IMG/VR virus record: IMGVR_UViG_3300026521_000471
Location: 160,468 to 224,467 of that record
Direction: 5' to 3' (one strand)
Length of the DNA: 64,000 nt
In this document: positions 1-64,000 of the stretch, piece after piece
How positions within the stretch are numbered: the stretch's first letter is position 1
How the letters are laid out: the number at the start of each line of letters is the position of its first letter
Position numbers and translations under genes: made by a program
The notes under the pieces: generated by a model
Database searches by the model: none
The model's input: the letters and a program-made list of their open reading frames with translations, nothing else
Told to the model about the DNA's origin: nothing

Positions 1-1
1 T

Positions 2-931
2 GATATTGAAATATTAGATTCTGAATCAACATACAAATATTTTAAAAAAAGAAAAATCCCAGGTTTTAACCATGCACCATTTAGCCATTCAAAAATGGAG
101 ACATGGGCTAGTTGTCCTAAAAAATTTGAATTTAATTACATCATTCGTCCACCTAGGGAATCTACACCCAACCCTATTTTAGAAAAAGGAACTTTATTTC
201 ACGCTGTTTTAGAGTTTGATATGGTAGATAAACTTGATGATTTTGATATTCCTGATAATTTTGAGGCTCTGTCTCGTGATGATTGTGGAAAAATTATTAC
301 TCAAGCATTAGAATTTTCAGAAAATTCAGAAATTTACCAATGGATTAAAAATCTAAAAGGTAAAAAAGTACCAGAACAAGAAATGTTCCTTGGACCAAAT
401 CTTGAACCTGTAGAATGTTTAGAAGATTCTTTAATACGAGGCTTTATAGACTTAATAATTTGGGATGATGAAACTGGTTCGTGTTATATATTTGATTGGA
501 AAACAGGCGGCAAATCAAAAGAGGCTCTAAAAAAGTGGCCTAAATCAAAAGACCAATTAGAATTATATGCCATTTGGGCTCATGAAGTTTATGGTGCTAG
601 TTATATAGAAACTGCGTTTGTTTATGTAGAACATAATCATATGGCTAAATATACATTTGAATCTAAAGATATTCCTATACTCAAAAAAAAGTTTTTAAAT
701 AAAATAAATAATATTGAAAAAGATAAAACTTTTAATAAATCTATATCACAACTTTGTGCATGGTGCGATTTTAAAGAATTATGCTTAGGTATTCCAGCAG
801 ATAAAAATCCAAGAGAAATAACTAAGGATGAAATATTTTCCGCAGCTAAAGGTACACCTAAAAAAAATAAATCAAATTCTAAAAATACTGCTTTCTTAAA
901 TAAAATTAGAAAAGGTCGAAATAAAGAATGA
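2..931 (+). CDS. PD-(D/E)XK Cas4/AddB-like exonuclease, 5'-truncated by window edge
   Basis: Frame is open from position 2 (PFSHSKMETWASCPKKF); GTLFH, RGFIDL..FDWKTG, QLELYA and C-terminal CAWCDFKELC Fe-S motif. Confidence 0.85.
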   Translation, partial: DIEILDSESTYKYFKKRKIPGFNHAPFSHSKMETWASCPKKFEFNYIIRPPRESTPNPILEKGTLFHAVLEFDMVDKLDDFDIPDNFEALSRDDCGKIITQALEFSENSEIYQWIKNLKGKKVPEQEMFLGPNLEPVECLEDSLIRGFIDLIIWDDETGSCYIFDWKTGGKSKEALKKWPKSKDQLELYAIWAHEVYGASYIETAFVYVEHNHMAKYTFESKDIPILKKKFLNKINNIEKDKTFNKSISQLCAWCDFKELCLGIPADKNPREITKDEIFSAAKGTPKKNKSNSKNTAFLNKIRKGRNKE

Positions 932-1536
932 AACTCGAAACATTAATTTCAACAGTTAAAGATAAAATTATATACAAAATGGATTTCTATCAATCTATTA
1001 TTATTATTAATGTTCCAAAGCAAAAAATTTTAAATAAAGGTACTATAATTTTTTTGCTAAATAAACAATCAGGTGTATTATCTGGAGAATGGTTTAATAA
1101 TAAAAATAGCAATATAAAATTATTTGGAATTCTAAATAATAAATTTATAAAATCCATATTAAAAAATAAAAAATTAAGATTATTAAATAGTATCTTACCT
1201 GATGTATTAGTCAATAAAGATTTTATAATAGAATATAAATTTCTTTCACCAGAAGAGAAAAAATTATTGAAAGAGTATATAATATCTTCTGAAGAACAAA
1301 TACACAACAAGTATATGACATTTGATAATAAATTTAATAAAGTCTCTTGGGAACAAAGCATTAAACTATCTTCTAACTATTTTGTAGAATGGTGTAAAGA
1401 TAGCTCAAATATACAAGATTGTATTAAAAATGCAATCAACATTGCTAATAAAAATTTAGATATAAATTTAAAACGCAGAGCAATTTTAAATAAATGTTTT
1501 ATAGATATTAGAAAATGGAGAGAAAAAAATGGCTAA
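928..1536 (+). CDS. hypothetical protein
   Basis: 202-aa ORF overlapping both neighbours. Confidence 0.6.
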   Translation: MKLETLISTVKDKIIYKMDFYQSIIIINVPKQKILNKGTIIFLLNKQSGVLSGEWFNNKNSNIKLFGILNNKFIKSILKNKKLRLLNSILPDVLVNKDFIIEYKFLSPEEKKLLKEYIISSEEQIHNKYMTFDNKFNKVSWEQSIKLSSNYFVEWCKDSSNIQDCIKNAINIANKNLDINLKRRAILNKCFIDIRKWREKNG

Positions 1537-2077
1537 AAAAAAGAAAAATATACCTATCCATATTACAAAACGTGATTCATCAACATTTGTTTTAAATAAG
1601 ATTTCGTCTAGTATGTTATATCATGTACAACAAAAATTCGCATATTTACCACCAGGTTATAAATTTCAACCTAGATTTAGACTTATGGGTATTAAAGGTG
1701 TACAAGTTAAGCTAGTACACGCAGATGGTTCATTCCCAATGGGATTATTTTCAGAAGTTGTAGAATATTTAACAGAGGTGCAAAAAAAGAAAGTTACTAT
1801 GAGCAGTGAAGTAATGGAACATTTTTTACCACTAACTGATTTTTTTGAAGATGGTATAAAAGATGATATATTCTCAGACTATGAATTCGATGGTAATCCT
1901 GTAATATTAAGAGATTATCAATTAGGTGCAGTTGAAGCCGCTTTTGAAAATAGAAACGGCTTATTAAATTTATCTACTGGTGCAGGTAAGTGCTTAGGTG
2001 GTGAAACTAAAATACGAGTAAAATTAAGTAGTGAACTAATTAAAAAATATAAAGTTATTATAAAAGGCGAATTATGA
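1529..2077 (+). CDS. UvsW-like SF2 helicase N-terminal half fused to a 28-aa split-intein N-fragment
   Basis: GYKFQPRFR, Q-motif LRDYQ, Walker A STGAGK followed directly by intein block A CLGGETKIRV, stop 28 codons later. Confidence 0.8.
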   Translation: MAKKKKNIPIHITKRDSSTFVLNKISSSMLYHVQQKFAYLPPGYKFQPRFRLMGIKGVQVKLVHADGSFPMGLFSEVVEYLTEVQKKKVTMSSEVMEHFLPLTDFFEDGIKDDIFSDYEFDGNPVILRDYQLGAVEAAFENRNGLLNLSTGAGKCLGGETKIRVKLSSELIKKYKVIIKGEL

Positions 2078-2364
2078 AATTATGGATGAATGGATATGAT
2101 ACGACCATAGATGATTTTCCACAAATCATCTATAAAAATAAAATTTTATCATATGAAGAACAAGCCTTTTTAACTAATAAAATTTTTGGCTTATTTCAAT
2201 TAACACATCGAGATAAATTTAAAGAAATAAATGAAATAAAATTAAATACAAATGAATTACCATTTAAAAAATTATATCAATTAATTCATTCAGATGATAA
2301 ATATGAATTTGAAGCTGAATATATGGTATATCTATTAAATTATTTCTCCGTGGAACTAGATTAA
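2074..2364 (+). CDS. hypothetical protein
   Basis: ATGA overlap with upstream gene. Confidence 0.55.
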   Translation: MKLWMNGYDTTIDDFPQIIYKNKILSYEEQAFLTNKIFGLFQLTHRDKFKEINEIKLNTNELPFKKLYQLIHSDDKYEFEAEYMVYLLNYFSVELD

Positions 2365-2567
2365 TGATAACTGAAATTATAAGATTTAACTGTCATGTAT
2401 TAAAGGTAAATAAATATAACAAAATAACTCCTGATGAATTGTTATTAGAATATAAAACTCGTAACAACCTTATTTTAGAAAATACGGAAGTATATGTTGA
2501 AAGCTGTAAATGGGCTGCTGGAAGTACTAGTACTATTATAACAAAAGTGAAAAGGATAGAAAAATGA
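2364..2567 (+). CDS. hypothetical protein
   Basis: Translationally coupled on both sides. Confidence 0.5.
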   Translation: MITEIIRFNCHVLKVNKYNKITPDELLLEYKTRNNLILENTEVYVESCKWAAGSTSTIITKVKRIEK

Positions 2568-3013
2568 CTTATGCTCAAAATAAAAAGGCTAGATTTAATT
2601 ATGAAATCATAGAAATATTTGAAGCAGGGATTGTACTAACAGGTGGTGAAGTAAAATCTGTAAGAGATAGTACAATTTCTCTTAAAGAAAGCTATGTTAA
2701 AATAAAAAATAATGAATTATTTTTAACTCAAGCTCATGTTTCAGTCCCTACATACATACCATCATATGCAGTATTTGATGAAGTCCAAGATAGAAAATTG
2801 TTAATGCATAAAAGAGAGATTTTAAAACTTAAAAATAAATTGAAAGAACAGGGTTTGACTTTAATTGTATTATCAATTTATCAACGTGAAGGCACAAAAA
2901 AGATAAAAGTACAGTTGGCATTAGCTAGAGGTAAAAAATTATATAATAAAAAACAAACTATCAAAGAACGTGATATTAAACGAGATATGGAAAGAACATT
3001 AAAAAAATTCTAA
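2564..3013 (+). CDS. smpB: SsrA-binding protein SmpB
   Basis: NKKARFNY, EAGIVLTGGEVKS, RKLLMHKREI, ARGKKLYNKKQTIKERD. Confidence 0.96.
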   Translation: MTYAQNKKARFNYEIIEIFEAGIVLTGGEVKSVRDSTISLKESYVKIKNNELFLTQAHVSVPTYIPSYAVFDEVQDRKLLMHKREILKLKNKLKEQGLTLIVLSIYQREGTKKIKVQLALARGKKLYNKKQTIKERDIKRDMERTLKKF

Positions 3014-3017
3014 TAGG

Positions 3018-3025
3018 TATAAATA
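3018..3025 (+). promoter_or_regulatory. T4 gp55-type late promoter
   Basis: TATAAATA ~30 nt before GGAG RBS/ATG 3054. Confidence 0.55.
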
Positions 3026-3053
3026 ATTATAAAATAATCTTAGGAGCAATAAA

Positions 3054-3347
3054 ATGGCAAGAAAGAAAAAGATTCAAGAAGAAGTAGAAGTACCAGTTGT
3101 TGAAGTAACTGATGAAGAGATTCAAGAAGAAGTAGAAGTAGAAGTAGAAGTACCAGTTGTTGAAGTAACTGATGAAGAGATTCAAGAAGAAGTAACTGAT
3201 GATTTTGATAATATTGCAATTACTGATTATGCTATGGTATCAAATGAATTAGCAAAAAAAATACTTGAGAAAAAAGGTAAAAAAGTATTATTTGAAGAGC
3301 CAGAAGACGTTCAATCTAGCTTTCATATGAAACCATTAAAAAAATAA
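3054..3347 (+). CDS. acidic low-complexity protein with internal repeat
   Basis: IQEEVEVPVVEVTDEE repeated; AGGAG RBS. Confidence 0.65.
   Translation: MARKKKIQEEVEVPVVEVTDEEIQEEVEVEVEVPVVEVTDEEIQEEVTDDFDNIAITDYAMVSNELAKKILEKKGKKVLFEEPEDVQSSFHMKPLKK
3071..3203 (+). repeat. coding tandem repeat (~48-60 bp unit, ~2.5 copies)
   Basis: gattcaagaagaagtagaagtaccagttgttgaagtaactgatgaaga repeated. Confidence 0.8.
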
Positions 3348-3556
3348 TTTTTTATTGTAAAATAAAATTATATTAAATAAAAAAATGACTTTAAATTTTT
3401 AAGTGTTTAGTCATCACTTCATTAAATCAAAATATATTATGTTAGTCTCTGTATGTTAATAATAAAGTATATTCGTTAATATACGGAGGTTAATCCTCAA
3501 AAATATTTTTATAGACTTAAAAAATAATTGTGTTAGTCTATCACAAAGGAAAAATC

Positions 3557-4345
3557 ATGTATAACAAAAAATTAATAGCTTGTATAAAAGCTGATGGTAA
3601 AATTTTAAGAGAACAGGGTGAAAACGTATATCTCCCATTTGGTACAGAGTACCAAATTTTTCTTAAAAATGAAAACGATAGAAAGGTTGAAATATCCATA
3701 ACTATTGATGGTGAAGATGTTTTAAATGGTAGTAAACTATTATTATCTCCAGGTAAAAATATGGAACTAAAAGGTTTTATTAGAGATATAAATGGTGGTG
3801 AAGATAATAGAGCTTTTAAATTTATAGAAAAAACTCAAGAGATTAGTGAATTTAGAGGTGATAAACCAGAAGATGGTCTTGTTAAAATTACTTATCAATT
3901 TGAACAAGAATCTATTACTAATAAACTTAGGGATTTTTGGTATTCTGATGATAGAATATATACAAATCATACTAACCCAAGTTTTGGACCTGGATTTATT
4001 GAAACATCGACTACACCTACATATGGAACAACAAGTATATCATCAAATGAAGTATTTTGTAGTACTGAGATGGTATCCAACAATATTAGTACAAATGCTT
4101 TAAGAAATAATGATATGGGTATTACCGTAGAAGGTACTGCTACTAATCAAAAATTCCAAGAAGGTAATATCGGATATTTAGAAAATGAAACACATTCGAT
4201 AATTCTTAAGCTAGTTGGTGTAAATGGTAATGAAAAGATTTCTGAACCTATAACTGTCAAAACAAAAAAGCAATGTCCATCTTGTGGACGAAAATATAAA
4301 AGTTCATTTCAATATTGTCCACAAGATGGGACATATTTAAGATGA
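3557..4345 (+). CDS. phage protein with C-terminal zinc ribbon
   Basis: ATG 3557 follows AAAGGA RBS (track start 3530); CPSC..CPQDG terminus. Confidence 0.7.
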   Translation: MYNKKLIACIKADGKILREQGENVYLPFGTEYQIFLKNENDRKVEISITIDGEDVLNGSKLLLSPGKNMELKGFIRDINGGEDNRAFKFIEKTQEISEFRGDKPEDGLVKITYQFEQESITNKLRDFWYSDDRIYTNHTNPSFGPGFIETSTTPTYGTTSISSNEVFCSTEMVSNNISTNALRNNDMGITVEGTATNQKFQEGNIGYLENETHSIILKLVGVNGNEKISEPITVKTKKQCPSCGRKYKSSFQYCPQDGTYLR

Positions 4346-4372
4346 TTTGTATAATATATAAAAAGGATCAAA

Positions 4373-4639
4373 ATGAGTTATAAATTAGATTTATTAAATT
4401 CTACAAATAATAGTTTTTTGGGTTATATTGGTGCAGCTGTTTTAGGATACATTCTAAGTCTAATGTTTAATTTGGTATTATCCAATCAGGTGGGGACTGC
4501 CATAGTATTATATACTACCTATATGATATTTATCATAATTAGTCAAGTAATGTGTGAGAAAAATATTAAATATTTATGTCAATTTAATGAATTTTGGTAT
4601 TCTCTAGAACAATTAATCATTAATAAATTACATAGATAA
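4373..4639 (+). CDS. small membrane protein
   Basis: Two hydrophobic segments; TGTATAAT and AAGGA upstream. Confidence 0.6.
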   Translation: MSYKLDLLNSTNNSFLGYIGAAVLGYILSLMFNLVLSNQVGTAIVLYTTYMIFIIISQVMCEKNIKYLCQFNEFWYSLEQLIINKLHR

Positions 4640-4647
4640 AATTTAAT

Positions 4648-5067
4648 ATGGCGTTAATTCAGAATCAATTCTATTCACAAATATCATTAGCAACAATTAG
4701 TAAAATTGCTAAAAAACAACCATATAAACAGAAATTAGAATTTTGGGAATGTGATGTTAGATTTAATTTAAAAAATTCCAATTTTAATTTTGAAGTTATA
4801 GAGCCAAAAATTAATTTTGCTTTATATTCCGATAATACAAATAATGTGACTTTTGATAATACAGTTTATAATACTGAATTAAAACGTTTCTGGACAAAAG
4901 AAGAAGCTGAAAATTTTATTATTTTCAGCTTAATGCAAGTTTTTAAACCATTAAACAATTATATTTTAAATAATAAAATTGATAAAAAATTTACAAATAT
5001 AATCGAAAACAACCCTGACAAAATATTAAAAGAAATAGAATCTGGATATAAATGGTTTATTAATTAA
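4648..5067 (+). CDS. hypothetical protein
   Basis: 139-aa ORF in operon. Confidence 0.55.
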   Translation: MALIQNQFYSQISLATISKIAKKQPYKQKLEFWECDVRFNLKNSNFNFEVIEPKINFALYSDNTNNVTFDNTVYNTELKRFWTKEEAENFIIFSLMQVFKPLNNYILNNKIDKKFTNIIENNPDKILKEIESGYKWFIN

Positions 5068-5121
5068 TTTTTAAGTTTATTTCTTTTATAATTATGTATA
5101 AAATTATATAAGGAATATTAT

Positions 5122-6375
5122 ATGGCTATTTTACAGCTCCATTCTGATGATCCAAATTTTGGATACATTATCAAAAAAAACCCAAATTCATCTATGCAAA
5201 TAAGAAGTATACGTAAAGGTACTGCTTTTACATGGTATTCTCATAATGGTACCGACTTTAATATTTATTTTAAAGATGCTGATAATGATGTATCGTTTGG
5301 ATCGCAAGAATTCGATTATCTAAATATTTCTAAATATAATTCACCGATGTTTATTATCAATGCAATAAGTGAGTTTTTTTCAAGTACTGTTAGAGAAGAA
5401 TCAGAATTAGATATAAAAAGTTCAAAATATTTTTATATTAACTTACTTGAAATCAAAAGAATAAAACAATTAATGGATTTTAAGAAATATTTCCCTGATT
5501 TTGAAATTGAAATTACCGAACAAGTTGGGAAAAATTATACTATTAAAGTAATAACTGAAAATAGTTGGTTTATGTTATTAAATTATATTAATCTTATGAT
5601 GATTTTTATTGCATTATCAAGTAACGACTACGTACATTTAGATAGTTCAAATATTGAAAAATATCTAAATGCTATGAATCGATTGGATGCACCATTTTTT
5701 ATACGTTATTTAGTAAGTAGAAATCTTATTAAAAGTAAAAACCAATTTAAAAAATATAAACAATTACTTGAAAAATCAAAAAGATATAATATCAATATGG
5801 CATATGGTAATACGGCTATGCAACGGAAAGACAAAATAGAACGTTTATTATCATTTGATAAATCGATTCTTGATATTGGGTGTGGAGAAGGTTTTTATGC
5901 TATAGATTTTTCTAAAAAAATAGAAAAATATTCTTATAATGCCATTGACATTAATCCTAATCTATTAGAGTCGATCAAGATAAAAGCTTCAAAAAAAGAA
6001 ATTACAAATATTAATCTCTTTAATAGTCTAGAAGATTTTATAAAGATTTACAATGATGAGTTAGTAGATATAATACTAACTGAAGTTATTGAACACATGC
6101 CAAAAGATGAATCAAAAAGATTAATAGAGACAGTATTGATGTCTATTAATTTTAATACATTCATTATTACCGTACCAAATAAAGACTTTAATATTTTTTA
6201 TGAATTAGGTGATGAAATGAGACATGATGATCATGACTGGGAACCTACATTTGATGAATTTAAAAATTTTATAGCTAATTTTAATAATGATGGTTTATCT
6301 TTTGAATTTATAGAAATAGGTGATACTATCGATGGTATCTCTACAAGTATCGGTTGTATAATTAAAAAGGTATAA
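5122..6375 (+). CDS. hen1: Hen1-like 3'-terminal RNA ribose 2'-O-methyltransferase
   Basis: N-terminal FGYIIKKNP; MTase ILDIGCGEG, EVIEH, VPNKDFN, RHDDHDWE. Confidence 0.88.
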   Translation: MAILQLHSDDPNFGYIIKKNPNSSMQIRSIRKGTAFTWYSHNGTDFNIYFKDADNDVSFGSQEFDYLNISKYNSPMFIINAISEFFSSTVREESELDIKSSKYFYINLLEIKRIKQLMDFKKYFPDFEIEITEQVGKNYTIKVITENSWFMLLNYINLMMIFIALSSNDYVHLDSSNIEKYLNAMNRLDAPFFIRYLVSRNLIKSKNQFKKYKQLLEKSKRYNINMAYGNTAMQRKDKIERLLSFDKSILDIGCGEGFYAIDFSKKIEKYSYNAIDINPNLLESIKIKASKKEITNINLFNSLEDFIKIYNDELVDIILTEVIEHMPKDESKRLIETVLMSINFNTFIITVPNKDFNIFYELGDEMRHDDHDWEPTFDEFKNFIANFNNDGLSFEFIEIGDTIDGISTSIGCIIKKV

Positions 6376-6377
6376 AA

Positions 6378-7262
6378 ATGCTATTAACATTTGGAGGATA
6401 TGGTGGTGAATATTGCTGTGGTGAACTCAGTAAGCTTCATATTAACAATATAAAAGAACTACTTAGACGTTTTGAATACGAAGATATTATTGGACATTTC
6501 GATACAATTTTTAGTAGTAGTGGATGGGAAAGACAATATTATGATTTTGATGATATTGAACATATTTCTAGCTGTGCCATTGATGGTAGTATTTCTATTA
6601 ATCCTAATGAACGCGAACATACAAAGTATGATTCTATTAATATTAGTGATTTAACTATCAATATCAATGATGATGACTTTTTATCTGATGGTTGGTATAT
6701 TTCATCAGCTTCCATAGAAAAAGGTATTTTTTTTGAAGCAGAAATTTTAGATGATGTCAATGAATTTAATAAAGATTTACTGATCATAGATGCAAAAGAT
6801 ACAGATTATATTGGTACTGGAGACATTTTAGTTACTGATGTTTTTTACAATAATAAAGTCCTCGAAATGAACTATGATGTTATGGATACATTCGGTAAAG
6901 GTTTCTATCAAAGTATTTTTCATGTTAAAGATAGGATACATTATGACGGAAAGGAAAAACTCCTAGACGATTTTAAAAACTCTTTTAATATTATTGAAAT
7001 GGTTGGTATGGATCGTGAAGATATAATCTTTGAATATTTAGAATATGTAGAAGCTGCAAATAATAAGCATTTAATAAAAGATGATCGAATTATAGTTTGG
7101 GCTAGTCCATTCTTATATGAACATTTTGAAAAAGAAGATGTAGACCTTTTATGGATGACTGAAAAGAATATTAAATTCGCATTGAAAAATGGTTTAAAAG
7201 ATGAAATACCACCAAATATTTTTGAACGTATTATTATGAGGTTTCCAGAATGGCTAATTTAG
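6378..7262 (+). CDS. hypothetical acidic protein (C-terminal FPEWLI)
   Basis: 294-aa ORF in operon. Confidence 0.6.
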   Translation: MLLTFGGYGGEYCCGELSKLHINNIKELLRRFEYEDIIGHFDTIFSSSGWERQYYDFDDIEHISSCAIDGSISINPNEREHTKYDSINISDLTININDDDFLSDGWYISSASIEKGIFFEAEILDDVNEFNKDLLIIDAKDTDYIGTGDILVTDVFYNNKVLEMNYDVMDTFGKGFYQSIFHVKDRIHYDGKEKLLDDFKNSFNIIEMVGMDREDIIFEYLEYVEAANNKHLIKDDRIIVWASPFLYEHFEKEDVDLLWMTEKNIKFALKNGLKDEIPPNIFERIIMRFPEWLI

Positions 7263-7540
7263 TATATGGTATTACCATTGATAGAAAATTATTTCATGGC
7301 AAAATTATAAAATCCAGTTTGAAATCTATGATTTCTATTAAGACAGTTGATAATAGAATTTTAAATTTTCCTAAGTCTCATAAATTATTTAAAACAAAAG
7401 AAGAACGAGATATAGAAATTTTTTTAAATAATAATAATTTAAGCATAGATAAAGTTGCAGAGTTATATAATATTAACAAAAAAGAGGCAATTTTAGCTTA
7501 CCAATCAGCTATTAAAAAATTTCCCGAAAAATTTATATAA
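7250..7540 (+). CDS. hypothetical protein (C-terminal FPEKFI)
   Basis: Overlaps upstream gene. Confidence 0.55.
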   Translation: MANLVYGITIDRKLFHGKIIKSSLKSMISIKTVDNRILNFPKSHKLFKTKEERDIEIFLNNNNLSIDKVAELYNINKKEAILAYQSAIKKFPEKFI

Positions 7541-7549
7541 AGGATCATT

Positions 7550-8143
7550 GTGAATATTAAAAGCAATATAAAATCTAACATTAAAGGTAAATCCTTAATA
7601 AGAACAAAATCTTACATTATACCGACTACTGTAACATTTCTTATAGGTTGTTTTATATGGTTATTAGATGGTAGCTGGGGAGTATATTTAACATTTTTAA
7701 TTATAGGTATCATTACCCACTTTATTTATGTAGGTATAAATGAACATTCAAGATATAATCATGATCTGCATTGGGATAATGAAGCCTATTATAATTGGTT
7801 TGCCATTGTTGGTTTACCAATGATATTAATTGGTATTTTTTACCCATTTGCTATATCCCCAGCAATCCACGACTATTATCATGCAGAACGAATTGATGAA
7901 GAAATACCTATCGACAAAAATATTTCTCTTATGTACAATGACTACCATAGTACATTTATATTAATGGTTGAAGGAGAAAAACAACCTCTTCTAATTGATA
8001 AAGGTGGTTCTAGCGATACTTACAATCGTATGAAAGCTAGCTATCTTGATAAAAAAATAAAAGTAGTTAAAAAAAGATATAAATCTTGGACTGATGACGA
8101 AATTCAAACAGTTTATCAGTTAGATGGTTACACATTCAAATAA
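7550..8143 (+). CDS. membrane protein (about 3 TM)
   Basis: AAGGA RBS before GTG; hydrophobic segments. Confidence 0.6.
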   Translation: MNIKSNIKSNIKGKSLIRTKSYIIPTTVTFLIGCFIWLLDGSWGVYLTFLIIGIITHFIYVGINEHSRYNHDLHWDNEAYYNWFAIVGLPMILIGIFYPFAISPAIHDYYHAERIDEEIPIDKNISLMYNDYHSTFILMVEGEKQPLLIDKGGSSDTYNRMKASYLDKKIKVVKKRYKSWTDDEIQTVYQLDGYTFK

Positions 8144-8152
8144 AGGATTTTT

Positions 8153-10843
8153 ATGAATAAAATTAAAACACAAGTACATACTATAATAATGCTTATTGGA
8201 CCTAGTGGTTCTGGTAAAACAACATTCGCTAATGAAATTCTAATACCCACATTACAAGAATATAAAGGTAGTGGAAATGACAATTTAAAAACAAATATAC
8301 AATATATTAGTTCTGATGATATTAGAAAAGATATTTTAGGATATAATTATAGTAAAATAGATGAAATTATGACTGAAAGTTCAACACAAGCATTTGAAAT
8401 ATTATTTACAAAATTAAGAGCTGTTACTAGTTATCCAATCAATGCTGAATTTGTTATTTTAGATACAACTGGATTAAGTGAAAAATTTAGAAATGATGTT
8501 TTAGATATAGCAAAAGATAATAATTATAATGTCGATATTATAGTTTTCGATTATAAGAATATTGATGAATATCAGAAAAATTTTTCTGATGAAGTTTATC
8601 AACAACCTAGTACTAATGGCAAAATTATTTCTAAGCATATAAAAAGATTAAAAACAGAAACATTAAAAACATTAAAAAAAGGTGTATATAAAAATATTCA
8701 TAAAATTAAAAATAAAGATTTTCTTTTAGAAGTTGAACAGGAGAATCCATATGATTTAACACCTACTATGTTAAAACCTCTTTATAGTGTAGATGTATGG
8801 GATTGGAAAAAATATACTGATAGAATATTAAATAGTACTTATGATTGGATTACTATTGGTGATGTTCATGGATGTATTCATGAATTAAAACAATTACTTG
8901 AAAAATATGGTTTTATAATTGAAGACAATGAAATCATAGATACAAACAAAACAAAAAATATAGGATTGATTTTTGCAGGTGATTTAATTGATAAGTCGTC
9001 AGAAGAAGATTTAACTGAAACTATAAGATTTATACATAAAAATATGATAAAATTTCAAGATCGTTTTCAATTAATATTAGGTAATCATGAAGAGATGGTC
9101 TGGAAATGGATAACAAATCATAAAGATTTAGAAATTACTCCAGAACGATTGGATCAGAAAAAAAGATACTATAATACAGCAATTTTACTAGAGAAAAATG
9201 AAGAGTTAAAATCTATGTTTTTAGATATTTTTCATAATATGAAAGGTTGGGTTAAATTTATAGGATTAAACAAAAGAAGTTTTGTAGTTACACATGCACC
9301 ATGTGAGGTTAAATATCTCGAAAAAATGGATCGTATTTCATTAAAACGTCAATATAAATGCGCTAGTAGAAGTAAAAACAAAGATAAGACTAATGATGAA
9401 CTAACACCATATTTAAAAGAAGAAGCAGTTAATAACCATCCAGTTCACATATTTGGTCATATGGGACAATCATCTGTTAGATCTTTTAAAAATAAAGTTT
9501 GTATTGATACAGGCTGTGTATATGGTGGAAGATTAACTGGATACAGTATAGGATACGGTAAACCATTTATTCAAAGTGTAAAATCATTATCTCCTAAGAG
9601 TGCAAGAAACGACTTTGGAAATAATCTATTTGAAGATATAGGTAAAGCTATAAAAGAAGTATCTATTGAAGATTTAAATCCATACAACCAAAAAAGATTA
9701 GATTATATAGTAAAAAATGGCATAGGATACATAGGAGGTACAATTTCACCTTCAAATAAAAACATCGAAAAAAATTCACTAGAATCTTTAGATAGTGGAC
9801 TTAATTATTTCAAAGATAAAGTAGATAGTGTAGTTCTACAACCTAAATATATGGGGTCTAGAGCACAACTGTATCTCTTTAAAGATAATATTGAAAAATG
9901 CTATGCTACAAGTAGAAATGGATATAAAATTAGAGAGGACTTAACTGATTTATTCTCATCTAAATTAATAGAATACAAGCATATTTTTGATATGTATAAT
10001 GCTGATGAGATAATTATAGATGGTGAATTATTACCATGGGCTCTTTTAGGAAAAGGTTTGATAGAAACACATTTTAAAACTGCGGATATAGCTATCCAAA
10101 CAGAAATCGACTTTCTGGATGATAATGGGTTTGATAAGGCTTTTTTAAGTTTAAAGGATGAATTTAATGAATCAGAATTTTTAAAAGATAAAAATATTTT
10201 AGCTAAAAAAGAATTAGCTAAAAAATATGGTCACAAATATCACTCTTATAAAGATTTAAAATTTGAAATTGATAGATTCATACCTTTAAGTAAACACAAA
10301 AAAGCTTGGAAAATTTTCAATAAACAAATAACCCTTTATGGAGATGATACAAATACAGATTTTAAAGGTTTTAGATTATTAAAAGTAATATCAAATAACA
10401 ATATAATCGATTTGGATCTAACCCCTAGCGAACACTTTAAACTATTAAATTCAGATGATATTCATATTGTTGATTTCAATGATAAAGACTATTTAGTTAA
10501 AGCTGAAAGATGGTATGATGATTTAGTGAGTAATCAAAATATGGAAGGTTGTGTAATAAAACCGGAAGTAAAGTTATTAGAATCTTGGATTGCTCCATAT
10601 TTAAAAGTAAGAAATGAAGAATATCTTTCTATCATTTATGGGTATGATTATAAATTCCCTGTCAAATTTAATAGATTATTAAATCAAAAAAATATTTCTA
10701 AAAAATTAAGACTCTCTATATCAGAGTATAAATTAGGAGAAGAAATGCTTAAAGCTCCTATGGGTAGTAAAGAACAAATACAGATTATAGCCAATCTATT
10801 ATTTGAAAATGAAAAAGAAGAAAGCGTCGATCCAAGATTATAA
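8153..10843 (+). CDS. pnkp: bacterial-type Pnkp (kinase-phosphatase-ligase), partner of Hen1
   Basis: P-loop GPSGSGKT; metallophosphoesterase GDVHG, GDLID, GNHE; ligase KYMGSRA, DGELLPW, EGCVIKP; terminus VDPRL. Confidence 0.93.
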   Translation: MNKIKTQVHTIIMLIGPSGSGKTTFANEILIPTLQEYKGSGNDNLKTNIQYISSDDIRKDILGYNYSKIDEIMTESSTQAFEILFTKLRAVTSYPINAEFVILDTTGLSEKFRNDVLDIAKDNNYNVDIIVFDYKNIDEYQKNFSDEVYQQPSTNGKIISKHIKRLKTETLKTLKKGVYKNIHKIKNKDFLLEVEQENPYDLTPTMLKPLYSVDVWDWKKYTDRILNSTYDWITIGDVHGCIHELKQLLEKYGFIIEDNEIIDTNKTKNIGLIFAGDLIDKSSEEDLTETIRFIHKNMIKFQDRFQLILGNHEEMVWKWITNHKDLEITPERLDQKKRYYNTAILLEKNEELKSMFLDIFHNMKGWVKFIGLNKRSFVVTHAPCEVKYLEKMDRISLKRQYKCASRSKNKDKTNDELTPYLKEEAVNNHPVHIFGHMGQSSVRSFKNKVCIDTGCVYGGRLTGYSIGYGKPFIQSVKSLSPKSARNDFGNNLFEDIGKAIKEVSIEDLNPYNQKRLDYIVKNGIGYIGGTISPSNKNIEKNSLESLDSGLNYFKDKVDSVVLQPKYMGSRAQLYLFKDNIEKCYATSRNGYKIREDLTDLFSSKLIEYKHIFDMYNADEIIIDGELLPWALLGKGLIETHFKTADIAIQTEIDFLDDNGFDKAFLSLKDEFNESEFLKDKNILAKKELAKKYGHKYHSYKDLKFEIDRFIPLSKHKKAWKIFNKQITLYGDDTNTDFKGFRLLKVISNNNIIDLDLTPSEHFKLLNSDDIHIVDFNDKDYLVKAERWYDDLVSNQNMEGCVIKPEVKLLESWIAPYLKVRNEEYLSIIYGYDYKFPVKFNRLLNQKNISKKLRLSISEYKLGEEMLKAPMGSKEQIQIIANLLFENEKEESVDPRL

Positions 10844-11118
10844 TAGTATTTTTGTATAATTCTAATAAATAATTAGTCATATCGACAAAAGGAGATAATT
10901 ATGTTACATTCAATTAGTAGATCTTATTTAAATTTTATTCTTACTCGGATAGCATTTACGTAAATACATTTATTGAATCTTCTATAAAAAATATCTTTGA
11001 TTTAGGTGGTGATTTATGAGTTTAATAATCATCTCCTATATAATAAAATGGTATAAAAAGAAAAAATAGAAGTCAAATCACTATGGTAACATGATTTGTA
11101 TATTTATCGGATGAAATT

Positions 11119-11457
11119 TCATCTAATTTGATTATCATCCGATATTAAAGGGTTTACTCGATAACCTTTGTAAATTTTATTTTTTAACGAATCATTCACA
11201 CAAGCATCATACTTTTTTAAAAACTGATTTGATATTTCTAAATATCTATTTTGTAATTCATATGATTTTACATTATTAACTTTATTTAAAAAATTTATTA
11301 CTTCTTTTTTATATATTAAACATGAATCTTTAATATTTCTTTGATCAATTATAATTATTTTATTTTTGATATATGAAATCCCTTCAGATGCATTATACCA
11401 TTGATCATCAGCGTTTAAAAATATTATACTAATTAATATTATTAATATCTTTTGCAT
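11119..11457 (-). CDS. secreted/periplasmic protein
   Basis: Signal-peptide-like MQKILIILISIIFLNA; overlaps upstream TM gene. Confidence 0.55.
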   Translation of the reverse strand: MQKILIILISIIFLNADDQWYNASEGISYIKNKIIIIDQRNIKDSCLIYKKEVINFLNKVNNVKSYELQNRYLEISNQFLKKYDACVNDSLKNKIYKGYRVNPLISDDNQIR

Positions 11458-11822
11458 TGTTCAGTATCCTCCATTAATCTTTCTATCGGTTCCCATTTAG
11501 CATTTGTACTGATTTTTTTATATTTTTTCTTGAGAGATTGTAATATACTATAATTTTCTAAATACTCATCCCATTCCGTATCACTTACTGCACATGGATT
11601 ATGTTCAGAACGACGCACTATATCTTTCAATATCATCATTTGAGTAATCTCTATTCGTTCAGTATTTTCCGATATACTATCTAATATACCCTCATAACTA
11701 ATATACCCACCAATACCGACTGTAATAACAAAAGATAAAAATCCGTATAAGGCAACGACTGTATTCGTCATTTTATTAAATTTATCAAAAAATGAATTAT
11801 TATTTTCTTTATTTTTAGACAT
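11442..11822 (-). CDS. single-TM protein, late promoter
   Basis: N-terminal TM helix; TATAAATA at 11844-11851 (-). Confidence 0.6.
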   Translation of the reverse strand: MSKNKENNNSFFDKFNKMTNTVVALYGFLSFVITVGIGGYISYEGILDSISENTERIEITQMMILKDIVRRSEHNPCAVSDTEWDEYLENYSILQSLKKKYKKISTNAKWEPIERLMEDTEQCKRY

Positions 11823-11962
11823 TTTATTACCTCTATTTTTCTTTATTTATATTTAAGTATTTTTTTTGTATAATATAATATAAATAAAAACACACTTTGT
11901 GTATTATTAAAACTGTTATTGGATCTAACACAAGTTAGAATGAATAACTAAGGAGAACTAAT

Positions 11963-12601
11963 ATGAAAAAAATACTTATAGTAGTAGACTACCAATTTGA
12001 CTTTGCTAGCCCAACAGGGGCTCTATCAGTACCCAATGCTGATAAAATAGTTGATAACATCCAATCTTATATCAATGATAAATCGTATGAAAATATAATT
12101 TATACTTTTGATACTCATACATCTGATAAATATAATGGTTCTGATGAATCTAAAATTTTTCCTTCAATTCATTGTGAATTTGGAACAATCGGTTGGAATT
12201 TTTATAAAATTAAACCCAGATATAAAAATTGGGATAATTTTATTGCAAATCGTGGAATCGATGAAGGTACAGTACCTTTTAACACCTTTATAGTTGAATC
12301 GGAAATGTTTTTTACAAAAGATGTTTTTGATATTTGGCAAGGAAATTCAATCTTTAAATCTATTTTTACAAATACCTTTAAACCAAAGGACACAATTATA
12401 GACATTGTAGGTGTAGCTACAAATTACTGCGTATTTATGAATGTTATGGGTCTAGTAAAAAATGGTTATACAGTTAATGTTCTTTCAGATGCTGTTGAAG
12501 GGATTAAATCATTTCCAGATGGATCAATAGATGATAGTTTTCAAACAAATATCAATGTTATGAAAAATAAAGGTGTAACTTTTTCTGGAGACATAAAATG
12601 A
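11963..12601 (+). CDS. pncA: nicotinamidase (isochorismatase family)
   Basis: VVDYQFDF..GALSVP, DTH, HC..GT.GW, GVATNYCV. Confidence 0.88.
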   Translation: MKKILIVVDYQFDFASPTGALSVPNADKIVDNIQSYINDKSYENIIYTFDTHTSDKYNGSDESKIFPSIHCEFGTIGWNFYKIKPRYKNWDNFIANRGIDEGTVPFNTFIVESEMFFTKDVFDIWQGNSIFKSIFTNTFKPKDTIIDIVGVATNYCVFMNVMGLVKNGYTVNVLSDAVEGIKSFPDGSIDDSFQTNINVMKNKGVTFSGDIK

Positions 12602-13494
12602 TTATGAAAGTAATAGAAAGTTCAGAAGAGAATGTTTGGAAATATATTTTTAATGATAATGAAATAGTTTTGGAAAGTGTATTATATAAATACGGTTCAT
12701 TCGATAAAAGAACTGTTATTTGTTGTTCTGTACAAAGTGGTTGTCCGGTTGGATGTACATTTTGTGGAACAGGTGCAAATTTCTTAAAAAATATTTCATC
12801 AGATCAAATAGTTGAGCAAATAACAACTATTTTTAAAGATAAAAATATCGAGGATATAAACAGTAGATGTGAAAAGCTTCAAATAATGTTTATGAGTATG
12901 GGTGAACCATTTCTTAATTACAAAAATGTTAAAGAAGCAATAATTAAATTGAATAAATTATACCCTAATGCCGACTTATTAATATCTACTGTTGGTATTA
13001 ATGATGATAAAATTTTTAAAGATTTTATTTCATTATCTAAAATGATTAAAAAAGTTGGTTTACAATTTAGTATTCATAAATCAAATGATACAGATAGAGA
13101 TAAATTAATACCCTTTAAAAAGAAATATACACTTAGGGAAATCAGAGATAGAGGTACTATTTGGCATAAAGAAACAGGGAGACAAGTATATCTCAACTAC
13201 TGTGTTGATGGTACAAATAATAGTCAAAATGATATTGAGAATCTTAAGAATCTCTTTTCTCCAATTATTTTTAATATGACATTTAGTGTTATTTGTGAAG
13301 CAGATGAAACAATGAAAGATAGTTCATGTAGAAATTTGAATACGATTAGAGATTTTGAAAAATCTTTTATTGAAGAAGGGTATAATACCAGAATATTTGA
13401 TCCTGCTGGACAGGACGATATTGGTGGAGGATGTGGCCAATTATGGTTCGTTCAAGATTATCTTAAAAATAAAAAAATGAAAGCAGAGGTATAA
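12598..13494 (+). CDS. RlmN/Cfr-family radical SAM RNA methyltransferase-like
   Basis: SVQSGCPVGCTFCGTG, MSMGEPFLN, DIGGGCGQL. Confidence 0.85.
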   Translation: MIMKVIESSEENVWKYIFNDNEIVLESVLYKYGSFDKRTVICCSVQSGCPVGCTFCGTGANFLKNISSDQIVEQITTIFKDKNIEDINSRCEKLQIMFMSMGEPFLNYKNVKEAIIKLNKLYPNADLLISTVGINDDKIFKDFISLSKMIKKVGLQFSIHKSNDTDRDKLIPFKKKYTLREIRDRGTIWHKETGRQVYLNYCVDGTNNSQNDIENLKNLFSPIIFNMTFSVICEADETMKDSSCRNLNTIRDFEKSFIEEGYNTRIFDPAGQDDIGGGCGQLWFVQDYLKNKKMKAEV

Positions 13495-13498
13495 AATT

Positions 13499-14452
13499 AT
13501 GGAAAAAATAGAAACACTAACCGATATGGTAGAAGTAATCAGAGAAATAAAAACACCGACAAGTCAAAAAGCTAATATGGTTGTAGGAAATATTAGAGCA
13601 CAAATTAAAAATTACGTACAACGTAATAATCTTAAATCACTTGTAGTAGGTGTGAGTGGGGGTCTTGATTCAGCTGTTGTAGCGGCTCTTTGTCAAGAAG
13701 AATTTACAGGAGTACCTCTAATTGGTCTTTCTATTCCTATGAGTTCAACTAACGCTCACAAAGAACAGGCAGAATGGGTAGGTAATACCTTTTGTACGGC
13801 TTTTGAAGAATTCAACTATTGGGATGAAACTTTTCAGTACAATGAAGAAGAAGGTACTGATATGATGAGTGAAGTATTTAATACCGTTTCAGCAACAGAT
13901 AAAGTTGCTGAAAAAGCAGGATTTAAAACGGAAGATTTTCCAAAAAATGTTCTTCAAGGTAATATTAAAGCGAGGCTTAGAATGATAACTCTTTATGACC
14001 TTGCAAGAAAAACAAACGGTATGGTTCTTTCAACAGATAACCTTTCTGAATTTCAAATGGGATTTTGGACTATTTGTGGTGATGTAGGTGATTTTGGACC
14101 TATCCAAAATGTTGGTAAGGGGTTTGAGCTTCCAGCCATAGCAAGAGCTCTTGGAATAAGAGCAGATATTATCACTCAATCGCCTAGTGATGGACTAATG
14201 GTAACTGAAGAAAATACAGATGAGGCTCAACTTGGAGCTAATTATGAGGAAGTTGATACTATTATGAGTATTTATCTTGGCAATATCAATAAACCAAAAG
14301 AAATTATAGATAAACTTAAAAGTAACCTATTTAATATTATTAATGATAAAAAGAGTGCTAAGAAAATTTCAAATGTAATTACACGTTATGAAAATTCACA
14401 CTTTAAACGTAATGGTACAATCAACCTTACAAGAGAACAGATCGGAATCTAA
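13499..14452 (+). CDS. nadE: NH3-dependent NAD+ synthetase
   Basis: GVSGGLDSAV, GNIKARLRM, STDNLSE, GFWTICGD, PSDGL, DEAQLG. Confidence 0.93.
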   Translation: MEKIETLTDMVEVIREIKTPTSQKANMVVGNIRAQIKNYVQRNNLKSLVVGVSGGLDSAVVAALCQEEFTGVPLIGLSIPMSSTNAHKEQAEWVGNTFCTAFEEFNYWDETFQYNEEEGTDMMSEVFNTVSATDKVAEKAGFKTEDFPKNVLQGNIKARLRMITLYDLARKTNGMVLSTDNLSEFQMGFWTICGDVGDFGPIQNVGKGFELPAIARALGIRADIITQSPSDGLMVTEENTDEAQLGANYEEVDTIMSIYLGNINKPKEIIDKLKSNLFNIINDKKSAKKISNVITRYENSHFKRNGTINLTREQIGI

Positions 14453-14477
14453 ATTCCGATCAAAAAAAAGGATATTT

Positions 14478-14822
14478 ATGGTTTACCGTTCTAAAGCTGA
14501 TTTAGAGGAAATTAGAAAGTCACAAAATAATATTAAATTATATGCTGTATATTCACATCTTGCATTACCCGTATTTAAAATCAAATCATTAAGTAAAAAA
14601 TATGTATATTGGGAAGATAATTCAAAACATCCATATCCTAGTAATTCAGCAGGTTATATATTAACAGACAATTTATATGAAGGTTGGAAAATATATAAAG
14701 ATACTTATAATAAACGGAAAAAATTTATTGAAGACCAATATAAATCAGAAATACAAAAATTAACAATGGCAGAATCTATACTAGATTCTCTTTCAAAATC
14801 AAATCCAGAACTTTTTATCTGA
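14478..14822 (+). CDS. hypothetical protein (C-terminal NPELFI)
   Basis: AAGGA RBS before ATG 14478 (track start 14388). Confidence 0.6.
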   Translation: MVYRSKADLEEIRKSQNNIKLYAVYSHLALPVFKIKSLSKKYVYWEDNSKHPYPSNSAGYILTDNLYEGWKIYKDTYNKRKKFIEDQYKSEIQKLTMAESILDSLSKSNPELFI

Positions 14823-14851
14823 TTTTAAGTATAATTCCATTATAATCCACT

Positions 14852-15172
14852 ATGTTAAATAATTTAAAATTAAAGTTCATTTATACATTTATCAATTTTA
14901 AAATACAAAGGGTAGGACATATGTTAAATCTCAAAATAGATCCAGATAATAAATCCATAAAATTATCTATTTTATTACTTGGTGAAGATGAACCATTAGA
15001 TATAGATATTAAATCTTATGAACTAATAGAAGAAAATAATAAATCTTATATAAAAATAAATGATGTAGAAACTAGTAAAACATGGATGAATATCCTAATA
15101 TTAGAATTTGTTGAAAATAATAAGATAGAAATTTCAAATAAAATTTCAAAACTATTGAAAATAATTATATAA
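14852..15172 (+). CDS. hypothetical protein
   Basis: 106-aa ORF. Confidence 0.55.
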   Translation: MLNNLKLKFIYTFINFKIQRVGHMLNLKIDPDNKSIKLSILLLGEDEPLDIDIKSYELIEENNKSYIKINDVETSKTWMNILILEFVENNKIEISNKISKLLKIII

Positions 15173-15185
15173 AAAAGGACATAGC

Positions 15186-15389
15186 ATGACACATAATGAA
15201 TTAACAAAATTAAATAATTTAGTAGAAAACCTAAATACAAAATTTAATGAAAATAAAACATTAGAGGGTTTTATACGTTTTACGAAAAAAATTAATATGG
15301 TTGAGACAGTTTCATTTAAACAAGTTAAGTATGAGATTGATTTAATGTATGAACGTCTTTTAGAAGAACAAGAAGAAAATACATGGTAA
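15186..15389 (+). CDS. hypothetical protein
   Basis: AAGGA RBS. Confidence 0.55.
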   Translation: MTHNELTKLNNLVENLNTKFNENKTLEGFIRFTKKINMVETVSFKQVKYEIDLMYERLLEEQEENTW

Positions 15390-15398
15390 AGGATAACT

Positions 15399-16538
15399 AT
15401 GAAAAAAAGTATGAGAGAAGAATCTTTAGGAACTAGACTTAAAGGTTATGAAAGAGAGTTTGAATCAGTAATCGATCCAAAGGATTTTATTATTTGTAGA
15501 ATTGATGGACATAAATTTAGCAAATATACAAAAGGTATGAAAAAACCATTTGATAAAATGTTGTCAAATACAATGGAGGAAACTACTAAAGACCTTGTTG
15601 AAAAATTTGGAGCCGTAACGGGCTATACGCAATCTGATGAAATTTCATTGGTTTTTGTCCCTCAATTCAAAGAAAGATTAATACCTATTGAAACCAAAGA
15701 ATTATTTGTTCTTAATGATGAAGAAGCAACCTATAAAGTTTATGACAAAGAATACAACTTGCTAGGTTCATTAGATATTAGTTATGAAGATATGGATGAT
15801 GAATATTTCAGTATTAACTTTTGGGTAGTTTCTGATACTAATGATGAAATTATCGATCAATGTTCTTGGCAAAATAGAAACTCTAAAACTGAGGCTAAAG
15901 CATTAGAAACGCTTTTAAAGTATATCATTAAGAAAGTTGAAATAACAAATGAGCAAATTTTTGGAGGAAGAGTTCAGAAATTAACTTCTTTGATTGCGGC
16001 ATATACTACTATGCAGTTTAATAAACACTTTTCTAAATTTTTAGAAAAAACATACGAAGATTATGAAGAAAAATTAGAAAAGGGCGAAATCGATACGAAT
16101 AGTTTAGAGGCCATGAAATACCTTAAAACAATGGATGAAAAAGTAGGTAATGCTTGGTTTGATGCTAGAGTTTATGGCGTATCATCTAAAGAAGAAGCAT
16201 TTAACAGTATTATGTGGCGAATTCGTGATGCCGAGAAGAACTCTAGATCAATGTTTGCACAGACATACTGCTCTCATAAATCGCTATTAGGAAAAAATGG
16301 TCTTGAACAGGTTGAATACTGTAAAGAAACTACTGGTAAAGATTGGGAAGAAGTTGAAGATAAATACAAATATGGCATTTTAGTTAAAAAAGAAAAATAT
16401 CTTAAACCTATTTCTGAAGGGACTATGGATTATGCTCAAAATGATTTTGTAGAAAGATCCAGAATTATTAGTTGGGCTGAAAAAATTACTACTTTCTCTG
16501 GTGAAAAAGTTGAAATGGTTGTTAGGAAATATAAATGA
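15399..16538 (+). CDS. Thg1-like 3'-5' nucleotidyltransferase (tRNA-His guanylyltransferase family)
   Basis: RIDGHKFSKYT, KPFD, YTQSDEISL, FGGRVQKL, FDARV, WRIRDAEKNS. Confidence 0.9.
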   Translation: MKKSMREESLGTRLKGYEREFESVIDPKDFIICRIDGHKFSKYTKGMKKPFDKMLSNTMEETTKDLVEKFGAVTGYTQSDEISLVFVPQFKERLIPIETKELFVLNDEEATYKVYDKEYNLLGSLDISYEDMDDEYFSINFWVVSDTNDEIIDQCSWQNRNSKTEAKALETLLKYIIKKVEITNEQIFGGRVQKLTSLIAAYTTMQFNKHFSKFLEKTYEDYEEKLEKGEIDTNSLEAMKYLKTMDEKVGNAWFDARVYGVSSKEEAFNSIMWRIRDAEKNSRSMFAQTYCSHKSLLGKNGLEQVEYCKETTGKDWEEVEDKYKYGILVKKEKYLKPISEGTMDYAQNDFVERSRIISWAEKITTFSGEKVEMVVRKYK

Positions 16539-16801
16539 TTTCTAATCCTCCAGAAGATTTAGTAGAGGTTGTGAAACTTCTACTAACAGATAATCTTAAA
16601 GATTTTAAACCTTTAGATGATTTTATTAAAACAGATGAAAATGATTTGATAAAATATCATTTTAGTTTGGGTATGGAGTTAAGAAATCATTATAGTTTAT
16701 GGACGAAAAGATTCGAAGATAAAAATGGCTTTGAAATTCATCCAGATGACGTATCATTTGAATTTATAAAATATGCTCATACACAATTAAAAATTAATTA
16801 G
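16535..16801 (+). CDS. conserved hypothetical protein
   Basis: YHFSLGMELRNHYSLW..HPDDVS motif. Confidence 0.6.
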   Translation: MISNPPEDLVEVVKLLLTDNLKDFKPLDDFIKTDENDLIKYHFSLGMELRNHYSLWTKRFEDKNGFEIHPDDVSFEFIKYAHTQLKIN

Positions 16802-16809
16802 GAAAATTT

Positions 16810-17238
16810 ATGAAACCTACGTCTATTGGAATTATTCCCTATCGGTTTTCTGAAAACGGGGTATCTATTCTTTTAATGCGGTCTTCTAAGAAAAATGATA
16901 GATTCGATTTTGTTAAAGGTAAGATAGAACCTTATGAAACTAGAGTAGACTGTTGTTTACGAGAAGTTCAGGAAGAAATAGGTGTTTCACTTTCCAAAGA
17001 AGATTTAGACTTTTCTGTTAAGCAATACAATAAGAAGAAAAATATTGAATTATTCTTTATTCATTGGGATAAATATTTGTATAAGCAATTTAAATTAGAT
17101 GAACGAGAAGTTTTTGAACTAAAATGGTTTAATTTGAATGAAATACCTACAATTTCTCAGAACCAACGTTTGATTATTACGAAAATAAATGAAAGATTTA
17201 ACAAATTACATCAACTACTAAGGAGTAACTATGTTTGA
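16810..17238 (+). CDS. Nudix hydrolase
   Basis: KGKIEPYETRVDCCLREVQEEIG Nudix box. Confidence 0.88.
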   Translation: MKPTSIGIIPYRFSENGVSILLMRSSKKNDRFDFVKGKIEPYETRVDCCLREVQEEIGVSLSKEDLDFSVKQYNKKKNIELFFIHWDKYLYKQFKLDEREVFELKWFNLNEIPTISQNQRLIITKINERFNKLHQLLRSNYV

Positions 17239-17376
17239 TGAATTAAAAATTACTTGTCTTAAAACTGGCGAATTTAAAATACTTAATATATGGGAAAGTA
17301 GACTATCTATTCATGACCTCAATATTATAACATTGTTTTACAAAAATCATAAAGATTTTACTATTGAAGTTGTTGA

Positions 17377-17898
17377 ATGAACGCCTTGTTCTTAGATATT
17401 GATGGAGTTTTAAATAATTACCATCTTAAAGAACCATTTACTTTTCCAAACGGTTATACACAGCAACCAGTTAAAGGCACTCAAAATAAATGGAATGGTT
17501 TAATGGGTATGGATTATGATAAAGTTAATTTATTAAATGAAATACTTGAAAGTAACGAGTGGAAAGTAATAATATCAAGCTCTTGGTATTATTCGGATAG
17601 TACTGTTAATGCGTTAAAACATTTTGGTTTTAAATATTCAGATAGAATTATTGGTGGTACAAATAGAAAATCATATGGTAGAGGAAAACAAATCCTAGAT
17701 GCTGTTGAAGATTTTAAAGTAACAGATTTTATTATTTTAGATGATGAACTATTTGATATTACTGGAAACTCTGAATTTGTTAGTAATAATATGCGAGAAA
17801 TATTTAGAGATAGAGTGTTTAAAACAAATCCATACATAGGTTTAACTGAAAAGACAGTCTCTAATATTTTAAAAAGATTAGACTATTTTATAATTTAA
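17377..17898 (+). CDS. HAD phosphatase of the Swiss-Army-knife RNA-repair type
   Basis: LFLDIDGVLN, VIISSSW, RG.QI, FIILDD. Confidence 0.8.
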   Translation: MNALFLDIDGVLNNYHLKEPFTFPNGYTQQPVKGTQNKWNGLMGMDYDKVNLLNEILESNEWKVIISSSWYYSDSTVNALKHFGFKYSDRIIGGTNRKSYGRGKQILDAVEDFKVTDFIILDDELFDITGNSEFVSNNMREIFRDRVFKTNPYIGLTEKTVSNILKRLDYFII

Positions 17899-17900
17899 GG

Positions 17901-17908
17901 TATAAATA
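17901..17908 (+). promoter_or_regulatory. T4-type late promoter
   Basis: TATAAATA before GGAG RBS/ATG 17937. Confidence 0.55.
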
Positions 17909-17936
17909 TATTAAAAATAGAATATGGAGAATATTT

Positions 17937-18191
17937 ATGAAATTTTCAACAGTAAAAGAAATGGAAGAGACATTGAAAAAAATTAAATCAAAAAAAGAAT
18001 TATCTCAAGATATATCATTTAGAAGTCAAGGTGAAGAAATTTTTCTTGAATTTATAGGTGAAGGAACAAGACAAAATCTTAAAGATATGATATGGATAGG
18101 TAGAGAAACAGCAGATAATCTAAGGATTTCATTTGATGATAATGGCGATGATTCAATTAATATCCTAGAATATTCTTTAAATAGAGGATAA
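17937..18191 (+). CDS. hypothetical protein
   Basis: GGAG RBS, late promoter. Confidence 0.6.
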   Translation: MKFSTVKEMEETLKKIKSKKELSQDISFRSQGEEIFLEFIGEGTRQNLKDMIWIGRETADNLRISFDDNGDDSINILEYSLNRG

Positions 18192-18195
18192 TAAA

Positions 18196-19347
18196 ATGCG
18201 AGTTGATAATATCTTAATAAAAACAGAGTATGGAGATATAGAAATCTCAGGAAGAGTAGATAGCGGTGAATTTATTCCAGATGATTTAGATATTTCAACG
18301 GAATTAGGTGAATTTTTAGGAAAATGGATTGAAGCTGGAAATTTATTTTTTTCAGATAATGAAATTGATATGGTCGGTCAAGATATTGATGATGATTTAA
18401 TCGATGAATTAAAAAATTTCGTTACATTGAGTGATTTTTCAGATCCTATGAGAGCATTAGCTTTACATCAACATACAGGATACGATTTTACAAATATTGA
18501 TGAAGATAGAAACCCATACACATTTACATCTGGAAGAGAAGAATATATGGTTTTGACCGATGATGAAGCTGATGAAATGGCTAAAGAACGGGTTGAAAAT
18601 TTATTAGATGATGTAGGATTTGATGGATTTAGTGATTGGGCTAAAGATCATGCATTAGATAATTTTATTGATACTGATTGGTTTGACGATGCAAAAATTG
18701 AAATGAGTATGAGCTATGCTGAAGATATTAAACACGAGGGTGCAAATTCGGATGAATACATTAATAGACTACATGAAGAAATGGTAGAATTAGGTGTTCT
18801 TTTTGAACCGGAATGGCCTGAAGAACCAGATGAATCAGATTATACCTATGAAAGAGAGGAATTTGATAGTTCAGATTTTTATGATAATGAACCAGTAGAA
18901 GATGATTATGAAACTGAAGAAGAATGGGAAGAAGCACATAGTAAATGGGAAGATGATTTATCAAATGCTGAAAAAGAATGGGAAGAAGAACAAGACCGTT
19001 TAGAAGAAGAAGCTCAAGAAGAATATGACGATGCGATTGAAGCTTGGGAACGTGAAAAAGAAGAATATGAATCAGATTTAGAAAATGATATAGATAATAA
19101 TATTGAAGAGTTTGCTGAAAAACGTGTAGAAGATGAAGACGGCATCGAATATTGGAAAAATAATATTGGTGATATTTCCGATGTAGTAAAAGAACAAGGT
19201 TTATTAGACGAAGACGCTTTTATAGAATGGATTGTTGAAACTGATGGTAGAGGTACTAATATTGCAACTTATGATGAGGCGGAGTACGAAGAAACTGTAA
19301 CCTTAAATGGTGAAACTGAAGATTTTTATATTTACAGAACCGAATAA
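18196..19347 (+). CDS. extremely acidic protein, function unknown
   Basis: D/E-dominated 383-aa ORF. Confidence 0.7.
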   Translation: MRVDNILIKTEYGDIEISGRVDSGEFIPDDLDISTELGEFLGKWIEAGNLFFSDNEIDMVGQDIDDDLIDELKNFVTLSDFSDPMRALALHQHTGYDFTNIDEDRNPYTFTSGREEYMVLTDDEADEMAKERVENLLDDVGFDGFSDWAKDHALDNFIDTDWFDDAKIEMSMSYAEDIKHEGANSDEYINRLHEEMVELGVLFEPEWPEEPDESDYTYEREEFDSSDFYDNEPVEDDYETEEEWEEAHSKWEDDLSNAEKEWEEEQDRLEEEAQEEYDDAIEAWEREKEEYESDLENDIDNNIEEFAEKRVEDEDGIEYWKNNIGDISDVVKEQGLLDEDAFIEWIVETDGRGTNIATYDEAEYEETVTLNGETEDFYIYRTE

Positions 19348-19417
19348 ATTACCACTTTATATTTTTTTAAGACTCTTTTAGATATAATTATTATATATTA
19401 AATAAAGGGGTCTTAAA

Positions 19418-20821
19418 ATGGCTTTATTAACTTACGATGAAGTATTAGAAATCACAAAAATAAATGAAACTTTTAAAATGAAACACCAAAAAATAGGTAA
19501 CACAGAAATTGCAATGTGTACTTATTTTTTAGCAAATGCAGGTGATTTTTTTGATGCAAAATTAGATGGCTCTATGGTTAGAGCCACAGAATTAAGAGGT
19601 ATAACATTTGTAAAAGCTCCAAATTCAGACTGGAAAACATATTTGTTTATCGATAAATTTTTTAATATCGGTCAAACAAATGGAACTAATATAACAAATA
19701 TGGAACTTTCTATCAATGACTCAACTGAAATTTGTAATATTAATAAACTTTTTATCGATGAAAATGAGAAAACATATCGTGCAATAGATTTAAAGTTAAA
19801 TATGATTGTTGCTGAATTTGATAGAAATACTGAAACTCATGGGGATTTTTTTCAAATTTTATCACTAGATAAAAAAGTTTTACCTACATTGAAACCTGAA
19901 AATTCTTGGATGTATGAGGATGTAAAAGATTTAGAAATTGTAAGAATTGCAAATAAAGAAGATGGATCCGCAATAAGATTTCTTTTAATTGAAGGAAAAT
20001 TAGTGGCTAAAACAAAATTTTCTTTTGAATCAGAACAATGCAAATTAGCTATGGAAATAGTTGAAAAAGATCCTAAACTTAAAGCATTTATTTTAACAAC
20101 TTTAGAGTTTGGATATGCAGCAATTTTTGAAATAGTTTCACCATTTAATAAAATCGTTTTAACATATCCAGAAACATCTCTTAGATTGTTGCAACTAAGA
20201 GATGAAAATAATGATGGGTTATATCTAAATATATATGATAATACATTAGTAAAAGCATTTAATATCTTGACTGCCAATCAAGAACCTTTATACACACTTG
20301 ATGAGTTACTTAAATTAAAAGAAACCGTTGAAGATAAAGAAGGTTGGGTAATTACATTTGAAAATGGAAAAATGGCAAAGGTAAAAACTGATTGGTATAT
20401 GTCACTTCATGGTATTTTAACTGATGGGTTAAAAGAACATAAAATAATTGAAAAGGTTTTAGACGAAACGATTGATGATACTATAGCAATGATACCAGAA
20501 GAAAATATTGAAGAACGAGATTTTATTGATGGTATCTCTGAAATTATAATTAATCATGTAAATCATTTAGTGTCAGATGCAGAAGCTAAATTTAAAAATT
20601 CATGGAATGGAAATAAAAAAGAGTTAGCACTAAAATTTAAGGATGATAAACGTGCTTTTCCATATATAATGAGTTTTGCAAATGGAAAAAATATTGAAGA
20701 AATTGAAAAACAAGTTATAGATAGAGTTAAATTTGAATGTAGACGTTTAGAAATGGCTAAACAATACCTTAAAAATTTAGGTTTTGACAAAGAACTCGAA
20801 ATAAAAATTGAGGATGATTAA
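19418..20821 (+). CDS. T4 Rnl1-type RNA ligase
   Basis: ELRGITF, KFFN, motif I KEDGS, FEIVSPFNKIV, EGWV, KVKTDWY. Confidence 0.9.
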   Translation: MALLTYDEVLEITKINETFKMKHQKIGNTEIAMCTYFLANAGDFFDAKLDGSMVRATELRGITFVKAPNSDWKTYLFIDKFFNIGQTNGTNITNMELSINDSTEICNINKLFIDENEKTYRAIDLKLNMIVAEFDRNTETHGDFFQILSLDKKVLPTLKPENSWMYEDVKDLEIVRIANKEDGSAIRFLLIEGKLVAKTKFSFESEQCKLAMEIVEKDPKLKAFILTTLEFGYAAIFEIVSPFNKIVLTYPETSLRLLQLRDENNDGLYLNIYDNTLVKAFNILTANQEPLYTLDELLKLKETVEDKEGWVITFENGKMAKVKTDWYMSLHGILTDGLKEHKIIEKVLDETIDDTIAMIPEENIEERDFIDGISEIIINHVNHLVSDAEAKFKNSWNGNKKELALKFKDDKRAFPYIMSFANGKNIEEIEKQVIDRVKFECRRLEMAKQYLKNLGFDKELEIKIEDD

Positions 20822-20823
20822 TC

Positions 20824-20991
20824 ATGAAATACGGTTTTAGTTTATTTGAATTAATTATTGTAGTTGTAATATTGGGAATTCTAGCAGCAGTTGCTATTCC
20901 TAGATTATCAAATTCTTCATCAAATAATGATAAAATTTCATACAAAAAAATAATTTTTACTAATGGTGATGGTGGATCCGCCGAGAATTGA
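20824..20991 (+). CDS. 55-aa type IV prepilin-like peptide (not in ORF track)
   Basis: MKYG|FSLFELIIVVVILGILAAVAIP N-methylation motif; GAGG RBS at end of ligase gene. Confidence 0.75.
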   Translation: MKYGFSLFELIIVVVILGILAAVAIPRLSNSSSNNDKISYKKIIFTNGDGGSAEN

Positions 20992-21351
20992 ACTCGGGTC
21001 TGCCACTACTTCCATTTAAATCTCATTTACAAGTTTAGTTTGATTTTTAATACTTTAATACTTAGATAACCAAACAAATCGGTATTAAAGGCACTTGATA
21101 TAATTTTCGTCTAAAGGTATCAAGTTTAACTTTAGCTTATCTATTTTTTATTATACACTCTGTATTTATTAGTAAATAGACAACTAATAAACTGAGTGAT
21201 TCCGGGCTCCCAGAGGGAGGATTAAGCAGCTACTCTCGCAGTCTGTGGAATATAAAGTTTTGTGTTTGCATTTAAGCTTTTTTGATGATTAAGTCATCAC
21301 TCTACTTGCAATTTAAATTTCTTATAGCAACATCGATCCCAATTCGGACCC
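20970..21351 (-). ncRNA. ssrA: tmRNA, 382 nt, tag (A)ANTKLYIPQTARVAA*
   Basis: 5' GGGUCCG pairs with 3' CGGAUCC-ACCA with G3.U wobble; T-arm CCGAG-UUCAAUU-CUCGG; tag ORF 21269-21222 ends AA-stop. Confidence 0.96.
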
Positions 21352-21358
21352 ATAAAAA

Positions 21359-21389
21359 ATATCAGTATATAGAAATTATATACTGATAT
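21359..21389. terminator. hairpin just upstream of tmRNA 5' end
   Basis: atatcagtatat / atatactgatat stem followed by T6 on the minus strand. Confidence 0.5.
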
Positions 21390-21669
21390 GATAATATCCT
21401 TTATTTTATACCCAAGGTAACAAAGAACCCTTTACATAAAAAAACACATACGATATTAATTTATCTTTTTACTTGTAAGTAAATTAGAGCGTTATCAATT
21501 AAGATAAATACGTTCCATAAGAGTTATTTTCTCTAGGTCAATCTCTAAGATAAAATTTTAAAGAGTAATTTAAATCTCTTATATATTTATTTTACAATTT
21601 TTAATTTAATTATAAGGTATTTTTTGATATAATATATTACAAATTTTAAATAATTAAGGAGATTGTCCT

Positions 21670-23169
21670 ATGGCAAAATTTAACCAAGGTACTAAAAGTA
21701 TCCCAAATAGTAAAAATATGGCTGGAGGGGTATCATATGATCGCCCAATAAAAAAAGAGGTTGCGACTGTTGTTTTAAACTCTATGCTTAATGGTGATTC
21801 ATATTATGAAAAAGAAGGTGAACGTTTAAAACGAATTGAAACTCTTATCACTACATCAAAGTCTGATGCTGAGTTTGTAGCAAAAGCTATGGTGTTTACT
21901 AGAACAAATGGTCGTCTTAGAAGTATTTCACATTTCATGGCAAATATTTTAGCAGAAAATGTAAAAGGTAGTGACTTTTTACGTTCAGCATTAACAAAAG
22001 CTATTGTAAGACCGGATGATATGACAGAAATGTTATCACTTTGGGATACAAGAAATCCAAATAAAATGGTTCCGAATTCACTTAGAAGAGCCTTTAAGAA
22101 AGCTTTGGAAACTAAATTTGATGAATATCAATTTCGTAAATATGCTCAACCAAAATCAAAAGTGAAACTAAAAGATGTCGTTAAACTAGCACATCCTTCA
22201 CCTAAGAATTTTGATGATGAAACTATTTTTAAAAGAGTTATCGAAGATCAATTAAAGGCTGTTGAAACAGCACAAACTATCAATGCATCTAAAACTGGTG
22301 AAGATCGAGTTGAAGCATATATGAAAGAAATTAAATCTGGTAAAATGGGTTATATGGCAGCATTAAAAAATATTAGAACATTGATGGAAAATAATATTTC
22401 AGAAGATGACTTAAAACAATGGTCTAATTTTATAACTGATCCTAAAAGGGTACAAAAATCAATGGTACTTCCATTTAGATTTGTTGATGCATGGAATGCT
22501 GTAAAAGATTTACCTATTAATGAATTTAAGAAAAATATTGTTAAGAAAGCACTTGAGAGAGCTTTTGCCCTATCAGCTGGAAATACAAATATTGCTTCTG
22601 ATGATGAAAAAGTGGCTATTTTACTTGATGAATCAGGTTCTATGGGCGGATATTCAAATAATGACCGTAAAACACCATTTTATATTGGTAAAGTATTATC
22701 AGCTGCGATGAAAGTAGGTATGGATGATGATAAGTGTCTGTTTTATACTTGGGCAGATACATGTACAAGAAGAGATATAAAAGGTTTGTCATCTTTTGAT
22801 TTTATCAATAATTTAAATACTAGAGGTGGAGGTACTGATGTATCAGCTCCTTTAAAAGAGTTAATTAAAACAAAAACATTTGTTGATAAAATTATAATCT
22901 TTAGTGATATGCAGATGTATGGTGGATGGGGAAATATTGGAGATCAACTCAAAAATTATTTAAAAACATATCGTAAAGAAGTCAATCCAAATGTAAAAGT
23001 ATTATTTTGGAATTTAGAAGGATATGGTGGTGGTTCACCATTAGATATTGAAAAAACATCTGATATTTTTGAAGTAGCTGGTTTTTCAGATAGCATGCTT
23101 CAAATTATACCTAAATTATGGAGTGATAAAGATTTTTTAATTAAAGAGATTGAAGCTATATCACTTTAA
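21670..23169 (+). CDS. TROVE + vWA protein (Ro60/Rsr family)
   Basis: NMAGG.SY, RPDDMTE, EYQFRKY, LKDVVKLAHP, MAALKNIR, LPFRF; vWA LDESGSM, GGGTD, IFSDMQ. Confidence 0.92.
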   Translation: MAKFNQGTKSIPNSKNMAGGVSYDRPIKKEVATVVLNSMLNGDSYYEKEGERLKRIETLITTSKSDAEFVAKAMVFTRTNGRLRSISHFMANILAENVKGSDFLRSALTKAIVRPDDMTEMLSLWDTRNPNKMVPNSLRRAFKKALETKFDEYQFRKYAQPKSKVKLKDVVKLAHPSPKNFDDETIFKRVIEDQLKAVETAQTINASKTGEDRVEAYMKEIKSGKMGYMAALKNIRTLMENNISEDDLKQWSNFITDPKRVQKSMVLPFRFVDAWNAVKDLPINEFKKNIVKKALERAFALSAGNTNIASDDEKVAILLDESGSMGGYSNNDRKTPFYIGKVLSAAMKVGMDDDKCLFYTWADTCTRRDIKGLSSFDFINNLNTRGGGTDVSAPLKELIKTKTFVDKIIIFSDMQMYGGWGNIGDQLKNYLKTYRKEVNPNVKVLFWNLEGYGGGSPLDIEKTSDIFEVAGFSDSMLQIIPKLWSDKDFLIKEIEAISL

Positions 23170-23193
23170 TATTAGATAGGGAAACCTATCTAA
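23170..23193. terminator. bidirectional terminator hairpin
   Basis: ttagatagg-gaaa-cctatctaa between convergent genes. Confidence 0.7.
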
Positions 23194-24020
23194 TCAATGG
23201 GTGACAAATCAACTAATTCTTGATTTCCTTCTTCATCAATTTCAATCTCAAATTCTCTACCTTCTAAATTTTCTTTAGCATACTCATCACTATAATAATA
23301 GTCCCACGAAGTTTGTAAAGAGTTTTGTAATGTATCATAATGTTCTTCTAAAAGATTATTAACTTCTTCAACATAAAGCTCTATTTCATTTTCTATTTGA
23401 CTTTCTATTTCAGCTCGTATTTCAGAAGTTAAATCATAAAATTCATTCAAATCCATATTATAAACATCTTGAAAAAACATTTTTGATGCTTTAATGCCAT
23501 CTTTAATACTATTCAATGAGTCTTTATATTCCGGTTCATAACCTAATTCATTTAACCATTTTTCAATTGACTGTTCAACTTCAAAAACTATTTCGATTTG
23601 TTCTCCATCCTCTAATGGATCTAAAAAAATCCTTGATTCGATTTCACTATCTATAACATCAGTATCGATATAATAATCTTCAGTTTCTAATTCATAATTT
23701 TGAAAACTATATGGAAGATCATAAACAAATGATTCTTTTTCAAATTCATCCAAACGAGATGACTTAATTTCTTTAATAGATTTATGACCATCATCGATTG
23801 TACCTCTATATTCTAATTCATTTCTATAAAGGTCGAATGTAAAACTATCTTCATCTATATCTATCCCAAATTCAGTTTTCATAGTATTGACAAAATCATC
23901 AAAAATCCACTCATACCAATCTTCAGGAACTAAAAATTCATCTTCCTGAAAATTAACAATTATTTCTTCTTTTAATTTTTGAGGTAAATCCTCAAATTTT
24001 ACAATTTCAGTTTTAAACAT
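23190..24020 (-). CDS. extremely acidic protein, late promoter
   Basis: D/E-rich; TATAAATA at 24050-24057 (-); GGAG RBS. Confidence 0.7.
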   Translation of the reverse strand: MFKTEIVKFEDLPQKLKEEIIVNFQEDEFLVPEDWYEWIFDDFVNTMKTEFGIDIDEDSFTFDLYRNELEYRGTIDDGHKSIKEIKSSRLDEFEKESFVYDLPYSFQNYELETEDYYIDTDVIDSEIESRIFLDPLEDGEQIEIVFEVEQSIEKWLNELGYEPEYKDSLNSIKDGIKASKMFFQDVYNMDLNEFYDLTSEIRAEIESQIENEIELYVEEVNNLLEEHYDTLQNSLQTSWDYYYSDEYAKENLEGREFEIEIDEEGNQELVDLSPID

Positions 24021-24065
24021 AATATCTCCAATTAAGTTTTTATTATGTTTATTTATACCTTATTT

Positions 24066-24341
24066 CTAATCATTACGGATGATACCAAATATTTCATCCA
24101 TTTCAATAATTAATAATTTTTCTTTATCTAATTCAATTTCAGTACCAGAAAATTTTCCAAAAACAACTGTCGTACCAATATCTACACCGAAATCTTCTTT
24201 AGTATCATCGTTACATGCTACAATTTTTCCAAAAGATGGAGTTTCTTTTGATGAATCAGGTATAATAATACCACTTGCTGTTGTTTTCTGAGCTTCCTCT
24301 ACTTTTACCGCTACTCTAGTTCCTAATGGTTCAAAATTCAT
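24066..24341 (-). CDS. groES: co-chaperonin GroES
   Basis: PLGTRVAV, KTTASGIIIPDS, FGKFSGTE. Confidence 0.92.
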   Translation of the reverse strand: MNFEPLGTRVAVKVEEAQKTTASGIIIPDSSKETPSFGKIVACNDDTKEDFGVDIGTTVVFGKFSGTEIELDKEKLLIIEMDEIFGIIRND

Positions 24342-24365
24342 TTTAATTCCTTATTTTTTATTTTA

Positions 24366-24656
24366 TTATACAAATTTTTCAGGGTATTTTTCTAACATTT
24401 TAGTAAACATTTTATGAAGATCATTAATATTTACTTTAAACTGCTCTTCTATAACCTTATTAATACTTAATATAGTTTTTAACATGGCTTCATCTTCTGA
24501 TTTTTCTAATAAATGTTTAGATTTTCTTTTTGTATTTCCTCGACCAACATCAATAATACAAAACTTATTTGTAATCCTTAAAATTTTTCCAGTAGAAATT
24601 TTTCCAGACCACTCATCTTGATACCAAACTTGCATACCTATTTCAAAATCTTTCAT
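24366..24656 (-). CDS. hypothetical protein (C-terminal YPEKFV)
   Basis: AAGG RBS; SH3-like N-terminus. Confidence 0.6.
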   Translation of the reverse strand: MKDFEIGMQVWYQDEWSGKISTGKILRITNKFCIIDVGRGNTKRKSKHLLEKSEDEAMLKTILSINKVIEEQFKVNINDLHKMFTKMLEKYPEKFV

Positions 24657-24693
24657 TTAAAACCTTATTAAAAAACTTATATTATATATATTA

Positions 24694-25767
24694 TTATACA
24701 ATGAATGTAGCAATAAATGCCCATATCAATAATAAAATCTGCCAACCAATTATAGCTTCAAAATAACGACGTATTGGAGTACCAAAATACCCACTACCAA
24801 TAGATAAACATTTATGCATCGGTGATATATTATAGGCAAAAAATTCAAGAACTAAAAACCATACTAAATATTGTACACCATAAATGGTTGTTAATAATGC
24901 TACAATTCCTGCAAACTTTCCACTACTACCCATTAACCAGCTCGAAATAAATGCGAAGCTACTTATCGCTATTAATCCAGACATAGTACTAATATCAAAT
25001 ATATTTTTATGACTATTAATAAATTCTATAATTTCTGTATTGTGACTTTTAAAAAATACTGATAACATTAGAATTACACTCAATAATAAAACTAACCACC
25101 AGTTTACATACCCAAATAACTCTTTAATATTATATGATTTTGTTAGTATGATATAATAAATTGTAAGAATACCAAATATTATGGCTCCATTAAAACCGAA
25201 TGCTAATAATCCAACACCTACAATCAAAGGTATTGCACCAGTTATGAAACGTTTAATATCATATTTATCAAAAATTGACGCATCTAATATTATATCACTT
25301 TCGTCAAATTTCCAAAATATATACCATACGATATATAAGAAAGTGATTAAAATTAATGGCCACACATACCCTATAAATGCTCCCCAACTTAATCCTAAAG
25401 CTGCCATCGGTAAAATTACTGTTTTCTCTAAAGGAGACCATAGATAATAATGATGTGTTGATAAATAATCTATAATACCAAATTTAGATCTAGATTTCCT
25501 ACATTTTCTTTCGCCTTGATTACAATTATCCTTACTGCAACATGGGGCTAAATTTGATAATATACCTGCAGAAACAGTCACTCTACCAGGTATCGGCAAT
25601 ATACCACCGATAAATGATATTAAAGCAATTACACCCCTTTTACTTGGAATTTTTTCAGATATATACTTAAATACATCCACCATCAAATTATGTGTTTTCA
25701 TAATTCCTGAACTTATCATTACACCGATAAGAAAAATTAAATATGTTTGTACTAATAAATATGACAT
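24694..25767 (-). CDS. multi-pass membrane protein, possible ion-transporter superfamily permease
   Basis: About 10 hydrophobic segments, GGILPIPGR, Cys-rich loop. Confidence 0.6.
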   Translation of the reverse strand: MSYLLVQTYLIFLIGVMISSGIMKTHNLMVDVFKYISEKIPSKRGVIALISFIGGILPIPGRVTVSAGILSNLAPCCSKDNCNQGERKCRKSRSKFGIIDYLSTHHYYLWSPLEKTVILPMAALGLSWGAFIGYVWPLILITFLYIVWYIFWKFDESDIILDASIFDKYDIKRFITGAIPLIVGVGLLAFGFNGAIIFGILTIYYIILTKSYNIKELFGYVNWWLVLLLSVILMLSVFFKSHNTEIIEFINSHKNIFDISTMSGLIAISSFAFISSWLMGSSGKFAGIVALLTTIYGVQYLVWFLVLEFFAYNISPMHKCLSIGSGYFGTPIRRYFEAIIGWQILLLIWAFIATFIV

Positions 25768-25801
25768 ATTTCCTCCTTTTGTATTAAGTATTTTACAAAT
25801 T

Positions 25802-26068
25802 ATGATATTTTATATAATAAATATACTTAAAATTAAGGAAAATTTAATGTATTTTGCAATAATTAATGAGAAAAATGAATATCTAAAAGTAGAATTTGTC
25901 GATAATATATTTTGTTTAAATAATAAAGGGGTGGTCTTTACTAGTAGTTCATTAGAAGTAATAAAAAAAGTATTGGATGGGGGTGAGGGTACATTAGAAA
26001 TACCCTCAAATAGTTTTAAAAATCTTAAAGCTGTACAATTAGCAATTAATATAACAGCCGAGTATTAG
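25802..26068 (+). CDS. hypothetical protein
   Basis: Likely start at ATG ~25847 after AAGGA. Confidence 0.45.
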   Translation: MIFYIINILKIKENLMYFAIINEKNEYLKVEFVDNIFCLNNKGVVFTSSSLEVIKKVLDGGEGTLEIPSNSFKNLKAVQLAINITAEY

Positions 26069-27105
26069 AATTCATCCCAACCATCAACAGCAGAAGATTG
26101 ATTATATGATGTTACAGTAGATTCAAAGAAATTACCTTTAACATCACCATCACCTTCTGTATCGGCAATTTTTTCTAAATGCCCATAAGGATTTTTTTGA
26201 TATTTTTCATCTAAATAAAGTTTTGGGGCACCAATAGCTTCTAATCGTTTATTTGCCATCCATTTTGTGTATCTATCTGTACTTTCTTCACTTATTCCCA
26301 AAATATCATTTCCAATAATATGGTTAGTCCATTGAATTTCTTGATTTGTTGCAATTTCAGTCATTTCTAAAATTATACCAACATTATACATATCTGGAAA
26401 TTCTTGCTTTATAGCATATATAATATTTTCAAATAATACACAATGCGTTAATTCATCACGATTAATATAACGAATTACATCCGATGATCCGGGCATTAAG
26501 TTTCTACTAGCTAAATTATAAAAAAAGTTAAAACCATTATAAAAATAAAGCCCTTCTAATAAGTAATTAGCAATAAGAACTCTAAAATAATTTTCATCAG
26601 AAGGATCATCGATAAATTTTTGATAAATTTCAGCGATATATTTATTTCTTGTTAATAACACATCATCGCTTCTCCAAAAATCATAAATTTTTTCTCTCTT
26701 ATTTTTAGGTATTACTGTTTCTATTGTATATGCATATGATTGTGAATGGATTGCTTCTTGATATGTTTGTATGCTCAATACCAATCCAACTTCGGGAGCA
26801 GTTATCATATCACTAATATTTGGTAAATTATTTACTTGAATACTATCCAAAAAAACTAAGAATGATAAAATACCATCATATGCTTTTTGTTCAGCTTTAG
26901 TAAGCTTCTTATAATCATTTGAATCAATACTCAAATCAACTTTTTCTGGAATCCAAAAATTAGCCATCATACTTCTATAAAGTTTATTCGCCCAAGTATA
27001 TTTAACATCATTTAAATTAAATAAATTAGTTGGATCCCCTTTAATAATTGTTCTACTTTGAATACTATCATCACCTAATGGATTAAATAATTTTTTCTTT
27101 TCCAT
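26065..27105 (-). CDS. nrdB: ribonucleotide reductase class I beta subunit
   Basis: NFWIPEKV, FLDSIQ, QEAIHSQSY, LEGLYFYNGF, INRDELTH, NFFES. Confidence 0.95.
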   Translation of the reverse strand: MEKKKLFNPLGDDSIQSRTIIKGDPTNLFNLNDVKYTWANKLYRSMMANFWIPEKVDLSIDSNDYKKLTKAEQKAYDGILSFLVFLDSIQVNNLPNISDMITAPEVGLVLSIQTYQEAIHSQSYAYTIETVIPKNKREKIYDFWRSDDVLLTRNKYIAEIYQKFIDDPSDENYFRVLIANYLLEGLYFYNGFNFFYNLASRNLMPGSSDVIRYINRDELTHCVLFENIIYAIKQEFPDMYNVGIILEMTEIATNQEIQWTNHIIGNDILGISEESTDRYTKWMANKRLEAIGAPKLYLDEKYQKNPYGHLEKIADTEGDGDVKGNFFESTVTSYNQSSAVDGWDEF

Positions 27106-27198
27106 TTATTATCCTTCTGTTATTATTTTAATATTATTTTACATTTTTTCAATAATCTATTCAAAACTACTATAAATACTTTTAAAATAGGAGATAAT

Positions 27199-27702
27199 AT
27201 GAAAATAATAGATGAAATAGTTAAAAAACTTAATCCAGGTGGTATTAGTTATTATGCTGATAGGAATAATACTTATGACCAAAAGACTATTACTGATACA
27301 ACAGCTGAATTTGATAAATTTATTAAAAATGAAAAAAATTGGGGAGAATTAATTAGTGCTATATATAGTACACACTCTGATTTTAAATCGGGTAAATATG
27401 CTGTAGCACCGTCAAAGCAGAAAGGTGTATTTACTGTGATTAATACAAAAAATCCAAAAGAACCAGCTTTTGATGTTAAAGTTGAGGTTGTTAAAAATAC
27501 ATTAGTTATTAATAATCTTAAATCCAAATCTAAAGATACAAAAATAGAATTAGGTACTATGGTTGAATCTACTCAACCAACAACAACACCTCAAGAATTT
27601 GTAGATAATATTATAGAAAATCTTAATAAAAATAAAAATTCTTTTAAATCTCCAAAAGCAGTTGTTGATTATTTAAAAAAAATAATTTCAGATTACAAAT
27701 AA
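27199..27702 (+). CDS. hypothetical protein, late promoter
   Basis: TATAAATA 27171-27178; AGGAG RBS. Confidence 0.65.
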   Translation: MKIIDEIVKKLNPGGISYYADRNNTYDQKTITDTTAEFDKFIKNEKNWGELISAIYSTHSDFKSGKYAVAPSKQKGVFTVINTKNPKEPAFDVKVEVVKNTLVINNLKSKSKDTKIELGTMVESTQPTTTPQEFVDNIIENLNKNKNSFKSPKAVVDYLKKIISDYK

Positions 27703-27749
27703 ATTTAAGGTATTTTCTGATATAACTTTAAAAAATAAAGAGAGAAGTA

Positions 27750-27926
27750 ATGTCTAGTAATAATAAAAATAATACAGTAAATGAAAAAGAAGTATTAAGA
27801 CAAAATATTCTAATGGATATTTATCTCTATGAAAAAGAGTTATTAGATAATAATTTAAGAAATGAAGATAAACAATACATTAAAGAAAAAATTGAAGAAG
27901 CTGAAAATCTTTTTAAAAGTATTTAA
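27750..27926 (+). CDS. small hypothetical protein (not in track)
   Basis: 58-aa ORF after TGATATAA promoter-like site. Confidence 0.4.
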   Translation: MSSNNKNNTVNEKEVLRQNILMDIYLYEKELLDNNLRNEDKQYIKEKIEEAENLFKSI

Positions 27927-28405
27927 GATACAAAATATAAAGATGTTAATTCATCAACAGCTATAATTATTGATGTATCAATTATATCTGAATCTATTTT
28001 TATTCTTATATTTAATTTAACATAATAAAGATTATTATCCCATACTGTCTCACTTTTAGAATAATCCAATTTTAATAAATTATTTTGAGAGTGAGAAAAA
28101 ATATCTAAAATATCAGTTATGAATACCTTAGTTGGATCATCAAACTCAATTCTTTCTTTTAAAAAATATATAAGTTTTTTGTCGATTAAAAAAGAAATCT
28201 TCCCACCAATTAAATTAGAAACTCTAGCATTAATTTGCTTACCATCTTTTAGAATAATTGGTGATAATCTTATCTTACTTAATTTAATATCAATATTAAC
28301 ATTTGCTAATTTCCAAGCAGACTGCCTAATAGAAAATATCATATCTCTAATTAAGTCTTTAAATACCTGTGTCTTACAAGGAGTTTGTAAATCTGCAACT
28401 TTCAT
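27923..28405 (-). CDS. hypothetical protein
   Basis: TATAAATA at 28425-28432 (-). Confidence 0.55.
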   Translation of the reverse strand: MKVADLQTPCKTQVFKDLIRDMIFSIRQSAWKLANVNIDIKLSKIRLSPIILKDGKQINARVSNLIGGKISFLIDKKLIYFLKERIEFDDPTKVFITDILDIFSHSQNNLLKLDYSKSETVWDNNLYYVKLNIRIKIDSDIIDTSIIIAVDELTSLYFVS

Positions 28406-28527
28406 ACCTAACTCATTTTATTTTTATTTATATTAAAATTATAGAGTCTTGTTATTAAATATATGAAAGCTGAGGGAGGGGGAGTACACCTTATTAATTA
28501 TTGTGCCGATAGGCACAAACGCAAGCA

Positions 28528-28685
28528 ATTTTTTAAAAAATTATAATTTTTTTAAAGTTCTTATAAATTTAAAATTATTTTATACAAATTGCCCAATTAG
28601 TTACTTACGTTTGTACTCTTTTATTTATATAATTTTTTAGACCATTTTAAAACTTTCTGATAAAAATTATAATTTTTTAAAAAAT
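28528..28685. repeat. 24-bp perfect inverted repeat in non-coding DNA
   Basis: attttttaaaaaattataattttt (28528-28551) / aaaaattataattttttaaaaaat (28662-28685). Confidence 0.7.
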
Positions 28686-28783
28686 AAAAAAGCGTAAGTA
28701 AAAAGTAGAGGATTATAAGTATTATAACTCTTTGAAACTATTACCCCACCACCTTGCATAATGCATAATAAACTACTGTAAAT

Positions 28784-29062
28784 TTAAAGGGTTTTATTAG
28801 ATTCTTGAAGTTTTAAATTTCTTTCTATTTCTAATACAGATGTATGTTCTAATAACATTTGATAAACTTTTGTATAATCTTCAAGTTCTTTTTTACTATA
28901 TAAAGTTTTAGAATTTGGAGATGTAACCAATGTTTTTAATGCTTTATAAATTTTTAAGAGAGATTCATTACTCATAACTATGTTCTCATCAAGAAGCTTT
29001 CGTACCTCTATAACTCGACCACTCAAACAATGTGAAATAAATTGTATATCATTTTTATACAT
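28784..29062 (-). CDS. hypothetical protein, late promoter
   Basis: TATAAATA 29093-29100 (-); GAGGG RBS. Confidence 0.55.
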   Translation of the reverse strand: MYKNDIQFISHCLSGRVIEVRKLLDENIVMSNESLLKIYKALKTLVTSPNSKTLYSKKELEDYTKVYQMLLEHTSVLEIERNLKLQESNKTL

Positions 29063-29464
29063 TTTAACCCTCTCTTATAATCACCATAATAATATTTATA
29101 AAGCTAAAATAATTGTTTGGTTTGTAACGTTTGAATCATCTTTTTTAAAATTGGTTGAACTAATTTAAAAACCAGTTTAATTTTTTCTTTGCATTTTTTA
29201 TATGGTTATGATTGTGTGTTCACTTTTAAATGTGCTGATGCGTTGACGGCAAAAAATTAGAAAGTATATCTTATGAATTTAGATGGATTTAAAAATATTT
29301 ATCTTTTCAAGTATGTTAGAATTATTTAGAAGAGAGTTACTGAAATATTAAATCAGTTAAAGAAATATAGGAATAGTTAAAGAAATATAGGAAGGTAGGG
29401 TTCTCCCACACTACCTTAAACTCGGCTTAACTTTTCATCCAAAAAATAGCCTTTTTCAGGGAAA

Positions 29465-29600
29465 CGGTCGGTCAAAAAACACGCTATCCGAAAAAACACA
29501 CCCCCTAAAAAAACACGCTTTGTTAAAAAACATGACTCTTTTTTTTAACGATCGGTCAAAAAACACGACCGATTTTGAGAAGGGTTATCAAAAAACACCC
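29465..29600 (+). repeat. iteron-like AAAAAACA(C/T) repeats, 17-bp phasing
   Basis: Copies at 29474, 29491, 29508, 29525, 29558, 29590; tcggtcaaaaaacacg occurs twice. Confidence 0.7.
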
Positions 29601-29609
29601 TCTCTTTTT

Positions 29610-29840
29610 TTACCAATATAACTCAGTAACTCTCTTTGCTATTTTGAATTGTTCCTCATATGGTAAGTTTGAAAACTCTGCCGCCAATTCTTCATCACCA
29701 CCGTGGATACTAACATAATCTAATGAAGCATCTGCTAACATTTCCGTTGTTAAATTCTCACCATTGATAGCTGCCACCTCTTCCATATCACATGCAATTG
29801 TTTGAATTGTATTTGATAATAAACTTTGGTACTTACTCAT
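29610..29840 (-). CDS. small acidic early protein
   Basis: Promoter cassette upstream. Confidence 0.65.
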   Translation of the reverse strand: MSKYQSLLSNTIQTIACDMEEVAAINGENLTTEMLADASLDYVSIHGGDEELAAEFSNLPYEEQFKIAKRVTELYW

Positions 29841-29886
29841 TATATCTCCCTTTGATTAATTATAGTATATTATACCATAATTTTAA

Positions 29887-30465
29887 TTAGTTGTCAAGAG
29901 TTTCTAAGTATTTAGACATCTCTTTGAATTTATCTTCATAATCCATATATGTATATTCCACGAATAAAACAATTTCGGCAAAACTATCTAAAATTTCTTG
30001 TACATCTTTCATATCGAGACCTAAAAGTGCATATGGTGAATGTTTGTGAGCGATAATGTTTCTAAGCTTGTTAAACATTTGTAATAAATGTTTATCATTA
30101 TTTGGAATATCTAAGAGATTCAATAATTGAGACATTGTTAAATCTGATCTTTTTACTATTTTGAAATCATTAGCATCACATGCATATCTCATTAGTAAAA
30201 TAGTAGTAAGTTTAGTATGAGTATTTAATACTAAATCATTAGCTATTAATATATCATAAGTTGCTTTATCAATTTTTCTAAGTATTGATTTTGGGGTATT
30301 TGGAGTTTGTGGCATCATTATATATTTAAAATTTTTTATTCCAGAACGAACACACGTACTAAAATCTCCTGTAAAAATAGCTATATCTAAAGGCATTGAT
30401 ACACTATAAGATTTTATTCTTTCAATTAGTAAAAGTTGTTCCATACTATTCAATCTTTTTAACAT
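29887..30465 (-). CDS. hypothetical protein with RNxxxH (HEPN-like) motif
   Basis: LRNIIAH matches HEPN Rx4H; nothing else recognised. Confidence 0.5.
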   Translation of the reverse strand: MLKRLNSMEQLLLIERIKSYSVSMPLDIAIFTGDFSTCVRSGIKNFKYIMMPQTPNTPKSILRKIDKATYDILIANDLVLNTHTKLTTILLMRYACDANDFKIVKRSDLTMSQLLNLLDIPNNDKHLLQMFNKLRNIIAHKHSPYALLGLDMKDVQEILDSFAEIVLFVEYTYMDYEDKFKEMSKYLETLDN

Positions 30466-30511
30466 TGTTTACCCCTTTGATTAATTATACCTATATTATA
30501 ACATATTATAG

Positions 30512-31276
30512 TTAATATGTCAATAGTTCCGGTTCTCTTTTTGCAATTTTCAATAATACTAATAGTGTATAATAACTATCATTACCCCCATTATGTAAAT
30601 GAATTGGTTTTACCCCTATAATACTCTCTACTAAAGTTTTTAAATTGTGGGTCTTATTTTCTAATAGATATAATGGTGCAAATCGTTGAGTATCCAATAC
30701 TGCTATATTATCAATATCAATATCACAACTGTATAAAAATGGTTTATCATTACCAAAAGCATGTCCTACTAAAAAGTCTGTACCTTTGAAAAGTACTCCA
30801 ACTATTACTTGTATTGCTTCTAATGGTAATATTTGAGATTCTCCATAATCGAAGTGGAATTTATTATCTGGTACAAATCGACCATTTTTAAATTGTTTAG
30901 TTTCTAATACTATAAAATGATATGCTTGGATTTTTTCATCTTCAAAAATAGTAATACCTACTTCTGTAAGTTGTCTTGTTGTTTCGTGGAATTCTAAATC
31001 CATAGAAAATAATTTTTTACCTTGGATTTTTTCATTTAATTCTGATAACACTTCTGGGGCAGAACTAACTTTTTGTTCCCATTTGAGTTGATTTTTGATT
31101 CTTCTTTTTAACCGTTTGATAGGTTTATTATATTTTGCAAATTTTCTTAGTAATAATTTATCTTCTGGAGTATAAAGAGTATAATCAATAGTATGTAAAT
31201 ATTCGATTTTATTTTGTTCTTCTGGAGTGATATTTGATTGAAGTTCTTCTTCTAAAATTGTTAATTGAGTTTTCAT
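30512..31276 (-). CDS. DEDDh 3'-5' exonuclease-like protein
   Basis: SMDLEF, LVGHAFGND, LDTQ, LHNGGNDSYYT. Confidence 0.8.
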   Translation of the reverse strand: MKTQLTILEEELQSNITPEEQNKIEYLHTIDYTLYTPEDKLLLRKFAKYNKPIKRLKRRIKNQLKWEQKVSSAPEVLSELNEKIQGKKLFSMDLEFHETTRQLTEVGITIFEDEKIQAYHFIVLETKQFKNGRFVPDNKFHFDYGESQILPLEAIQVIVGVLFKGTDFLVGHAFGNDKPFLYSCDIDIDNIAVLDTQRFAPLYLLENKTHNLKTLVESIIGVKPIHLHNGGNDSYYTLLVLLKIAKREPELLTY

Positions 31277-31335
31277 TATATCCCTTTGATTAATTATAAT
31301 ATATTATACCATAAAAAGGGAAATAATACAAGCTT

Positions 31336-31914
31336 TTATATCCTCTCACAAGGATTTTTAGCTTTTAATTTTGTTAGTTTTTTATCTACTGTTTTAATGA
31401 GTTGTCTAGGATGAATATACCCTTTTGATCTCTCTGCTATAAATGAAGCTCCTTGTAACGAGCTAAGATCTTCTTTTACTTGTTTAAATGATTTGACAGT
31501 ATCTCTTACAATAATTGCAAATTCATCGCCACCAATTCTATATACTTGGTCAATAGAGAATTTTTTTCTAAGTTGCTCTGCTACTGATATAATTAGATTA
31601 TCTCCTGCTTCCATACCTTCTATTTTATTAATATTATGAAGGTTATTAATATCAATCAATACAAATGTAAATTGAGCATCTGTAAATTCATGTTCTTCAA
31701 ATACTCTATCTAATTTATCATTGAAATCTTGTTTACCCATAAGACCTGTCATTGAATCAAATTTATATTTTTTAACTAATCTTTCTAGGTATGTAATACG
31801 CTCTAAATAAAAACCAATTGCCTCACATGATTGAGGTTGGCCACATGGTGTATCTAAAGAAACTTCTCCATCTTTTGAAGAGAAAATGATTTTGTCCTTT
31901 TTTTGAGTTTTCAT
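31336..31914 (-). CDS. GGDEF-domain diguanylate cyclase
   Basis: DSMTGL, IDINNLHNINKIEGMEAGD, YRIGGDEFAI. Confidence 0.85.
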   Translation of the reverse strand: MKTQKKDKIIFSSKDGEVSLDTPCGQPQSCEAIGFYLERITYLERLVKKYKFDSMTGLMGKQDFNDKLDRVFEEHEFTDAQFTFVLIDINNLHNINKIEGMEAGDNLIISVAEQLRKKFSIDQVYRIGGDEFAIIVRDTVKSFKQVKEDLSSLQGASFIAERSKGYIHPRQLIKTVDKKLTKLKAKNPCERI

Positions 31915-32071
31915 AAATGTCCTTTTATTTAATGTTACCTATATTATAACATATTTTGCATTAAAAGTCAAGAGTTTTGGGGTAAATTTTGCAGAAAAAA
32001 ATGAGAGGGGAAGAACCCTCTCTAATTATGGCGATGGAAGAGATAATCTCTTCACATTTATATTATACAAT

Positions 32072-32986
32072 TTATGCATTTGTTAAAATGTATTTCGCTG
32101 CATCCTTCCACATTGGATTACCACTATATGAAAATGCTACTTTGATAAGTTTTTCAAATGTTCTCATATTGAGTTCTTTTGCTTCAAATTTATGTTCATC
32201 GATAAACTCTAGCACTTCTTCTTTTAGTGATAAATCATAATCCGGCAAAATATGAGTTACAATAGCTTTCATTCTATCGATACGATCTTGGATACTCATT
32301 GTAACATCAACTGCAAGTGTTCTACCTCTTACAGCTTTATCAATTTTCGGTAAAGAGATATTTGAGATAAAAATCACTTGACCTTCAAAATCAAATGAAC
32401 TTGGTAAACCATCATCAATAAAACCTTTTGATAACCAACTAATAGTTCTCTTTGCATATGAGTCCAGAGCACCTTTTAGAATGTTAAGTGATACAGGATC
32501 TTTCAATACACTATCACAATCATCAAAGATAACCACTTTATCTTTATTTTCATAAAGAGTTGCATACAATGCTTTTGGTGTTGCATAACCTTTGATAATA
32601 ACATAATCAGCATCTTCTTCAAGATTATTTTTATCAAGGATTTCAAGAACGGTATGAGATTTCCCTAAACCACTTTGTCCGCAGATAAGTAGTGAACTTG
32701 TAATGTTTGATAATGTCATATTTACAAATTGATCAAGGAAAGCAAAACGCTCATTAATATCAAATTCTGATTGTGCTTCTGTAAGTGGTGTAAGTGGTGT
32801 TTGAGAATTTGATTGAACTGCTTTATCCAATACAGTAATTGTTCTTGTTTCGATACTAGGTTTACAAATATGTCCACCTAAACTAAATGTACCATCTGCT
32901 TTGAGTTTACGAGTATGGACTTTTGCTCCTGTGTTTATTGTAAATTGAACTTCGTTTTGTGAATGATCTACATAATTTAATACCAT
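32072..32986 (-). CDS. AAA-type ATPase
   Basis: GQSGLGKS, VIFDDCD, NILKGALD, IFISN. Confidence 0.8.
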   Translation of the reverse strand: MVLNYVDHSQNEVQFTINTGAKVHTRKLKADGTFSLGGHICKPSIETRTITVLDKAVQSNSQTPLTPLTEAQSEFDINERFAFLDQFVNMTLSNITSSLLICGQSGLGKSHTVLEILDKNNLEEDADYVIIKGYATPKALYATLYENKDKVVIFDDCDSVLKDPVSLNILKGALDSYAKRTISWLSKGFIDDGLPSSFDFEGQVIFISNISLPKIDKAVRGRTLAVDVTMSIQDRIDRMKAIVTHILPDYDLSLKEEVLEFIDEHKFEAKELNMRTFEKLIKVAFSYSGNPMWKDAAKYILTNA

Positions 32987-33049
32987 TGTTAGTATTCCTT
33001 TTCTTTAATTATGCCATATTATAACATAACTTGACTAAAAAGTCAAGTT

Positions 33050-33508
33050 TTACGCTAATTCTTCTTCAAAAAGAAGCTCATAAATCAATGCGCTAGTAAG
33101 AGATTTACCGTTTACAGTAATTCGGATATTAATGTTTTGCACATACAACATAAGTTCGTTTCGTTTCCATGCTGCAATTTCTTCCTCTGTTGGTTCGCAG
33201 TTATCAACATTTACAAATTTATTTGTCCATAAGAATTCATCATCTGCATATGTTCTCAATTCATCTTTTAATGAGTCTAAATCAAAATCTACTAACACCT
33301 CTTTTTCAAAGTACTCTTCTAGATTTACAAGCAGTTCTTCTCTTAGATTTTCTGGTTCTACATGCCATAACATTTTCTCATTAGACCAATGATTTACATG
33401 ATCTAATTCACCTTCCAAATAATCATCTTGAAATACATCTACAAATGAAGAAATCTCTACTGTAAAAGTATCACTCACTAAATTTCTAATTTTTTGAATA
33501 GTTTCCAT
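33050..33508 (-). CDS. acidic hypothetical protein
   Basis: 152-aa ORF. Confidence 0.6.
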   Translation of the reverse strand: METIQKIRNLVSDTFTVEISSFVDVFQDDYLEGELDHVNHWSNEKMLWHVEPENLREELLVNLEEYFEKEVLVDFDLDSLKDELRTYADDEFLWTNKFVNVDNCEPTEEEIAAWKRNELMLYVQNINIRITVNGKSLTSALIYELLFEEELA

Positions 33509-33713
33509 TTTTATTCCCCCACTTTATTTTTTAACTCTTTGATTTTTGGTAAAACTTCTGATATATTTTGAGCTCCAACTTCCAACATAACCTGCATAAT
33601 AATATCCGATAATTTAACAGTTGCTTCAGACCATTGATTTTCTAATTTTTTATTTGACATTGTTTACACCTTTTATTTAAATTACTATATTATACTATAT
33701 TTTTAGAAATAAA

Positions 33714-34265
33714 TCAAGCCGTTTCATACTCTTTTTGAGATAAAACCTCTTTACATTTATTACAGCGATAAGTAGCTGTGCCTCTTAGGATTTTATTATG
33801 TCTCACAGTAGATAAGTTATGAGTATCACAAGCACAATAATAAGTATGAGTGTTTTTTCTTTTTGATTCTAAAATTGTACTACCAGAAAATAGTGATGTT
33901 GAAGCTTTACCACTTATACCAAAATGTGAACAAACCGCCTTAAACTCTTTACCATGTGGCATAACTCTCTTATACCCATTTCGACCTGTTGGGTATAAGT
34001 TTCTAACAACAGCATGGGCAAATTCATGAATCACTACCGCTGTTATATAAGTATCACCAAACTCTAAAAGTAACTCTTTGTTTAATTCAATGTAATTAAT
34101 TGTTTCACCGTATGCAGACGATTGATAAAATTGACCTAATGCTCTAACACTTTTTAATGTATAAACCACATCATAATCAAATTCTACATCCCATTCTTTT
34201 TTAGCATATTTAGCCAATTCATCTAGTTTCTTATCAACTTTTGTAGAGAGAGTTTTGAAATCCAT
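33714..34265 (-). CDS. SprT-like zinc metalloprotease
   Basis: HEFAH, PHGKEFK, YYCAC, RHNKI, YRCNKC. Confidence 0.88.
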   Translation of the reverse strand: MDFKTLSTKVDKKLDELAKYAKKEWDVEFDYDVVYTLKSVRALGQFYQSSAYGETINYIELNKELLLEFGDTYITAVVIHEFAHAVVRNLYPTGRNGYKRVMPHGKEFKAVCSHFGISGKASTSLFSGSTILESKRKNTHTYYCACDTHNLSTVRHNKILRGTATYRCNKCKEVLSQKEYETA

Positions 34266-34572
34266 CTTTTACACCTTTTCTTTAATTATGCCATATTATA
34301 CCATAAAAATAAAAAAATATCAAATTAAAAACATGATTTCTTTGTCTGTTAGTGGACGTCCTAATTGCTTGATAGTTTGTTCAATTAATAACTTATGAAA
34401 TTTTTTATCGATCTCTTCTTTTGTTAATCTTTTATCTTTACAGCTTTTAGACATTTTATTACCTTTATAATTAGATTTAAAGATGAGGACTACTATCGAT
34501 AAACATAAAATCATCTATCCCCCCATGATAAACAAAGTAAGTATTTTAAATCCTCACCTTCAAATCTAATAG

Positions 34573-34830
34573 TTAAACTATTAGAAATGGTTGTGCATAA
34601 GTTCCATTAGAAATTCTTTTATAACTTAGGTCGGTTTCAAAAGCTCTAATTTCATATGTATCATCATCTGTAAGCACCAATCTTACAGATGATTCCTTAC
34701 CATAGACTTCCTCAGTTTCTGAATCAACCATACGAATTTTACTATCTATGGTTAATACTCTACCGTTAATATCTTTGATTTTTAAAGCAATCATTTTAAT
34801 TATCCTCTTGCTCTTCACCAGTTTCATCAC
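34573..34830 (-). CDS. hypothetical protein
   Basis: Real start probably near 34794. Confidence 0.5.
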   Translation of the reverse strand: MMKLVKSKRIIKMIALKIKDINGRVLTIDSKIRMVDSETEEVYGKESSVRLVLTDDDTYEIRAFETDLSYKRISNGTYAQPFLIV

Positions 34831-35317
34831 TTACAACTACCACACCTTCACCATAAGTACTTTCAACAACCATTTTAATTGGTGCCATATCAGGCATTAC
34901 AACTGGATAATCCTTTGGATAGTGTTCAAGTTTAGAGATAAGATCAGCAACTGTAATAACTGATGGGATATGTTCTTGTATAAATTCTTTTAGCTCTTCT
35001 TGAAAATCTTCAAGTACACCTACTTCTCTCAAATCTGTTTCAAGCTGAAAATCATAATCGGTATTATTGATATTAATTTCGCTCTCAAGCACAGTAACAA
35101 TCATATCTTGAATAGTACCATAGATTAGTTCTTCTTCACCAACATTAACACTATCGATAAATATTTGGAGTGAATTCATATTAATAGTAATTCCTTCATC
35201 CATTTGATACTCAACCATTGCTTCAAAAGTACAGCCAATTTTATGACCATCTATTACACCTTCGATTTTATCACCTACCATAATACCATATGTTTGATAC
35301 ATAACTTCTGCATTCAT
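34796..35317 (-). CDS. acidic hypothetical protein
   Basis: AAGG RBS. Confidence 0.6.
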   Translation of the reverse strand: MNAEVMYQTYGIMVGDKIEGVIDGHKIGCTFEAMVEYQMDEGITINMNSLQIFIDSVNVGEEELIYGTIQDMIVTVLESEININNTDYDFQLETDLREVGVLEDFQEELKEFIQEHIPSVITVADLISKLEHYPKDYPVVMPDMAPIKMVVESTYGEGVVVVSDETGEEQEDN

Positions 35318-35320
35318 TTT

Positions 35321-35524
35321 TTATACCTTTGCTGTTTCTTTTTGAGCTATCTCTTTAATAACTCTTAGATAACCATTTAGATTCAATAACATAAGCTCTT
35401 TGAGAGTGATTAGTCTCTCTCCTCTATTAAGTATAAGTTCTTCACCTTTTAGGAACTGTTGAGATGGTATTTCTACCAAATCATTAGCTTCATTTACTTT
35501 AACTAAAATATCTAAATGACTCAT
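35321..35524 (-). CDS. hypothetical protein
   Basis: AAGG RBS. Confidence 0.55.
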   Translation of the reverse strand: MSHLDILVKVNEANDLVEIPSQQFLKGEELILNRGERLITLKELMLLNLNGYLRVIKEIAQKETAKV

Positions 35525-35534
35525 TTTTTATACC

Positions 35535-35963
35535 TTATGCGTGGATGTCTAGTTGTGAAACTGTTTTGTATTCTTCACAACCGAATTTAGATTCTGCAAT
35601 TTTTCTTGCTAGTAATGAACTTGTACTAGCTTCTCTTTGGAATGCTTGTAATAAAACATCATTCTCATTTTTTAGTTCTTTAATACGCTCTTCTTGCTTT
35701 CTGATAGTTTTTAAATGTTTATCATTTGTCTGCTCATAACTAAAAAGAGCATCATCTTGTGCTTTATATTTCATAAGCTTTTTGATTTCCTCTGATTGCT
35801 TTTTAACAACACCCATTAAAAACTCTGATGACTGTTCTTTTAACTCTTTATTTTCAGCTTTTAGTACTGCTACCTCAGCTAATAAATCGTTATAATCTCT
35901 TTTGATATTTTCCCAATCAGTTTTTGCAATTTTAACATATTTTGAACTAAACATTTTATACAC
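35535..35963 (-). CDS. coiled-coil protein
   Basis: Promoter cassette upstream; start probably at MFSSKY. Confidence 0.6.
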   Translation of the reverse strand: MYKMFSSKYVKIAKTDWENIKRDYNDLLAEVAVLKAENKELKEQSSEFLMGVVKKQSEEIKKLMKYKAQDDALFSYEQTNDKHLKTIRKQEERIKELKNENDVLLQAFQREASTSSLLARKIAESKFGCEEYKTVSQLDIHA

Positions 35964-35995
35964 CTTTTCTTTAATTATGCCATATTATAACATAT

Positions 35996-36298
35996 TTACG
36001 ATCTTTTGTCAACCATTTTAGGTGTTTTACTTGACGAATTGAAAAAATTTCCTTGAGGTGTTTTTTCATAAAATTTAATATATTTGTATCCTTTGCGAGT
36101 AATACGATAAACATTATCAACTACTTCCACCAAACCTTTCTCTCTCATAGCTTGATAGGTCATACCTTTTTTCTCAACCGTTTTAACTTGTTTAGTAGTT
36201 ATCTCTTCACCGTTATTCAACTTTACTAAACTATCCCAGTAGTAAGTAGTACCACTCTTTGTAATAGGTCTTGTTAGGGAATATCGTTCTTTTCTCAT
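35996..36298 (-). CDS. basic protein, possible winged helix
   Basis: KGLVEV..YRITRKG motif. Confidence 0.55.
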   Translation of the reverse strand: MRKERYSLTRPITKSGTTYYWDSLVKLNNGEEITTKQVKTVEKKGMTYQAMREKGLVEVVDNVYRITRKGYKYIKFYEKTPQGNFFNSSSKTPKMVDKRS

Positions 36299-36352
36299 CT
36301 TGTATCCTTTTTATTTAAGTTAGATATATTATATCATAATTTAGTTTTTTTA

Positions 36353-36721
36353 TCAAGCATTTTCGAGGTTTTCTAATCGTTCTTGAAGTTTTTTAATTTC
36401 TTTTTGTAACCGTCTAGTTAGTTTTTTAGCAATTTTTTTATACTCTTTTTCCATATGATTTTGAGCTTCTTCTTTACTATAAAAATATCTATCTTTAACA
36501 GATTCATAATCTTTAATAATCTTACCTGTTTCTACATTTTCTAAGAGAACAGCTTTTGCATATCTACCATCGTAAATACCTTTAAAAATATACTCTGTAA
36601 CCTTCTTAGTTTTAGACGATTTAACAAAGTCCAATCCCGTATCATCCAACTCAAATTCTGTCGGGTAATAAATATGATCACCTTCTACTAGATTCTTCTT
36701 TAATACGATATTAGATTCCAT
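36353..36721 (-). CDS. hypothetical protein
   Basis: AGGAG RBS. Confidence 0.6.
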   Translation of the reverse strand: MESNIVLKKNLVEGDHIYYPTEFELDDTGLDFVKSSKTKKVTEYIFKGIYDGRYAKAVLLENVETGKIIKDYESVKDRYFYSKEEAQNHMEKEYKKIAKKLTRRLQKEIKKLQERLENLENA

Positions 36722-36730
36722 ATTTTTCTC

Positions 36731-37354
36731 CTAATTAAATTCTTCATATTCTAAAGTTGTTTCTTGATATGGTTCGTCCATATCAATAGTTTGATAATTA
36801 CCTTCTTCTCTAAAAATATCGGGTGAGTGTGTACTAATTACAAATTTTGTTAATGGGCTAAAATTCATTATAATTCTAGGCCATTCTCTTGCAATTGCAA
36901 TATGTAATGATGTTTCTGGTAAATCTAAAAAGTAATAATCTGGTTCTGATAGAACTACCTTATATAGCATTACAAACATTCTAGTATATCCATTACCAAC
37001 CATACGTAAAACACTTCTAAGAAGATTACTATCATTCAAAGCATCTTCAACACTACCACCAACCCAACGTTTTAAATCATCTTGGAAGTCAAGCGAAAAA
37101 TCAGATAATTGTTTACATACAATTTTCAGTTCTTGGTCTGTTGCATTTTCAATCAATTCTGGTGCTTCGTACAATGCCATAAGAGCATCATATACAACAT
37201 ATGAATAACCTTTAGATTCACACCAAGCTGCCATTTTCATTATGGTTAATGTTTTACCGGTACCATTATATCCGATCAGATATGTTAAATCTTTATTAGT
37301 CCAAAGAAGTTTAGACTTAGGTAAATGTGATGGTAAGTTGAATAACACGTTCAT
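36731..37354 (-). CDS. small ABC/AAA_21-like ATPase
   Basis: GYNGTGKT, LDLPETSLH, ISTHSP. Confidence 0.75.
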   Translation of the reverse strand: MNVLFNLPSHLPKSKLLWTNKDLTYLIGYNGTGKTLTIMKMAAWCESKGYSYVVYDALMALYEAPELIENATDQELKIVCKQLSDFSLDFQDDLKRWVGGSVEDALNDSNLLRSVLRMVGNGYTRMFVMLYKVVLSEPDYYFLDLPETSLHIAIAREWPRIIMNFSPLTKFVISTHSPDIFREEGNYQTIDMDEPYQETTLEYEEFN

Positions 37355-37370
37355 AATTTTATCCTCTCTA

Positions 37371-37838
37371 TTAAAATACGAAGAGTGTTTTTAACTCTTC
37401 AGGTAAATATGAAGTATCACTATGATACTCAGCCATAAAAATTTTAGCTTCGGGATTAACAGCTTGGTATTTAACAACCTCTTCTACTATTTCTGAATAA
37501 GGGTTATTTTTCACATAATCCAAAAAAGTATCATCATCGTATGGTCCTCTTAATCCTAATAAGACTTTAATCTTATATGATGAAAGTGTATAAGCTCTTA
37601 AAATTTCCAAGTAATCAGGAATAATTTCTCTCATAGATTTATTGGTTCTCTCTTGAAACCAAATATTGAGCTGATATAAAATATTTTGCTCATCAGTTGC
37701 AGGTGAAAGAAAAGCACTAAGCATGAATTCAGCTAATTGATCTATCTCACCATATTCAATAGTTTCTTGATTCTCTTTTAAAAATGAAAATAATTCTTCA
37801 AAAGAATCAAATATTTGAATATTATTTTTCATCTGCAT
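37371..37838 (-). CDS. hypothetical protein (C-terminal LPEELKTLFVF)
   Basis: 155-aa ORF. Confidence 0.6.
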   Translation of the reverse strand: MQMKNNIQIFDSFEELFSFLKENQETIEYGEIDQLAEFMLSAFLSPATDEQNILYQLNIWFQERTNKSMREIIPDYLEILRAYTLSSYKIKVLLGLRGPYDDDTFLDYVKNNPYSEIVEEVVKYQAVNPEAKIFMAEYHSDTSYLPEELKTLFVF

Positions 37839-38031
37839 ATTCCCAATTTAACTCAATATCGTAACGATTAGGTCTTCTCGGTTCTACATCCTTACCATTG
37901 ATTGCAACAACATATTCTTGACCATTAATAATCTCAATAGTAGCTGTATCATTAAGAGCATGTAAAGCGCTAAAACATAAAACAAATGTTAAAAATAAAC
38001 CCGCTAATGGATGTCTTTCAAAAAAATTCAT
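37822..38031 (-). CDS. small membrane/secreted protein
   Basis: N-terminal hydrophobic helix; promoter cassette. Confidence 0.6.
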   Translation of the reverse strand: MNFFERHPLAGLFLTFVLCFSALHALNDTATIEIINGQEYVVAINGKDVEPRRPNRYDIELNWEYADEK

Positions 38032-38108
38032 TTTTGATCCTTTTCTTTAATTATACCATATTATAACATATTCAAAGAAAAAAATCAAGTTATTCTAGGG
38101 AATAACCC

Positions 38109-40235
38109 CTAAAATAACTCTTTATTTGTGTTTGTTAAAGTATAGAGTACATCCATCTGTTGAATATATTTAATGACTGCTGAGTCTTTAATATAATGCC
38201 CACATCCAACCAACATTTCATACTTTTCAAGACATACTAGAGTAAGTGATGATAAATCTTCTTGGTGAGGTTTTAAATCCAAGACCATCATCATATATTT
38301 AGCATCTCTTCCAAGATCATGTTCTTGGTTATGTTTCACCGCTTGAGCTAAGTGATTAATTTCAGATGATTCATCAATGTTTTTTATAATTGAATTCAAA
38401 AGGGTAGCATCATTTAAAAGTTTCTGTACTAATGAATATTGGGTACTAGATGTCGAACCAAAATAATACTCCATAGTCATACCACTTGCATCAAACTGCT
38501 CTTTAATATGATCAAAAAGATTAACAAGATTATGATCTTTTTTTCTCATAGCTTTTCTAAGACCAACAATAGGTTTATCACTATCAATAAGCTCTAATTT
38601 TATGGCTGCAGATACAATACTTTTTATATCTGTAACTTCTTCTTCATTATAGTAAGTGTTAAATCTATCAAGTTCAACATAATATCCGTCGAGTTTTGTT
38701 AAATCTGCATCAACAGTTTTTAGTGGCCATCTATCAGTTTGATTCCAACCGTAATCAGAATATACAGGGATTTGAATTTCTTCATCCCCAGTATTTGAGA
38801 CTTTTTTTGCTCTTCTAACTTTATCAAGAGTAGAAACCTTTATCATATCAGGATTACCCAATTTCTCACTTAATTCATCAAATGAAAGGGTAGTCTTGAT
38901 AATATATGGTCTTAGACGACCATTATAATCGGTAATGAATTGCTTAACTCTTGCATCTATTGCTTTATCATCTGGAGTTGCATAAAATAACAATCCTTTT
39001 TTTGCACTAACAATATTTACATGCCAATAATAAGTCTCTGTTTGTGCATCCCAATTTCTCGATTTTGAGTATTCCTGCTTACGGAATTTACCATTGTAAT
39101 TTTTTTCAAAATATCTATACTCAACAACATCATCAGCATCAAGTCTTAATTCCGTTGATGAAACATCAATACCTCTCCATCTTGAATCACTACTTTCATC
39201 CACATATTTACGAATATCCGAATGATACCCAAAACTAGACATAATACTCTCATATTTCAATCTAGCTTCCCATTCAGTTGGAGCATCTTCGATAGCCTTT
39301 GCAATCATAGCAGGTAATTCTTCTAAAACCTTTTGAGCATATGAAAGAATGTTATTAACCGTTGCTTCATCATAAGATAATGCTTCTCTACTTGGAGCAA
39401 TATTTACATCACCAATATTAACTTCAAATAAAATACTCATTTCTAATAGTTCTTTAATCGCTCTACTAGATTGCTCATATTTAGTACCCATATCTCTAGT
39501 AGATATAGGATATGAAATTTGCCCTTGAATAACTCTAGCGTGATAATACCCGCTGCGCTGTTGCCCTACCATTTTCCATTTTGTACCTTCATAAAGATAC
39601 TCTTCATCCGTCTGCCATTCAAAGTTAGAGTTACCTGAAATTGTAGGTTTTACTTTAAAATATTTGAGTTGGTTATTTACCTCTCTCGCAAAATATCCAA
39701 TATCTTCTTCTTTGATAGCAACTTCGATTTCAATACCATTTTCTTCATCTGTTTCCTCTGAGTGAAACTTTGCAACTGAAGGAATTCTACTAGAATCTAA
39801 AAATGCAGAATAGATGGTTTTAGTTCCGCTGTAGTAACTAGTAATAGTAAATGAATCAGATACACCAAAAGGTGATTTACTACCCAGTCCTAAACACCCA
39901 ACTACATCATTGTTATTTGTTTTTGTTGATTCAAAAAATGTAGTATAAACAGAATTGATCTCTTCATCTGAAAGACCTGGACCAAAATCACGAATTTTAA
40001 AAGTTGGATCAAGTGAATTTGGTAATTTGATATGAAATGGCTCATCTGATTTACCAACCATAACATGAGCATCATATGCATTCGTAGATAGCTCTCTAAT
40101 CATAGACCCTAGTGGATTTGAATAAAGATTTGAGCTCAAAATCTGGAATGCTTTTGCACTCGCTTTGATAGTAAATTCCTTTACATTTTGAGCTCCGCTT
40201 ACTTGAACATCTTGGACTTCATTTGCTAAAATCAT
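38109..40235 (-). CDS. rIIA: RIIA-like protein (GHKL ATPase N-terminus)
   Basis: KAFQILSSNLYS, IRELSTNAYDAH, IRDFGPGLS, GCLGLGSKSPF, IAPSREALSY. Confidence 0.9.
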   Translation of the reverse strand: MILANEVQDVQVSGAQNVKEFTIKASAKAFQILSSNLYSNPLGSMIRELSTNAYDAHVMVGKSDEPFHIKLPNSLDPTFKIRDFGPGLSDEEINSVYTTFFESTKTNNNDVVGCLGLGSKSPFGVSDSFTITSYYSGTKTIYSAFLDSSRIPSVAKFHSEETDEENGIEIEVAIKEEDIGYFAREVNNQLKYFKVKPTISGNSNFEWQTDEEYLYEGTKWKMVGQQRSGYYHARVIQGQISYPISTRDMGTKYEQSSRAIKELLEMSILFEVNIGDVNIAPSREALSYDEATVNNILSYAQKVLEELPAMIAKAIEDAPTEWEARLKYESIMSSFGYHSDIRKYVDESSDSRWRGIDVSSTELRLDADDVVEYRYFEKNYNGKFRKQEYSKSRNWDAQTETYYWHVNIVSAKKGLLFYATPDDKAIDARVKQFITDYNGRLRPYIIKTTLSFDELSEKLGNPDMIKVSTLDKVRRAKKVSNTGDEEIQIPVYSDYGWNQTDRWPLKTVDADLTKLDGYYVELDRFNTYYNEEEVTDIKSIVSAAIKLELIDSDKPIVGLRKAMRKKDHNLVNLFDHIKEQFDASGMTMEYYFGSTSSTQYSLVQKLLNDATLLNSIIKNIDESSEINHLAQAVKHNQEHDLGRDAKYMMMVLDLKPHQEDLSSLTLVCLEKYEMLVGCGHYIKDSAVIKYIQQMDVLYTLTNTNKELF

Positions 40236-40301
40236 TTAATTTCCTTTTCTTTAATTATGCCATATTATAACATAATTGAAAAGAAAAGTCAAGTTTTCTC
40301 A

Positions 40302-41390
40302 CTAAAATGCAAGTAAACGTTTATAATCAATTTTAGCTTCTTTAATAGTTTCTGTAACAATGATAAAATTCCCATTATCAAACACTTTTACGGGTCCATC
40401 TTGAAGAGTAATATCATCATTATCTACATATGAATCGATACCTTTATATTTCTCATCAAATTTTTCTTTATCTTTAACAATATTTGAAATATAAAGATCA
40501 TATGATTCCCATTTTGCATCATCTTTTAAAGGAATTTCACTATTATCAGCTTTATCAAGAACCTTTCTAACAAGTACAGTTTCAAACTCATCAGGTCTTT
40601 CAACATTAAGCGATTCAACAATTTCCGATAAAGTTTCATTATATCTGATATGTTCTTCTACAATAGATTGAAGTACATCAAAGCTAAATGATGTTCTTGA
40701 CTTGACATAATCCATAAGATCAGAAATAAAATCTTTGGATAATTTTTTATCATAACAATATTCTTTTATTGCTTCAAGCTCCATTTTATCATACTCAAAA
40801 CGGTAAAAAAATCGTCCTGGTCGATTAATGATAAAATTATCGAGTCTATACATATCATTTTCAAGAACAACAAATAGAATTTTAGATTCAGTCATTGCAC
40901 CAGTTGCACCATCAAACATCGTAAGCAACTTTTCTTGCAAATCATTATTATCATCATCAGCTTTATAAGTTTTTGCAAATTCATCAAGAATCATGATACA
41001 ATCACCAATTTTATTAACAAACGACATAAAATCATCTCCATAAAACGGCTCTTGCACAAGAATAACTGGGAGGTTTAACTTGCTTATAACTCTATTCCCC
41101 AAGACTTGAGATAGTAATGACTTCCCTGCACCTTTCTCTCCAACAAGGATAACACCGGTATTTTTAGTTCTATCTTGATAAGTTCTAAGGATTTTTTTAG
41201 CTCTCTTTTTTGCATTACCATATACTTTTTTAGGAAGGATAAAATTATCACCCTCTTTAGTTAAAAAATAACCCATGAACTTATTAAAACTTACTGAATA
41301 GATAGCCGGTTCAATTTTTGATTTTACTTGATCATCATTAAAATCAAAAATTTGAACTGTATTCCCATTATGATTGTATTTAATTGACAT
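40302..41390 (-). CDS. AAA+ ATPase
   Basis: GEKGAGKS, ILDEFAK, LLTMFDG, INRPGR. Confidence 0.85.
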   Translation of the reverse strand: MSIKYNHNGNTVQIFDFNDDQVKSKIEPAIYSVSFNKFMGYFLTKEGDNFILPKKVYGNAKKRAKKILRTYQDRTKNTGVILVGEKGAGKSLLSQVLGNRVISKLNLPVILVQEPFYGDDFMSFVNKIGDCIMILDEFAKTYKADDDNNDLQEKLLTMFDGATGAMTESKILFVVLENDMYRLDNFIINRPGRFFYRFEYDKMELEAIKEYCYDKKLSKDFISDLMDYVKSRTSFSFDVLQSIVEEHIRYNETLSEIVESLNVERPDEFETVLVRKVLDKADNSEIPLKDDAKWESYDLYISNIVKDKEKFDEKYKGIDSYVDNDDITLQDGPVKVFDNGNFIIVTETIKEAKIDYKRLLAF

Positions 41391-41402
41391 TATTAGATTC
41401 CT

Positions 41403-41684
41403 TTATGATCTGATTGTTTTTAGAGAGCCTTCAAAAAGACTTTCAATATTGTTATTTTCTAATGACTCTTTAGGGATAGCCATCAACACATCTTCAAAAA
41501 ACACAGAAATATTTGTAGCTTCATTCTGTTCATGGTATTCTTTTTGAATAAAACGGTAAATATCTTTTAACTCTCTTTGTCTACTAACTCTATCAATATA
41601 CTGATAAAGAAAAATATTACGAGCAAAAAAATAAACGATAATAGCTCCTGCTGCAAATCCTAATACACCTACTATAAAAATCAT
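41403..41684 (-). CDS. single-TM protein
   Basis: Hydrophobic N-terminus. Confidence 0.55.
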   Translation of the reverse strand: MIFIVGVLGFAAGAIIVYFFARNIFLYQYIDRVSRQRELKDIYRFIQKEYHEQNEATNISVFFEDVLMAIPKESLENNNIESLFEGSLKTIRS

Positions 41685-41914
41685 TTGTTTTCCTTTTGCA
41701 TTTCTTCTAATGTATATTTGTATTCATGCACAGACAAAAAATCTTTCAATGAGTCAAATGATGGTTCAACTTCATCAATTATTTCAACATCGATACATCC
41801 GTCATATTCATGGTATTTTTTTAAGGTTTTGTAAATAACCAAAGCGTCTATACTATCACCCTTAAATACACAAGTGGTAACCCCATCATCTATTAAATTA
41901 ACGATTTTTTGCAT
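41681..41914 (-). CDS. hypothetical protein
   Basis: Coupled to downstream gene. Confidence 0.55.
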   Translation of the reverse strand: MQKIVNLIDDGVTTCVFKGDSIDALVIYKTLKKYHEYDGCIDVEIIDEVEPSFDSLKDFLSVHEYKYTLEEMQKENK

Positions 41915-42104
41915 AACTTAAACCTCAACTTTGACACGTTTAAATTCAAGCTGCAATTTAACAGATTTTGGAGCAGTATAATTATAAGTTGGAGCCTCTC
42001 TACGAAGTTTATCTCTTTTAGAAGTTTTACCTCTTTTGAAATTCATTTCATATCCTTTTCTTTATTTATGCCATATTATAACATAATTAGAAAGAAAAGT
42101 CAAA

Positions 42105-42440
42105 TCAATTTTCTATAATTTCTTCACCTATTTTCATACCCCCTGCTTTAAGAGCAAAAAACTCACAAGCTATCTTTGAAATATCTCTGACTGAAAGTGC
42201 AGTATCTACCCACGCAGTACTAATATGATCTTGCAATTCATCTTGAAGTACCATGTAACTTACTAATACTTTATCGGGTTTTGAAACTTTCTCCCCCATA
42301 GGGATAATACAGTTATGTTTGCCATCTTCAACTAACCATAGTCCATTTGAAGGAAAACCAGTAAATTCCATACCAATTTCCTCAAATGTACCATCGGGTT
42401 TTTGCTCGTAGAGTTTTTTACTCATAGACCAATTCCTCAA
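42105..42440 (-). CDS. hypothetical protein
   Basis: Likely start MSKKLY. Confidence 0.55.
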   Translation of the reverse strand: MRNWSMSKKLYEQKPDGTFEEIGMEFTGFPSNGLWLVEDGKHNCIIPMGEKVSKPDKVLVSYMVLQDELQDHISTAWVDTALSVRDISKIACEFFALKAGGMKIGEEIIEN

Positions 42441-42864
42441 ATTTTGGCACCGTTACATATGAAACTGAATGAACATCTCTAATCAGAGATTTAACACCAT
42501 ATTTAACACGGTTTTTAAACCAGTTGATATACTTTTCATCTTCAGGATCAATTCCCCCAAAATAATGAGTACGTCTCATAGAGCTAAACATACGGTTTAT
42601 ATTGTAGCTATCTTGATTATCGAATAACCCTTCAACCTTTTCATAGATTTTATTTTGTAATGGTCTATAACCTAATTTACCTTCCATTACTCGCATTAGT
42701 GCTTCCATAGAATATTCTTCTAATCTATAAACTAATTTAGTGACAGCTTCAGCTTTGTTAAAGTCCGCATTCACACAAAATTCAAATGCAAGATATTCTA
42801 ATCTCGATGTTAAATCCTCATGACTCATTGTTCTAACTTCTGGTCTAATTTCGATTGGTTTCAT
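42418..42864 (-). CDS. hypothetical protein
   Basis: AAGGA RBS, promoter upstream. Confidence 0.6.
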   Translation of the reverse strand: MKPIEIRPEVRTMSHEDLTSRLEYLAFEFCVNADFNKAEAVTKLVYRLEEYSMEALMRVMEGKLGYRPLQNKIYEKVEGLFDNQDSYNINRMFSSMRRTHYFGGIDPEDEKYINWFKNRVKYGVKSLIRDVHSVSYVTVPKFEELVYE

Positions 42865-42921
42865 ATTTTTTTCCTTTTATTAATTATAATATATTATACT
42901 CTGGTTTCACTTAATTTTGGT

Positions 42922-43164
42922 TTAACTTATAACTGTAACATTAATAGCTTTTAACCCTTTATCTGCATTTTCATACTGCCATAAATCCGATGTTTCAATT
43001 CCAATAACATCAACATAATTATGATCATCACCCGTAACTGTAACCATCTCAATTTTAACTTTTGATTTAATAGTTTCTTTGAACCAGTTTACAACCTCTA
43101 TTTCATCTCCAATTTTAATCTCACGATTATTAGAATCATAAATACCAATAAACATCTCTTCCAC
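42922..43164 (-). CDS. YopX-like small protein
   Basis: FIGIYDSNNREIKIGDEI resembles YopX TGLKDKNGKEIYEGDI. Confidence 0.5.
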   Translation of the reverse strand: MEEMFIGIYDSNNREIKIGDEIEVVNWFKETIKSKVKIEMVTVTGDDHNYVDVIGIETSDLWQYENADKGLKAINVTVIS

Positions 43165-43310
43165 CCCTACATATTAAGTTCCTATATTATAACATATCTC
43201 GAAGAGAAAGTCAAGTCCTCCTCTTTTAATATTCTTTATATATTCTTTAGGCAAAGTACAAACGTTTTTTGCCGGTGTTTATAAGGTCTTAAAAGATGGT
43301 TATAGAAAAA

Positions 43311-43476
43311 AATCAATATTGGTTTGTGTTATAATCAATATTGGATTGTGGTAATAAGGCATTAAATCAATATTAGATTGTGTTACCGACTAAAAATCAA
43401 TTTTATTTTGTGGTTGTGTATATCTTACTTTTTCAATATTAAAGCACTAATAATATTGATTTTTAGTCAATATTAA
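43311..43476 (+). repeat. iteron array / putative replication origin upstream of rep
   Basis: AATCAATATTrGwTTGTG copies at 43311, 43333, 43365, 43395 (degenerate); half-sites tcaatatt / aatattgatt at 43433-43474. Confidence 0.8.
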
Positions 43477-43517
43477 ACATAAATAAAAATGTATAATTTA
43501 TAAAAAGGATACCACAA

Positions 43518-44678
43518 ATGAATATTGAAAAATTGGAAATTAATAAGCCTAGTGAATTGACCCAAGTTGTTTTTACACAACAAATAAAAAAAGAGCTTAA
43601 TATTTATAAAATGTCGGCATTACAAATAGATCTTATAAATGTCATGTTTTATAAGATACGAAAGGAAATTGGTAAGCATAAATTAGAAATAGATGAATCA
43701 CAACCATCAACACTTTTTGAATTTACATTAAATGATTTTAATAATATGCTACAGAAATATAACAATAATCAATATGGTGAAATTATTGAACAATTAGATT
43801 CATTATCCGATATAAAAATCATAATTAATAGTATTGGTAAAAATAAAGATATTGATGAAATGATCATTACTAGATTCATTCAAGAAATAAGAGTATCAAA
43901 GCATAGAAAAACCGAAAAGAAAAAGATTAAATTAGCAATTTCAAATACAATTATAAAAAGATTTATAGATGTTAAAAAATATTTTTCAAAAATGTTTTTA
44001 ACTATACAATTCTCTATGAAGTCTAAATATTCTAAATTGTTATATGAATTATTAAAAGATTATGAAGGTATAAATACAAAACAATTTGAGTTGAATGTTT
44101 TAATGGACTTGATCAACGTTAGTGAAGATTCGCAGAGAGTATGGTCAATATTCAACCAAAACATTCTCAAAAAGGCAGTTAAAGAAATCAATGAGAAATC
44201 GGATATAAAAGTTTCGTATGAACCTATTAAAGAAAGACCTGATAATGGCAGGTTACAAGTAACTAAAATTAAGTTTATAATAGAAGAGCAACAATGTGCT
44301 TTAATAGATAGTCAAGAGCCTGAAATGTCAATAGAAGAACAATTGCTTTATAATAAAAAAAGGGCTATAGCAGAAGAAAGATTAGAAAAGGCAAAACAAT
44401 TCCAAGAAATCAATAATGAAGAAGCATGGATTAAAAAGACTATTAAATCTATTACAGATGATTATGTTGAATTACAGGATTTAATAGAAGAGTCTAAAGA
44501 AGTTTTAGATAATACAGATTTATCAAAATTCAATGATTTATTGTTAATAAAATATGGCGATTTAGTTGGTATGGTAGATTATAAATTATGTTATGTTTTT
44601 GATGATACACAAGCACCACTTACAAGTAATGCTTATGAAACTTATTTGGTTTTAGAAGAATTAAAATCTAATCCATAG
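43518..44678 (+). CDS. Rep_3 (RepB/RepE-like) replication initiator
   Basis: MKSKYSKLLYELLKDY, FNQNILKKAVKEINEKSDIKVSYE, VTKIKF; iterons upstream. Confidence 0.85.
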   Translation: MNIEKLEINKPSELTQVVFTQQIKKELNIYKMSALQIDLINVMFYKIRKEIGKHKLEIDESQPSTLFEFTLNDFNNMLQKYNNNQYGEIIEQLDSLSDIKIIINSIGKNKDIDEMIITRFIQEIRVSKHRKTEKKKIKLAISNTIIKRFIDVKKYFSKMFLTIQFSMKSKYSKLLYELLKDYEGINTKQFELNVLMDLINVSEDSQRVWSIFNQNILKKAVKEINEKSDIKVSYEPIKERPDNGRLQVTKIKFIIEEQQCALIDSQEPEMSIEEQLLYNKKRAIAEERLEKAKQFQEINNEEAWIKKTIKSITDDYVELQDLIEESKEVLDNTDLSKFNDLLLIKYGDLVGMVDYKLCYVFDDTQAPLTSNAYETYLVLEELKSNP

Positions 44679-45246
44679 AAGTATGATAAAGCATCCAGAA
44701 TGTAACTAAAAACATAGTTATAGCATCAGTATGAATATCTGAATTAAAGAAATAATCGTTGATATCTTCATATCTAATATGGACTACATTTATATCTTCC
44801 TCTGCTAGTCCACCACCTTCAGAAACTTGCATATCATTTGTTACTTCTGCAATAAATGTATGGGATTCTGTACCAGCAGTACCTACTGAACTTTTTAATG
44901 TTTTGAGAAACTTGATATTATCCATTGGTACATCAAAACCACATTCTTCCAATATCTCTTCTTTAACAATTTGCTTTATATCTTTATTTTTATCAACAAG
45001 ACCCGCACATGCTTCCGTTACTCTACCACCTTGTGAATCATCATTACATAAAACCGGAACTCTTACCTGTTCAACAACAATAATTTCACCCGATTCCATG
45101 TTATCTATAAGAACATGTACAGAATCATGAGACTTAATACGCTCCCATACAAAAGGTTCTCCATCTCTCTCAGCTTTAACAAGTTCTGTTTTTACAAACT
45201 TCGGCGATTTATTTTCCACAATATCTTTTATTACAACAGTTTTCAT
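44668..45246 (-). CDS. Nudix hydrolase (ADP-ribose / NDP-sugar pyrophosphatase type)
   Basis: HDSVHVL, QVRVPV, EACAGLVD..KEEILEECG, GGGL..EDI. Confidence 0.88.
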   Translation of the reverse strand: MKTVVIKDIVENKSPKFVKTELVKAERDGEPFVWERIKSHDSVHVLIDNMESGEIIVVEQVRVPVLCNDDSQGGRVTEACAGLVDKNKDIKQIVKEEILEECGFDVPMDNIKFLKTLKSSVGTAGTESHTFIAEVTNDMQVSEGGGLAEEDINVVHIRYEDINDYFFNSDIHTDAITMFLVTFWMLYHTSMD

Positions 45247-45247
45247 A

Positions 45248-45496
45248 TTAACCCTTTATCATTTCAGTTATTTTATTTGCTATCTCTCTAGCATCTTCAT
45301 CGTCATCAAAAGCATAATCTAAATCTGCTAAATCTGATATAAGTCTTCTTAATTCAACGATTTCTTCTTTTGAAGCTTTATCACTCCAGTCCATAATATC
45401 TGTATAATCGATATTTACAACACCATCAAAACCTTGTGCTAAATCCATTAATACACTACATACATCAGCAGGTATTCTATCAGTAACCATATTCAT
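45248..45496 (-). CDS. small acidic protein, paralog of 58656-58907
   Basis: Shared DLAQ, IDY.DI, I.D.A.LD..F.DDE. Confidence 0.65.
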   Translation of the reverse strand: MNMVTDRIPADVCSVLMDLAQGFDGVVNIDYTDIMDWSDKASKEEIVELRRLISDLADLDYAFDDDEDAREIANKITEMIKG

Positions 45497-45592
45497 CTTA
45501 ATCTCCCGTTGTCAAAGCTATCATCAAAAAGAAAAAAGCAAAAGCCATTTGGTCATAAACCACACATAAAAAAGCCAATACCCACCAAATCA

Positions 45593-45805
45593 TTACGAAA
45601 GACCAATATCATTTTCATCAGCAATCATAACTACTACTGAGTATGATACTTCCATAATCTTACTAACCTTATCAGCTGGTGTAAATAACAAAGAGCTAGC
45701 AATATTTTTATAAAGAGTTTTTGGTGATAAACCATAAGGGTCTGTACTAACAGCTTCTTCCAACATTAATTTTAAACTCTCTGGAATTTCGTTATAATCT
45801 TTCAT
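45593..45805 (-). CDS. hypothetical protein
   Basis: Promoter cassette upstream. Confidence 0.6.
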   Translation of the reverse strand: MKDYNEIPESLKLMLEEAVSTDPYGLSPKTLYKNIASSLLFTPADKVSKIMEVSYSVVVMIADENDIGLS

Positions 45806-45870
45806 AAGTATCCTTTTATTTAATTATGTCATATTATAACATAAAATAGGTAAAAAGTCAAGTTATTTTG

Positions 45871-46614
45871 TTAAAATATAAACATATCTTGTAATTGTTG
45901 AGGTAAAAAGCTATTATCTCCACTCATCTCTGCAACTTTAATTTTTATATTTGCATCATAATCTTTATGTTTTAAAATTCGGAGTTGTGCTCTACTTAAT
46001 CCATCTGAATCTATAGCTAGGAACATATAGTCGGCAGTATAACCTAAACTATTAAAAAAATTCATATTTAAATCAGCTTCATAAAAATTATTTTGTAATT
46101 CTTTAAGAGATGATAAAGAAGATCCAGTATGCATATCAGAAAGAATTTCACCAAAAAATCCATAATGATTTTTAAACGTAGATATAATATGTTTCTCTAA
46201 TCCATTTAAAAGCAAATCAAATGCAAACCGTTGATAATTACTCACCTTATTTAATTTATCTGCTACATCATTAATGATTTCTTCATCTAATGCATCATTT
46301 TCTATAAACATCTTCATAGGATTTTTTAAACTATCGTCTTTATTTTGATAATAATCAACTAGCAGAGAATATATAAAACTTTTTGAAATTTTAAAATGAT
46401 GTTTTCTTTGTTGCAATTGTTCTATCTGCATGTCCCTTTCCTTTTTAGCTTGAGTAACAGCTTTATAACTTTCTATGATTTCATCATACTCATCAGGGTA
46501 TAACTCTTCATTATTAATTTCAAAAGGTATTTCACACAATCCATCAGAAAAGAGAGGACAACCATCCCCACAATTTCCATTCATTCCAATAGACTCACAA
46601 GTATATGTAATCAT
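45871..46614 (-). CDS. hypothetical protein, Cys4 N-terminus (C-terminal LPQQLQDMFIF)
   Basis: Promoter cassette upstream. Confidence 0.65.
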   Translation of the reverse strand: MITYTCESIGMNGNCGDGCPLFSDGLCEIPFEINNEELYPDEYDEIIESYKAVTQAKKERDMQIEQLQQRKHHFKISKSFIYSLLVDYYQNKDDSLKNPMKMFIENDALDEEIINDVADKLNKVSNYQRFAFDLLLNGLEKHIISTFKNHYGFFGEILSDMHTGSSLSSLKELQNNFYEADLNMNFFNSLGYTADYMFLAIDSDGLSRAQLRILKHKDYDANIKIKVAEMSGDNSFLPQQLQDMFIF

Positions 46615-46693
46615 AATACACCTTTTCTTTAATTATGTCATATTATATCATTATTTGAGTAAAAAGTCAAGTTAATATGTTGGGGGATTCTAA

Positions 46694-46716
46694 TTGATAA
46701 TGATTATTATTATCAA
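46694..46716. promoter_or_regulatory. Fur-box-like palindrome A
   Basis: GATAATGATTATTATTATC, 18/19 to classical Fur box. Confidence 0.65.
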
Positions 46717-46904
46717 TATTGATAAATGTATTTTAAGTTTAGTTTAAAATAAGTTGGGTGTTAAATTTAAGTGGATTTTAATAAAAGGTGGAATTTCTCT
46801 TTAAAAGAAATTCCGGCGAAATAATAAAAATCATAACGAACTTTTTCTTTGTTTTGATTTATATTAATTTTATTTATGTAAGAAAATATTTTTTTATTAA
46901 TTTT

Positions 46905-47171
46905 TTAATAAATCTTAGGGTTTATTACCGTTATTTCATATATTTTTGTTCTAATATTATAAGTTACACCCATAACAAAAGGTTTTTGGCGGAATTTTAT
47001 ATTTGGTAAAAAATGCACAATATCAAAAAAAATATCATTTGGAATGAGTCTATCAAATTCCCCATGCTTATATTTTAAAATTATAAAATCATCTTTAGAT
47101 TTTTTTATTGCTGCATCTTTATAAAATCTAGAGAGTAATTTTTCAATATCTTCTTCTTTAACATTTTTCAA
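46905..47171 (-). CDS. hypothetical protein
   Basis: TTG start after GAGG. Confidence 0.45.
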   Translation of the reverse strand: MKNVKEEDIEKLLSRFYKDAAIKKSKDDFIILKYKHGEFDRLIPNDIFFDIVHFLPNIKFRQKPFVMGVTYNIRTKIYEITVINPKIY

Positions 47172-47172
47172 A

Positions 47173-47388
47173 TTAAAAATCCTCTAAAAGCATTTTAACC
47201 GTATCCTCAAAACTTTCTTTAATCATTGATCGTCTAATCATCTCTGTTTTTATTGCAGCCAATAATTTTTCAGCCTTTAATCGTTCATCATGAGCATCAT
47301 CAGTCCCATCAAAAACATGATCGAATAATCCTGCATCAGTTACATTATCTCCTACTTTTGTAAAAGGTCCTTTTCCAGTCATTTCCAT
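47173..47388 (-). CDS. hypothetical protein
   Basis: GGAG RBS, promoter upstream. Confidence 0.6.
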   Translation of the reverse strand: MEMTGKGPFTKVGDNVTDAGLFDHVFDGTDDAHDERLKAEKLLAAIKTEMIRRSMIKESFEDTVKMLLEDF

Positions 47389-47444
47389 AATAATTTCTCC
47401 ATTCTTATTAATATATTATACCACAATTTACTAAATAAATCAAG

Positions 47445-49466
47445 CTATTTAGTAGCTGTAGCATATTTCATTGCAGTTTTAAACTGTTTTTCATCTGTTA
47501 AGTCTAAATACCCTTTCCATTCCATTGCTCCAGGCATCATATCAATTCCTGCTGCAAAATCTGCAGGATTACCAGGTAAAGCTGAAATTCGACCCTGTGC
47601 AGTTTCAATACTAATTCCAGTCATGGTTAAAAATTTCTTAACTGAAATCGTAAATTTAACATCCTCTGACATTTTAAAGATTCTACTACCAAAATATTTA
47701 TCTATAACTTTTTTTGCTTTAAGAGTTCTTGCAACCTGAGCTTCAGCAGAACTTGTAGCTTGTGATAAAGCGTGATCTCTAATCATTTCATCTGCTAATT
47801 TATTATTTGTAACCAATTTAAGTGTTGGTACTTTAAGTTTAATATCTTTCTTAGATAATGCTATATCTTCATGCAAGGTATCAACATTAATTTTAAACTG
47901 TTTTGCTATTTCAGATCCAATATTCTTAAACGTTTCCGCAATTATTTCATTAAAAGTATAATTGAATTTAACTGGAGCCTCAGTATATTTATCCCACCCA
48001 AAATCATTTAATAACATATTATTTAATTTAGCTTTTTGCATATCATAATTTTTCTTAATAGTTTGCAAAGTAAGAGTAATTACCGGATTGTCAAAATGTT
48101 TTATAATCGCGTCTAAAACATTATCTGGAGTAACACCTACTGTATAACCAGGTTTTAAACCATATTTAATACAATTATAAACATCTGTAAAAGCATCTTT
48201 AATTTTTGGAATTTGATCTTCATTAGGTTTGAATCCATATCGTAACCATACATAACCACCCATACCAATATTTGCATGTAGCTCAACTTTTTTAATTCCA
48301 GCAGCTTTATATAATTTCAACATATCAGTAATTGCTGATTTAGATAAACCTGTCTTTTGAGCCGATGGTGGAACTTCAAATAGTGTGTGTTGTACCTTCT
48401 CAATCTCCCCATTATCACCAATAGTAAATGTTCTAGTAAAGTTTGTTTCCTCTTGAATATCTTGAAAACTTACTACTAGTTGATTACCAATCATTTTACT
48501 AGTTGTTAAAAATTCTCTATTTAATTCATTAGGAATAAACTTTGCAAAATTTACAAGAATATCAGATACCATAACACTTACTACTTTCTTGATTTTTTTA
48601 GCTTTTTTCTCTGGATATTTACTTAAATCAATATCATTAATTGCAGCATGTAATTGATTCTCAACAATATCAGCTTTAGCCTCAACTTCTGGTGAAATTT
48701 TTGCTTCCTTAAATTTAATTTTTGAATATTCTTCAATATCAACTAAATCTATATCTAACTCATGGGTTAATGTTTCTACTTCAGACATCTTTGAATCCAA
48801 AACATCATTATTTTTAGAAATTCGTTCATTTACAGTTTTGCTAATAATATCAATTTCTTCAGTACTCATAGAACGTAATTTAGAATTTAAATCCGGTTCT
48901 AAATCATTTTGAGTATCCTCAGCAGGTATAACTTCCTCATCATTTTGGTTGATTTGTTGAGGTTTTACATCATTTTCAAAAACAAGTATTCTTGTTAGTT
49001 CTAATGTATCCCTACCCCTTAATCCCGGCTTTTCGTGTAATAAAGTTTTTGCAAACTTAATTATAACTTTTTTCTGATAATCGTTTAATTCACCATGCTT
49101 TGTTTTTGCAAAAGCTGTTCCTAAAACTGATGGTTTATAGCTATTAATCTTTGCATAACGTAATAGAGTTTCAAATAATAAATCGTATAATTTTTTCTTA
49201 TGAGGTTTTAATGCAGCTATCGATTTTTTAGTCTTTAAAACTTTTCTTAAACTATTGTATCTAGTAGTTATTTCTTTTAAGTTTTCACTTTCTTCAAATG
49301 CTTTTTTTACTTTAGGTCCGGTAGGTAGGGACTCATAATCTCTTAATTGACATGTAAGAATTAACCTTAAAATATTAACAGGTTCTGAATATTTTTTAAA
49401 TTTTGTACCGTCTACTGGAGTATAATTTTCTCTCTCAAGCAATTCTACTATTCTTGCCATTTTCAT
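47445..49466 (-). CDS. large protein with central GNAT-like acetyltransferase domain
   Basis: FEVPPSAQKTGLSK (Q/RxxGxG/A-like), GIKKVELHANIGMGGYVWLRYGF. Confidence 0.6.
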   Translation of the reverse strand: MKMARIVELLERENYTPVDGTKFKKYSEPVNILRLILTCQLRDYESLPTGPKVKKAFEESENLKEITTRYNSLRKVLKTKKSIAALKPHKKKLYDLLFETLLRYAKINSYKPSVLGTAFAKTKHGELNDYQKKVIIKFAKTLLHEKPGLRGRDTLELTRILVFENDVKPQQINQNDEEVIPAEDTQNDLEPDLNSKLRSMSTEEIDIISKTVNERISKNNDVLDSKMSEVETLTHELDIDLVDIEEYSKIKFKEAKISPEVEAKADIVENQLHAAINDIDLSKYPEKKAKKIKKVVSVMVSDILVNFAKFIPNELNREFLTTSKMIGNQLVVSFQDIQEETNFTRTFTIGDNGEIEKVQHTLFEVPPSAQKTGLSKSAITDMLKLYKAAGIKKVELHANIGMGGYVWLRYGFKPNEDQIPKIKDAFTDVYNCIKYGLKPGYTVGVTPDNVLDAIIKHFDNPVITLTLQTIKKNYDMQKAKLNNMLLNDFGWDKYTEAPVKFNYTFNEIIAETFKNIGSEIAKQFKINVDTLHEDIALSKKDIKLKVPTLKLVTNNKLADEMIRDHALSQATSSAEAQVARTLKAKKVIDKYFGSRIFKMSEDVKFTISVKKFLTMTGISIETAQGRISALPGNPADFAAGIDMMPGAMEWKGYLDLTDEKQFKTAMKYATATK

Positions 49467-49533
49467 TCCTTTATCTGTTTTAATCTATTTATTCAAAAAA
49501 TAACTTTATTTTTAAAAAAATGGGGGGTGCTAA

Positions 49534-49620
49534 TTGATAATGATTATTAAAATCATTATCAAATAATTTTAAGATTAAATTAAGGGTCTAAATGATTTTG
49601 ATAATAATAATCATTATCAA
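49534..49620. promoter_or_regulatory. Fur-box-like palindromes B and C
   Basis: ttgataatgattattaaaatcattatcaa (49534-49562); GATAATAATAATCATTATC (49600-49618, 18/19 match). Confidence 0.65.
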
Positions 49621-49765
49621 TTTGACCCCGACACCTCTTGAAATTCTAAAATAACTTTTCTTATTTCGATTGCTAAGGTAGTTGAAAAAATTCCCTGATA
49701 AATCCTTGACTTATTTACTTTATTTTGATATAATATATCTATAATAAATAAAAGGAAAATAAACT

Positions 49766-50611
49766 ATGGAGATGAATGTGATTAAAGCAATAGAGGAAGC
49801 AGAAGTAGTTATTATTACAGCAGGTGCTGGGATCGGGATTGATTCTGGCCTACCAGATTTTCGTGGAAATGAAGGAATGTGGAAAGCTTACCCACCACTA
49901 AAAAAGAAAAATATTGACTTTATGTCAATTGCTAATCCAAAACAATTTAAACAATATCCTGAACTTGCTTGGGCTTTTTACGGTCATCGTTTTGACACTT
50001 ATAAAGCGACAACTCCAAATATTGGTTTTGCAGCCTTGAAAGAGTTAGTTAAAGATAAAAAAGATTATTTCATTGTTACATCGAATGTTGATGGACAATT
50101 TCAGAAAGCCGGATTTGATAAAAATAAAGTATATGAAGTGCATGGAAGAATCAATAAGTTTCAATGTACTGATTGTAATGCAGAACCTTGGGATGCACCG
50201 GAAGATACAAAGTTTGATGTGGATCCCAACACGTTTAAAATTAAAGGGGAACTTCCAAAATGTCCTAAATGTGGTGCAATGGCTAGACCAAATATTATGA
50301 TGTTTAATGATTTTGGATTTAATACGAAAGAAACTTCTGAACAAGAAAAACGTTTCAATCAATTCATGCATAAGTATGACAAAAACGGTACAAAAATAGT
50401 AGTTATTGAAATTGGTGCTGGTACAGCAATACCAACTATTAGAAATATGGGTGAATTTATACAAGAAAAAATACCGGATGCGCAGCTTGTTAGAATTAAT
50501 CCTAGAGAATCTCATGGTCCAATAGGTACAATATCAATTCCAAAAGGTGGCGTTGAAGCATTAGGTGAAATTCTACCTAAGAAAATAGCAGATCTATTTT
50601 TTGTGAAATAA
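49766..50611 (+). CDS. Sir2-family NAD-dependent deacylase
   Basis: TAGAGIGIDSGLPDFRG, TSNVDG, EVHG, CTDC/CPKC, RPNIMMF. Confidence 0.92.
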   Translation: MEMNVIKAIEEAEVVIITAGAGIGIDSGLPDFRGNEGMWKAYPPLKKKNIDFMSIANPKQFKQYPELAWAFYGHRFDTYKATTPNIGFAALKELVKDKKDYFIVTSNVDGQFQKAGFDKNKVYEVHGRINKFQCTDCNAEPWDAPEDTKFDVDPNTFKIKGELPKCPKCGAMARPNIMMFNDFGFNTKETSEQEKRFNQFMHKYDKNGTKIVVIEIGAGTAIPTIRNMGEFIQEKIPDAQLVRINPRESHGPIGTISIPKGGVEALGEILPKKIADLFFVK

Positions 50612-51832
50612 TTATCCCATTGTATAACTAATAGAGCAATTCTTTATATATTCTGTGGTTTCTACAATATCATAGTGACCTTTTTTCATAAATGATTGGA
50701 TCTTCATCCTAGTGTCTCTGGCACTAGTAGATACCTCAACACCTTTTTCTATATCATAGAGCTTATAATTATTATTAACTGTTATAAATTGATTATCTTT
50801 ACTATAATCTTGTAAAACCACTAAACCTTCGTGCTCATAGTTATTATATTTGATATTATTCAACCATTCTTGTAATAACACTTTAGCTTCATATTCATCT
50901 CTTAATTTAAAAGCTTCTTTTCGTAGCTTATGTTTGTATGCTTCAGGATTTTCTATAGCATCTTTTGTTTTGAATCTCGTTATTTCTTTAAACTTACGAT
51001 TTATATCTCTTTCTACATAATATGCAACTTTTCTATTCATCAAAAATTCTTTACTAAAGTACGTATCTGGATCTTCAACTTCAGGTGCAACATGTGTTAC
51101 TATTCTAACTTCAGCTGTTTGTACTCTATTTGTTTCAGCAACAGTTGATTTAATTTTATTATATTCAAAATATAAATTTGTTTTTTCATTTAACTCTTTA
51201 GAAACCCTCTTTAAAATATTGCTATTTAACCTTGACCAAGTAAGCTCTTTATATTCCAAACCAAAATCGATCATTCGCACTAATTCTTCTATTGAATAAG
51301 TGCTTACAGTTCTATCTTTTTTATAGAATTTTTCATAAATTATTTTGCTATATTTGCTTTTCAATCCATACTTATCAATTCTATACAACAATGCAAATAA
51401 ATGCAGATTATTTCTCAATAACTTAACTAAAGTAGTATTTACAATAATATTCAATCTTTTATTAATGTCATTATCAGTACTACTTATATTATATTGATAA
51501 ACAAATGTTGCTTTAGACATAAGAACACTATTATCATTTTCATGGTATATTGTTGCAACAGATTTTGAAAGCGATTCAAGTGTTTGCATGATAGTTTCAA
51601 TACGCAATTCTAAAAAACCCAATGATGAAGATAATTCATGCATATTAGTATCTATCACGTATCCTAATTGATTTCGATCAATACCTTCCGTAGCAAAAGC
51701 ATCATCTCGTTCAACAATATTAATAAGTACATTAACTAAGTCAATTTCAGATTTTGTAATATTCCAAAAGAGATGTTTAAATTTAGATTGCAACCATAAG
51801 ACCTTTATAATTTTTAAATTATTTATACTCAA
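50612..51832 (-). CDS. second Rep_3-like initiator protein
   Basis: LKSKYSKIIYE, WSRLNSNILKRVSKELNEKTNL; paralogous to 43518-44678. Confidence 0.7.
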   Translation of the reverse strand: MSINNLKIIKVLWLQSKFKHLFWNITKSEIDLVNVLINIVERDDAFATEGIDRNQLGYVIDTNMHELSSSLGFLELRIETIMQTLESLSKSVATIYHENDNSVLMSKATFVYQYNISSTDNDINKRLNIIVNTTLVKLLRNNLHLFALLYRIDKYGLKSKYSKIIYEKFYKKDRTVSTYSIEELVRMIDFGLEYKELTWSRLNSNILKRVSKELNEKTNLYFEYNKIKSTVAETNRVQTAEVRIVTHVAPEVEDPDTYFSKEFLMNRKVAYYVERDINRKFKEITRFKTKDAIENPEAYKHKLRKEAFKLRDEYEAKVLLQEWLNNIKYNNYEHEGLVVLQDYSKDNQFITVNNNYKLYDIEKGVEVSTSARDTRMKIQSFMKKGHYDIVETTEYIKNCSISYTMG

Positions 51833-51949
51833 TATTTTACAAAAAACTAAAAAATATTTTTTAAGTTTTTTTAGTTTTGGGGTTATTTTTATATTCCTTT
51901 AAGTAAATTTGTGATATAATATTTCATATTAAAAATAAAAAGGAAAAAC

Positions 51950-53074
51950 ATGCTACCACACATCATTAATGGGAATGGGACAATCAGTATTATGTTGGAT
52001 GGGACTATGAAACCTATCGATACAGCGCATAAAAATTATGAAGCCATTAAAGAGGCTCTTAAAAACCAAGAATGGGATTTAGTACCAGAATTAGTAAATA
52101 TTGCTCAAGAAGTAGAAGATGCAATCAATGCAAGTGATATTGGTGAAAATACAGTTACTATTAAGGATGGAGAAGTACTATATAATGGTAGTCCTATCCA
52201 TAATACACTAACTGATCGTATTATTTCAATGGCAAAAGAAGGCTTTGATATTAGTCATATGGTTAAATTCTTAGAAAATCTTATGAAAAACCCTTCATAT
52301 CGTGCTGTAAATGAACTTTATGATTTTCTTGAAGTCGGTGCAATTCCAATTACTGAAAATGGAACATTTCTCGCTTACAAAAAAATCAGAAATGATTGGA
52401 AAGACATTTATACAGGGACGATTGATAACTCAATAGGTGCAGTTATTTCAATGCCTCGTAATCAGGTAAATGAAGACTCTAATCAAACTTGTAGTACTGG
52501 GTTACATGTTTGTAGTTACGATTATCTTCCTTCATTTGGTTCAACTGGCGATGATAGAGTTGTTATCTGCGAAATAAATCCGTCGGATGTTGTTTCTATC
52601 CCAAAAGATTATAACAATACTAAGATGCGATGTTGCGAATATAAAGTAATCGGTGAAGTTGAAGATTATCAAGCTGAAAACACTTTAGCTAAACAATCAG
52701 TAGTCGAAACTTCAGATGTTACAGAAGGTAAAATCGATGGTACTGTTGATACTGTTGCTGAAGAAGCAAAGGCTATCGGAAAACAAATTACTGATGGATT
52801 AGACGATTGTACTATCGATGATGCATGGATCAGAGCAGTTCTAAATGATAAAGGTTTGCCAAATGAAACTATGAAATCATTTAATAGAAAAACTCTAAGA
52901 AATGATACAACAGGCATTGGTAAGATGATTGCACGATTAATCAAATCTGGTGATCTAGATAAATCTATTCTAGATGAGATCCTCGAAAAAGATACTTCTG
53001 AAGATGTATGTGGTCGTTGTGGTCATGATTTAGATGGAATGAGTGAATGTCCGAGTTGTGGATACTACAATTAA
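51950..53074 (+). CDS. rIIB: RIIB-like protein
   Basis: FLENLMKNPS, ELYDFL, GTFLAYKKI, MPRNQV, CSTGLHVC, DVVSIPKDYNNTKMRCCEY. Confidence 0.9.
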   Translation: MLPHIINGNGTISIMLDGTMKPIDTAHKNYEAIKEALKNQEWDLVPELVNIAQEVEDAINASDIGENTVTIKDGEVLYNGSPIHNTLTDRIISMAKEGFDISHMVKFLENLMKNPSYRAVNELYDFLEVGAIPITENGTFLAYKKIRNDWKDIYTGTIDNSIGAVISMPRNQVNEDSNQTCSTGLHVCSYDYLPSFGSTGDDRVVICEINPSDVVSIPKDYNNTKMRCCEYKVIGEVEDYQAENTLAKQSVVETSDVTEGKIDGTVDTVAEEAKAIGKQITDGLDDCTIDDAWIRAVLNDKGLPNETMKSFNRKTLRNDTTGIGKMIARLIKSGDLDKSILDEILEKDTSEDVCGRCGHDLDGMSECPSCGYYN

Positions 53075-53207
53075 ATCTACCTTAAAATAACTTCAAATTT
53101 TGGTCATAGATAATATTCTATGACCATTCTTCATTTTTTTACCTCTAAACTTGACTTTTAATTTAAATTTTGATATAATATAGTAATTTTAAATTAAAGG
53201 AACATTT

Positions 53208-54068
53208 ATGTCAGAAGTACAAATCCCATTATCCGAACAAGAATCTTTTAAATCGTTTGAAGAAGCCTATCATTCAGTTCAAGGAACAAGAACATCTATG
53301 GTTATGAAATTTAAATCATATACCGGTCCTAGCTATGGTATTGATGACTTATTTTCTGTTGCAGATGAAGCAATCGTTAAAGCATGGAATGATTGGGATC
53401 CATCAATGTCAAAGTTTAATACATATGTTCAAAATCATATTCAATGGGGTATTTGGAATTTTTTAAATGCTATGAATAGCACCTTTAAAACTAATGCAGT
53501 AACCACATATGAATTGACTCAAGAAGGTGACTCATATAAGGAGATAAAGGAGAGAGGTTTAACAAAATCTAAAGAATTCAATGATTTGCATGAGCTTGAT
53601 GGGAGTGAACAGGCAAAAGATCGATTTAATAGAGATCTATTCAATGAGTATGTTCGTTTTGAAACATCAAAAAGACGACCATTTAAACTTGCAACTGCAT
53701 CAAATTTTCAAACTCAAGATGCCGATGATTTTGATATTATGGAAACTGCGGTAGGGACTCCATTTGCAGAAAAATCATGGATAGAAGATTTAAATATGAC
53801 AGAAGCAGAAGTTGAACTTGAAATTACCAAATTAGATAGAGACAAGCGTAGAGTAGCAGAAGCATTACTAAATGGTGAAACTATATCTGATTTAGCAAAA
53901 GAGTTTGGAGTTTCAAAAATAGCATTTATGCAGATGTTTGCACCTGAAACATCCGGAACTAGAGGTAAAGCAAAAATATCAAGAAAACAAGCACGACTAG
54001 CTCATGCAAAAAAACAACGAGCTTTAAAACTTGCGCAAATAAATGAAAAAAGTGCCAATGAGGCTTGA
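53208..54068 (+). CDS. sigma70-family-like factor
   Basis: Region-2-like DDL..ADEAIVKAWNDWDPSMSKFNTYV; region-4-like HTH GETISDLAKEFGVSK. Confidence 0.7.
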   Translation: MSEVQIPLSEQESFKSFEEAYHSVQGTRTSMVMKFKSYTGPSYGIDDLFSVADEAIVKAWNDWDPSMSKFNTYVQNHIQWGIWNFLNAMNSTFKTNAVTTYELTQEGDSYKEIKERGLTKSKEFNDLHELDGSEQAKDRFNRDLFNEYVRFETSKRRPFKLATASNFQTQDADDFDIMETAVGTPFAEKSWIEDLNMTEAEVELEITKLDRDKRRVAEALLNGETISDLAKEFGVSKIAFMQMFAPETSGTRGKAKISRKQARLAHAKKQRALKLAQINEKSANEA

Positions 54069-54121
54069 TTTATTTCCTAATTTTAGATATAATTATATAT
54101 ATTTAAATTAAAGGAACAATT

Positions 54122-54511
54122 ATGAAAGTTTGGACTGAAAATTATGGAGCTGATGCAGATGGTAACAGAGGTATTTTAACAACTTTTGCAGAGTTAGAGC
54201 CAGAGGATGATGAGGTAGTTATTGAAGAACTATATGAATCATTTATTGAAGATAGAGGCGATTTACCAAAAACGATGAATGTTTATATAGATGACTTTGA
54301 ATTTGAAGTTGATACTGAAGATTATCGTGATCAATTAGTTGGGCGTTTAATGGAAGATGAAGATACAGATTTAGAAGATAAATTCCTAGTTCTTTATTGG
54401 CTTAAAGAGAATGAGACTGATGATTATAAGAACGAACTCGATTTGGTAACTGCTAAATTAACAGCAAAAGTAGCTGATACAACCGAACGATTGATTGAAG
54501 AATATCTCTAA
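54122..54511 (+). CDS. acidic hypothetical protein
   Basis: Promoter cassette upstream. Confidence 0.6.
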   Translation: MKVWTENYGADADGNRGILTTFAELEPEDDEVVIEELYESFIEDRGDLPKTMNVYIDDFEFEVDTEDYRDQLVGRLMEDEDTDLEDKFLVLYWLKENETDDYKNELDLVTAKLTAKVADTTERLIEEYL

Positions 54512-54574
54512 AAAGCTTGACTTTTTAGTCAAGTTATGTTATAATATGGCATAATTAATCAAAAGGATAACAAA

Positions 54575-54850
54575 ATGGTAAAAGTTAAAGTTTCAAATAT
54601 GGTAGGTAATAGTGGTAGAGAAGTAGCAAATCAATTTATCATCGAAACAGATGAAGGTAGATTTTTTCAATCATACGAAACGATCATAGCATTTATTGCA
54701 AATGATGGTTCTGTTACACTAAACAATATTTATGATCATTCAACTACAACTGGGAAATACAGAAATGCATTCTTAGGTGATAGTGGTGTTGCTGAAACAA
54801 GAAAAAAAGTTGCAAGTGGAGAATATAAACTTGCGGATTTAAATTCATAA
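54575..54850 (+). CDS. conserved phage hypothetical protein
   Basis: ANQFII..FQSYETIIA..STTTGKYRN.FL. Confidence 0.65.
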   Translation: MVKVKVSNMVGNSGREVANQFIIETDEGRFFQSYETIIAFIANDGSVTLNNIYDHSTTTGKYRNAFLGDSGVAETRKKVASGEYKLADLNS

Positions 54851-54861
54851 GGATAGAGGTC

Positions 54862-55080
54862 ATGACAATTTTATTAACAGCATACAACCCTAACTTTAGT
54901 GATAAAGTTAAAGCTAATATTAGTGCTAAAGTTGAGCCTACTATGGTTTCAACCCATAGCGATAGTCAATCATTCGATTTGGAAGCTGCAGTAAATATTA
55001 TTACTCATTTTGGAAATGATAATGATCAAGAGATTCTAGAAAATTTGAATCAACAACATGTGGATTATATTGAATTTTAA
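54862..55080 (+). CDS. hypothetical protein
   Basis: RBS present. Confidence 0.55.
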   Translation: MTILLTAYNPNFSDKVKANISAKVEPTMVSTHSDSQSFDLEAAVNIITHFGNDNDQEILENLNQQHVDYIEF

Positions 55081-55150
55081 TTCAAAATACTTGACTTTAT
55101 ACCTAAATTAGGGTATAATATATTATATAAAAAGAAAAGGATAAAAACAA

Positions 55151-55465
55151 ATGCCATTAACAAAAGAAATCAAAATGGGAATTTACACTAAAGGTTCTGG
55201 GATTAGACTTATCGGTGAATTAGATTTAATCACTCAAGATGAAGGCCATAAAGATGAAGCGATTTATTTGGTTACAATGGCCATGATGAGAGACCCGAGA
55301 GAACCAATCGGTGAAAAAGAGATGAAAGAATACGAAAATGCTGTCAAATCTATGTTTAGAGATCATAGACATGATTATAAAGCTAAAGATCGTGCTGAAG
55401 CAGATAAATTCATTGAATATAATATAGGGTCTTGGGAAGAAGTAAGATCTCTATCTAAAATCTAA
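55151..55465 (+). CDS. hypothetical protein
   Basis: Promoter cassette upstream. Confidence 0.6.
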   Translation: MPLTKEIKMGIYTKGSGIRLIGELDLITQDEGHKDEAIYLVTMAMMRDPREPIGEKEMKEYENAVKSMFRDHRHDYKAKDRAEADKFIEYNIGSWEEVRSLSKI

Positions 55466-55552
55466 AACCCTTTGTGGACTTTTTGAGCCGGTAAGTCCCT
55501 TATAAAGAAACATGGCAATTCCTTTGTAAGAAACTCTATACACTATAACACT

Positions 55553-55661
55553 TTGTGGAAAGAGATGGGAACATCTGGTGGAGGGGCTATCTCTTCCACA
55601 ATAGTAAGAATAGTGAAGATGAATTTGGGTGGTGTGCACTTTTTCATCTTCACTATTCTTA
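55553..55661. other. two adjacent long hairpins (candidate structured RNA)
   Basis: 13-bp stem with one bulge (55553-55601); perfect 19-bp stem (55605-55623/55643-55661). Confidence 0.65.
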
Positions 55662-55685
55662 TTGTATAATAAATAGTAGAAAACT

Positions 55686-56708
55686 ATGGAGTTATATATG
55701 CCTCAATCAAAAACAATCAAAATACAAGTTTGGACAGATTTAAATTATTGTAGAGTAATTGGTATATGGTATCCTGAAGAACCAGAAGATGCTATTGATT
55801 TTAATGATGCACCATATCTGTTAGTATTATCTAGTATTTTTGAACCTCGTACTGAAGTTATGGGTAATAATCCTATTGCACCAGGTCAACATCCAATACC
55901 TAAAGATTTTTTAGAAAAACAAATAAGACATATAAGTTATCTTTTTGCAAATGATTTTGGTACTTTTCAACCATATTCAAAAGGGATAGCAAAAACATTT
56001 TTAGCTAAACAAACTGTATCATATAAAAAAGTAAAAGAGTTTGATATGACCGTTACACCTGCATCTGGCTCTATATCATTAAAGGCATTTAGAGATAGTA
56101 TTGACCAATATACAGAAGAAGAACAAGAAGCTATCCAAGTAATGACTATTGGTGAAAATCCTCAAGATGCTCATGCTAAAGATATTGAAGATTTTATACA
56201 TATAGAAAAAAGCGATAACATTGAACAATATATCTCAATAACAAAACTTACCCCAGTTTATGGTATAGATGATCCATATATTGTTAAAACAAGTCTCCCT
56301 GAAGATCCTGCATTTTCATCTCTTCCTCCAGGTACAGAAGATGCAGAAGCATCACAAGAATTTATAGAAACCGTTGAAGCTGCAAAAACAGAAGATACAA
56401 TCAATAGAGAGACTTTAATAACTTATGATACTTTGTCTGAAACACCTCAACCCGTTCTTGATGAAAACGGTGAGCAAGTTCTTAATGAAAACGGTGAACC
56501 TGTTACCGAATTAAGAGAACCAACAAGAGAAGAAGTTTTAGAGGCTTTATTAAAAGATAAAGAGGCTCAAATTGCAGCCCTTCAACCTCAACCAGTAAAG
56601 GAAAAATTACCTCAACCATTATCAGAAGCAGATCTATTCCCAGAGGAAGCTGCAGACCAATTAGAAAGAGAAACCCTCAATACAACATTCACACCAAAAG
56701 AGATGTAA
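55686..56708 (+). CDS. acidic Pro/Glu-rich protein, possibly late/virion-associated
   Basis: AATAAATA and GGAG before ATG 55698; VLDENGEQVLNENGEP repeat. Confidence 0.6.
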   Translation: MELYMPQSKTIKIQVWTDLNYCRVIGIWYPEEPEDAIDFNDAPYLLVLSSIFEPRTEVMGNNPIAPGQHPIPKDFLEKQIRHISYLFANDFGTFQPYSKGIAKTFLAKQTVSYKKVKEFDMTVTPASGSISLKAFRDSIDQYTEEEQEAIQVMTIGENPQDAHAKDIEDFIHIEKSDNIEQYISITKLTPVYGIDDPYIVKTSLPEDPAFSSLPPGTEDAEASQEFIETVEAAKTEDTINRETLITYDTLSETPQPVLDENGEQVLNENGEPVTELREPTREEVLEALLKDKEAQIAALQPQPVKEKLPQPLSEADLFPEEAADQLERETLNTTFTPKEM

Positions 56709-56712
56709 TTTT

Positions 56713-56741
56713 TTGATAATGATTTTAATAATCATTATCAA
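56713..56741. promoter_or_regulatory. Fur-box-like palindrome D
   Basis: ttgataatgattttaataatcattatcaa, exact reverse complement of B. Confidence 0.65.
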
Positions 56742-56824
56742 TTAGCCCCCATTTAAATTAATAAACTTGACTTTTTACCTATTTTATGTTATAATATGGC
56801 ATAATTAAAGAAAAGGTGTAAAAG

Positions 56825-57169
56825 ATGATTATCACAACAAATAATGATATTAAAATCTACCAAATTTTTGAAGATATATATGATGGTATTGATAATTTTA
56901 TGGATATAGAAAGTCGTAATGTTATTGAACTTACAAAAATTATTATTAATAAAAACTCTCAGTTTAAGACACCAATATTTTTAGACAGTTATAGTAAAAG
57001 AATTGATAAATCATTTAAAAGAGAAACTGTGTGGTTTATTAAATGTGATAGTATAGTTTTTGATTGTAAAAGTGAAGAAATTGCAAATGCACTTTTTGAC
57101 AAAATTGCCTTAGTTTTAGAATTTGGCGATGAACCTTTAAAAACTGTCGATGACCTTTTTGTATTTTAG
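56825..57169 (+). CDS. hypothetical protein (C-terminal DDLFVF)
   Basis: Promoter cassette upstream. Confidence 0.6.
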   Translation: MIITTNNDIKIYQIFEDIYDGIDNFMDIESRNVIELTKIIINKNSQFKTPIFLDSYSKRIDKSFKRETVWFIKCDSIVFDCKSEEIANALFDKIALVLEFGDEPLKTVDDLFVF

Positions 57170-57178
57170 GAGTACATT

Positions 57179-57583
57179 ATGAAAATAACAAACAAAAAAT
57201 TACTATCAGAAATAAACAAAGTTCTCCCTTACAGTTGTTCTGCAGCCGAATCTAATAGTACTGATAGAGCTATATATGTTAGATGTAGTTCTTTACAGAC
57301 AAAACAATTAGAGCAATTAAAAACAAAAATCCTAAATCATCTCAAATCTCTACCATATATGGATGAAAGTGTGGATATTATATCTAGAGTTACAATCACT
57401 CAAAAACCTGTTCTAGATGGTTTCTATGTATTTGTATGGGGTAATAAAGAGGATGAAAAAAGTTTTCTAACTGCAAAACTTACTTTAGAAACTGAATCGT
57501 TATTAGATATTAAAAAACAGGAATTAGCATTACGAGAAAAAATGCTTTCTACCGTAGAAGCATTAGCTGCATTAAAGGACTAA
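57179..57583 (+). CDS. hypothetical protein
   Basis: AGGAG RBS. Confidence 0.6.
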   Translation: MKITNKKLLSEINKVLPYSCSAAESNSTDRAIYVRCSSLQTKQLEQLKTKILNHLKSLPYMDESVDIISRVTITQKPVLDGFYVFVWGNKEDEKSFLTAKLTLETESLLDIKKQELALREKMLSTVEALAALKD

Positions 57584-57585
57584 AA

Positions 57586-58140
57586 ATGGATAATTTAATT
57601 TTAAAATCATCTAATAAATTTAAAATCGATGAATTTAAACGCATCATAGGTGATACTCTTATAATTGAAAATGGAGAAGATTTACCTGAAGTTGATGGTA
57701 CTGCTGTTGAGGTTGTAATTTATAAATCAATTGCAGCAGGTAAAAATGTAATTGTCGAAGATACAACACTCACTATTGAAGGTGAAGAGGTAGTCGACAT
57801 CAAATGGAAAATTGAAGAATTGCAAAATAAATATTCACTAGTGCCAGCTATTTGGAAAACTTATCTTGCTTATAATGATGGAGAAGAAATTCGAGTATAT
57901 GAAGGTATAGTCAATGGTGTTATAATTCCAGATAGCAAAGATAAAGGATACGGATTTGATCCTTATTTTTTACCTGATGGAAGTGATCGTACTCTTGCTA
58001 AACTTTTAGATGACGGTGAAAAGGACAAATATAGTGCTAGACAAAAAGCATTGATCAATTTAGTTACTAATCATTTATTTGATAGAATACCAACAAAAAC
58101 AGTCCCTGTTTGGTCAGGAAAATATCAAAATCAAACTTGA
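57586..58140 (+). CDS. Ham1/RdgB-family non-canonical purine NTP pyrophosphatase
   Basis: SSNKFKIDE, DLPEV, VEDT.L, GYGFDPYF, KDKYSAR. Confidence 0.88.
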   Translation: MDNLILKSSNKFKIDEFKRIIGDTLIIENGEDLPEVDGTAVEVVIYKSIAAGKNVIVEDTTLTIEGEEVVDIKWKIEELQNKYSLVPAIWKTYLAYNDGEEIRVYEGIVNGVIIPDSKDKGYGFDPYFLPDGSDRTLAKLLDDGEKDKYSARQKALINLVTNHLFDRIPTKTVPVWSGKYQNQT

Positions 58141-58194
58141 CTTTTTACCTATTTTATGTTATAATATGGCATAATTAAAGAAAAGGTGTAAAAG

Positions 58195-58446
58195 ATGAAA
58201 AAGCTAGTTATATCAGTTGTTACAGATGAAGGTAAAAAATATATCAAAAAAGGATTCTTAGGTTCAAAGACAGTTAGTACAGTTGAACTAGAAGATGCAA
58301 CATTATATTCAAAACCTGATGATGTTGAATGGGTTTTAGCAAATTATGAACTACCTTCTCCAGTTATTGAAGTAGTCGATATTCAAATTTCAAAATCATT
58401 GGAATCTGCAAAAGAAAAATATTTAGCATATGCCGAAATGCTTTAA
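58195..58446 (+). CDS. hypothetical protein
   Basis: Promoter cassette upstream. Confidence 0.6.
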   Translation: MKKLVISVVTDEGKKYIKKGFLGSKTVSTVELEDATLYSKPDDVEWVLANYELPSPVIEVVDIQISKSLESAKEKYLAYAEML

Positions 58447-58456
58447 AGGATAAAAG

Positions 58457-58663
58457 ATGAATTTAGAAGAAAGAATTAATAAAAGAGCAAAAGAGATAGA
58501 AGCCTCATTTCCGATGGATGTTGAAGCTGTTGCAATTGATGTTGAAGAAGATGGCAACAACACTTATGTAAGTTGGATTGTTTTAGATAATAGTATCTAT
58601 GATGTCACACATGCTCAAATTAGAAACTTCGATGAAAAATTAGAAGGGGTAGAAAATGAATAA
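58457..58663 (+). CDS. small acidic protein
   Basis: AAGGA RBS. Confidence 0.55.
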   Translation: MNLEERINKRAKEIEASFPMDVEAVAIDVEEDGNNTYVSWIVLDNSIYDVTHAQIRNFDEKLEGVENE

Positions 58664-58907
58664 TATATCTTCATTACCAGAAGAGGTAGATCATTTCTTA
58701 GCAGACTTAGCACAATATGGTTCAAATCCAGAAATAGACTATAATGATATTATTAATTTTGCAAATGCAAATGATACAGATAGTATTCTATCAATAAAAG
58801 CTCATATTGCAGATATAGCAGAGTTAGATTTTGATTTTGAAGATGATGAAGTAATTATCTCTTTAGATGCAATAGCTTCTTTAGTAAAAAATACTGAAAA
58901 CTCTTGA
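58656..58907 (+). CDS. small acidic protein, paralog of 45248-45496
   Basis: Visible similarity. Confidence 0.65.
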   Translation: MNNISSLPEEVDHFLADLAQYGSNPEIDYNDIINFANANDTDSILSIKAHIADIAELDFDFEDDEVIISLDAIASLVKNTENS

Positions 58908-58961
58908 CTTTTTACTCAAATAATGTTATAATATGGCATAATTAAAGAAAAGGTGTAAAAG

Positions 58962-59192
58962 ATGAAAAGATTCAAAGTGATTAAAGAATCGGAAAACTTT
59001 GGAAGAGAAGTTGTTTATGAAGCAGATAATAGAGAGGATGCAGAAACTTCTCTTATCGATTGTATAGCATGTACAATCTCAAACTTCGATGAGTATAGTT
59101 GTGATGATATTGATGAAATTCAATATCAAGGTTTTGAAGGTTATGGTAATGGAATCATATACATAGAAGATGATGGTATCAAACCATTTTAA
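58962..59192 (+). CDS. small acidic protein
   Basis: Promoter cassette upstream. Confidence 0.6.
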   Translation: MKRFKVIKESENFGREVVYEADNREDAETSLIDCIACTISNFDEYSCDDIDEIQYQGFEGYGNGIIYIEDDGIKPF

Positions 59193-59208
59193 TAAGAAAG
59201 GGTAAAAA

Positions 59209-59523
59209 ATGTTAATTTTTTCTAAACAAGTCTTTGAAGTTGATTTTGAAATTGAAGATACTTCTATTGAAGGAAAATACCAATATTCTACACAAACTGA
59301 CAACTTTGTCGGGTATGAGTATAATACAGAGGTTGAACTAAATTCAGATATTAAAGTTGAATCAGACATTGCAACAACCATCCTCGATAGTGATGATATT
59401 GAAAATATTATCGAGGAAATGGATATTGATTATGCAATGGACGAAATTCTTATCATATCTAAACAGGATATAGCAGATTATATCGGTGCAGATACAATTA
59501 AATCAATTAAAGTACAGGAGTAA
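59209..59523 (+). CDS. small acidic protein
   Basis: AAGGG RBS. Confidence 0.6.
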   Translation: MLIFSKQVFEVDFEIEDTSIEGKYQYSTQTDNFVGYEYNTEVELNSDIKVESDIATTILDSDDIENIIEEMDIDYAMDEILIISKQDIADYIGADTIKSIKVQE

Positions 59524-59526
59524 AAT

Positions 59527-59721
59527 ATGAATCCTAAAGCATTTAACATCATCTTCTGGGGAATTTTCTCAATATCACTCATTTCTATCATAGTACAAAT
59601 GGTAGTAGTAGGGTGGTTAGGTGTAACGGCAGTTAAAGAAGTTCAAGATAACAATGGAAGTGTAGGACAAACTATCGGTAAATTTATCGGTGATGTTCAA
59701 AAAGGCATGAAAAGTAACTAA
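59527..59721 (+). CDS. small membrane protein
   Basis: Hydrophobic helix; AGGAG RBS. Confidence 0.6.
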   Translation: MNPKAFNIIFWGIFSISLISIIVQMVVVGWLGVTAVKEVQDNNGSVGQTIGKFIGDVQKGMKSN

Positions 59722-59784
59722 ATTGCTTGACTTTTTACTCAAATAATGTTATAATATGGCATAATTAAAGAAAAGGTGTAAAAA

Positions 59785-60060
59785 ATGAATATCGAAAGAG
59801 TAGTAAATACAATAGCAAACAATTTAGTTGACCAAGAGGTTTTAAATGAAGCATTAGAGGCTATCGAAAATGATGATATGGATAACCAATCATATTGGCA
59901 AGCAGCAGGCTCAATCGTTGAACCGGAATTAAATTCGGAAGATGAAGAAGAGTATTTTGAAATGTTGGAAAATGATCCTCAAAACTGGATAGGTTTTATC
60001 ACTAGCATCGATGAAAGATTTCTTCCAATTGCTGAAAAAGTTGTAGAGTACGGATATTAA
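59785..60060 (+). CDS. small acidic protein
   Basis: Promoter cassette upstream. Confidence 0.6.
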   Translation: MNIERVVNTIANNLVDQEVLNEALEAIENDDMDNQSYWQAAGSIVEPELNSEDEEEYFEMLENDPQNWIGFITSIDERFLPIAEKVVEYGY

Positions 60061-60061
60061 A

Positions 60062-60277
60062 ATGTTTTCTACAATCTGGAAAAAAATCACAAGTCCCTTA
60101 TACAAAAAAGGGACTGTAAATTTTGGTAATGGTCAAATAGATGCATTACAAAATAAACTAACTAAAAGAGTTATTATCGATCTATCAAATGATACAATGA
60201 ATCAACTCTTCAAAGAAAAAAAATCTTATGATACATTTTATAATGAAGATGGGTATGGAATGGAAGGGATAAAATAA
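60062..60277 (+). CDS. hypothetical protein
   Basis: Coupled in operon. Confidence 0.5.
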   Translation: MFSTIWKKITSPLYKKGTVNFGNGQIDALQNKLTKRVIIDLSNDTMNQLFKEKKSYDTFYNEDGYGMEGIK

Positions 60278-60690
60278 TGTTACCATTACTATTATTTATT
60301 TTAGGTGCTTCGTTAGGTGATACATATACATTAGGCGCAGTTATTGCTAATGGTGCAAATGTAGTTTCGTATCTATATTTATTTTTAATCATTATTGTAG
60401 TCTTTATTGTTGGTCTATCAGGAACTTCATTAGGACTACAAATGTCAAGAGGTTCTTCTTCATTACAATCATTAATGATGGGTATGGCTGGTTCAGGTAT
60501 AGGTGTTTTAACAGGTCTTTGGATTATTCTTAGAACAGTTATTATGTATATACTTTTATACTATATATCAATGACAGACCATTTCATTACAGAGTTCAAT
60601 CAGTTACCTGCTACAACTATTATGGCGATACTATTGTTCTTTATTCTTTACTATACAAGAACTACAAAAGTATCAATTAAAAGATCTTGA
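60277..60690 (+). CDS. multi-TM membrane protein
   Basis: About 4 hydrophobic segments. Confidence 0.6.
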   Translation: MLPLLLFILGASLGDTYTLGAVIANGANVVSYLYLFLIIIVVFIVGLSGTSLGLQMSRGSSSLQSLMMGMAGSGIGVLTGLWIILRTVIMYILLYYISMTDHFITEFNQLPATTIMAILLFFILYYTRTTKVSIKRS

Positions 60691-60748
60691 CTTTATCCCC
60701 TTTTTATGGTATAATAATATATCATAAAAATAAAGGGAGATAATAAAA

Positions 60749-61054
60749 ATGAAAATTCAAAAAATAGAAGCTTACAAAACAACAGATGATAAAATCTTTG
60801 ATAATATAGAAGATGCAGAAGATCATCAATATATCCTAGAACTACCAGCAAATGAAAATCAACATTTATCTAAAAGAGAACAAGAAGTATTTAACTATCT
60901 AACTAAAACCTCTTTAGAAAATAAAGAGATAGCAGAAAAACTTGGTGTTACTCTTACTACTATCAAAGCACATAGCAAAAAAATCTATGAAAAAACAAAT
61001 ACAAAAAATCGTATAGAATTACTTATAAATCTTCAAAAAGAGTTGACTTATTAA
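60749..61054 (+). CDS. LuxR-type HTH regulator
   Basis: LSKREQEVF..NKEIAEKLGVTLTTIKAHSKKIYEK..NRIEL. Confidence 0.88.
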   Translation: MKIQKIEAYKTTDDKIFDNIEDAEDHQYILELPANENQHLSKREQEVFNYLTKTSLENKEIAEKLGVTLTTIKAHSKKIYEKTNTKNRIELLINLQKELTY

Positions 61055-61103
61055 TTATACTATGGTATAATATAGTATATTTAAAGAGAAAAGGATTTAA
61101 AAA

Positions 61104-61775
61104 ATGTTTACATCAACACTAACTCATAACCAACTTATCAAAAGTGGATTAATCATAAATGGTAATTTTAGAGGATCTATCGCATCTAAAGAGTTAATAA
61201 CATTATCAAAAAGAGCAGAATCATATGTTAAAAGTATTATGGGAGAAGATCACTCTTTATCACCATTATATCTATTTGCCGATTCAAAACATAATGGTGA
61301 AATCCTTACTAAGATTTGGAGAGAGTTAGTAATTAATACAGAGTTTGACTCGACGGAAAATGTTGAAAAAATCTCAAGCAGTAAAGCATATAAAATATCT
61401 GTACCGGCATACTTCATTACAGAAGTAGTTATCAAAAAGAAAGGGTATGTTACAAAAGTAAATAATTTCATAAAACGATTTTATACAGCAATAAGTGTTT
61501 ATGAATCTGCTCAAAAAACATTTGAAGAAAGAGAAGGAGTGAGACTAGACTGTTATCCTCCTATACAAAGACAATCAAGTAGAGAACTATATGAATTGGT
61601 GGATGCATATATTACAAAATTGGTCTCACTTATTGAAGAAAAAACATTTGAAAACAAACTCAAAGAGTTTAACTTTGTAGATAGCATTTTAATAGACGGC
61701 AAATACCTTTCTTCAACGGCGGAAGGCAAACTATATTTTGTAGATAAAAAAGAGAAAACTATCGAAAAAGCTTGA
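61104..61775 (+). CDS. hypothetical protein
   Basis: Promoter cassette upstream. Confidence 0.6.
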   Translation: MFTSTLTHNQLIKSGLIINGNFRGSIASKELITLSKRAESYVKSIMGEDHSLSPLYLFADSKHNGEILTKIWRELVINTEFDSTENVEKISSSKAYKISVPAYFITEVVIKKKGYVTKVNNFIKRFYTAISVYESAQKTFEEREGVRLDCYPPIQRQSSRELYELVDAYITKLVSLIEEKTFENKLKEFNFVDSILIDGKYLSSTAEGKLYFVDKKEKTIEKA

Positions 61776-61829
61776 TTAATAAATCAAGCTGTGGTATAAT
61801 ATACTATAATTAATCAAAAGGGTAAAAAA

Positions 61830-62261
61830 ATGAATATCAAAAGTTTAATAGAAACACATAACATAGTTACAGAGAAGGAAATTACTTATAAATTACCTTC
61901 TTATGGTTGTGATGAAAATTTAAAAGTCGATAATAAACCACAATCATTAGAAAGTGATAGAGTTTTTGAAATTCTTTTTAGTTTTGGTGGAGGTATGGGT
62001 GGTGCAAATAACACTCATTTTGGTTCTGATTTATCAGTAGAGGACGACTGTATTGTTTATAGAAATATACTTACAAATGAAAAAATCACACTTTATAAAA
62101 GATGGATAGTTTCTATTGTTGAGAAGGATTTACACCTATTCAAATTTTCGGATAAAGTATTAGCTCTCTATACATTACCAGTTGATACTAATCCGAATCA
62201 AATTAAATGGATACAATTCAACAGTAATAGACCTGATGAAAATTGCATCTATAAATTCTGA
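61830..62261 (+). CDS. hypothetical protein
   Basis: Promoter cassette upstream. Confidence 0.6.
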   Translation: MNIKSLIETHNIVTEKEITYKLPSYGCDENLKVDNKPQSLESDRVFEILFSFGGGMGGANNTHFGSDLSVEDDCIVYRNILTNEKITLYKRWIVSIVEKDLHLFKFSDKVLALYTLPVDTNPNQIKWIQFNSNRPDENCIYKF

Positions 62262-62577
62262 TATAGATGCTTGATTTATTTACTTTTTTATGTTATAATA
62301 TAGGTAACAAAAGGGAAGAGAAAGAGGAAGAAAAATTTCCCTAAGAAAAAATAAAAATCCCTTATTTTAAAGGGGTTTTGGAGGGGTAGAATGATATTTC
62401 TTGGATATGGGTAAAAAAGTAACAAAATTTTTGAATAAATCGAATTTTTTTGTTAGTTTAATAAGACTTTAAGGGAAGGTATGTTAAGTGTTAAAATGGT
62501 TTTTTTGCTTAAGGAGTGTTTAAGGTGTCATATCTGCCCGTGAAACCATAGGAATTAAGATTTTTACTTCCAAAAAC

Positions 62578-62695
62578 TTCCAAAAAAGATTAGTTTTTAC
62601 CTCTATTTTACTCTGATTTTTAGTTCCAAAAAAGATTAGTTTTTACCTCTATTTTACTCTGATTTTTAGTTCCAAAAAAGATTAGTTTTTACCTC
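62578..62695. repeat. 46-bp tandem repeat, ~2.6 copies
   Basis: ttccaaaaaagattagtttttacctctattttactctgatttttag at 62578, 62624 and partial at 62670. Confidence 0.9.
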
Positions 62696-62731
62696 CTGAT
62701 TTCTTCAAAAATACATCAATTAATATCTTAA

Positions 62732-62956
62732 TTAATAACTCATCACCCAATTAGGACAATCTGTATCATGTTGAAATCCTACACATTCACATCCACCTTC
62801 TGGGATATATTCAACTCTAATTCTAACATAACCTTTATATTTTCCATTTTCATTTATTTCATTCGGATCTATTTCAAGAATACTCTCTTCAATATCTCTC
62901 TGAATATCATTAACATCATCACCATAATATTTTTTATATAATAAATCTTGACTCAT
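62732..62956 (-). CDS. hypothetical protein
   Basis: AGGA RBS; C-terminal C-x-C..H..C. Confidence 0.55.
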   Translation of the reverse strand: MSQDLLYKKYYGDDVNDIQRDIEESILEIDPNEINENGKYKGYVRIRVEYIPEGGCECVGFQHDTDCPNWVMSY

Positions 62957-62982
62957 TTTTTCCTACTTTCTTTATTTGATTT

Positions 62983-63387
62983 TTAATCTAAATCTTCATA
63001 ATAAGATTTTGCTAAGTCATATGGTCTTACAAAACCTCTTACATCTACTGTATCAATAATACCCACCTCTTCTATAAAAATTAATTCATAAGAATCATCT
63101 TTAAAAGTAACTTCAATCATAGGTAGCTTTGTTCTATTGTTTCTTCTATGGAAAAAAATTACAGATTTATCACCTGTTTCAAAATTGAAGTATAAGGGTC
63201 TATTATATTGTTTTGTTTCCATCAATTCTTGAATTTCTAAAAATAAATCTGTATATAATTCATAGAAAGGATTATTCTCTGAAATATGTATTTTTGAATG
63301 TTTTGGGAATAAATGTACAGATCCTTTTATTCCTGTATTATTCTTATACACACCATCATATATAAAAATAGTTGGTTGGTTTTTCAT
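62983..63387 (-). CDS. hypothetical protein
   Basis: 134-aa ORF. Confidence 0.55.
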   Translation of the reverse strand: MKNQPTIFIYDGVYKNNTGIKGSVHLFPKHSKIHISENNPFYELYTDLFLEIQELMETKQYNRPLYFNFETGDKSVIFFHRRNNRTKLPMIEVTFKDDSYELIFIEEVGIIDTVDVRGFVRPYDLAKSYYEDLD

Positions 63388-63632
63388 TTTATTTCTCTCT
63401 TTAAAAATTATATTGAAAAAATTCGATTAAACCCACTATAAAAAATGTAAGTGTGCTACATAAACCCATTACCAATATTGTTATTAATGAACTAATAATC
63501 ATAGATTCAATTAATGCATCTACAATATTTACTTTTTTCCTACCATAAAATTTCTTTGTCAATACAATCATATTAAACTCTCATTTATTAATTATATTAA
63601 TTATATCATAATAGTCTTTAACTAAGTTTAAA

Positions 63633-64000
63633 TTATGATTTTATATGATTTATTTTTCTAATTATGCTTCTTATATCACAATGATAAAACCCACTACAAT
63701 TCCAACAATTATATTCTACTATTTTAATTTCATCTGTATTTTCAAAAGTACATAAATCCATAACATAAATTTCCGCAGGATTATATTGAAGTCCAAAATA
63801 TTCTGCTGCATTTTTAATATTATCAGGAACGAAAGAATCTGGATTTACTTTTCCATTTAGCATGTATCTTGAACATCCTAAGATTTCATTCTTATACATA
63901 AAAAATCTATATTCTTCTTTTATCTTTTTAATAGGAGAAACAATAACACTTTCCTCTCCGATACTTTCAATATTTCTATGAGGAGTTCTCATAAGATAAT
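63633..64000 (-). CDS. ATP-grasp (R2K/DUF4343-like) protein, 5'-truncated
   Basis: EYRFF, YVMDLC, IVEYNCWNCSGFY. Confidence 0.7.
   Translation of the reverse strand, partial: YLMRTPHRNIESIGEESVIVSPIKKIKEEYRFFMYKNEILGCSRYMLNGKVNPDSFVPDNIKNAAEYFGLQYNPAEIYVMDLCTFENTDEIKIVEYNCWNCSGFYHCDIRSIIRKINHIKS

What the first reader, a model, noticed from the sequence alone, without database searches (positions are those of the whole stretch)
29887..61775. Genes end inside the -35 box of the next cassette
Seen: the TGA stop is the TGA of (C)TTGA(C/T) for ORFs ending at 33714, 36353, 54068, 58140, 58907, 60690 and 61775. In ORFs ending at 29887 (LDN*), 30512 (LTY*), 35996 (VDKRS*) and 61054 (LTY*), TTGAC lies within the last codons. 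Inference: cassette junctions fall at the CTTGA edge, so the repeat supplies the stop for captured genes, as attC sites can. Simple genome compaction is the alternative.
Basis: partly seen in the sequence, partly recalled or inferred. Interest (0 to 1): 0.6.

Follow-up and report, generated by a model that had tools for sequence, protein, structure and literature searches.

The report
Stop codons inside phage promoter boxes
In the early-gene region of an uncultured 224-kb phage, 28 near-identical strong promoters are packed so tightly against the preceding genes that eight genes use the TGA inside the promoter's TTGAC box as their stop codon. This looks like extreme genome compaction around promoter repeats that may also serve as gene-shuffling junctions, not an integron-like capture system.

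Summary

**What is there**
- The window is the last 64 kb of a 224-kb, 27% GC viral record.
- Window 29.9-62.3 kb holds 28 promoter-leader repeats in two divergent arms: C-TTGAC(T)-N17-TGnTATAAT, then a conserved leader and ribosome-binding site.
- Conservation starts sharply at the C before TTGAC.

**Where the upstream genes stop**
- 8 stop on the TGA of TTGA.
- 4 stop 8-14 nt inside the promoter spacer.
- 9 stop 4-13 nt upstream of the -35.
- Eight of 21 clustered stops at one position gives p = 3.5e-7.

**Comparison with a syntenic relative (85-91% nt identity)**
- 5 of the 8 TGA overlaps and all 4 internal overlaps are inherited.
- The other 3 lie at junctions where gene content differs.
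- The Ham1 gene ends in its own TAA in four relatives. Here it gains one residue and stops on the -35 TGA.
- No C-terminus is truncated or replaced.
- Indels between the two phages end at the -35 edge, in the spacer, in the leader or at the ATG.
- Leader variants are genome-specific, which indicates concerted evolution.
- No tyrosine recombinase and no attC-like structure were found.

**Verdict:** compaction against a functional boundary, in an array closest to the PeSL regulatory cassettes of T4-type phages. Moderately interesting.

The parts
29869..47443 (-). Minus-strand arm of the promoter array. It has 15 promoter-leader units with -35 T1 at 29897, 30523, 31971, 33046, 33717, 34323, 36012, 36356, 38088, 40292, 42103, 43214, 45861, 46670 and 47443.
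   Evidence: Pattern scans and consensus scans. Nearly all units have orthologues in the relative.
49706..62330 (+). Plus-strand arm of the array. It has 13 units with -35 T1 at 49706, 53151, 54065, 54517, 55091, 56767, 58137, 58904, 59727, 60687, 61043, 61772 and 62271.
33714..33718 (-). CTTGA: the stop of the SprT-like gene (33714-34265, 183 aa) is the TGA of the -35.
   Evidence: The overlap is conserved in the relative (L025 601).
34320..34324 (-). TTTGA: the stop of the 64-aa ORF (34320-34514) is the TGA of the -35 TTGATA.
   Evidence: Conserved in the relative (L025 1210).
36353..36357 (-). CTTGA: the stop of the 122-aa gene (36353-36721) is the TGA of the -35. This gene is absent from the relative.
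   Evidence: In the relative the same promoter follows the 207-aa gene, whose TAA lies at -9.
54064..54068 (+). CTTGA: the stop of the 286-aa gene (53208-54068) is the TGA of the -35.
   Evidence: Conserved in the relative (L016 5192).
58136..58140 (+). CTTGA: the stop of Ham1/ITPase (57586-58140, 184 aa) is the TGA of the -35. Synteny with the relative ends at 58133.
   Evidence: The orthologues end one codon earlier on their own TAA.
58903..58907 (+). CTTGA: the stop of the 83-aa gene (58656-58907) is the TGA of the -35.
   Evidence: Conserved in the relative (L016 11702).
60686..60690 (+). CTTGA: the stop of the 137-aa gene (60277-60690) is the TGA of the -35.
   Evidence: Conserved in the relative (L016 13370).
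61771..61775 (+). CTTGA: the stop of the 223-aa ORFan (61104-61775) is the TGA of the -35. The gene is absent from the relative.
29887..29897 (-). The -35 TTGACA lies inside the last codons (..LDN*) of the 192-aa gene, with TAA at +8 in the spacer.
   Evidence: Conserved in the relative (REL 6851).
30512..30523 (-). The -35 lies inside the last codons (..LLTY*) of the DEDDh exonuclease gene (254 aa), with TAA at +9.
35996..36012 (-). The -35 lies inside the last codons (..VDKRS*) of the 100-aa gene, with TAA at +14.
61043..61054 (+). The -35 lies inside the last codons (..ELTY*) of the 101-aa GerE-type gene, with TAA at +9.
58134..58450 (+). Lineage-specific module: promoter 58137 plus an 83-aa ORFan. 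In the relative it is replaced by a 76-aa gene, a promoter, a 113-aa gene and another promoter.
61103..62287 (+). Lineage-specific module: 223-aa gene, promoter 61772, 143-aa gene, then the -35 and part of the spacer of promoter 62271. In the relative it is replaced by a 517-aa gene. The left junction is at the ATG and the right junction is inside the promoter spacer.
36364..36763 (-). Lineage-specific segment holding the 122-aa gene with its own RBS. The promoter-side junction lies 7-8 nt 5' of the -35.
33511..33670 (-). Lineage-specific 49-aa ORF. Its junctions lie in the promoter leader and at the ATG of the next gene.
49620..49710 (-). Remnant of the last 25-30 codons of a Rep3 initiator gene that is intact in the relative. 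The deletion ends exactly at the C|TTGAC edge of promoter 49706.

Best explanation
Window 29.9-62.3 kb is the host-polymerase-dependent (presumably early) gene region of an uncultured jumbo phage. It is inferred to be transcribed from 28 copies of one strong sigma-70/sigma-A-type promoter with a conserved 5' leader and ribosome-binding site, arranged in two divergent arms.

The region is extremely compact. Deletions and rearrangements have brought each upstream gene up to, or a few bases into, the first base that the next unit cannot lose: the C before TTGAC. The consensus -35 contains TGA, so a gene abutting it in that frame needs no stop of its own. This gives the recurrent arrangement NCT-TGA-C with 54 nt to the next ATG in four of the eight cases. 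Genes in the other two frames keep a stop 4-13 nt upstream or use a TAA in an altered spacer.

The repeated promoter-leader units probably also act as linkers for homologous or microhomology recombination, by which small genes of unknown function are gained, lost and swapped, as described for PeSL cassettes of T4-type phages.

**Shown:** the anatomy, the statistics, inheritance of most overlaps, one gene (Ham1) that swapped its own TAA for the -35 TGA, one deletion ending exactly at the -35 edge, and genome-specific leader variants.

**Inferred:** early timing, read-through transcription, and the recombination mechanism.
For: - **Distribution of the units.** 28 units lie only in this 32-kb region.
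- **Extent of the repeat.** Conservation runs from C(-1) to the RBS at about +49.
- **Position of the stops.** Stops cluster at -13..+14, with 8 at +1.
- **Spacing between genes.** Same-strand gaps in the array are bimodal: 16 nt or less (no promoter) or 46-70 nt with a mode of 54 (promoter unit). The region is 90% coding despite 28 promoters.
- **Gene content.** It includes rIIA, an rIIB-like gene (named from the Phage_T4_rIIB hit on its 375-aa orthologue in the relative; the window's own copy had no Pfam hit), SIR2, Ham1, SprT, a DEDDh exonuclease, Rep3 initiators and many ORFans.
- **Inheritance.** The relative REL is 85-91% identical. 5 of 8 TGA overlaps and 4 of 4 internal overlaps are conserved, and REL has 6 TGA(+1) junctions among 27 promoters.
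- **Ham1.** It has its own TAA in REL, L028, L018 and L029, and +1 residue plus the -35 TGA here.
- **Deletion end point.** The Rep3 deletion ends at C|TTGAC, with CTT microhomology.
- **Indel junctions.** ORFan indels and replacements have junctions at the -35 edge, in the spacer, in the leader or at the ATG.
- **Concerted evolution.** The leader variant ..GGTGTAAAAGATG occurs 4 times here and never in REL. ..GGTGTATAAGATG occurs 4 times in REL and never here, at orthologous sites. Some paralogous units are more alike than their orthologues.
- **Distant relative.** L009 has the same kind of array with roomier junctions, and only 1 of the 10 junctions that could be scored there is a TGA overlap.
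Against: - Promoter activity, early timing and read-through are therefore inferred from sequence.
- Indel break points would fall in intergenic DNA under selection alone. About half of the array's non-coding DNA is promoter units, so the excess of break points at units does not by itself prove repeat-mediated recombination.
- Most units match their orthologue better than any paralogue, so homogenisation is limited.
- Only about 7 of 28 units carry a significant stem-loop, unlike typical PeSLs.
- Polarity (insertion or deletion) is known only for Ham1 and the Rep3 deletion.
Confidence: 0.7

Rival explanations
1. Pure compaction. The stop/-35 overlaps arise only from small deletions under packaging or replication economy. 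The repeats play no part in recombination, and break points at units only reflect selection for intergenic junctions.
For: - The Rep3 deletion ends at the -35 edge with 3-nt microhomology.
- Operon-internal junctions are equally tight (20 gaps of 16 nt or less, six of them overlaps).
- Most overlaps are inherited.
- Most promoter units are closest to their orthologue.
Against: - Genome-specific leader variants are shared by 4 paralogous units each.
- Paralogues have identical spacers that differ from their orthologues.
- One replacement has its junction inside a promoter spacer.
- 4 of 9 lineage-specific junctions already use TGA(+1).
Confidence: 0.2
2. Integron-like site-specific capture. The repeat is an attC-like recombination site cut at C|TTGA by a dedicated recombinase, and captured genes lack stops and borrow the TGA.
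For: - The repeat has a sharp edge at C(-1).
- Three lineage-specific junctions (122-aa gene, Ham1/promoter, 223-aa gene) use the TGA.
- One REL-specific segment is inserted exactly at C|TTGAC.
Against: - No Phage_integrase family gene is present in the 224-kb record, and the control was positive in 14 of 14 genomes.
- Junctions are scattered: -8, -3, the -35 edge, the spacer, the leader and the ATG.
- The C|TTGAC junction is a deletion end with a gene remnant.
- C-termini are complete.
- The units are promoters, and most do not fold.
Confidence: 0.04
3. Regulatory coupling. Ending translation exactly at the -35 is selected for a function, for example keeping ribosomes off read-through RNA that must fold into the -35 hairpins or attenuators, or setting a fixed 54-nt untranslated leader on read-through transcripts.
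For: - The stop-to-ATG distance is 54 nt in four of the eight TGA(+1) cases (gaps computed from the coordinates).
- About 7 units have stem-loops overlapping or abutting the -35. Two look like terminators whose U-tract is the promoter spacer: 38087-38120 and 62245-62270.
Against: - Most TGA(+1) units have no significant hairpin.
- 9 genes stop upstream and 4 stop downstream with the same promoter type.
- The 54-nt spacing follows automatically from the fixed length of the repeat.
Confidence: 0.05
4. Chance or gene-calling artefact. The ORFs are not real genes, or TGA is not a stop in this phage.
For: Several of the ORFs are short and have no known family.
Against: - Ten of the 12 genes have full-length orthologues at 75-93% amino-acid identity ending at the same residue.
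- Ham1, SprT and DEDDh domains are complete.
- Ham1 orthologues stop on TAA one codon before the TGA.
- The position test gives p = 3.5e-7.
Confidence: 0.01

Closest known systems
PeSL (promoter-early stem-loop) regulatory cassettes of T4-type phages RB49/phi1, T4/PST and KVP40/nt-1 (PMC2839356, PMC4122927)
   Same: - Repeated strong sigma-70-consensus early promoters lie in the intergenic spaces of an ORFan-rich region.
- Each unit runs from the upstream stop codon, through an A-rich stretch, the -35 and the -10, to the Shine-Dalgarno sequence and ATG.
- Insertions, deletions and replacements between close relatives are bounded by the units, and some cross-overs fall between the -10 and the ATG or within the unit.
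   Different: - The stem-loop/terminator part is present in only about 7 of 28 units.
- The upstream stop is pushed into the -35 itself or into the spacer in 12 of 28 units. [quoted passage not shown]
- The phage is a 27% GC uncultured jumbo phage whose rIIA is at most 34% identical to any cultured phage.
- Mini-circles were not tested.
Host-takeover module of Bacillus phage SPO1 (Stewart et al. 1998, as summarised in PMC6873191)
   Same: A cluster of mostly small early genes in short operons, each with promoters and ribosome-binding sites typical of highly expressed genes and read by the host polymerase.
   Different: - No sequence homology was shown.
- The array here is about 32 kb with 28 promoters in two divergent arms, against 12.4 kb in SPO1.
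- Its position relative to the genome ends is unknown, because the record is linear and 85% complete.
- I know of no report of systematic stop/-35 overlap in SPO1 (from memory, not tested).
Integron gene cassettes and attC sites
   Same: A repeated element separates short genes. Gene content varies between relatives at the repeats. The repeat can contribute the last bases of the upstream reading frame.
   Different: - No IntI-type recombinase.
- The repeat is a promoter plus leader, not an imperfect palindrome with a GTTRRRY core.
- Every unit has its own promoter.
- Junction positions vary.
Stop/start and stop/RBS overlaps (ATGA, TAATG) in compact prokaryotic and phage operons
   Same: The same principle applies: the gene end is pushed into the next functional element. 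The promoterless junctions of this array show it as well (gaps of -35 to +16 nt).
   Different: Here the overlapped element is a transcription signal in DNA (the -35 hexamer), not a translation signal, and the overlap recurs at one fixed position of a repeat.

Membership tests
Integron (attC gene cassettes) | An IntI tyrosine recombinase encoded with the array | tested here: not met
   PF00589 has no match in the 224-kb record, while the control rang in 14 of 14 genomes. The record is 85% complete, so absence is not absolute.
Integron (attC gene cassettes) | The repeat is an imperfect palindrome (R''-L''...L'-R') with conserved core sites that folds as a single strand | tested here: not met
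   The consensus is C-TTGACT-N17-TGnTATAAT followed by a leader and RBS. Only about 7 of 28 units give a stem-loop with z of -2.3 or below, and those are short hairpins centred on the -35.
Integron (attC gene cassettes) | Cassettes are promoterless and expressed from one common promoter | tested here: not met
   Each of the 28 units is a 10-12 of 12 match to the sigma-70 consensus, 25 of them with an extended -10 TG.
Integron (attC gene cassettes) | Cassette junctions fall at one fixed position of the repeat | tested here: not met
   Junctions against the relative lie at -8, -3, the -35 edge, inside the spacer, in the leader and at the ATG.
PeSL regulatory cassettes (T4-type phages) | A repeated strong sigma-70-like early promoter with an A-rich upstream region, bounded by the upstream stop and the downstream SD and ATG | tested here: met
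   The definition is taken from PMC2839356.
PeSL regulatory cassettes (T4-type phages) | A stable stem-loop (terminator or attenuator) as part of each unit | tested here: not met
   A significant stem-loop is present in about 7 of 28 units only: 33046, 38088, 43214, 47443, 54517, 61772 and 62271.
PeSL regulatory cassettes (T4-type phages) | Indels and replacements between closely related phages are bounded by the units | tested here: met
   Five ORFan-level differences have at least one junction at or inside a unit. Selection for intergenic junctions is not excluded as the cause.
PeSL regulatory cassettes (T4-type phages) | Recombination between units, giving mini-circles or chimeric units | tested here: inconclusive
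   Genome-specific leader variants shared by 4 paralogues each, and identical paralogous spacers, suggest exchange between units. Read-level joints could not be examined.
PeSL regulatory cassettes (T4-type phages) | The host genome is a T4-type myovirus | tested here: inconclusive
   rIIA, an rIIB-like gene (Phage_T4_rIIB hit on the relative's orthologue) and a T4-type RNA ligase are present. The Gp23 and Portal_T4 models gave no match, but their controls were silent. The best cultured rIIA match is at most 34% identical.
SPO1-type host-takeover module | A cluster of small early genes with strong host-type promoters and strong RBS, located in the terminal redundancy | tested here: inconclusive
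   The promoter, RBS and small-gene features are met. The terminal position cannot be judged on a linear, incomplete record. No homology was tested.

The most novel reading that the evidence does not exclude
The promoter-leader repeat is an active recombination linker in a phage lineage unrelated to the T4-type phages where PeSLs were described. Embedding the stop codon in the -35 would then make each gene plus its downstream promoter edge a self-contained, portable unit. Any cross-over within the 50-nt repeat would transfer the gene with a ready-made stop and hand the next gene an intact promoter. This would be a general, recombinase-free cassette system for exchanging early genes in jumbo phages.
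Probability: 0.2. Interest if true: 0.55.

Novelty: new variant of a known kind. Interest (0 to 1): 0.35.

Why it matters
- **Compaction limit.** It shows how far compaction can go in a phage early region. A transcription signal doubles as a translation stop at a fixed position of a repeat, giving a minimal promoter-containing gap of 54 nt.
- **Wider reach of PeSL-type architecture.** It extends this architecture (repeated early promoters as junctions of ORFan gain, loss and swap) to an uncultured low-GC jumbo phage lineage.
- **Annotation.** In such arrays the gene end predicts the promoter. Gene callers that forbid overlap with regulatory motifs, or promoter finders that mask coding sequence, will miss one or the other.
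- **What it is not.** It does not reveal a new recombination system.

Tried and rejected
- **Cultured phages.** Megablast of 8 kb of the array against cultured phage records gave no match.
- **Repeat in IMG/VR.** An exact search for the -10 plus leader repeat gave no match outside the own record.
- **IMG/VR relatives.** The rIIA protein found only distant relatives at 33-44% identity. One of them, L009, served as an independent comparison.
- **Whole record of the close relative.** The genome search with L016 as handle failed because the record is not held. I walked along the contig with the look-up of encoding contigs instead.
- **Read-level evidence.** No read-level test of recombination joints or transcription was made, and I did not try another route.
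- **The 223-aa ORFan.** It has no homologue apart from a fragment of itself, so its C-terminus cannot be compared.
- **DEDDh exonuclease.** The word search found only one close relative beyond the query itself; the composite relative's orthologue came from L026.
- **T4-type membership.** The Gp23 and Portal_T4 family searches gave no signal and had silent controls, so they are uninformative.
- **Alternative genetic code (TGA as sense).** Rejected. Coding density is 89% under table 11, and Ham1 orthologues stop on TAA one codon before the TGA.
- **Global TGA enrichment in the array.** Rejected: 19% inside against 18% outside. The excess is confined to promoter-adjacent genes.
- **Random run-in model.** If ORFs read into the repeat in any frame and stopped at the first stop, two thirds would end at about +35 to +39 in the leader. 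None does.
- **Known RNA families.** Rfam found none in the leaders.

Full report
**Context.** The window is the last 64 kb of a 224,467-bp IMG/VR virus record. The record is linear, about 85% complete and about 27% GC. No cultured phage is close: megablast found nothing, and the rIIA protein (38109-40235) is at most 34% identical to any cultured phage. The region named in the finding carries genes typical of an early or host-takeover region:
- rIIA, and an rIIB-like gene (51950-53074). The rIIB name rests on the Phage_T4_rIIB hit to its 375-aa orthologue in the relative; the window's own copy gave no Pfam hit.
- SIR2 and two Rep3-type initiators.
- A SprT-like protease, Ham1/ITPase and a DEDDh exonuclease.
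- AAA ATPases and many small ORFs with no family.

**The observation.** A scan for TTGANN-N16-18-TATAAT over the whole record finds 28 units with a common architecture, all between window 29,897 and 62,271:
- 15 lie on the minus strand (29897-47443) and 13 on the plus strand (49706-62271). The two arms diverge from a 240-nt region at 49.47-49.70 kb.
- Hits outside this region lack the TG extension and the leader.
- The consensus is C-TTGACTTTTTA..-TG-TATAAT-ATgGcATAATTAAAgAAAAGG, followed by 6-10 nt and ATG.
- Information content is 0.4 bits or less upstream apart from two conserved A positions at -18 and -16 (about 0.7 bits each), jumps to 1.74 bits at the C at -1, and stays high to the ribosome-binding site at about +49.

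**Where upstream genes stop.** Positions are relative to the first T of the -35 (0-based, so +1 is the TGA of TTGA).
- At +1: 8 junctions (33714, 34320, 36353, 54068, 58140, 58907, 60690, 61775).
- At +8 to +14: 4 junctions (29887, 30512, 35996, 61054). Their spacers carry a TAA, unlike the T-rich consensus spacer.
- At -4 to -13: 9 junctions.
- Farther away: the remainder.

**Statistics.**
- Eight of 21 clustered stops at one of 28 positions gives p = 3.5e-7.
- Eight of the 12 genes that enter the -35 are in the TGA frame, p = 0.019 against one third.
- TGA is used by 10 of 27 promoter-adjacent genes and 1 of 30 internal genes in the array, p = 0.0017.
- TGA use overall is the same inside and outside the array, 11/57 against 51/280.

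**What a simple run-in model predicts.** In the canonical unit the other two frames stay open to about +35 or +39. If ORFs simply read into the repeat in a random frame, two thirds would end there. None does. Genes in those frames have their own stop just upstream.

**Compaction elsewhere in the array.** Same-strand gaps are bimodal. They are either 16 nt or less (20 junctions, six of them overlaps) or 46-70 nt with a mode of exactly 54 nt, which is the TGA(+1) arrangement. The array is 90% coding in spite of 28 promoters.

**A close relative.** The Ham1 protein led to a syntenic metagenomic phage (ENA ERZ27262648 k141_25039, also assembled in JGI 3300026484). I assembled 50 kb of it from overlapping loci as "REL". 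It aligns to window 26-64 kb at 85-91% nucleotide identity.
- REL has 27 promoters of the same family, 6 with TGA(+1) and 4 with stops at +8 to +14.
- Five of the window's eight TGA overlaps are at orthologous junctions in REL: after SprT, the 64-aa ORF, the 286-aa gene, the 83-aa gene and the 137-aa gene.
- All four internal overlaps are also at orthologous junctions.
- Ten of the twelve genes have full-length orthologues at 75-93% amino-acid identity.

The overlap is thus a stable, inherited state of real genes.

- *Ham1 (57586-58140).* It ends ...GKYQNQT and stops on the -35 TGA. Homology with REL stops at 58133, three bases before the -35. In REL the gene ends ...GKYQNQ on TAA and runs straight into the RBS of a 76-aa gene with no promoter. 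A third relative (L028, 71% identity) has the REL arrangement. Two more distant ones (L018, L029) also end on their own TAA.
- *Ham1 subfamily.* Across 38 homologues the W.GKYQN tail is a conserved motif, and ends vary by 0-2 residues beyond it.
- *The 122-aa gene (36353-36721).* It is absent from REL. There the same promoter follows the 207-aa gene, whose TAA lies at -9. Its distant homologues of 118 and 123 aa end within 1-4 residues of the same place.
- *SprT and DEDDh.* The domains are complete by Pfam.

The promoter does supply the stop, but nothing is truncated or replaced. Homologues have near-identical C-termini with a different stop context.

**Junctions of gene-content differences.**
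1. A 49-aa ORF (33511-33660) is present only here. Its junctions lie in the leader and at the next ATG.
2. The 122-aa gene. Its promoter-side junction lies 7-8 nt 5' of the -35.
3. A 1.39-kb segment with a Rep3 gene is present in REL only. It joins exactly at C|TTGAC of promoter 49706. The window keeps the last 25-30 codons of that Rep3 gene at 49620-49710, so this is a deletion in the window's lineage. It ends at the promoter edge, with CTT microhomology.
4. Downstream of Ham1, the promoter plus 83-aa ORFan here replaces a 76-aa gene, a promoter, a 113-aa gene and a promoter in REL. The left junction is at -3 of the -35 and the right junction is at the RBS.
5. The 223-aa gene, a promoter and the 143-aa gene here replace a 517-aa gene in REL. 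The left junction is at the ATG after a shared leader. The right junction is inside the spacer of promoter 62271.
6. Differences unrelated to the units: a Rep3 duplication, an extra 232-aa gene and an IS605-type TnpB in REL, and a decayed 64-aa gene in REL.

Among nine lineage-specific junctions on the 5' side of a promoter, four use TGA(+1).

**Do the repeats recombine?**
- The leader variant ..AAAGGTGTAAAAGATG occurs four times in the window and never in REL. ..AAAGGTGTATAAGATG occurs four times in REL and never in the window, at orthologous sites.
- Several paralogous units within one genome have identical spacers that differ from their orthologues, for example 58904 and 59727 here, and 40741 and 41246 in REL.

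This is the signature of concerted evolution, meaning sequence exchange between units. Against this, most units are still closest to their orthologue. Break points would in any case be confined to intergenic DNA by selection, and about half of that DNA is promoter units. I therefore treat repeat-mediated shuffling as likely but not proven.

**Mechanism.** The most economical account is compaction against a functional boundary. Deletions and rearrangements are tolerated up to the first base the next promoter needs. Because consensus TTGAC contains TGA, a gene fused to it in that frame needs no stop of its own. Genes in the other frames keep a stop a few bases upstream or use a TAA in a changed spacer. 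The Rep3 deletion is a direct example of a deletion that stopped at the -35 edge, and Ham1 is a direct example of an own TAA exchanged for the promoter's TGA. Most junctions leave no room for a terminator, so I infer read-through and nested transcripts. Seven units have stem-loops that overlap or abut the -35. Two of these look like terminators whose U-tract is the promoter's own T-rich spacer, at 38087-38120 and 62245-62270.

**Comparison with known systems.**
- *PeSL cassettes of T4-type phages (closest).* These are repeated sigma-70 early promoters bounded by the upstream stop and the downstream SD and ATG. They carry a stem-loop, and recombination between them inserts, deletes and swaps ORFans and forms mini-circles (PMC2839356, PMC4122927). 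The present array shares the promoter repeat, the unit boundaries and the pattern of differences between relatives. It differs in lacking the stem-loop in most units, in having the stop moved into the -35 or spacer, and in its lineage.
- *SPO1 host-takeover module.* It is functionally similar (PMC6873191).
- *Integrons.* The analogy fails on every defining feature tested: no tyrosine recombinase, no attC-like palindrome, a promoter in every unit, and variable junction positions.
- *Distant relative L009 (47% GC).* It has its own promoter-repeat family with an A7 upstream element. Its stops lie 32-88 nt upstream, and only 1 of the 10 junctions scorable there has a TGA overlap. The overlap is therefore a feature of this compact lineage, not of such arrays in general.

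**Limits.** No transcription or read-level data could be obtained. Early timing and promoter activity rest on sequence alone. The host is unknown. Polarity is established for only two events.

**Verdict.** This is a new variant of a known kind of phage regulatory-cassette architecture, of moderate interest.

Noticed in passing
window 20970-21351 (-): A full-length tmRNA gene (Rfam RF00023, 115 bits; tag peptide ANTKLYIPQTARVAA) is encoded by the phage just upstream of the array.
   Followed up: partly
window 62271-62700 (+): The last promoter of the plus arm (62271) has no ORF behind it. It leads into about 300 nt of non-coding sequence and then a perfect 46-nt tandem repeat of 2.6 copies at 62578-62695. 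The segment is conserved in the relative at 85%. With Rep3-type initiator genes nearby, this could be a transcribed origin with iterons or a non-coding RNA.
   Followed up: partly
window 43518-44678 (+), 50612-51832 (-), 49620-49710 (-); L025 10001-13278 and 18229-19422: The copy number of Rep3-family initiator genes differs between the two phages. The window has two intact genes plus one remnant. The relative has five, including a tandem pair and one next to SIR2.
   Followed up: partly
L016 6706-7893; window 55502-55653; G000 45833-47020: An IS605-family TnpB (OrfB, Cas12f-like TNB domain) is inserted in the relative's array between the 104-aa and 336-aa genes. The window's phage has an 84% identical copy elsewhere in its genome, so the element is mobile within this phage lineage. 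The JGI assembly of the relative breaks at this insertion.
   Followed up: partly
window 33029-33047, 54516-54533, 61769-61790, 38087-38120, 62245-62270: Some units carry a palindrome made of the -35 and its inverted copy in the spacer (CTTGACT-TTTT-AGTCAAG; AGCTTGATT-AATA-AATCAAGCT). Two junctions have long hairpins ending in the -35, with the T-rich spacer as a possible U-tract. This would be terminator and promoter sharing bases.
   Followed up: partly
L018 9590-9665, 12205-12281; L009 whole locus: More distant relatives have their own, unrelated promoter-repeat families. In L018 the repeat TAATTTAAACTTAGTTTAATATTAACCTGTTATAAT begins with the TAA stop of the upstream gene. L009 uses gcAAAAAAAgnC-TTGACA-N17-TATAAT-CAAyCCATCAAAGAGAGA.
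   Followed up: partly
window 59527-59721 (+): This 64-aa predicted membrane ORF is a decayed pseudogene in the relative (ATG changed to ATA and an internal deletion of about 104 nt), while the promoter after it is kept.
   Followed up: yes
window 49766-50611 (+), 31336-31914 (-): The early array encodes a SIR2-family protein as the first gene of the plus arm. It also encodes a 192-aa protein whose orthologue in the relative is flagged as GGDEF (PF00990). Both are possible host-signalling or counter-defence functions.
   Followed up: no

What the first reader, a model, noticed from the sequence alone, without database searches (positions are those of the whole stretch)
33000..59790. Identical promoter spacer alleles shared between the two oppositely oriented arms
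Seen: the normally unconstrained -35/-10 spacer recurs exactly: ttttagtcaagttatg (~33030 minus; 54522), ttttacctattttatg (~45845 minus; 56772; 58142), ttttactcaaataatg (~46655 minus; 58909; 59732). Selection for promoter strength does not explain this. Inference: recent copying, gene conversion or inversion between arms.
Basis: partly seen in the sequence, partly recalled or inferred. Interest (0 to 1): 0.6.

Follow-up and report, generated by a model that had tools for sequence, protein, structure and literature searches.

The report
Phage early-promoter cassettes homogenised by copying
A large uncultured phage drives its early genes from about 27 copies of one short promoter-leader-ribosome-site cassette, and the identical "spacer" versions seen at several places are best explained by patches of sequence being copied from one cassette to another, a known way for big phages to reshuffle their early genes.

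Summary
The three 16-nt spacer strings occur exactly where stated (2, 3 and 3 copies) and nowhere else in the 224-kb virus record. A column-shuffle null expects 0.01 identical pairs among 27 promoters; 5 to 7 are seen.

They lie inside a 60-70-bp cassette: cTTGACT, a 17-nt spacer, TGnTATAAT, then a leader and ribosome-binding site. It recurs about 27 times, only at window 29.9-62.3 kb, in two divergent arms of small unannotated early genes around rIIA and rIIB.

A collinear relative, about 82-91% identical, settles the interpretation. Of 25 orthologous promoters, 18 differ at 0-3 of 23 positions. Seven differ at 5-10 positions although their flanks are 83-97% identical. These seven include every B and C copy with an ortholog there except 56767. 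The relative has its own repeated alleles at other loci, and four + arm cassettes share a genome-specific leader variant. This is concerted evolution by short-patch copying, plus gene-module swaps bounded by cassettes.

Allele A differs. It is a -35/inverted -35 hairpin and stays at both loci in three lineages.

No inversion between arms appears in any assembly. The read-level test could not be run. The closest known system is the PeSL cassettes of T4-type phages. Moderately interesting, not new in kind.

The parts
29840..62300 (.). Early-gene region. About 27 near-consensus extended -10 promoters (cTTGACT, 17 nt, TGnTATAAT). The minus-strand ones lie at 29.9-47.4 kb and the plus-strand ones at 49.7-62.3 kb, with the divergence point near 49.6 kb.
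   Evidence: No comparable promoter occurs in the other 190 kb of the record.
32984..33047 (-). Type-1 cassette, allele A (CTTGACT-TTTT-AGTCAAG hairpin), in front of a 304-aa AAA-like gene (32072-32986).
   Evidence: hairpin -14.3 kcal/mol, z -5.1. The ortholog in phage 2 is identical.
54516..54577 (+). Type-1 cassette, allele A, in front of a 91-aa gene (the DUF8033 mark is precomputed on its ortholog).
   Evidence: -10.7 kcal/mol, z -4.3. Phage 2's ortholog has 2 substitutions outside the core stem; phage 3's is identical.
45803..45862 (-). Type-1 cassette, allele B, minus arm, leader variant ATGACAT.
   Evidence: The phage 2 ortholog carries TTTCCTTCTAATTATGT, 8 of 23 positions different with flanks 87.5-90.5% identical.
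56766..56827 (+). Type-1 cassette, allele B, plus arm.
   Evidence: The phage 2 ortholog is B' (2 differences). An AT-rich hairpin plus C5 element lies just upstream at 56714-56750.
58136..58197 (+). Type-1 cassette, allele B, identical to the 56767 copy over 66 nt. It heads a module (gene 58195-58446) that phage 2 replaces with other genes and promoters.
46612..46671 (-). Type-1 cassette, allele C, minus arm (spacer ends ATGA, leader ATGACAT).
   Evidence: The phage 2 ortholog is TTGACA TTCCATCTAATTTATGT with a TATGAT -10 box, 9 of 23 positions different.
58903..58964 (+). Type-1 cassette, allele C, plus arm.
   Evidence: The orthologs in phages 2 and 3 carry allele D, 7 of 23 positions different, with flanks 94.5-97% identical, binomial P = 4e-5.
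59726..59787 (+). Type-1 cassette, allele C, plus arm.
   Evidence: The orthologs carry B' (phage 2) and B'' (phage 3). The gene upstream is unrelated in phage 2.
40233..40293 (-). Type-1 cassette in front of rIIA (allele E', 2 nt from the 42103 copy).
   Evidence: In phage 2 it equals allele E exactly. A 73%-identical relative, L019, keeps the leader exactly but has another spacer.
42044..42104 (-). Type-1 cassette, allele E (TTTCTTTCTAATTATGT).
34263..38089 (-). Three more type-1 cassettes with single-copy spacers (-35 boxes at 34323, 36012 and 38088).
61771..61832 (+). Type-2 cassette whose -35 box and spacer form a second perfect palindrome (CTTGATT-AATA-AATCAAG).
   Evidence: -10.6 kcal/mol, z -4.5.

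Best explanation
The window is the last 64 kb of a 224-kb record of an uncultured, low-GC (about 27%) jumbo phage. Its early genes, small unannotated ORFs together with rIIA, rIIB, SIR2, Ham1 and a GerE-like protein, are read by the host sigma-70/sigma-A polymerase (inferred from the consensus). Transcription starts from about 27 copies of one 60-70-bp cassette: an A-rich stretch, cTTGACT, a 17-nt spacer ending in TG, TATAAT, a fixed leader (ATGGCATAATTAAAGAAAAGG in 13 'type 1' copies), then the Shine-Dalgarno sequence and ATG.

Each variable 8-11-nt spacer core sits between two blocks that are identical in all copies: 11-12 nt on the left and 30 or more nt on the right. The cassettes can therefore pair with one another during phage replication and recombination.

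Two outcomes are visible when genomes are compared.
1. Short patches of 30 nt or less, holding the spacer core, are copied from one cassette to another (gene conversion or template switching). This yields the same allele at unrelated genes, on either arm.
2. Crossovers inside cassettes swap, insert or delete the neighbouring gene modules.

The identical A, B and C alleles are thus products of concerted evolution of a dispersed repeat family. They are neither independent selection nor whole-operon duplication. The pattern is shown; the enzymology is inferred.

Allele A is a special case. Its spacer holds an inverted copy of the -35 box, which gives a 9-bp hairpin. This hairpin is probably kept by selection, as an attenuator of read-through or as a protein site. 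That part is inferred.
For: 1. The repeats are real and confined to the early region. Chance expectation is 0.01 pairs against 5-7 seen.
2. Identity is limited to the cassette. Upstream DNA is unrelated, and the first genes behind same-allele promoters are not paralogs.
3. The relative, phage 2, is collinear at about 82-91% identity. Of 25 orthologous promoters, 18 differ at 0-3 of 23 positions and 7 differ at 5-10. For five of the seven the binomial P lies between 4e-5 and 8e-3 given local flank divergence. The alignments show the change confined to roughly -40 to -16.
4. Paralogs are more alike than orthologs. B occurs three times in phage 1, against B' twice in phage 2 and B'' in phage 3. 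D occurs twice in phage 2 and once in the part of phage 3 sampled. The link between ribosome site and start codon reads GGTGTAAAAGATG at three phage 1 loci (the fourth, 59727, reads GGTGTAAAAAATG), against GGTGTATAAGATG at four phage 2 loci and two phage 3 loci.
5. Mosaic pattern. The minus-arm B and C copies share ATGACAT while the plus-arm B and C copies share ATGGCAT, so all four combinations exist.
6. Module changes are bounded by cassettes. The promoter at 58137 with its gene is replaced in phage 2. There is a small-ORF indel behind 33717, together with a switch of leader type. The gene upstream of 59727 is unrelated in phage 2.
7. More distant relatives keep the architecture and leader but not the spacers. 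L019 has the exact leader with a different spacer. L009 has 12 promoters, ten with a common leader, all with different spacers. Over longer times the core is therefore free to vary.
8. Three independent assemblies (four contigs) of 99.4-99.5% identical strains give the same alleles, so this is not an assembly artefact.
9. Precedent: recombination between PeSL promoter cassettes in T4-type phages (PMC2839356, PMC4122927).
Against: - Only two to three lineages are available, so donor, recipient and timing of each swap cannot be assigned.
- No RecA- or RecT-family recombinase was found in the 85%-complete record, so the machinery is unknown.
- Allele A is stable at both loci, which fits selection as well as copying.
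- Swaps could have been fixed because they change regulation. Sequence alone cannot separate neutral homogenisation from selected rewiring.
- Promoter activity itself is inferred from the consensus and was not measured.
Confidence: 0.72

Rival explanations
1. The spacer alleles are selected sites: operators for phage or host regulators, or functional hairpins. They would define regulatory classes of early promoters, and their identity would be maintained by purifying selection at each locus.
For: - Allele A is a perfect 7+4+7 palindrome that folds well.
- The palindrome covaries with the -35 box: TTGACT with AGTCAA, and TTGATT with AATCAA, at window 61772, L026:10858 and L029:908.
- A is kept at both loci in three lineages, and phage 2's substitutions fall outside the 6-bp core stem.
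- An early gene encodes a GerE / sigma-70 region 4-like helix-turn-helix protein.
- PeSL stem-loops can lie between or over the promoter boxes (PMC2839356).
Against: - B and C have no dyad symmetry and do not fold.
- Their cores are not enriched elsewhere in the genome.
- They are not kept at orthologous loci. Three of the four B and C loci with an ortholog carry another allele in the relative.
- Genes behind same-allele promoters share no annotation.
- Even if the alleles are functional, an identical 8-11-nt core at new loci still has to arrive by copying.
Confidence: 0.15
2. Reciprocal recombination between inverted cassettes on the two arms (inversion isomers) spread the alleles, and the genome exists as a mix of orientations.
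For: Cassette pairs 53-63 nt long and 90-96% complementary lie in inverted orientation 8.6-26 kb apart. They are plausible substrates.
Against: - Every assembly that spans the region has the same order and orientation: the window, ERZ27262639, ERZ27262685, Ga0256843 and the phage 2 contigs.
- The alleles at 58904 and 45861 changed with both flanks retained, which an inversion cannot do.
- Assemblies do not show rare isomers, and reads could not be examined.
Confidence: 0.05
3. Old duplications of whole promoter-plus-operon units between the arms, followed by divergence of the genes and strict conservation of the promoters.
For: One gene pair in B-headed operons is paralogous: 45248-45496(-) and 58656-58907(+), 36% amino-acid identity.
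Against: - At 36% protein identity a spacer core would not stay identical unless constrained. Yet the same loci carry other alleles in phage 2. The ortholog of 58656-58907 is behind D and the ortholog of 45248-45496 is behind an E-like allele.
- No other same-allele genes are paralogs.
Confidence: 0.04
4. Assembly artefact: short repeats were collapsed or mis-joined by the assembler.
For: Logan k=31 contigs break inside the cassettes, so the repeats do trouble assemblers.
Against: The cassettes are shorter than a read. JGI and MEGAHIT k141 assemblies from different samples agree base for base on all alleles and on gene order.
Confidence: 0.01

Closest known systems
PeSL (promoter-early stem-loop) regulatory cassettes of T4-type phages (Arbiol et al. 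2010, PMC2839356; Comeau et al. 2014, PMC4122927)
   Same: - A strong sigma-70-like early promoter with an A/T-rich upstream stretch, ending in a Shine-Dalgarno sequence and start codon.
- Dozens of copies concentrated in a plastic region of small orphan genes.
- Differences between close relatives (gene insertion, deletion, replacement) bounded by the cassettes.
- Some copies carry a stem-loop that overlaps the -35 box and spacer, one of the PeSL subclasses.
- rIIA and rIIB are present.
   Different: - Most cassettes here, including B and C, have no stem-loop, and there is no G-run/C-run stem.
- The leader is conserved to the base.
- The cassettes form two divergent arms.
- The phage gave no match to T4 Gp23 or the T4 portal.
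- What is seen here in addition is short-patch replacement of the spacer core with both flanks kept. The 2010 paper does not discuss this; the word 'spacer' does not occur in it.
- Mini-circles were not tested.
Concerted evolution by gene conversion in dispersed repeat families (general principle, from established knowledge)
   Same: Copies within a genome are more alike than orthologous copies between genomes. Converted tracts are short and bounded by identity. Polymorphisms combine in mosaics.
   Different: The unit is only 60-70 bp and regulatory. The copies head unrelated genes and lie in both orientations.
Conserved early promoters of large lytic phages such as T4 (review PMC2988021; T5 and SPO1 from my own knowledge)
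   Same: Near-consensus -35 and -10 boxes, extended -10 TG, A-rich upstream region, clustered early transcription units read by host polymerase.
   Different: In those systems conservation is ascribed to selection for strength, and the spacer cores are not reported as shared alleles. Here exact cores recur and move between loci.

Membership tests
PeSL cassettes (T4-type phages) | Strong sigma-70-like early promoter with an A/T-rich upstream region | tested here: met
   27 sites score 5-6 of 6 in both hexamers, 24 with the TG of the extended -10 box, and have A-rich upstream stretches. Activity was not measured.
PeSL cassettes (T4-type phages) | A stable stem-loop (terminator or attenuator) within or next to the promoter, often a G-run paired with a C-run | tested here: not met
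   Only allele A (2 copies) and the 61772 cassette fold (z -4.3 to -5.1). B, C and E do not (0 to -3.3 kcal/mol, z about 0). AT-rich hairpins followed by C5 lie upstream of only 2 cassettes (46670, 56767) and at the arm junction.
PeSL cassettes (T4-type phages) | Shine-Dalgarno sequence and start codon of the downstream gene at the 3' end | tested here: met
   AAAGG(A/T)G followed by ATG 5-9 nt later in almost every copy; 62271 has no ORF behind it.
PeSL cassettes (T4-type phages) | Concentrated in plastic regions in front of orphan genes | tested here: met
   All copies lie in 32 kb of a 224-kb record. Most downstream ORFs have no Pfam match.
PeSL cassettes (T4-type phages) | Indels and replacements between close relatives have cassettes at their borders | tested here: met
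   The 58137 module is replaced, a small ORF differs behind 33717, and the gene upstream of 59727 is unrelated.
PeSL cassettes (T4-type phages) | Excised mini-circles formed by recombination between neighbouring cassettes | not testable with these tools
PeSL cassettes (T4-type phages) | The host phage is a T4-like myovirus | tested here: inconclusive
   rIIA and rIIB are present. Pfam Gp23 and Portal_T4 found nothing, but the controls did not ring either and the record is 85% complete.
Concerted evolution by gene conversion | Paralogs within a genome more alike than orthologs between genomes | tested here: met
   B three times against B' twice; D twice; C three times with no C at those loci in phage 2; a genome-specific leader variant at three to four loci each.
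Concerted evolution by gene conversion | Short replaced tracts with conserved flanks on both sides | tested here: met
   58904 and 45861: the change is confined to about 25-30 nt, with flanks 87.5-97% identical.
Operator or regulator-binding site in the spacer | Kept at the same loci in relatives | tested here: not met
   Met for A only. Three of the four B and C loci with an ortholog carry another allele in phage 2.
Operator or regulator-binding site in the spacer | Binding by a cognate regulator | not testable with these tools
   A GerE / sigma region 4-like protein is encoded at 60749-61054.

The most novel reading that the evidence does not exclude
The spacer cores may be addresses rather than passengers. 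The phage's early GerE / sigma-70 region 4-like protein, or another early factor, would recognise particular cores. The clearest candidate is the -35/inverted -35 palindrome of allele A and its covarying relatives. Patch conversion between cassettes would then move genes from one temporal or regulatory class to another. That would be a recombination-driven way of rewiring early gene expression, beyond the gene shuffling described for PeSLs.
Probability: 0.1. Interest if true: 0.65.

Novelty: new member of a known kind. Interest (0 to 1): 0.4.

Why it matters
It extends the idea of mobile regulatory cassettes from T4-type coliphages to an unrelated-looking, low-GC jumbo phage known only from metagenomes. 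It also adds a clean natural example of short-patch exchange inside promoters. The same gene keeps both of its flanks but receives another cassette's spacer.

For annotation, it warns that identical promoter pieces in phage early regions signal homogenisation rather than recent gene duplication or inversion. For phage engineering and evolution, it marks the sites where this lineage gains, loses and re-heads its host-takeover genes.

Tried and rejected
- **Known phages:** a megablast of 8 kb against GenBank phages gave nothing.
- **IMG/VR:** an exact search for the cassette gave nothing. The close relatives came only from the metagenome scan and from exact-protein look-ups.
- **Fetching more of the phage 2 contigs:** The genome search with locus handles failed because the records are not held. 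I worked around this through the look-up of encoding contigs.
- **Paralogy of same-allele genes:** rejected. One 36% pair exists, but its B association is not kept in phage 2.
- **Extra copies of the cores:** none outside promoters beyond chance.
- **Recombinases:** no RecA or RecT family match in the record.
- **T4 capsid and portal families:** no match, but the controls were silent, so this is uninformative.
- **PHROG scan of the ten largest proteins of the record:** mostly 'unknown function'. It did not place the phage.
- **Allele order:** A, B, C run in the same left-to-right order on both arms. I considered this and dismissed it as unremarkable (about 1 in 6 by chance).


Full report
**1. 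The observation**

The three strings are present exactly as described.
- A (TTTTAGTCAAGTTATG): 33025-33040(-) and 54523-54538(+).
- B (TTTTACCTATTTTATG): 45840-45855(-), 56773-56788(+) and 58143-58158(+).
- C (TTTTACTCAAATAATG): 46649-46664(-), 58910-58925(+) and 59733-59748(+).

None of 100 dinucleotide shuffles gave a match. The window is the last 64 kb of a 224,467-bp IMG/VR virus record, and the strings occur nowhere else in it.

**2. What the strings sit in**

An alignment of the eight sites shows conservation far beyond the two promoter hexamers. It runs from cTTGACT through the spacer, the TG of an extended -10 box and TATAAT. It continues through a fixed leader, ATGGCATAATTAAAGAAAAGG, to the start codon.

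A scan of the whole record finds about 27 such near-consensus promoters. All lie at window 29.9-62.3 kb. The minus-strand ones are at 29.9-47.4 kb and the plus-strand ones at 49.7-62.3 kb.

Thirteen carry the 'type 1' leader given above. The rest carry a looser 'type 2' leader (ATAGGTA... or ATAGTA...). Spacers fall into sub-families:
- TTTTA..., which holds A, B and C;
- TTTCTTT..., which holds E at 42103 and E' at 40292;
- TATTT....

The spacer is not wholly free, because it starts T-rich and ends (A/T)TATG. I therefore shuffled the spacer columns among the promoters.

Identity stops at the cassette borders.
- Within-arm pairs are exact for 58-66 nt.
- Between-arm pairs are exact for 23-43 nt, with 1-3 further mismatches.
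- Upstream DNA and coding sequence are unrelated.
- The first genes behind same-allele promoters are not paralogs and share no Pfam family.

**3. Context**

The region encodes:
- rIIA at 38109-40235(-), with 28-34% identity to annotated rIIA genes;
- rIIB at 51950-53074(+), from a Pfam mark on the ortholog;
- SIR2, two Rep_3 initiators and AAA-type proteins;
- Ham1, NUDIX and a GerE / sigma region 4-like protein;
- many small ORFs without matches.

This looks like the host-takeover early region of a jumbo phage. GC content is about 27%. T4 capsid and portal families were not found, but that search had no positive control.

**4. Relatives**

An exact-pattern scan of metagenome contigs with the leader found the window's own contig and three others. 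Protein look-ups added more.
- **Phage 2** is Ga0256837_1000002 plus Ga0256837_1000401. It matches ENA contig k141_25039 base for base. It is collinear with the window at about 82-91% identity.
- **Phage 3** consists of two short ENA contigs. It groups with phage 2.
- **L033, L034, L045 and L047-L049** are 99.4-99.5% identical strains of the window's phage from other samples. They carry the same alleles at every promoter.
- **L019** is 73% identical in rIIA. It keeps the leader to the base but has another spacer.
- **L009** has 44% rIIA identity. It has the same architecture with its own conserved leader, and all 12 of its spacers differ.

**5. The decisive comparison**

I compared 25 orthologous promoter pairs between the window and phage 2.
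- Eighteen pairs differ at 0-3 of the 23 positions of -35 box plus spacer. This is what the local divergence of 5-17% predicts.
- Seven pairs differ at 5-10 positions:

| Window promoter | Window allele | Allele in relatives | Differences (of 23) | Flank identity | Binomial P |
|---|---|---|---|---|---|
| 45861 | B | TTTCCTTCTAATTATGT, one step from E | 8 | about 89% | 2e-3 |
| 46670 | C | TTGACA TTCCATCTAATTTATGT | 9 | about 85% | 5e-3 |
| 54065 | TATTTCCTAATTTTAGA | TTGATT TTTTAATCAAAATATGT in phages 2 and 3 | 10 | about 88% | 1e-4 |
| 58904 | C | D, TTGACA TTTATTCCAATTTATGT, in phages 2 and 3 | 7 | 94.5-97% | 4e-5 |
| 59727 | C | B' in phage 2, B'' in phage 3 | 5 | about 91% | 5e-2 |
| 62271 | TATTTACTTTTTTATGT | TTGACT TTTTAATCAAATTATGT | 8 | about 87% | 8e-3 |
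| 34323 | TTTTTTTATTTTTATGG | TTGACA TTTATTCTCTTTTATGT | 6 | about 83% | 0.2 |

The alignments show nearly unbroken identity on both sides and a block of changes only between about -40 and -16.

Phage 2 has its own repeated alleles:
- D twice, at adjacent promoters;
- B' twice, at the orthologs of 56767 and 59727;
- E twice, plus one copy a single step away;
- an A family of three.

The link between ribosome site and start codon also sorts by genome. It reads GGTGTAAAAGATG at three + arm loci of the window's phage (the fourth, 59727, reads GGTGTAAAAAATG). It reads GGTGTATAAGATG at four loci of phage 2 and two of phage 3. The same substitution at three to four loci per genome cannot reasonably be independent.

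Within the window, spacer allele and leader variant combine in all four ways. B and C on the minus arm both have ATGACAT. B and C on the plus arm both have ATGGCAT.

Together this is the signature of concerted evolution by short-tract copying among cassettes.

**6. Larger events at the same sites**

- The B cassette at 58137 and its 83-aa gene are replaced in phage 2. The replacement holds a 76-aa gene, an A-type promoter, a 113-aa gene and a D promoter. The right border lies at the ribosome site and start codon of the next, orthologous gene.
- Behind the 33717 promoter the window has an extra small ORF and a type-2 leader. Phage 2 has a type-1-like leader directly on the next gene.
- Upstream of 59727 the gene is unrelated in phage 2.

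These match the modular shuffling described for PeSL cassettes in T4-type phages. There, recombination between promoter cassettes deletes, inserts and replaces orphan genes and yields mini-circles (PMC2839356, PMC4122927).

**7. Allele A is different**

CTTGACT-TTTT-AGTCAAG is a perfect palindrome. As RNA it folds into a 9-bp hairpin:

| Site | Energy (kcal/mol) | z-score |
|---|---|---|
| A at 54517 | -10.7 | -4.3 |
| A at 33046 | -14.3 | -5.1 |
| 61772 palindrome | -10.6 | -4.5 |
| B and C | 0 to -0.6 | about 0 |

The inverted half covaries with the -35 box: TTGACT goes with AGTCAA, and TTGATT goes with AATCAA at 61772, L026:10858 and L029:908.

A is unchanged at the ortholog of 33046. At the ortholog of 54517 it is identical in phage 3. 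In phage 2 it has two substitutions just outside the 6-bp core stem.

For A, selection on a hairpin or on a dimer-binding site is therefore plausible. A PeSL subclass with the stem-loop over the -35 box and spacer is described.

**8. Inversion**

Cassette pairs in inverted orientation are possible substrates (53-63 nt, 90-96% complementary). Yet no assembly shows an inverted segment. The swaps at 58904 and 45861 kept both flanks, which an inversion would not.

No reads were laid, so this part stays untested at the population level.

**9. Rivals**

- *Selection for specific sites* explains A but not B or C. B and C have no symmetry, do not fold, are not enriched elsewhere and are not fixed at their loci.
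- *Old operon duplication* is contradicted by the different alleles at the same loci in phage 2.
- *Assembly artefact* is excluded by base-for-base agreement of independent assemblies.

**10. Verdict**

The thing itself is a PeSL-like family of early promoter-leader cassettes in an uncultured low-GC jumbo phage. It is a new member of a known kind, and it shows unusually clear short-patch spacer exchange.

Unknown are the direction and age of each event, the enzymes involved, and whether swaps matter for regulation.

Noticed in passing
window 20970-21351 (-): A full-length tmRNA gene (Rfam 115.5 bits; ARAGORN tag peptide ANTKLYIPQTARVAA) carried by the phage record.
   Followed up: no
window 62271-62760 (+): The promoter at 62271 has no ORF behind it. 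About 190 nt (roughly 62390-62580) are 97-100% identical between the window and phage 2, although the surroundings are about 85%. There is no Rfam match, so this is a candidate non-coding RNA or origin element. It is followed by a 46-bp tandem repeat (62578-62715) with 3 copies here and 2 in strains L033/L034 and in phage 2.
   Followed up: partly
window 46672-46719, 49512-49559, 49593-49629, 56714-56750: Four copies of an AT-rich hairpin (TGATAATGATT, loop, AATCATTATCA) followed by TTAG and a run of C. Two sit just upstream of cassettes (46670, 56767) and two face each other at the junction of the arms. They fold at -5 to -14 kcal/mol. They may be a terminator or a protein site.
   Followed up: partly
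window 43518-44678 (+) and 50612-51832 (-); L026:4267-5460: Two Rep_3-family replication initiator genes, each pointing against the genes around it. Phage 2 has a third at the arm junction, 72% identical to part of the first and in the opposite orientation. Plasmid-type initiators are odd in a jumbo phage early region.
   Followed up: no
L026:12372-13559: Phage 2 carries an IS605 OrfB/TnpB (Cas12f-like) insertion between the orthologs of window genes 55151-55465 and 55686-56708. It is absent from the window, and the JGI assembly of phage 2 breaks there.
   Followed up: no
window 38109-40235 (-) and 51950-53074 (+): rIIA and rIIB homologs lie on opposite arms, 12 kb apart, rather than adjacent as in T4.
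   Followed up: no
window 60749-61054 (+): A 101-aa early protein with a GerE/LuxR helix-turn-helix that also matches sigma-70 region 4. It is a candidate regulator of the -35-containing palindromes.
   Followed up: no
G000:C1:121726-123351 (outside the window): The record encodes a GroEL-type chaperonin (PHROG 5725, E 9e-145). Most of its largest proteins match only PHROGs of unknown function.
   Followed up: no

What the first reader, a model, noticed from the sequence alone, without database searches (positions are those of the whole stretch)
46682..56750. Four Fur-box-like palindromes with G-run flanks around the divergence centre
Seen: A (46694) and C (49598) match GATAATGATAATCATTATC at 18/19 and are inverted copies. 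B (49534) and D (56713) are inverted copies of a 29-bp version with one extra hexamer. All have a G-run and AATT on the same side. A and D lie ~20-25 bp upstream of cassette -35 boxes; B and C lie between the divergent GNAT and sirtuin genes. No iron-uptake genes are nearby. Inference: host Fur/PerR (iron or peroxide status) gates the early region, perhaps a lytic versus carrier decision. Alternatively these are sites for a phage protein or recombinase.
Basis: partly seen in the sequence, partly recalled or inferred. Interest (0 to 1): 0.65.

Follow-up and report, generated by a model that had tools for sequence, protein, structure and literature searches.

The report
Fur-box operators in a jumbo phage
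Four conserved, near-perfect copies of the DNA site recognised by the bacterial iron-sensing regulator Fur sit at the borders of the central early/replication gene block of a 224-kb hydrothermal-vent phage. This suggests the phage reads (or soaks up) its host's metal sensor, but binding is untested and the sites lie upstream of the promoters, where Fur does not classically repress.

Summary
Four palindromes (window 46694-46716, 49534-49562, 49598-49620, 56713-56741) are the only such sites in the 224,467-bp phage genome; about 0.01 are expected by chance.

- **Structure.** A and C are exact inverted copies, as are B and D. The 23-bp form equals the 29-bp form minus one hexamer. All four carry a G-run and AATT on the same side.
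- **Selection.** In a relative about 89% identical, all four sites persist. They differ at 5.8% of positions, against 12% in promoter cassettes and 26% in other intergenic DNA (p=2e-6).
- **Fur likeness.** The sites are Fur-type: 18/19 to the consensus, built of overlapping 7-1-7 repeats. The same 18-mer core lies just upstream of a TonB-dependent receptor gene and of a ZnuA/ABC-3 metal-uptake operon in environmental bacteria.
- **Phage regulators.** The phage has no Fur, DtxR, XRE, RHH or AbrB regulator, no ParAB and no recombinase. It does encode a GerE/LuxR HTH protein.
- **Against simple repression.** The sites sit about 70-75 bp (C about 130 bp) upstream of transcription starts. Their spacing to the promoters varies, and they touch only 4 of about 20 early units.

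Best reading (about 0.5): operators for the host's Fur-family regulator. A gate on the whole early region, or a lytic/carrier switch, is not supported.

The parts
46682..46716 (+). Unit A: G5 run (46682-46686), 5-nt spacer, AATT, 23-bp palindrome (46694-46716). It lies 23 bp upstream of the -35 of the leftward cassette promoter; centre about -70.
   Evidence: In the relative 19/23 positions are kept and the distal half has decayed.
49522..49562 (+). Unit B: G6 run, 4-nt spacer, AATT, 29-bp palindrome (49534-49562). It lies 67 nt upstream of the ATG of the 671/673-aa gene.
   Evidence: In the relative 28/29 positions are kept; the one change is in the central loop.
49598..49629 (-). Unit C: 23-bp palindrome (49598-49620), AATT, 3-nt spacer, C4 run. 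It is the exact inverted copy of A and lies 85 nt upstream of the -35 of the sirtuin promoter.
   Evidence: In the relative 22/23 positions are kept, and a Rep3 gene separates it from the sirtuin promoter.
56713..56750 (-). Unit D: 29-bp palindrome (56713-56741), AATTAG, C5 run. It is the exact inverted copy of B. It starts 5 nt after the stop of the 340-aa gene and ends 25 bp upstream of the -35 of the rightward cassette promoter; centre about -75.
   Evidence: In the relative 29/29 positions are identical while both flanks change. The spacer reads CT here and AGCT in a 99.8%-identical strain.
46642..46670 (-). Cassette promoter downstream of A (TTGACT, 17 nt, TG-extended TATAAT), driving the 247-aa gene 45871-46614.
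56767..56795 (+). Cassette promoter downstream of D, driving the 114-aa gene 56825-57169 and following genes.
49706..49734 (+). Sirtuin promoter (consensus sigma-70 type), driving SIR2 49766-50611.
49477..49493 (-). Conserved AATAAATAG..TAAAA promoter-like element 25-30 nt upstream of the 671-aa gene start. It is present in all six phage lineages compared; there is no sigma-70 consensus here.
47445..49466 (-).
46790..46814 (-). Intrinsic terminator closing the leftward 671-aa/71-aa/88-aa unit, just before unit A.
49522..49629 (.). B+C composite: a 108-bp imperfect inverted repeat whose G-run and C-run pair at the base. On the minus strand a T7 run follows, so it is terminator-like for leftward transcripts.
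   Evidence: I14; -38 to -39 kcal/mol, z -5.6 to -6.8. The two substitutions in the relative are not compensatory.

Best explanation
**Claim.** The four units are high-affinity operators for a Fur-family metal-sensing regulator supplied by the host.

**Inferred binding.**
- Each 23-bp site holds two 7-1-7 inverted repeats offset by 6 bp. This is the classical 21-bp Fur box, which binds two dimers on opposite faces.
- Each 29-bp site adds one hexamer. Its two good 7-1-7 repeats are offset by 12 bp, so it could hold two or three dimers.
- Metal-loaded regulator would occupy the four borders of the two divergent central early/replication units.

**Inferred effect.**
- The boxes lie upstream of the core promoters, and their spacing to the promoters is not conserved.
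- So I do not expect classical promoter occlusion.
- The effect is more likely modulation from upstream: nucleation or spreading over AT-rich UP regions, a roadblock or boundary between units, or simple titration of the regulator.

**Shown:** sequence, uniqueness in the genome, selection, Fur-type architecture, and the same core in front of bacterial metal-uptake genes.

**Inferred:** that Fur binds, and what binding does.
For: 1. A and C match the 19-bp consensus at 18/19. Per PMC7536154, not even E. coli contains the exact consensus.
2. All six 7-1-7 matches with at most one mismatch in 224 kb lie inside the four sites. Outside them the count is at background: 14 against 12.4 expected.
3. 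The two length classes differ by exactly one hexamer. A rigid dimer with fixed half-site spacing could not use both, while Fur recognises hexamer arrays and offset 7-1-7 repeats (PMC7536154, PMC3950669).
4. The exact 18-mer core plus a G-run was found in bacterial metagenome contigs:
   - 37 nt upstream of a TonB-dependent receptor gene, with a second Fur-like box nearby;
   - about 65 nt upstream of a ZnuA-family/ABC-3 metal transporter gene in three related genomes.
   - That is 2 of 4 independent bacterial loci.
5. Purifying selection: 6/104 differences in the palindromes, 18/150 in promoter cassettes and 87/331 in other intergenic DNA against an approximately 89% relative; Fisher p=2e-6.
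6. The phage encodes no Fur, DtxR, XRE-HTH, RHH or AbrB-type regulator.
7. Other bona fide phages in IMG/VR carry exact 21-bp Fur-consensus boxes in intergenic regions next to terminase or replication genes.
Against: - The boxes do not overlap -35/-10, where Fur boxes typically sit (PMC7536154).
- Box-to-promoter spacing varies: 23 against 30 bp at A, and 25 against 26 bp at D.
- No iron-related gene is regulated.
- Fur recognition does not explain the conserved one-sided G-run (7 of 8 sites) or the AATT.
- Distant relatives with the same synteny lack any such site.
- The substitutions in the relative fall in the central spacers and spare the arms, which would fit any palindrome-binding dimer.
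- The host is unknown, so nothing is known of its Fur.
Confidence: 0.5

Rival explanations
1. The sites are operators for a phage-encoded DNA-binding protein. That protein could be the GerE/LuxR-type HTH protein at 60749-61054 or one of the many unannotated small early proteins. It would bind the palindrome arms, perhaps the G-run as well, and set the timing of the central units. The Fur likeness would then be coincidence or mimicry.
For: - The sites are specific to this lineage, and distant relatives lack them.
- The arms are conserved while the central spacers change.
- The one-sided G-run/AATT is conserved, which Fur does not explain.
- A GerE-family HTH protein (E=1.7e-12) is encoded under an early promoter and kept in close relatives.
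Against: - Two spacing classes 6 bp apart are awkward for one rigid dimer.
- The 18/19 match to a host consensus, and identity with bacterial metal-gene operators, would be a striking coincidence.
- No LuxR-type box known to me resembles this one (own knowledge).
- No other regulator family was detected.
Confidence: 0.25
2. The sites are structural nucleic-acid elements rather than protein operators. They would be hairpins or cruciforms acting as terminators or insulators, or as homology patches for cassette shuffling, like the promoter-early stem-loops (PeSLs) of T4-type phages.
For: - The phage has about 20 PeSL-like conserved promoter cassettes, and some -35 boxes lie inside stem-loops.
- D follows a stop codon by 5 nt.
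- B+C folds into a long G/C-clamped hairpin followed by T7 on the minus strand. There it could stop transcripts from Rep2, or from the Rep3 gene inserted in the relative.
- PeSLs are described in PMC2839356.
Against: - Single units are weak AT hairpins without a T-tail: A is -5.2 kcal/mol, z -2.2.
- A lies behind a proper terminator, so it is unlikely to be transcribed.
- The substitutions in the relative break the long B-C hairpin rather than compensate.
- Only 2 of about 20 cassettes carry a unit.
- Structure alone does not explain the exact Fur-type sequence.
Confidence: 0.1
3. The sites are replication or segregation sites. They would be operators for the Rep3-type initiators, origin elements at the GC-skew minimum, or dispersed centromere palindromes as in the linear plasmid-prophage N15.
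For: - Two Rep3-like genes and an iteron origin lie within 6 kb.
- The cumulative GC-skew minimum is at 49-52 kb.
- A Rep3+iteron module is inserted right beside C in the relative.
Against: - The iterons share no half-site with the palindromes.
- No ParA or ParB is encoded.
- Relatives with the same Rep genes lack the sites.
- The skew minimum coincides with the switch in gene direction, so it is not independent evidence.
Confidence: 0.07
4. The sites are recombination sites or terminal inverted repeats. A/C and B/D would be invertase targets, or A..D and B..C would be the ends of mobile elements.
For: - The copies form exact inverted pairs.
- The G-runs lie at the outer edges of both A..D and B..C.
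Against: - No tyrosine or serine recombinase is encoded.
- No inversion joints at the sites appear in four runs, although these are contigs only.
- No target-site duplications are present (read).
- Gene order across the region is ancestral in relatives that lack the repeats.
Confidence: 0.04

Closest known systems
Fur box: 19/21-bp consensus, 7-1-7 repeats offset by 6 bp, GATAAT hexamer arrays; H. pylori holo-Fur box TAATAATnATTATTA (PMC7536154, PMC3950669)
   Same: The sequence matches (18/19). The architecture matches: overlapping 7-1-7 repeats, with length varying by one hexamer. The identical core precedes bacterial metal-uptake genes.
   Different: The sites lie upstream of core promoters rather than over them. 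There is no iron gene downstream. They sit in a virulent-type phage early region and carry an extra one-sided G-run/AATT.
Host Spo0A boxes in the early control region of the lytic Bacillus phages phi29 and Nf (PMC2731898)
   Same: Operators for a host global regulator are placed in the early region of a phage without a lysogeny module, coupling development to host physiology.
   Different: The Spo0A boxes overlap the early promoters and also affect replication. Here the position is upstream, the effect is unknown and the regulator is different.
Iron-regulated phage-borne genes: corynephage tox under DtxR and stx1 under Fur (own knowledge, not checked here)
   Same: A host iron regulator binds a phage-carried operator.
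   Different: Those are cargo (moron) genes of temperate phages with the operator over the promoter. Here the sites border core early/replication units of a jumbo phage.
PeSL promoter-early stem-loop cassettes of T4-type phages (PMC2839356)
   Same: Both have repeated strong sigma-70 promoter cassettes with palindromes and G/C runs in front of small early genes. Both have rIIB-type genomes.
   Different: PeSL stems are GC-rich terminators present at most cassettes. These sites are AT-rich and Fur-like, number only four, and two are not at cassettes.
Exact Fur-consensus boxes in other IMG/VR phage contigs (loci L034-L055, L080, L083)
   Same: Near-perfect 21-bp boxes lie in intergenic regions beside core phage genes. 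In L080/L083 a pair 76 bp apart sits in a divergent region.
   Different: Those contigs have one or two boxes each and are unrelated phages. None has the four-site arrangement or the 29-bp form.

Membership tests
Fur-family operator (Fur box) | At least three contiguous GATAAT-type hexamers, or a high match to the 19-bp consensus | tested here: met
   A/C 18/19 and B/D 16/19. The sites hold 3 and 4 hexamers.
Fur-family operator (Fur box) | Two 7-1-7 inverted repeats offset by 6 bp | tested here: met
   A and C each have two 13/14 repeats offset by 6 bp. B and D have 13/14 and 12/14 repeats offset by 12 bp, with a weak middle one.
Fur-family operator (Fur box) | Overlaps the -35/-10 region of the regulated promoter | tested here: not met
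   Centres lie about -70 (A), -75 (D) and -130 (C). B lies 67 nt before an ATG without a sigma-70 promoter.
Fur-family operator (Fur box) | Associated with metal-homeostasis genes | tested here: inconclusive
   Not in the phage. The same 18-mer does precede a TonB-dependent receptor gene and ZnuA/ABC-3 genes in bacteria.
Fur-family operator (Fur box) | Metal-dependent binding by Fur | not testable with these tools
   Needs EMSA, footprinting or a Fur titration assay. The host is not identified.
PeSL cassette | A stable GC-rich stem-loop that terminates transcription, joined to an early promoter at most cassettes | tested here: not met
   A folds at -5.2 kcal/mol and has no T-tail. Only 2 of about 20 cassettes carry a unit.
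Site-specific inversion or transposon ends | A cognate recombinase or transposase, plus evidence of rearrangement | tested here: not met
   No PF00589 or PF00239 hit. No inversion joints at the sites. Synteny is ancestral.
Plasmid-prophage centromere (N15-type dispersed palindromes) | ParA/ParB (SopAB) partition proteins | tested here: not met
   No ParB_N or AAA_31 match.
Rep3 initiator operator | An inverted repeat built from an iteron half-site, placed at the rep promoter | tested here: not met
   The iterons at 43310-43415 have an unrelated sequence. The sites are not at rep promoters.

The most novel reading that the evidence does not exclude
A virulent-type jumbo phage of hydrothermal vents has recruited its host's Fur as an input or as a target. 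Four super-consensus boxes frame its central early/replication module. Two readings are open:
- The boxes couple expression of this module to the cell's iron status in an iron-fluctuating habitat.
- As the phage genome amplifies, the boxes act as a sponge that titrates Fur. This would derepress host iron uptake and feed the phage's iron-dependent ribonucleotide reductase.

Together with the exact Fur boxes seen beside core genes of other uncultured phages, this would point to an overlooked and widespread phage strategy.
Probability: 0.15. Interest if true: 0.7.

Novelty: new variant of a known kind. Interest (0 to 1): 0.5.

Why it matters
Host-regulator sites in phage genomes are known: Spo0A in phi29, LexA, PhoB, and DtxR/Fur on toxin genes. 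An array of near-ideal Fur boxes under strong selection, inside the early/replication control region of a lytic-type jumbo phage, has not been described to my knowledge. If Fur binds, it would link phage development, or host iron uptake during infection, to metal availability in vent ecosystems. It also offers a simple test that could be extended to the roughly 110 other viral contigs carrying near-consensus boxes. If a phage protein binds instead, the sites define a new operator/regulator pair that mimics a host motif.

Tried and rejected
**Relatives and comparisons**
- Nucleotide search against deposited phages found no match.
- Exact unit, promoter cassette and 29-bp form with a free centre were not found in IMG/VR.
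- Single-protein and profile searches of IMG/VR with the 673-aa and Rep2 proteins found nothing.
- The genome-contig scan gave only two unrelated MAGs.
- Distant relatives (30-40% aa identity, loci L005-L016) have no Fur-like site and no recurrent palindrome at the analogous places.

**Host**
- Identification failed. Virus records have no 'relatives' set.
- The MAG carrying a related contig is not held.
- Literature search gave nothing specific. One paper search was malformed and one was wasted on an ambiguous term.

**Function of the sites**
- Rfam gave no family at the sites.
- A promoter inside the palindrome (TTGATA, 17 nt, TATCAA) was rejected: the -10 is poor and not shared by the 23-bp form.
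- FNR, NikR, PerR and Zur readings were rejected on spacing or on the discriminating bases (own knowledge).
- The 10-mer shared by A's flank and the Rep1 iterons is within chance expectation.

**Proteins**
- The protein atlas gave nothing for the genes downstream of A and D.
- The PDB profile search of the 673-aa family gave nothing.

**Reads**
They are contigs only, so they give no starts or strands.
- The near-identical strain was uninformative.
- RNA contigs show the phage is present in one metatranscriptome, nothing more.

**Not used**
- No alternative genetic code, the large protein-representative search, structure prediction or complex prediction.


Full report
**Source and setting.**
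- The window is bases 160468-224467 of a 224,467-bp viral contig. It has 28% GC, is linear, and is estimated about 85% complete.
- The stretch is held by hydrothermal-vent, epibiont and biofilm metagenomes from seven studies.
- About 20 consensus sigma-70-type early promoters diverge from a centre at about 47-50 kb. They read TTGACT, 17 nt, TG-extended TATAAT, and most sit in a 66-nt conserved cassette with leader and ribosome site.
- The central block holds these genes:
  - a 671/673-aa gene of unknown function;
  - a sirtuin gene;
  - a Rep3_C-like gene convergent with the sirtuin gene, with no gap between them;
  - rIIB and a sigma-like gene.
- A second Rep3 initiator lies at 43518-44678. 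Four 22-bp iterons lie upstream of it at 43310-43415.
- The cumulative GC-skew minimum is at 49-52 kb.

Chance expectation is 0.01.
- A equals the reverse complement of C, and B equals the reverse complement of D.
- Removing one hexamer from the 29-bp form gives the 23-bp form exactly.
- Oriented alike, every unit reads: G-run, 2-5 variable bases, then an identical 18-mer core beginning with AATT.
- G5/C5 runs are otherwise rare and mostly coding.
- All four units have the same polarity toward the gene they precede: palindrome, AATT, C-run, then gene.
- It is the only recurrent palindrome family in the genome.

**They are selected.**
- A metagenome scan and a protein look-up uncovered a relative 86-91% identical in DNA (loci L024/L027, L026/L031) and strains 99.8% identical (L029, L030).
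- The relative keeps all four sites:
  - D is 29/29 identical, while both immediate flanks change and 3 nt are inserted before the C-run.
  - B is 28/29 and C is 22/23. Each has a single change in the central spacer.
  - A is 19/23, and its distal half has decayed.
- Over the three intergenic regions, the palindromes differ at 6/104 columns, the promoter cassettes at 18/150 and the rest at 87/331. Fisher p=2e-6.
- The G-run is kept in 7 of 8 sites.
- The spacer next to the G-run is hypervariable. It reads CT against AGCT even between 99.8%-identical strains.
- In the relative a Rep3 gene with its own iterons is inserted between C and the sirtuin promoter. So C travels with B and the 671-aa gene, not with the sirtuin gene.
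- Box-to-promoter distances differ between the two phages: 23 against 30 bp at A, and 25 against 26 bp at D.

**What they resemble.**
- A and C match the 19-bp Fur consensus at 18/19.
- All six 7-1-7 matches with at most one mismatch in 224 kb fall within the four sites. Elsewhere the motif is at background.
- The 23-bp sites therefore have the classical architecture of two 7-1-7 repeats offset by 6 bp. That architecture binds two Fur dimers, and at least three hexamers are needed for binding (PMC7536154).
- The half-sites also fit the Helicobacter holo-Fur box (PMC3950669).
- The two length classes differ by one hexamer. This suits a hexamer-array reader better than a rigid dimer.
- Independent support comes from bacteria. 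The exact 18-mer with a nearby G-run occurs at four independent bacterial loci:
  - 37 nt upstream of a TonB-dependent receptor gene, with a second Fur-like box 40 bp away;
  - about 65 nt upstream of a ZnuA-family binding-protein gene beside ABC-3 permease genes, in three related low-GC genomes;
  - upstream of a chemotaxis receptor gene;
  - at the end of metK, which is probably chance.
- A strict 21-bp Fur pattern hits 112 stretches of IMG/VR. It includes the exact consensus 19 times, in genuine phages beside terminase/portal or processivity-factor/SSB genes. Nearly all carry one box and two carry a pair.
- A rough chance expectation for that pattern is about 30. Part of the excess is redundancy among related contigs.

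**Who could bind.**
- The phage has no Fur, DtxR, XRE-HTH, RHH or AbrB-type protein, no ParA/ParB, and no tyrosine or serine recombinase.
- Small neighbouring proteins give no DNA-binding family.
- The one recognisable stand-alone regulator is a 101-aa GerE/LuxR HTH protein at 60749-61054. It is conserved in close relatives.

**Mechanism.**
- I commit to host Fur-family binding as the most likely explanation (about 0.5).
- Classical repression by promoter occlusion is unlikely. The sites are centred near -70 (A), -75 (D) and -130 (C), and spacing to the promoters is not conserved.
- B lies about 70 nt upstream of the likely start of the 671-aa gene. That gene's conserved AATAAATAG element is shared by six lineages that mostly lack the box.
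- More plausible effects are upstream modulation, a boundary or roadblock at the four edges of the two central units, or titration of Fur by the replicating genome. None of these can be told apart here.
- The B+C pair also forms a long G/C-clamped hairpin followed by T7 on the minus strand.
  - It could terminate leftward transcripts from Rep2, or from the inserted Rep3 gene in the relative.
  - The relative's substitutions are not compensatory, so I treat this as secondary.
- The G-run and AATT remain unexplained.

- Fur-type identity is supported at the level of sequence, selection and bacterial context.
- PerR is slightly less likely.
- 'Gating the early region' and a 'lytic versus carrier decision' are not supported. 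Only four of about 20 units are touched, and no lysogeny or partition genes are present.
- The recombinase alternative is unsupported. The phage-protein alternative remains open.

**Novelty.** This is a new variant of a known kind: a host-regulator operator in a phage. Interest is moderate. The finding is well grounded as a selected element and is easily testable, but the function is unproven.

Noticed in passing
window 20970-21351 (-): The phage encodes a tmRNA gene, found by ARAGORN (tag peptide ANTKLYIPQTARVAA) and by Rfam RF00023 at 115 bits.
   Followed up: partly
window 5122-6375, 8153-10843, 19418-20821, 21670-23169: An RNA-repair set: Hen1 methyltransferase, Pnkp kinase-phosphatase-ligase, a T4-type RNA ligase and a Ro60/TROVE protein, all close to the tmRNA gene.
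   Followed up: no
window 43310-43415 and 43518-44678: Four 22-bp iterons (core ATCAATATTGG) lie upstream of a Rep3_N/Rep3_C initiator gene. This is a plasmid-type origin inside the early region of a jumbo phage.
   Followed up: partly
L031 8305-9842, 550-1737, 14793-18070: The approximately 89% relative has an extra Rep3 gene with different iterons inserted between site C and the sirtuin promoter. It also has an IS605-family TnpB insertion and two more Rep3 paralogues. Rep3+iteron modules appear to move within these early regions.
   Followed up: partly
window 49766-50611 (+) and 50612-51832 (-): The sirtuin gene and the Rep3_C-like gene are convergent with no intergenic base. Each transcript must therefore run antisense into the other gene.
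   Followed up: no
window 49477-49493 (-); L005, L007, L009, L014, L015: An invariant ATAAATA..TAAA element lies 25-30 nt before the start of the 650-697-aa gene in six phage lineages. It resembles a -10-only promoter such as the T4 late type. It occurs only 5 times in this genome.
   Followed up: partly
window 60749-61054 (+): A 101-aa GerE/LuxR-family HTH protein (also similar to sigma-70 region 4) is encoded under its own early promoter.
   Followed up: partly
window 62578-62695: A perfect 46-bp tandem repeat of 2.6 copies lies in a non-coding stretch near the contig end.
   Followed up: no
genome 67779-83762 (outside the window): A cluster of 22 tRNA genes.
   Followed up: no
L080 10449-10545, L083 4560-4656; L034-L055: Unrelated IMG/VR phages carry exact 21-bp Fur-consensus boxes. 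One has a duplicated pair 76 bp apart beside processivity-factor/SSB genes. One family has the box beside a G5/C5-clamped terminator upstream of the terminase genes.
   Followed up: partly
window 56742-56750 versus L029 and L030: The spacer between box D and its C-run differs by a 2-nt indel (CT against AGCT) between strains that are 99.8% identical elsewhere.
   Followed up: no
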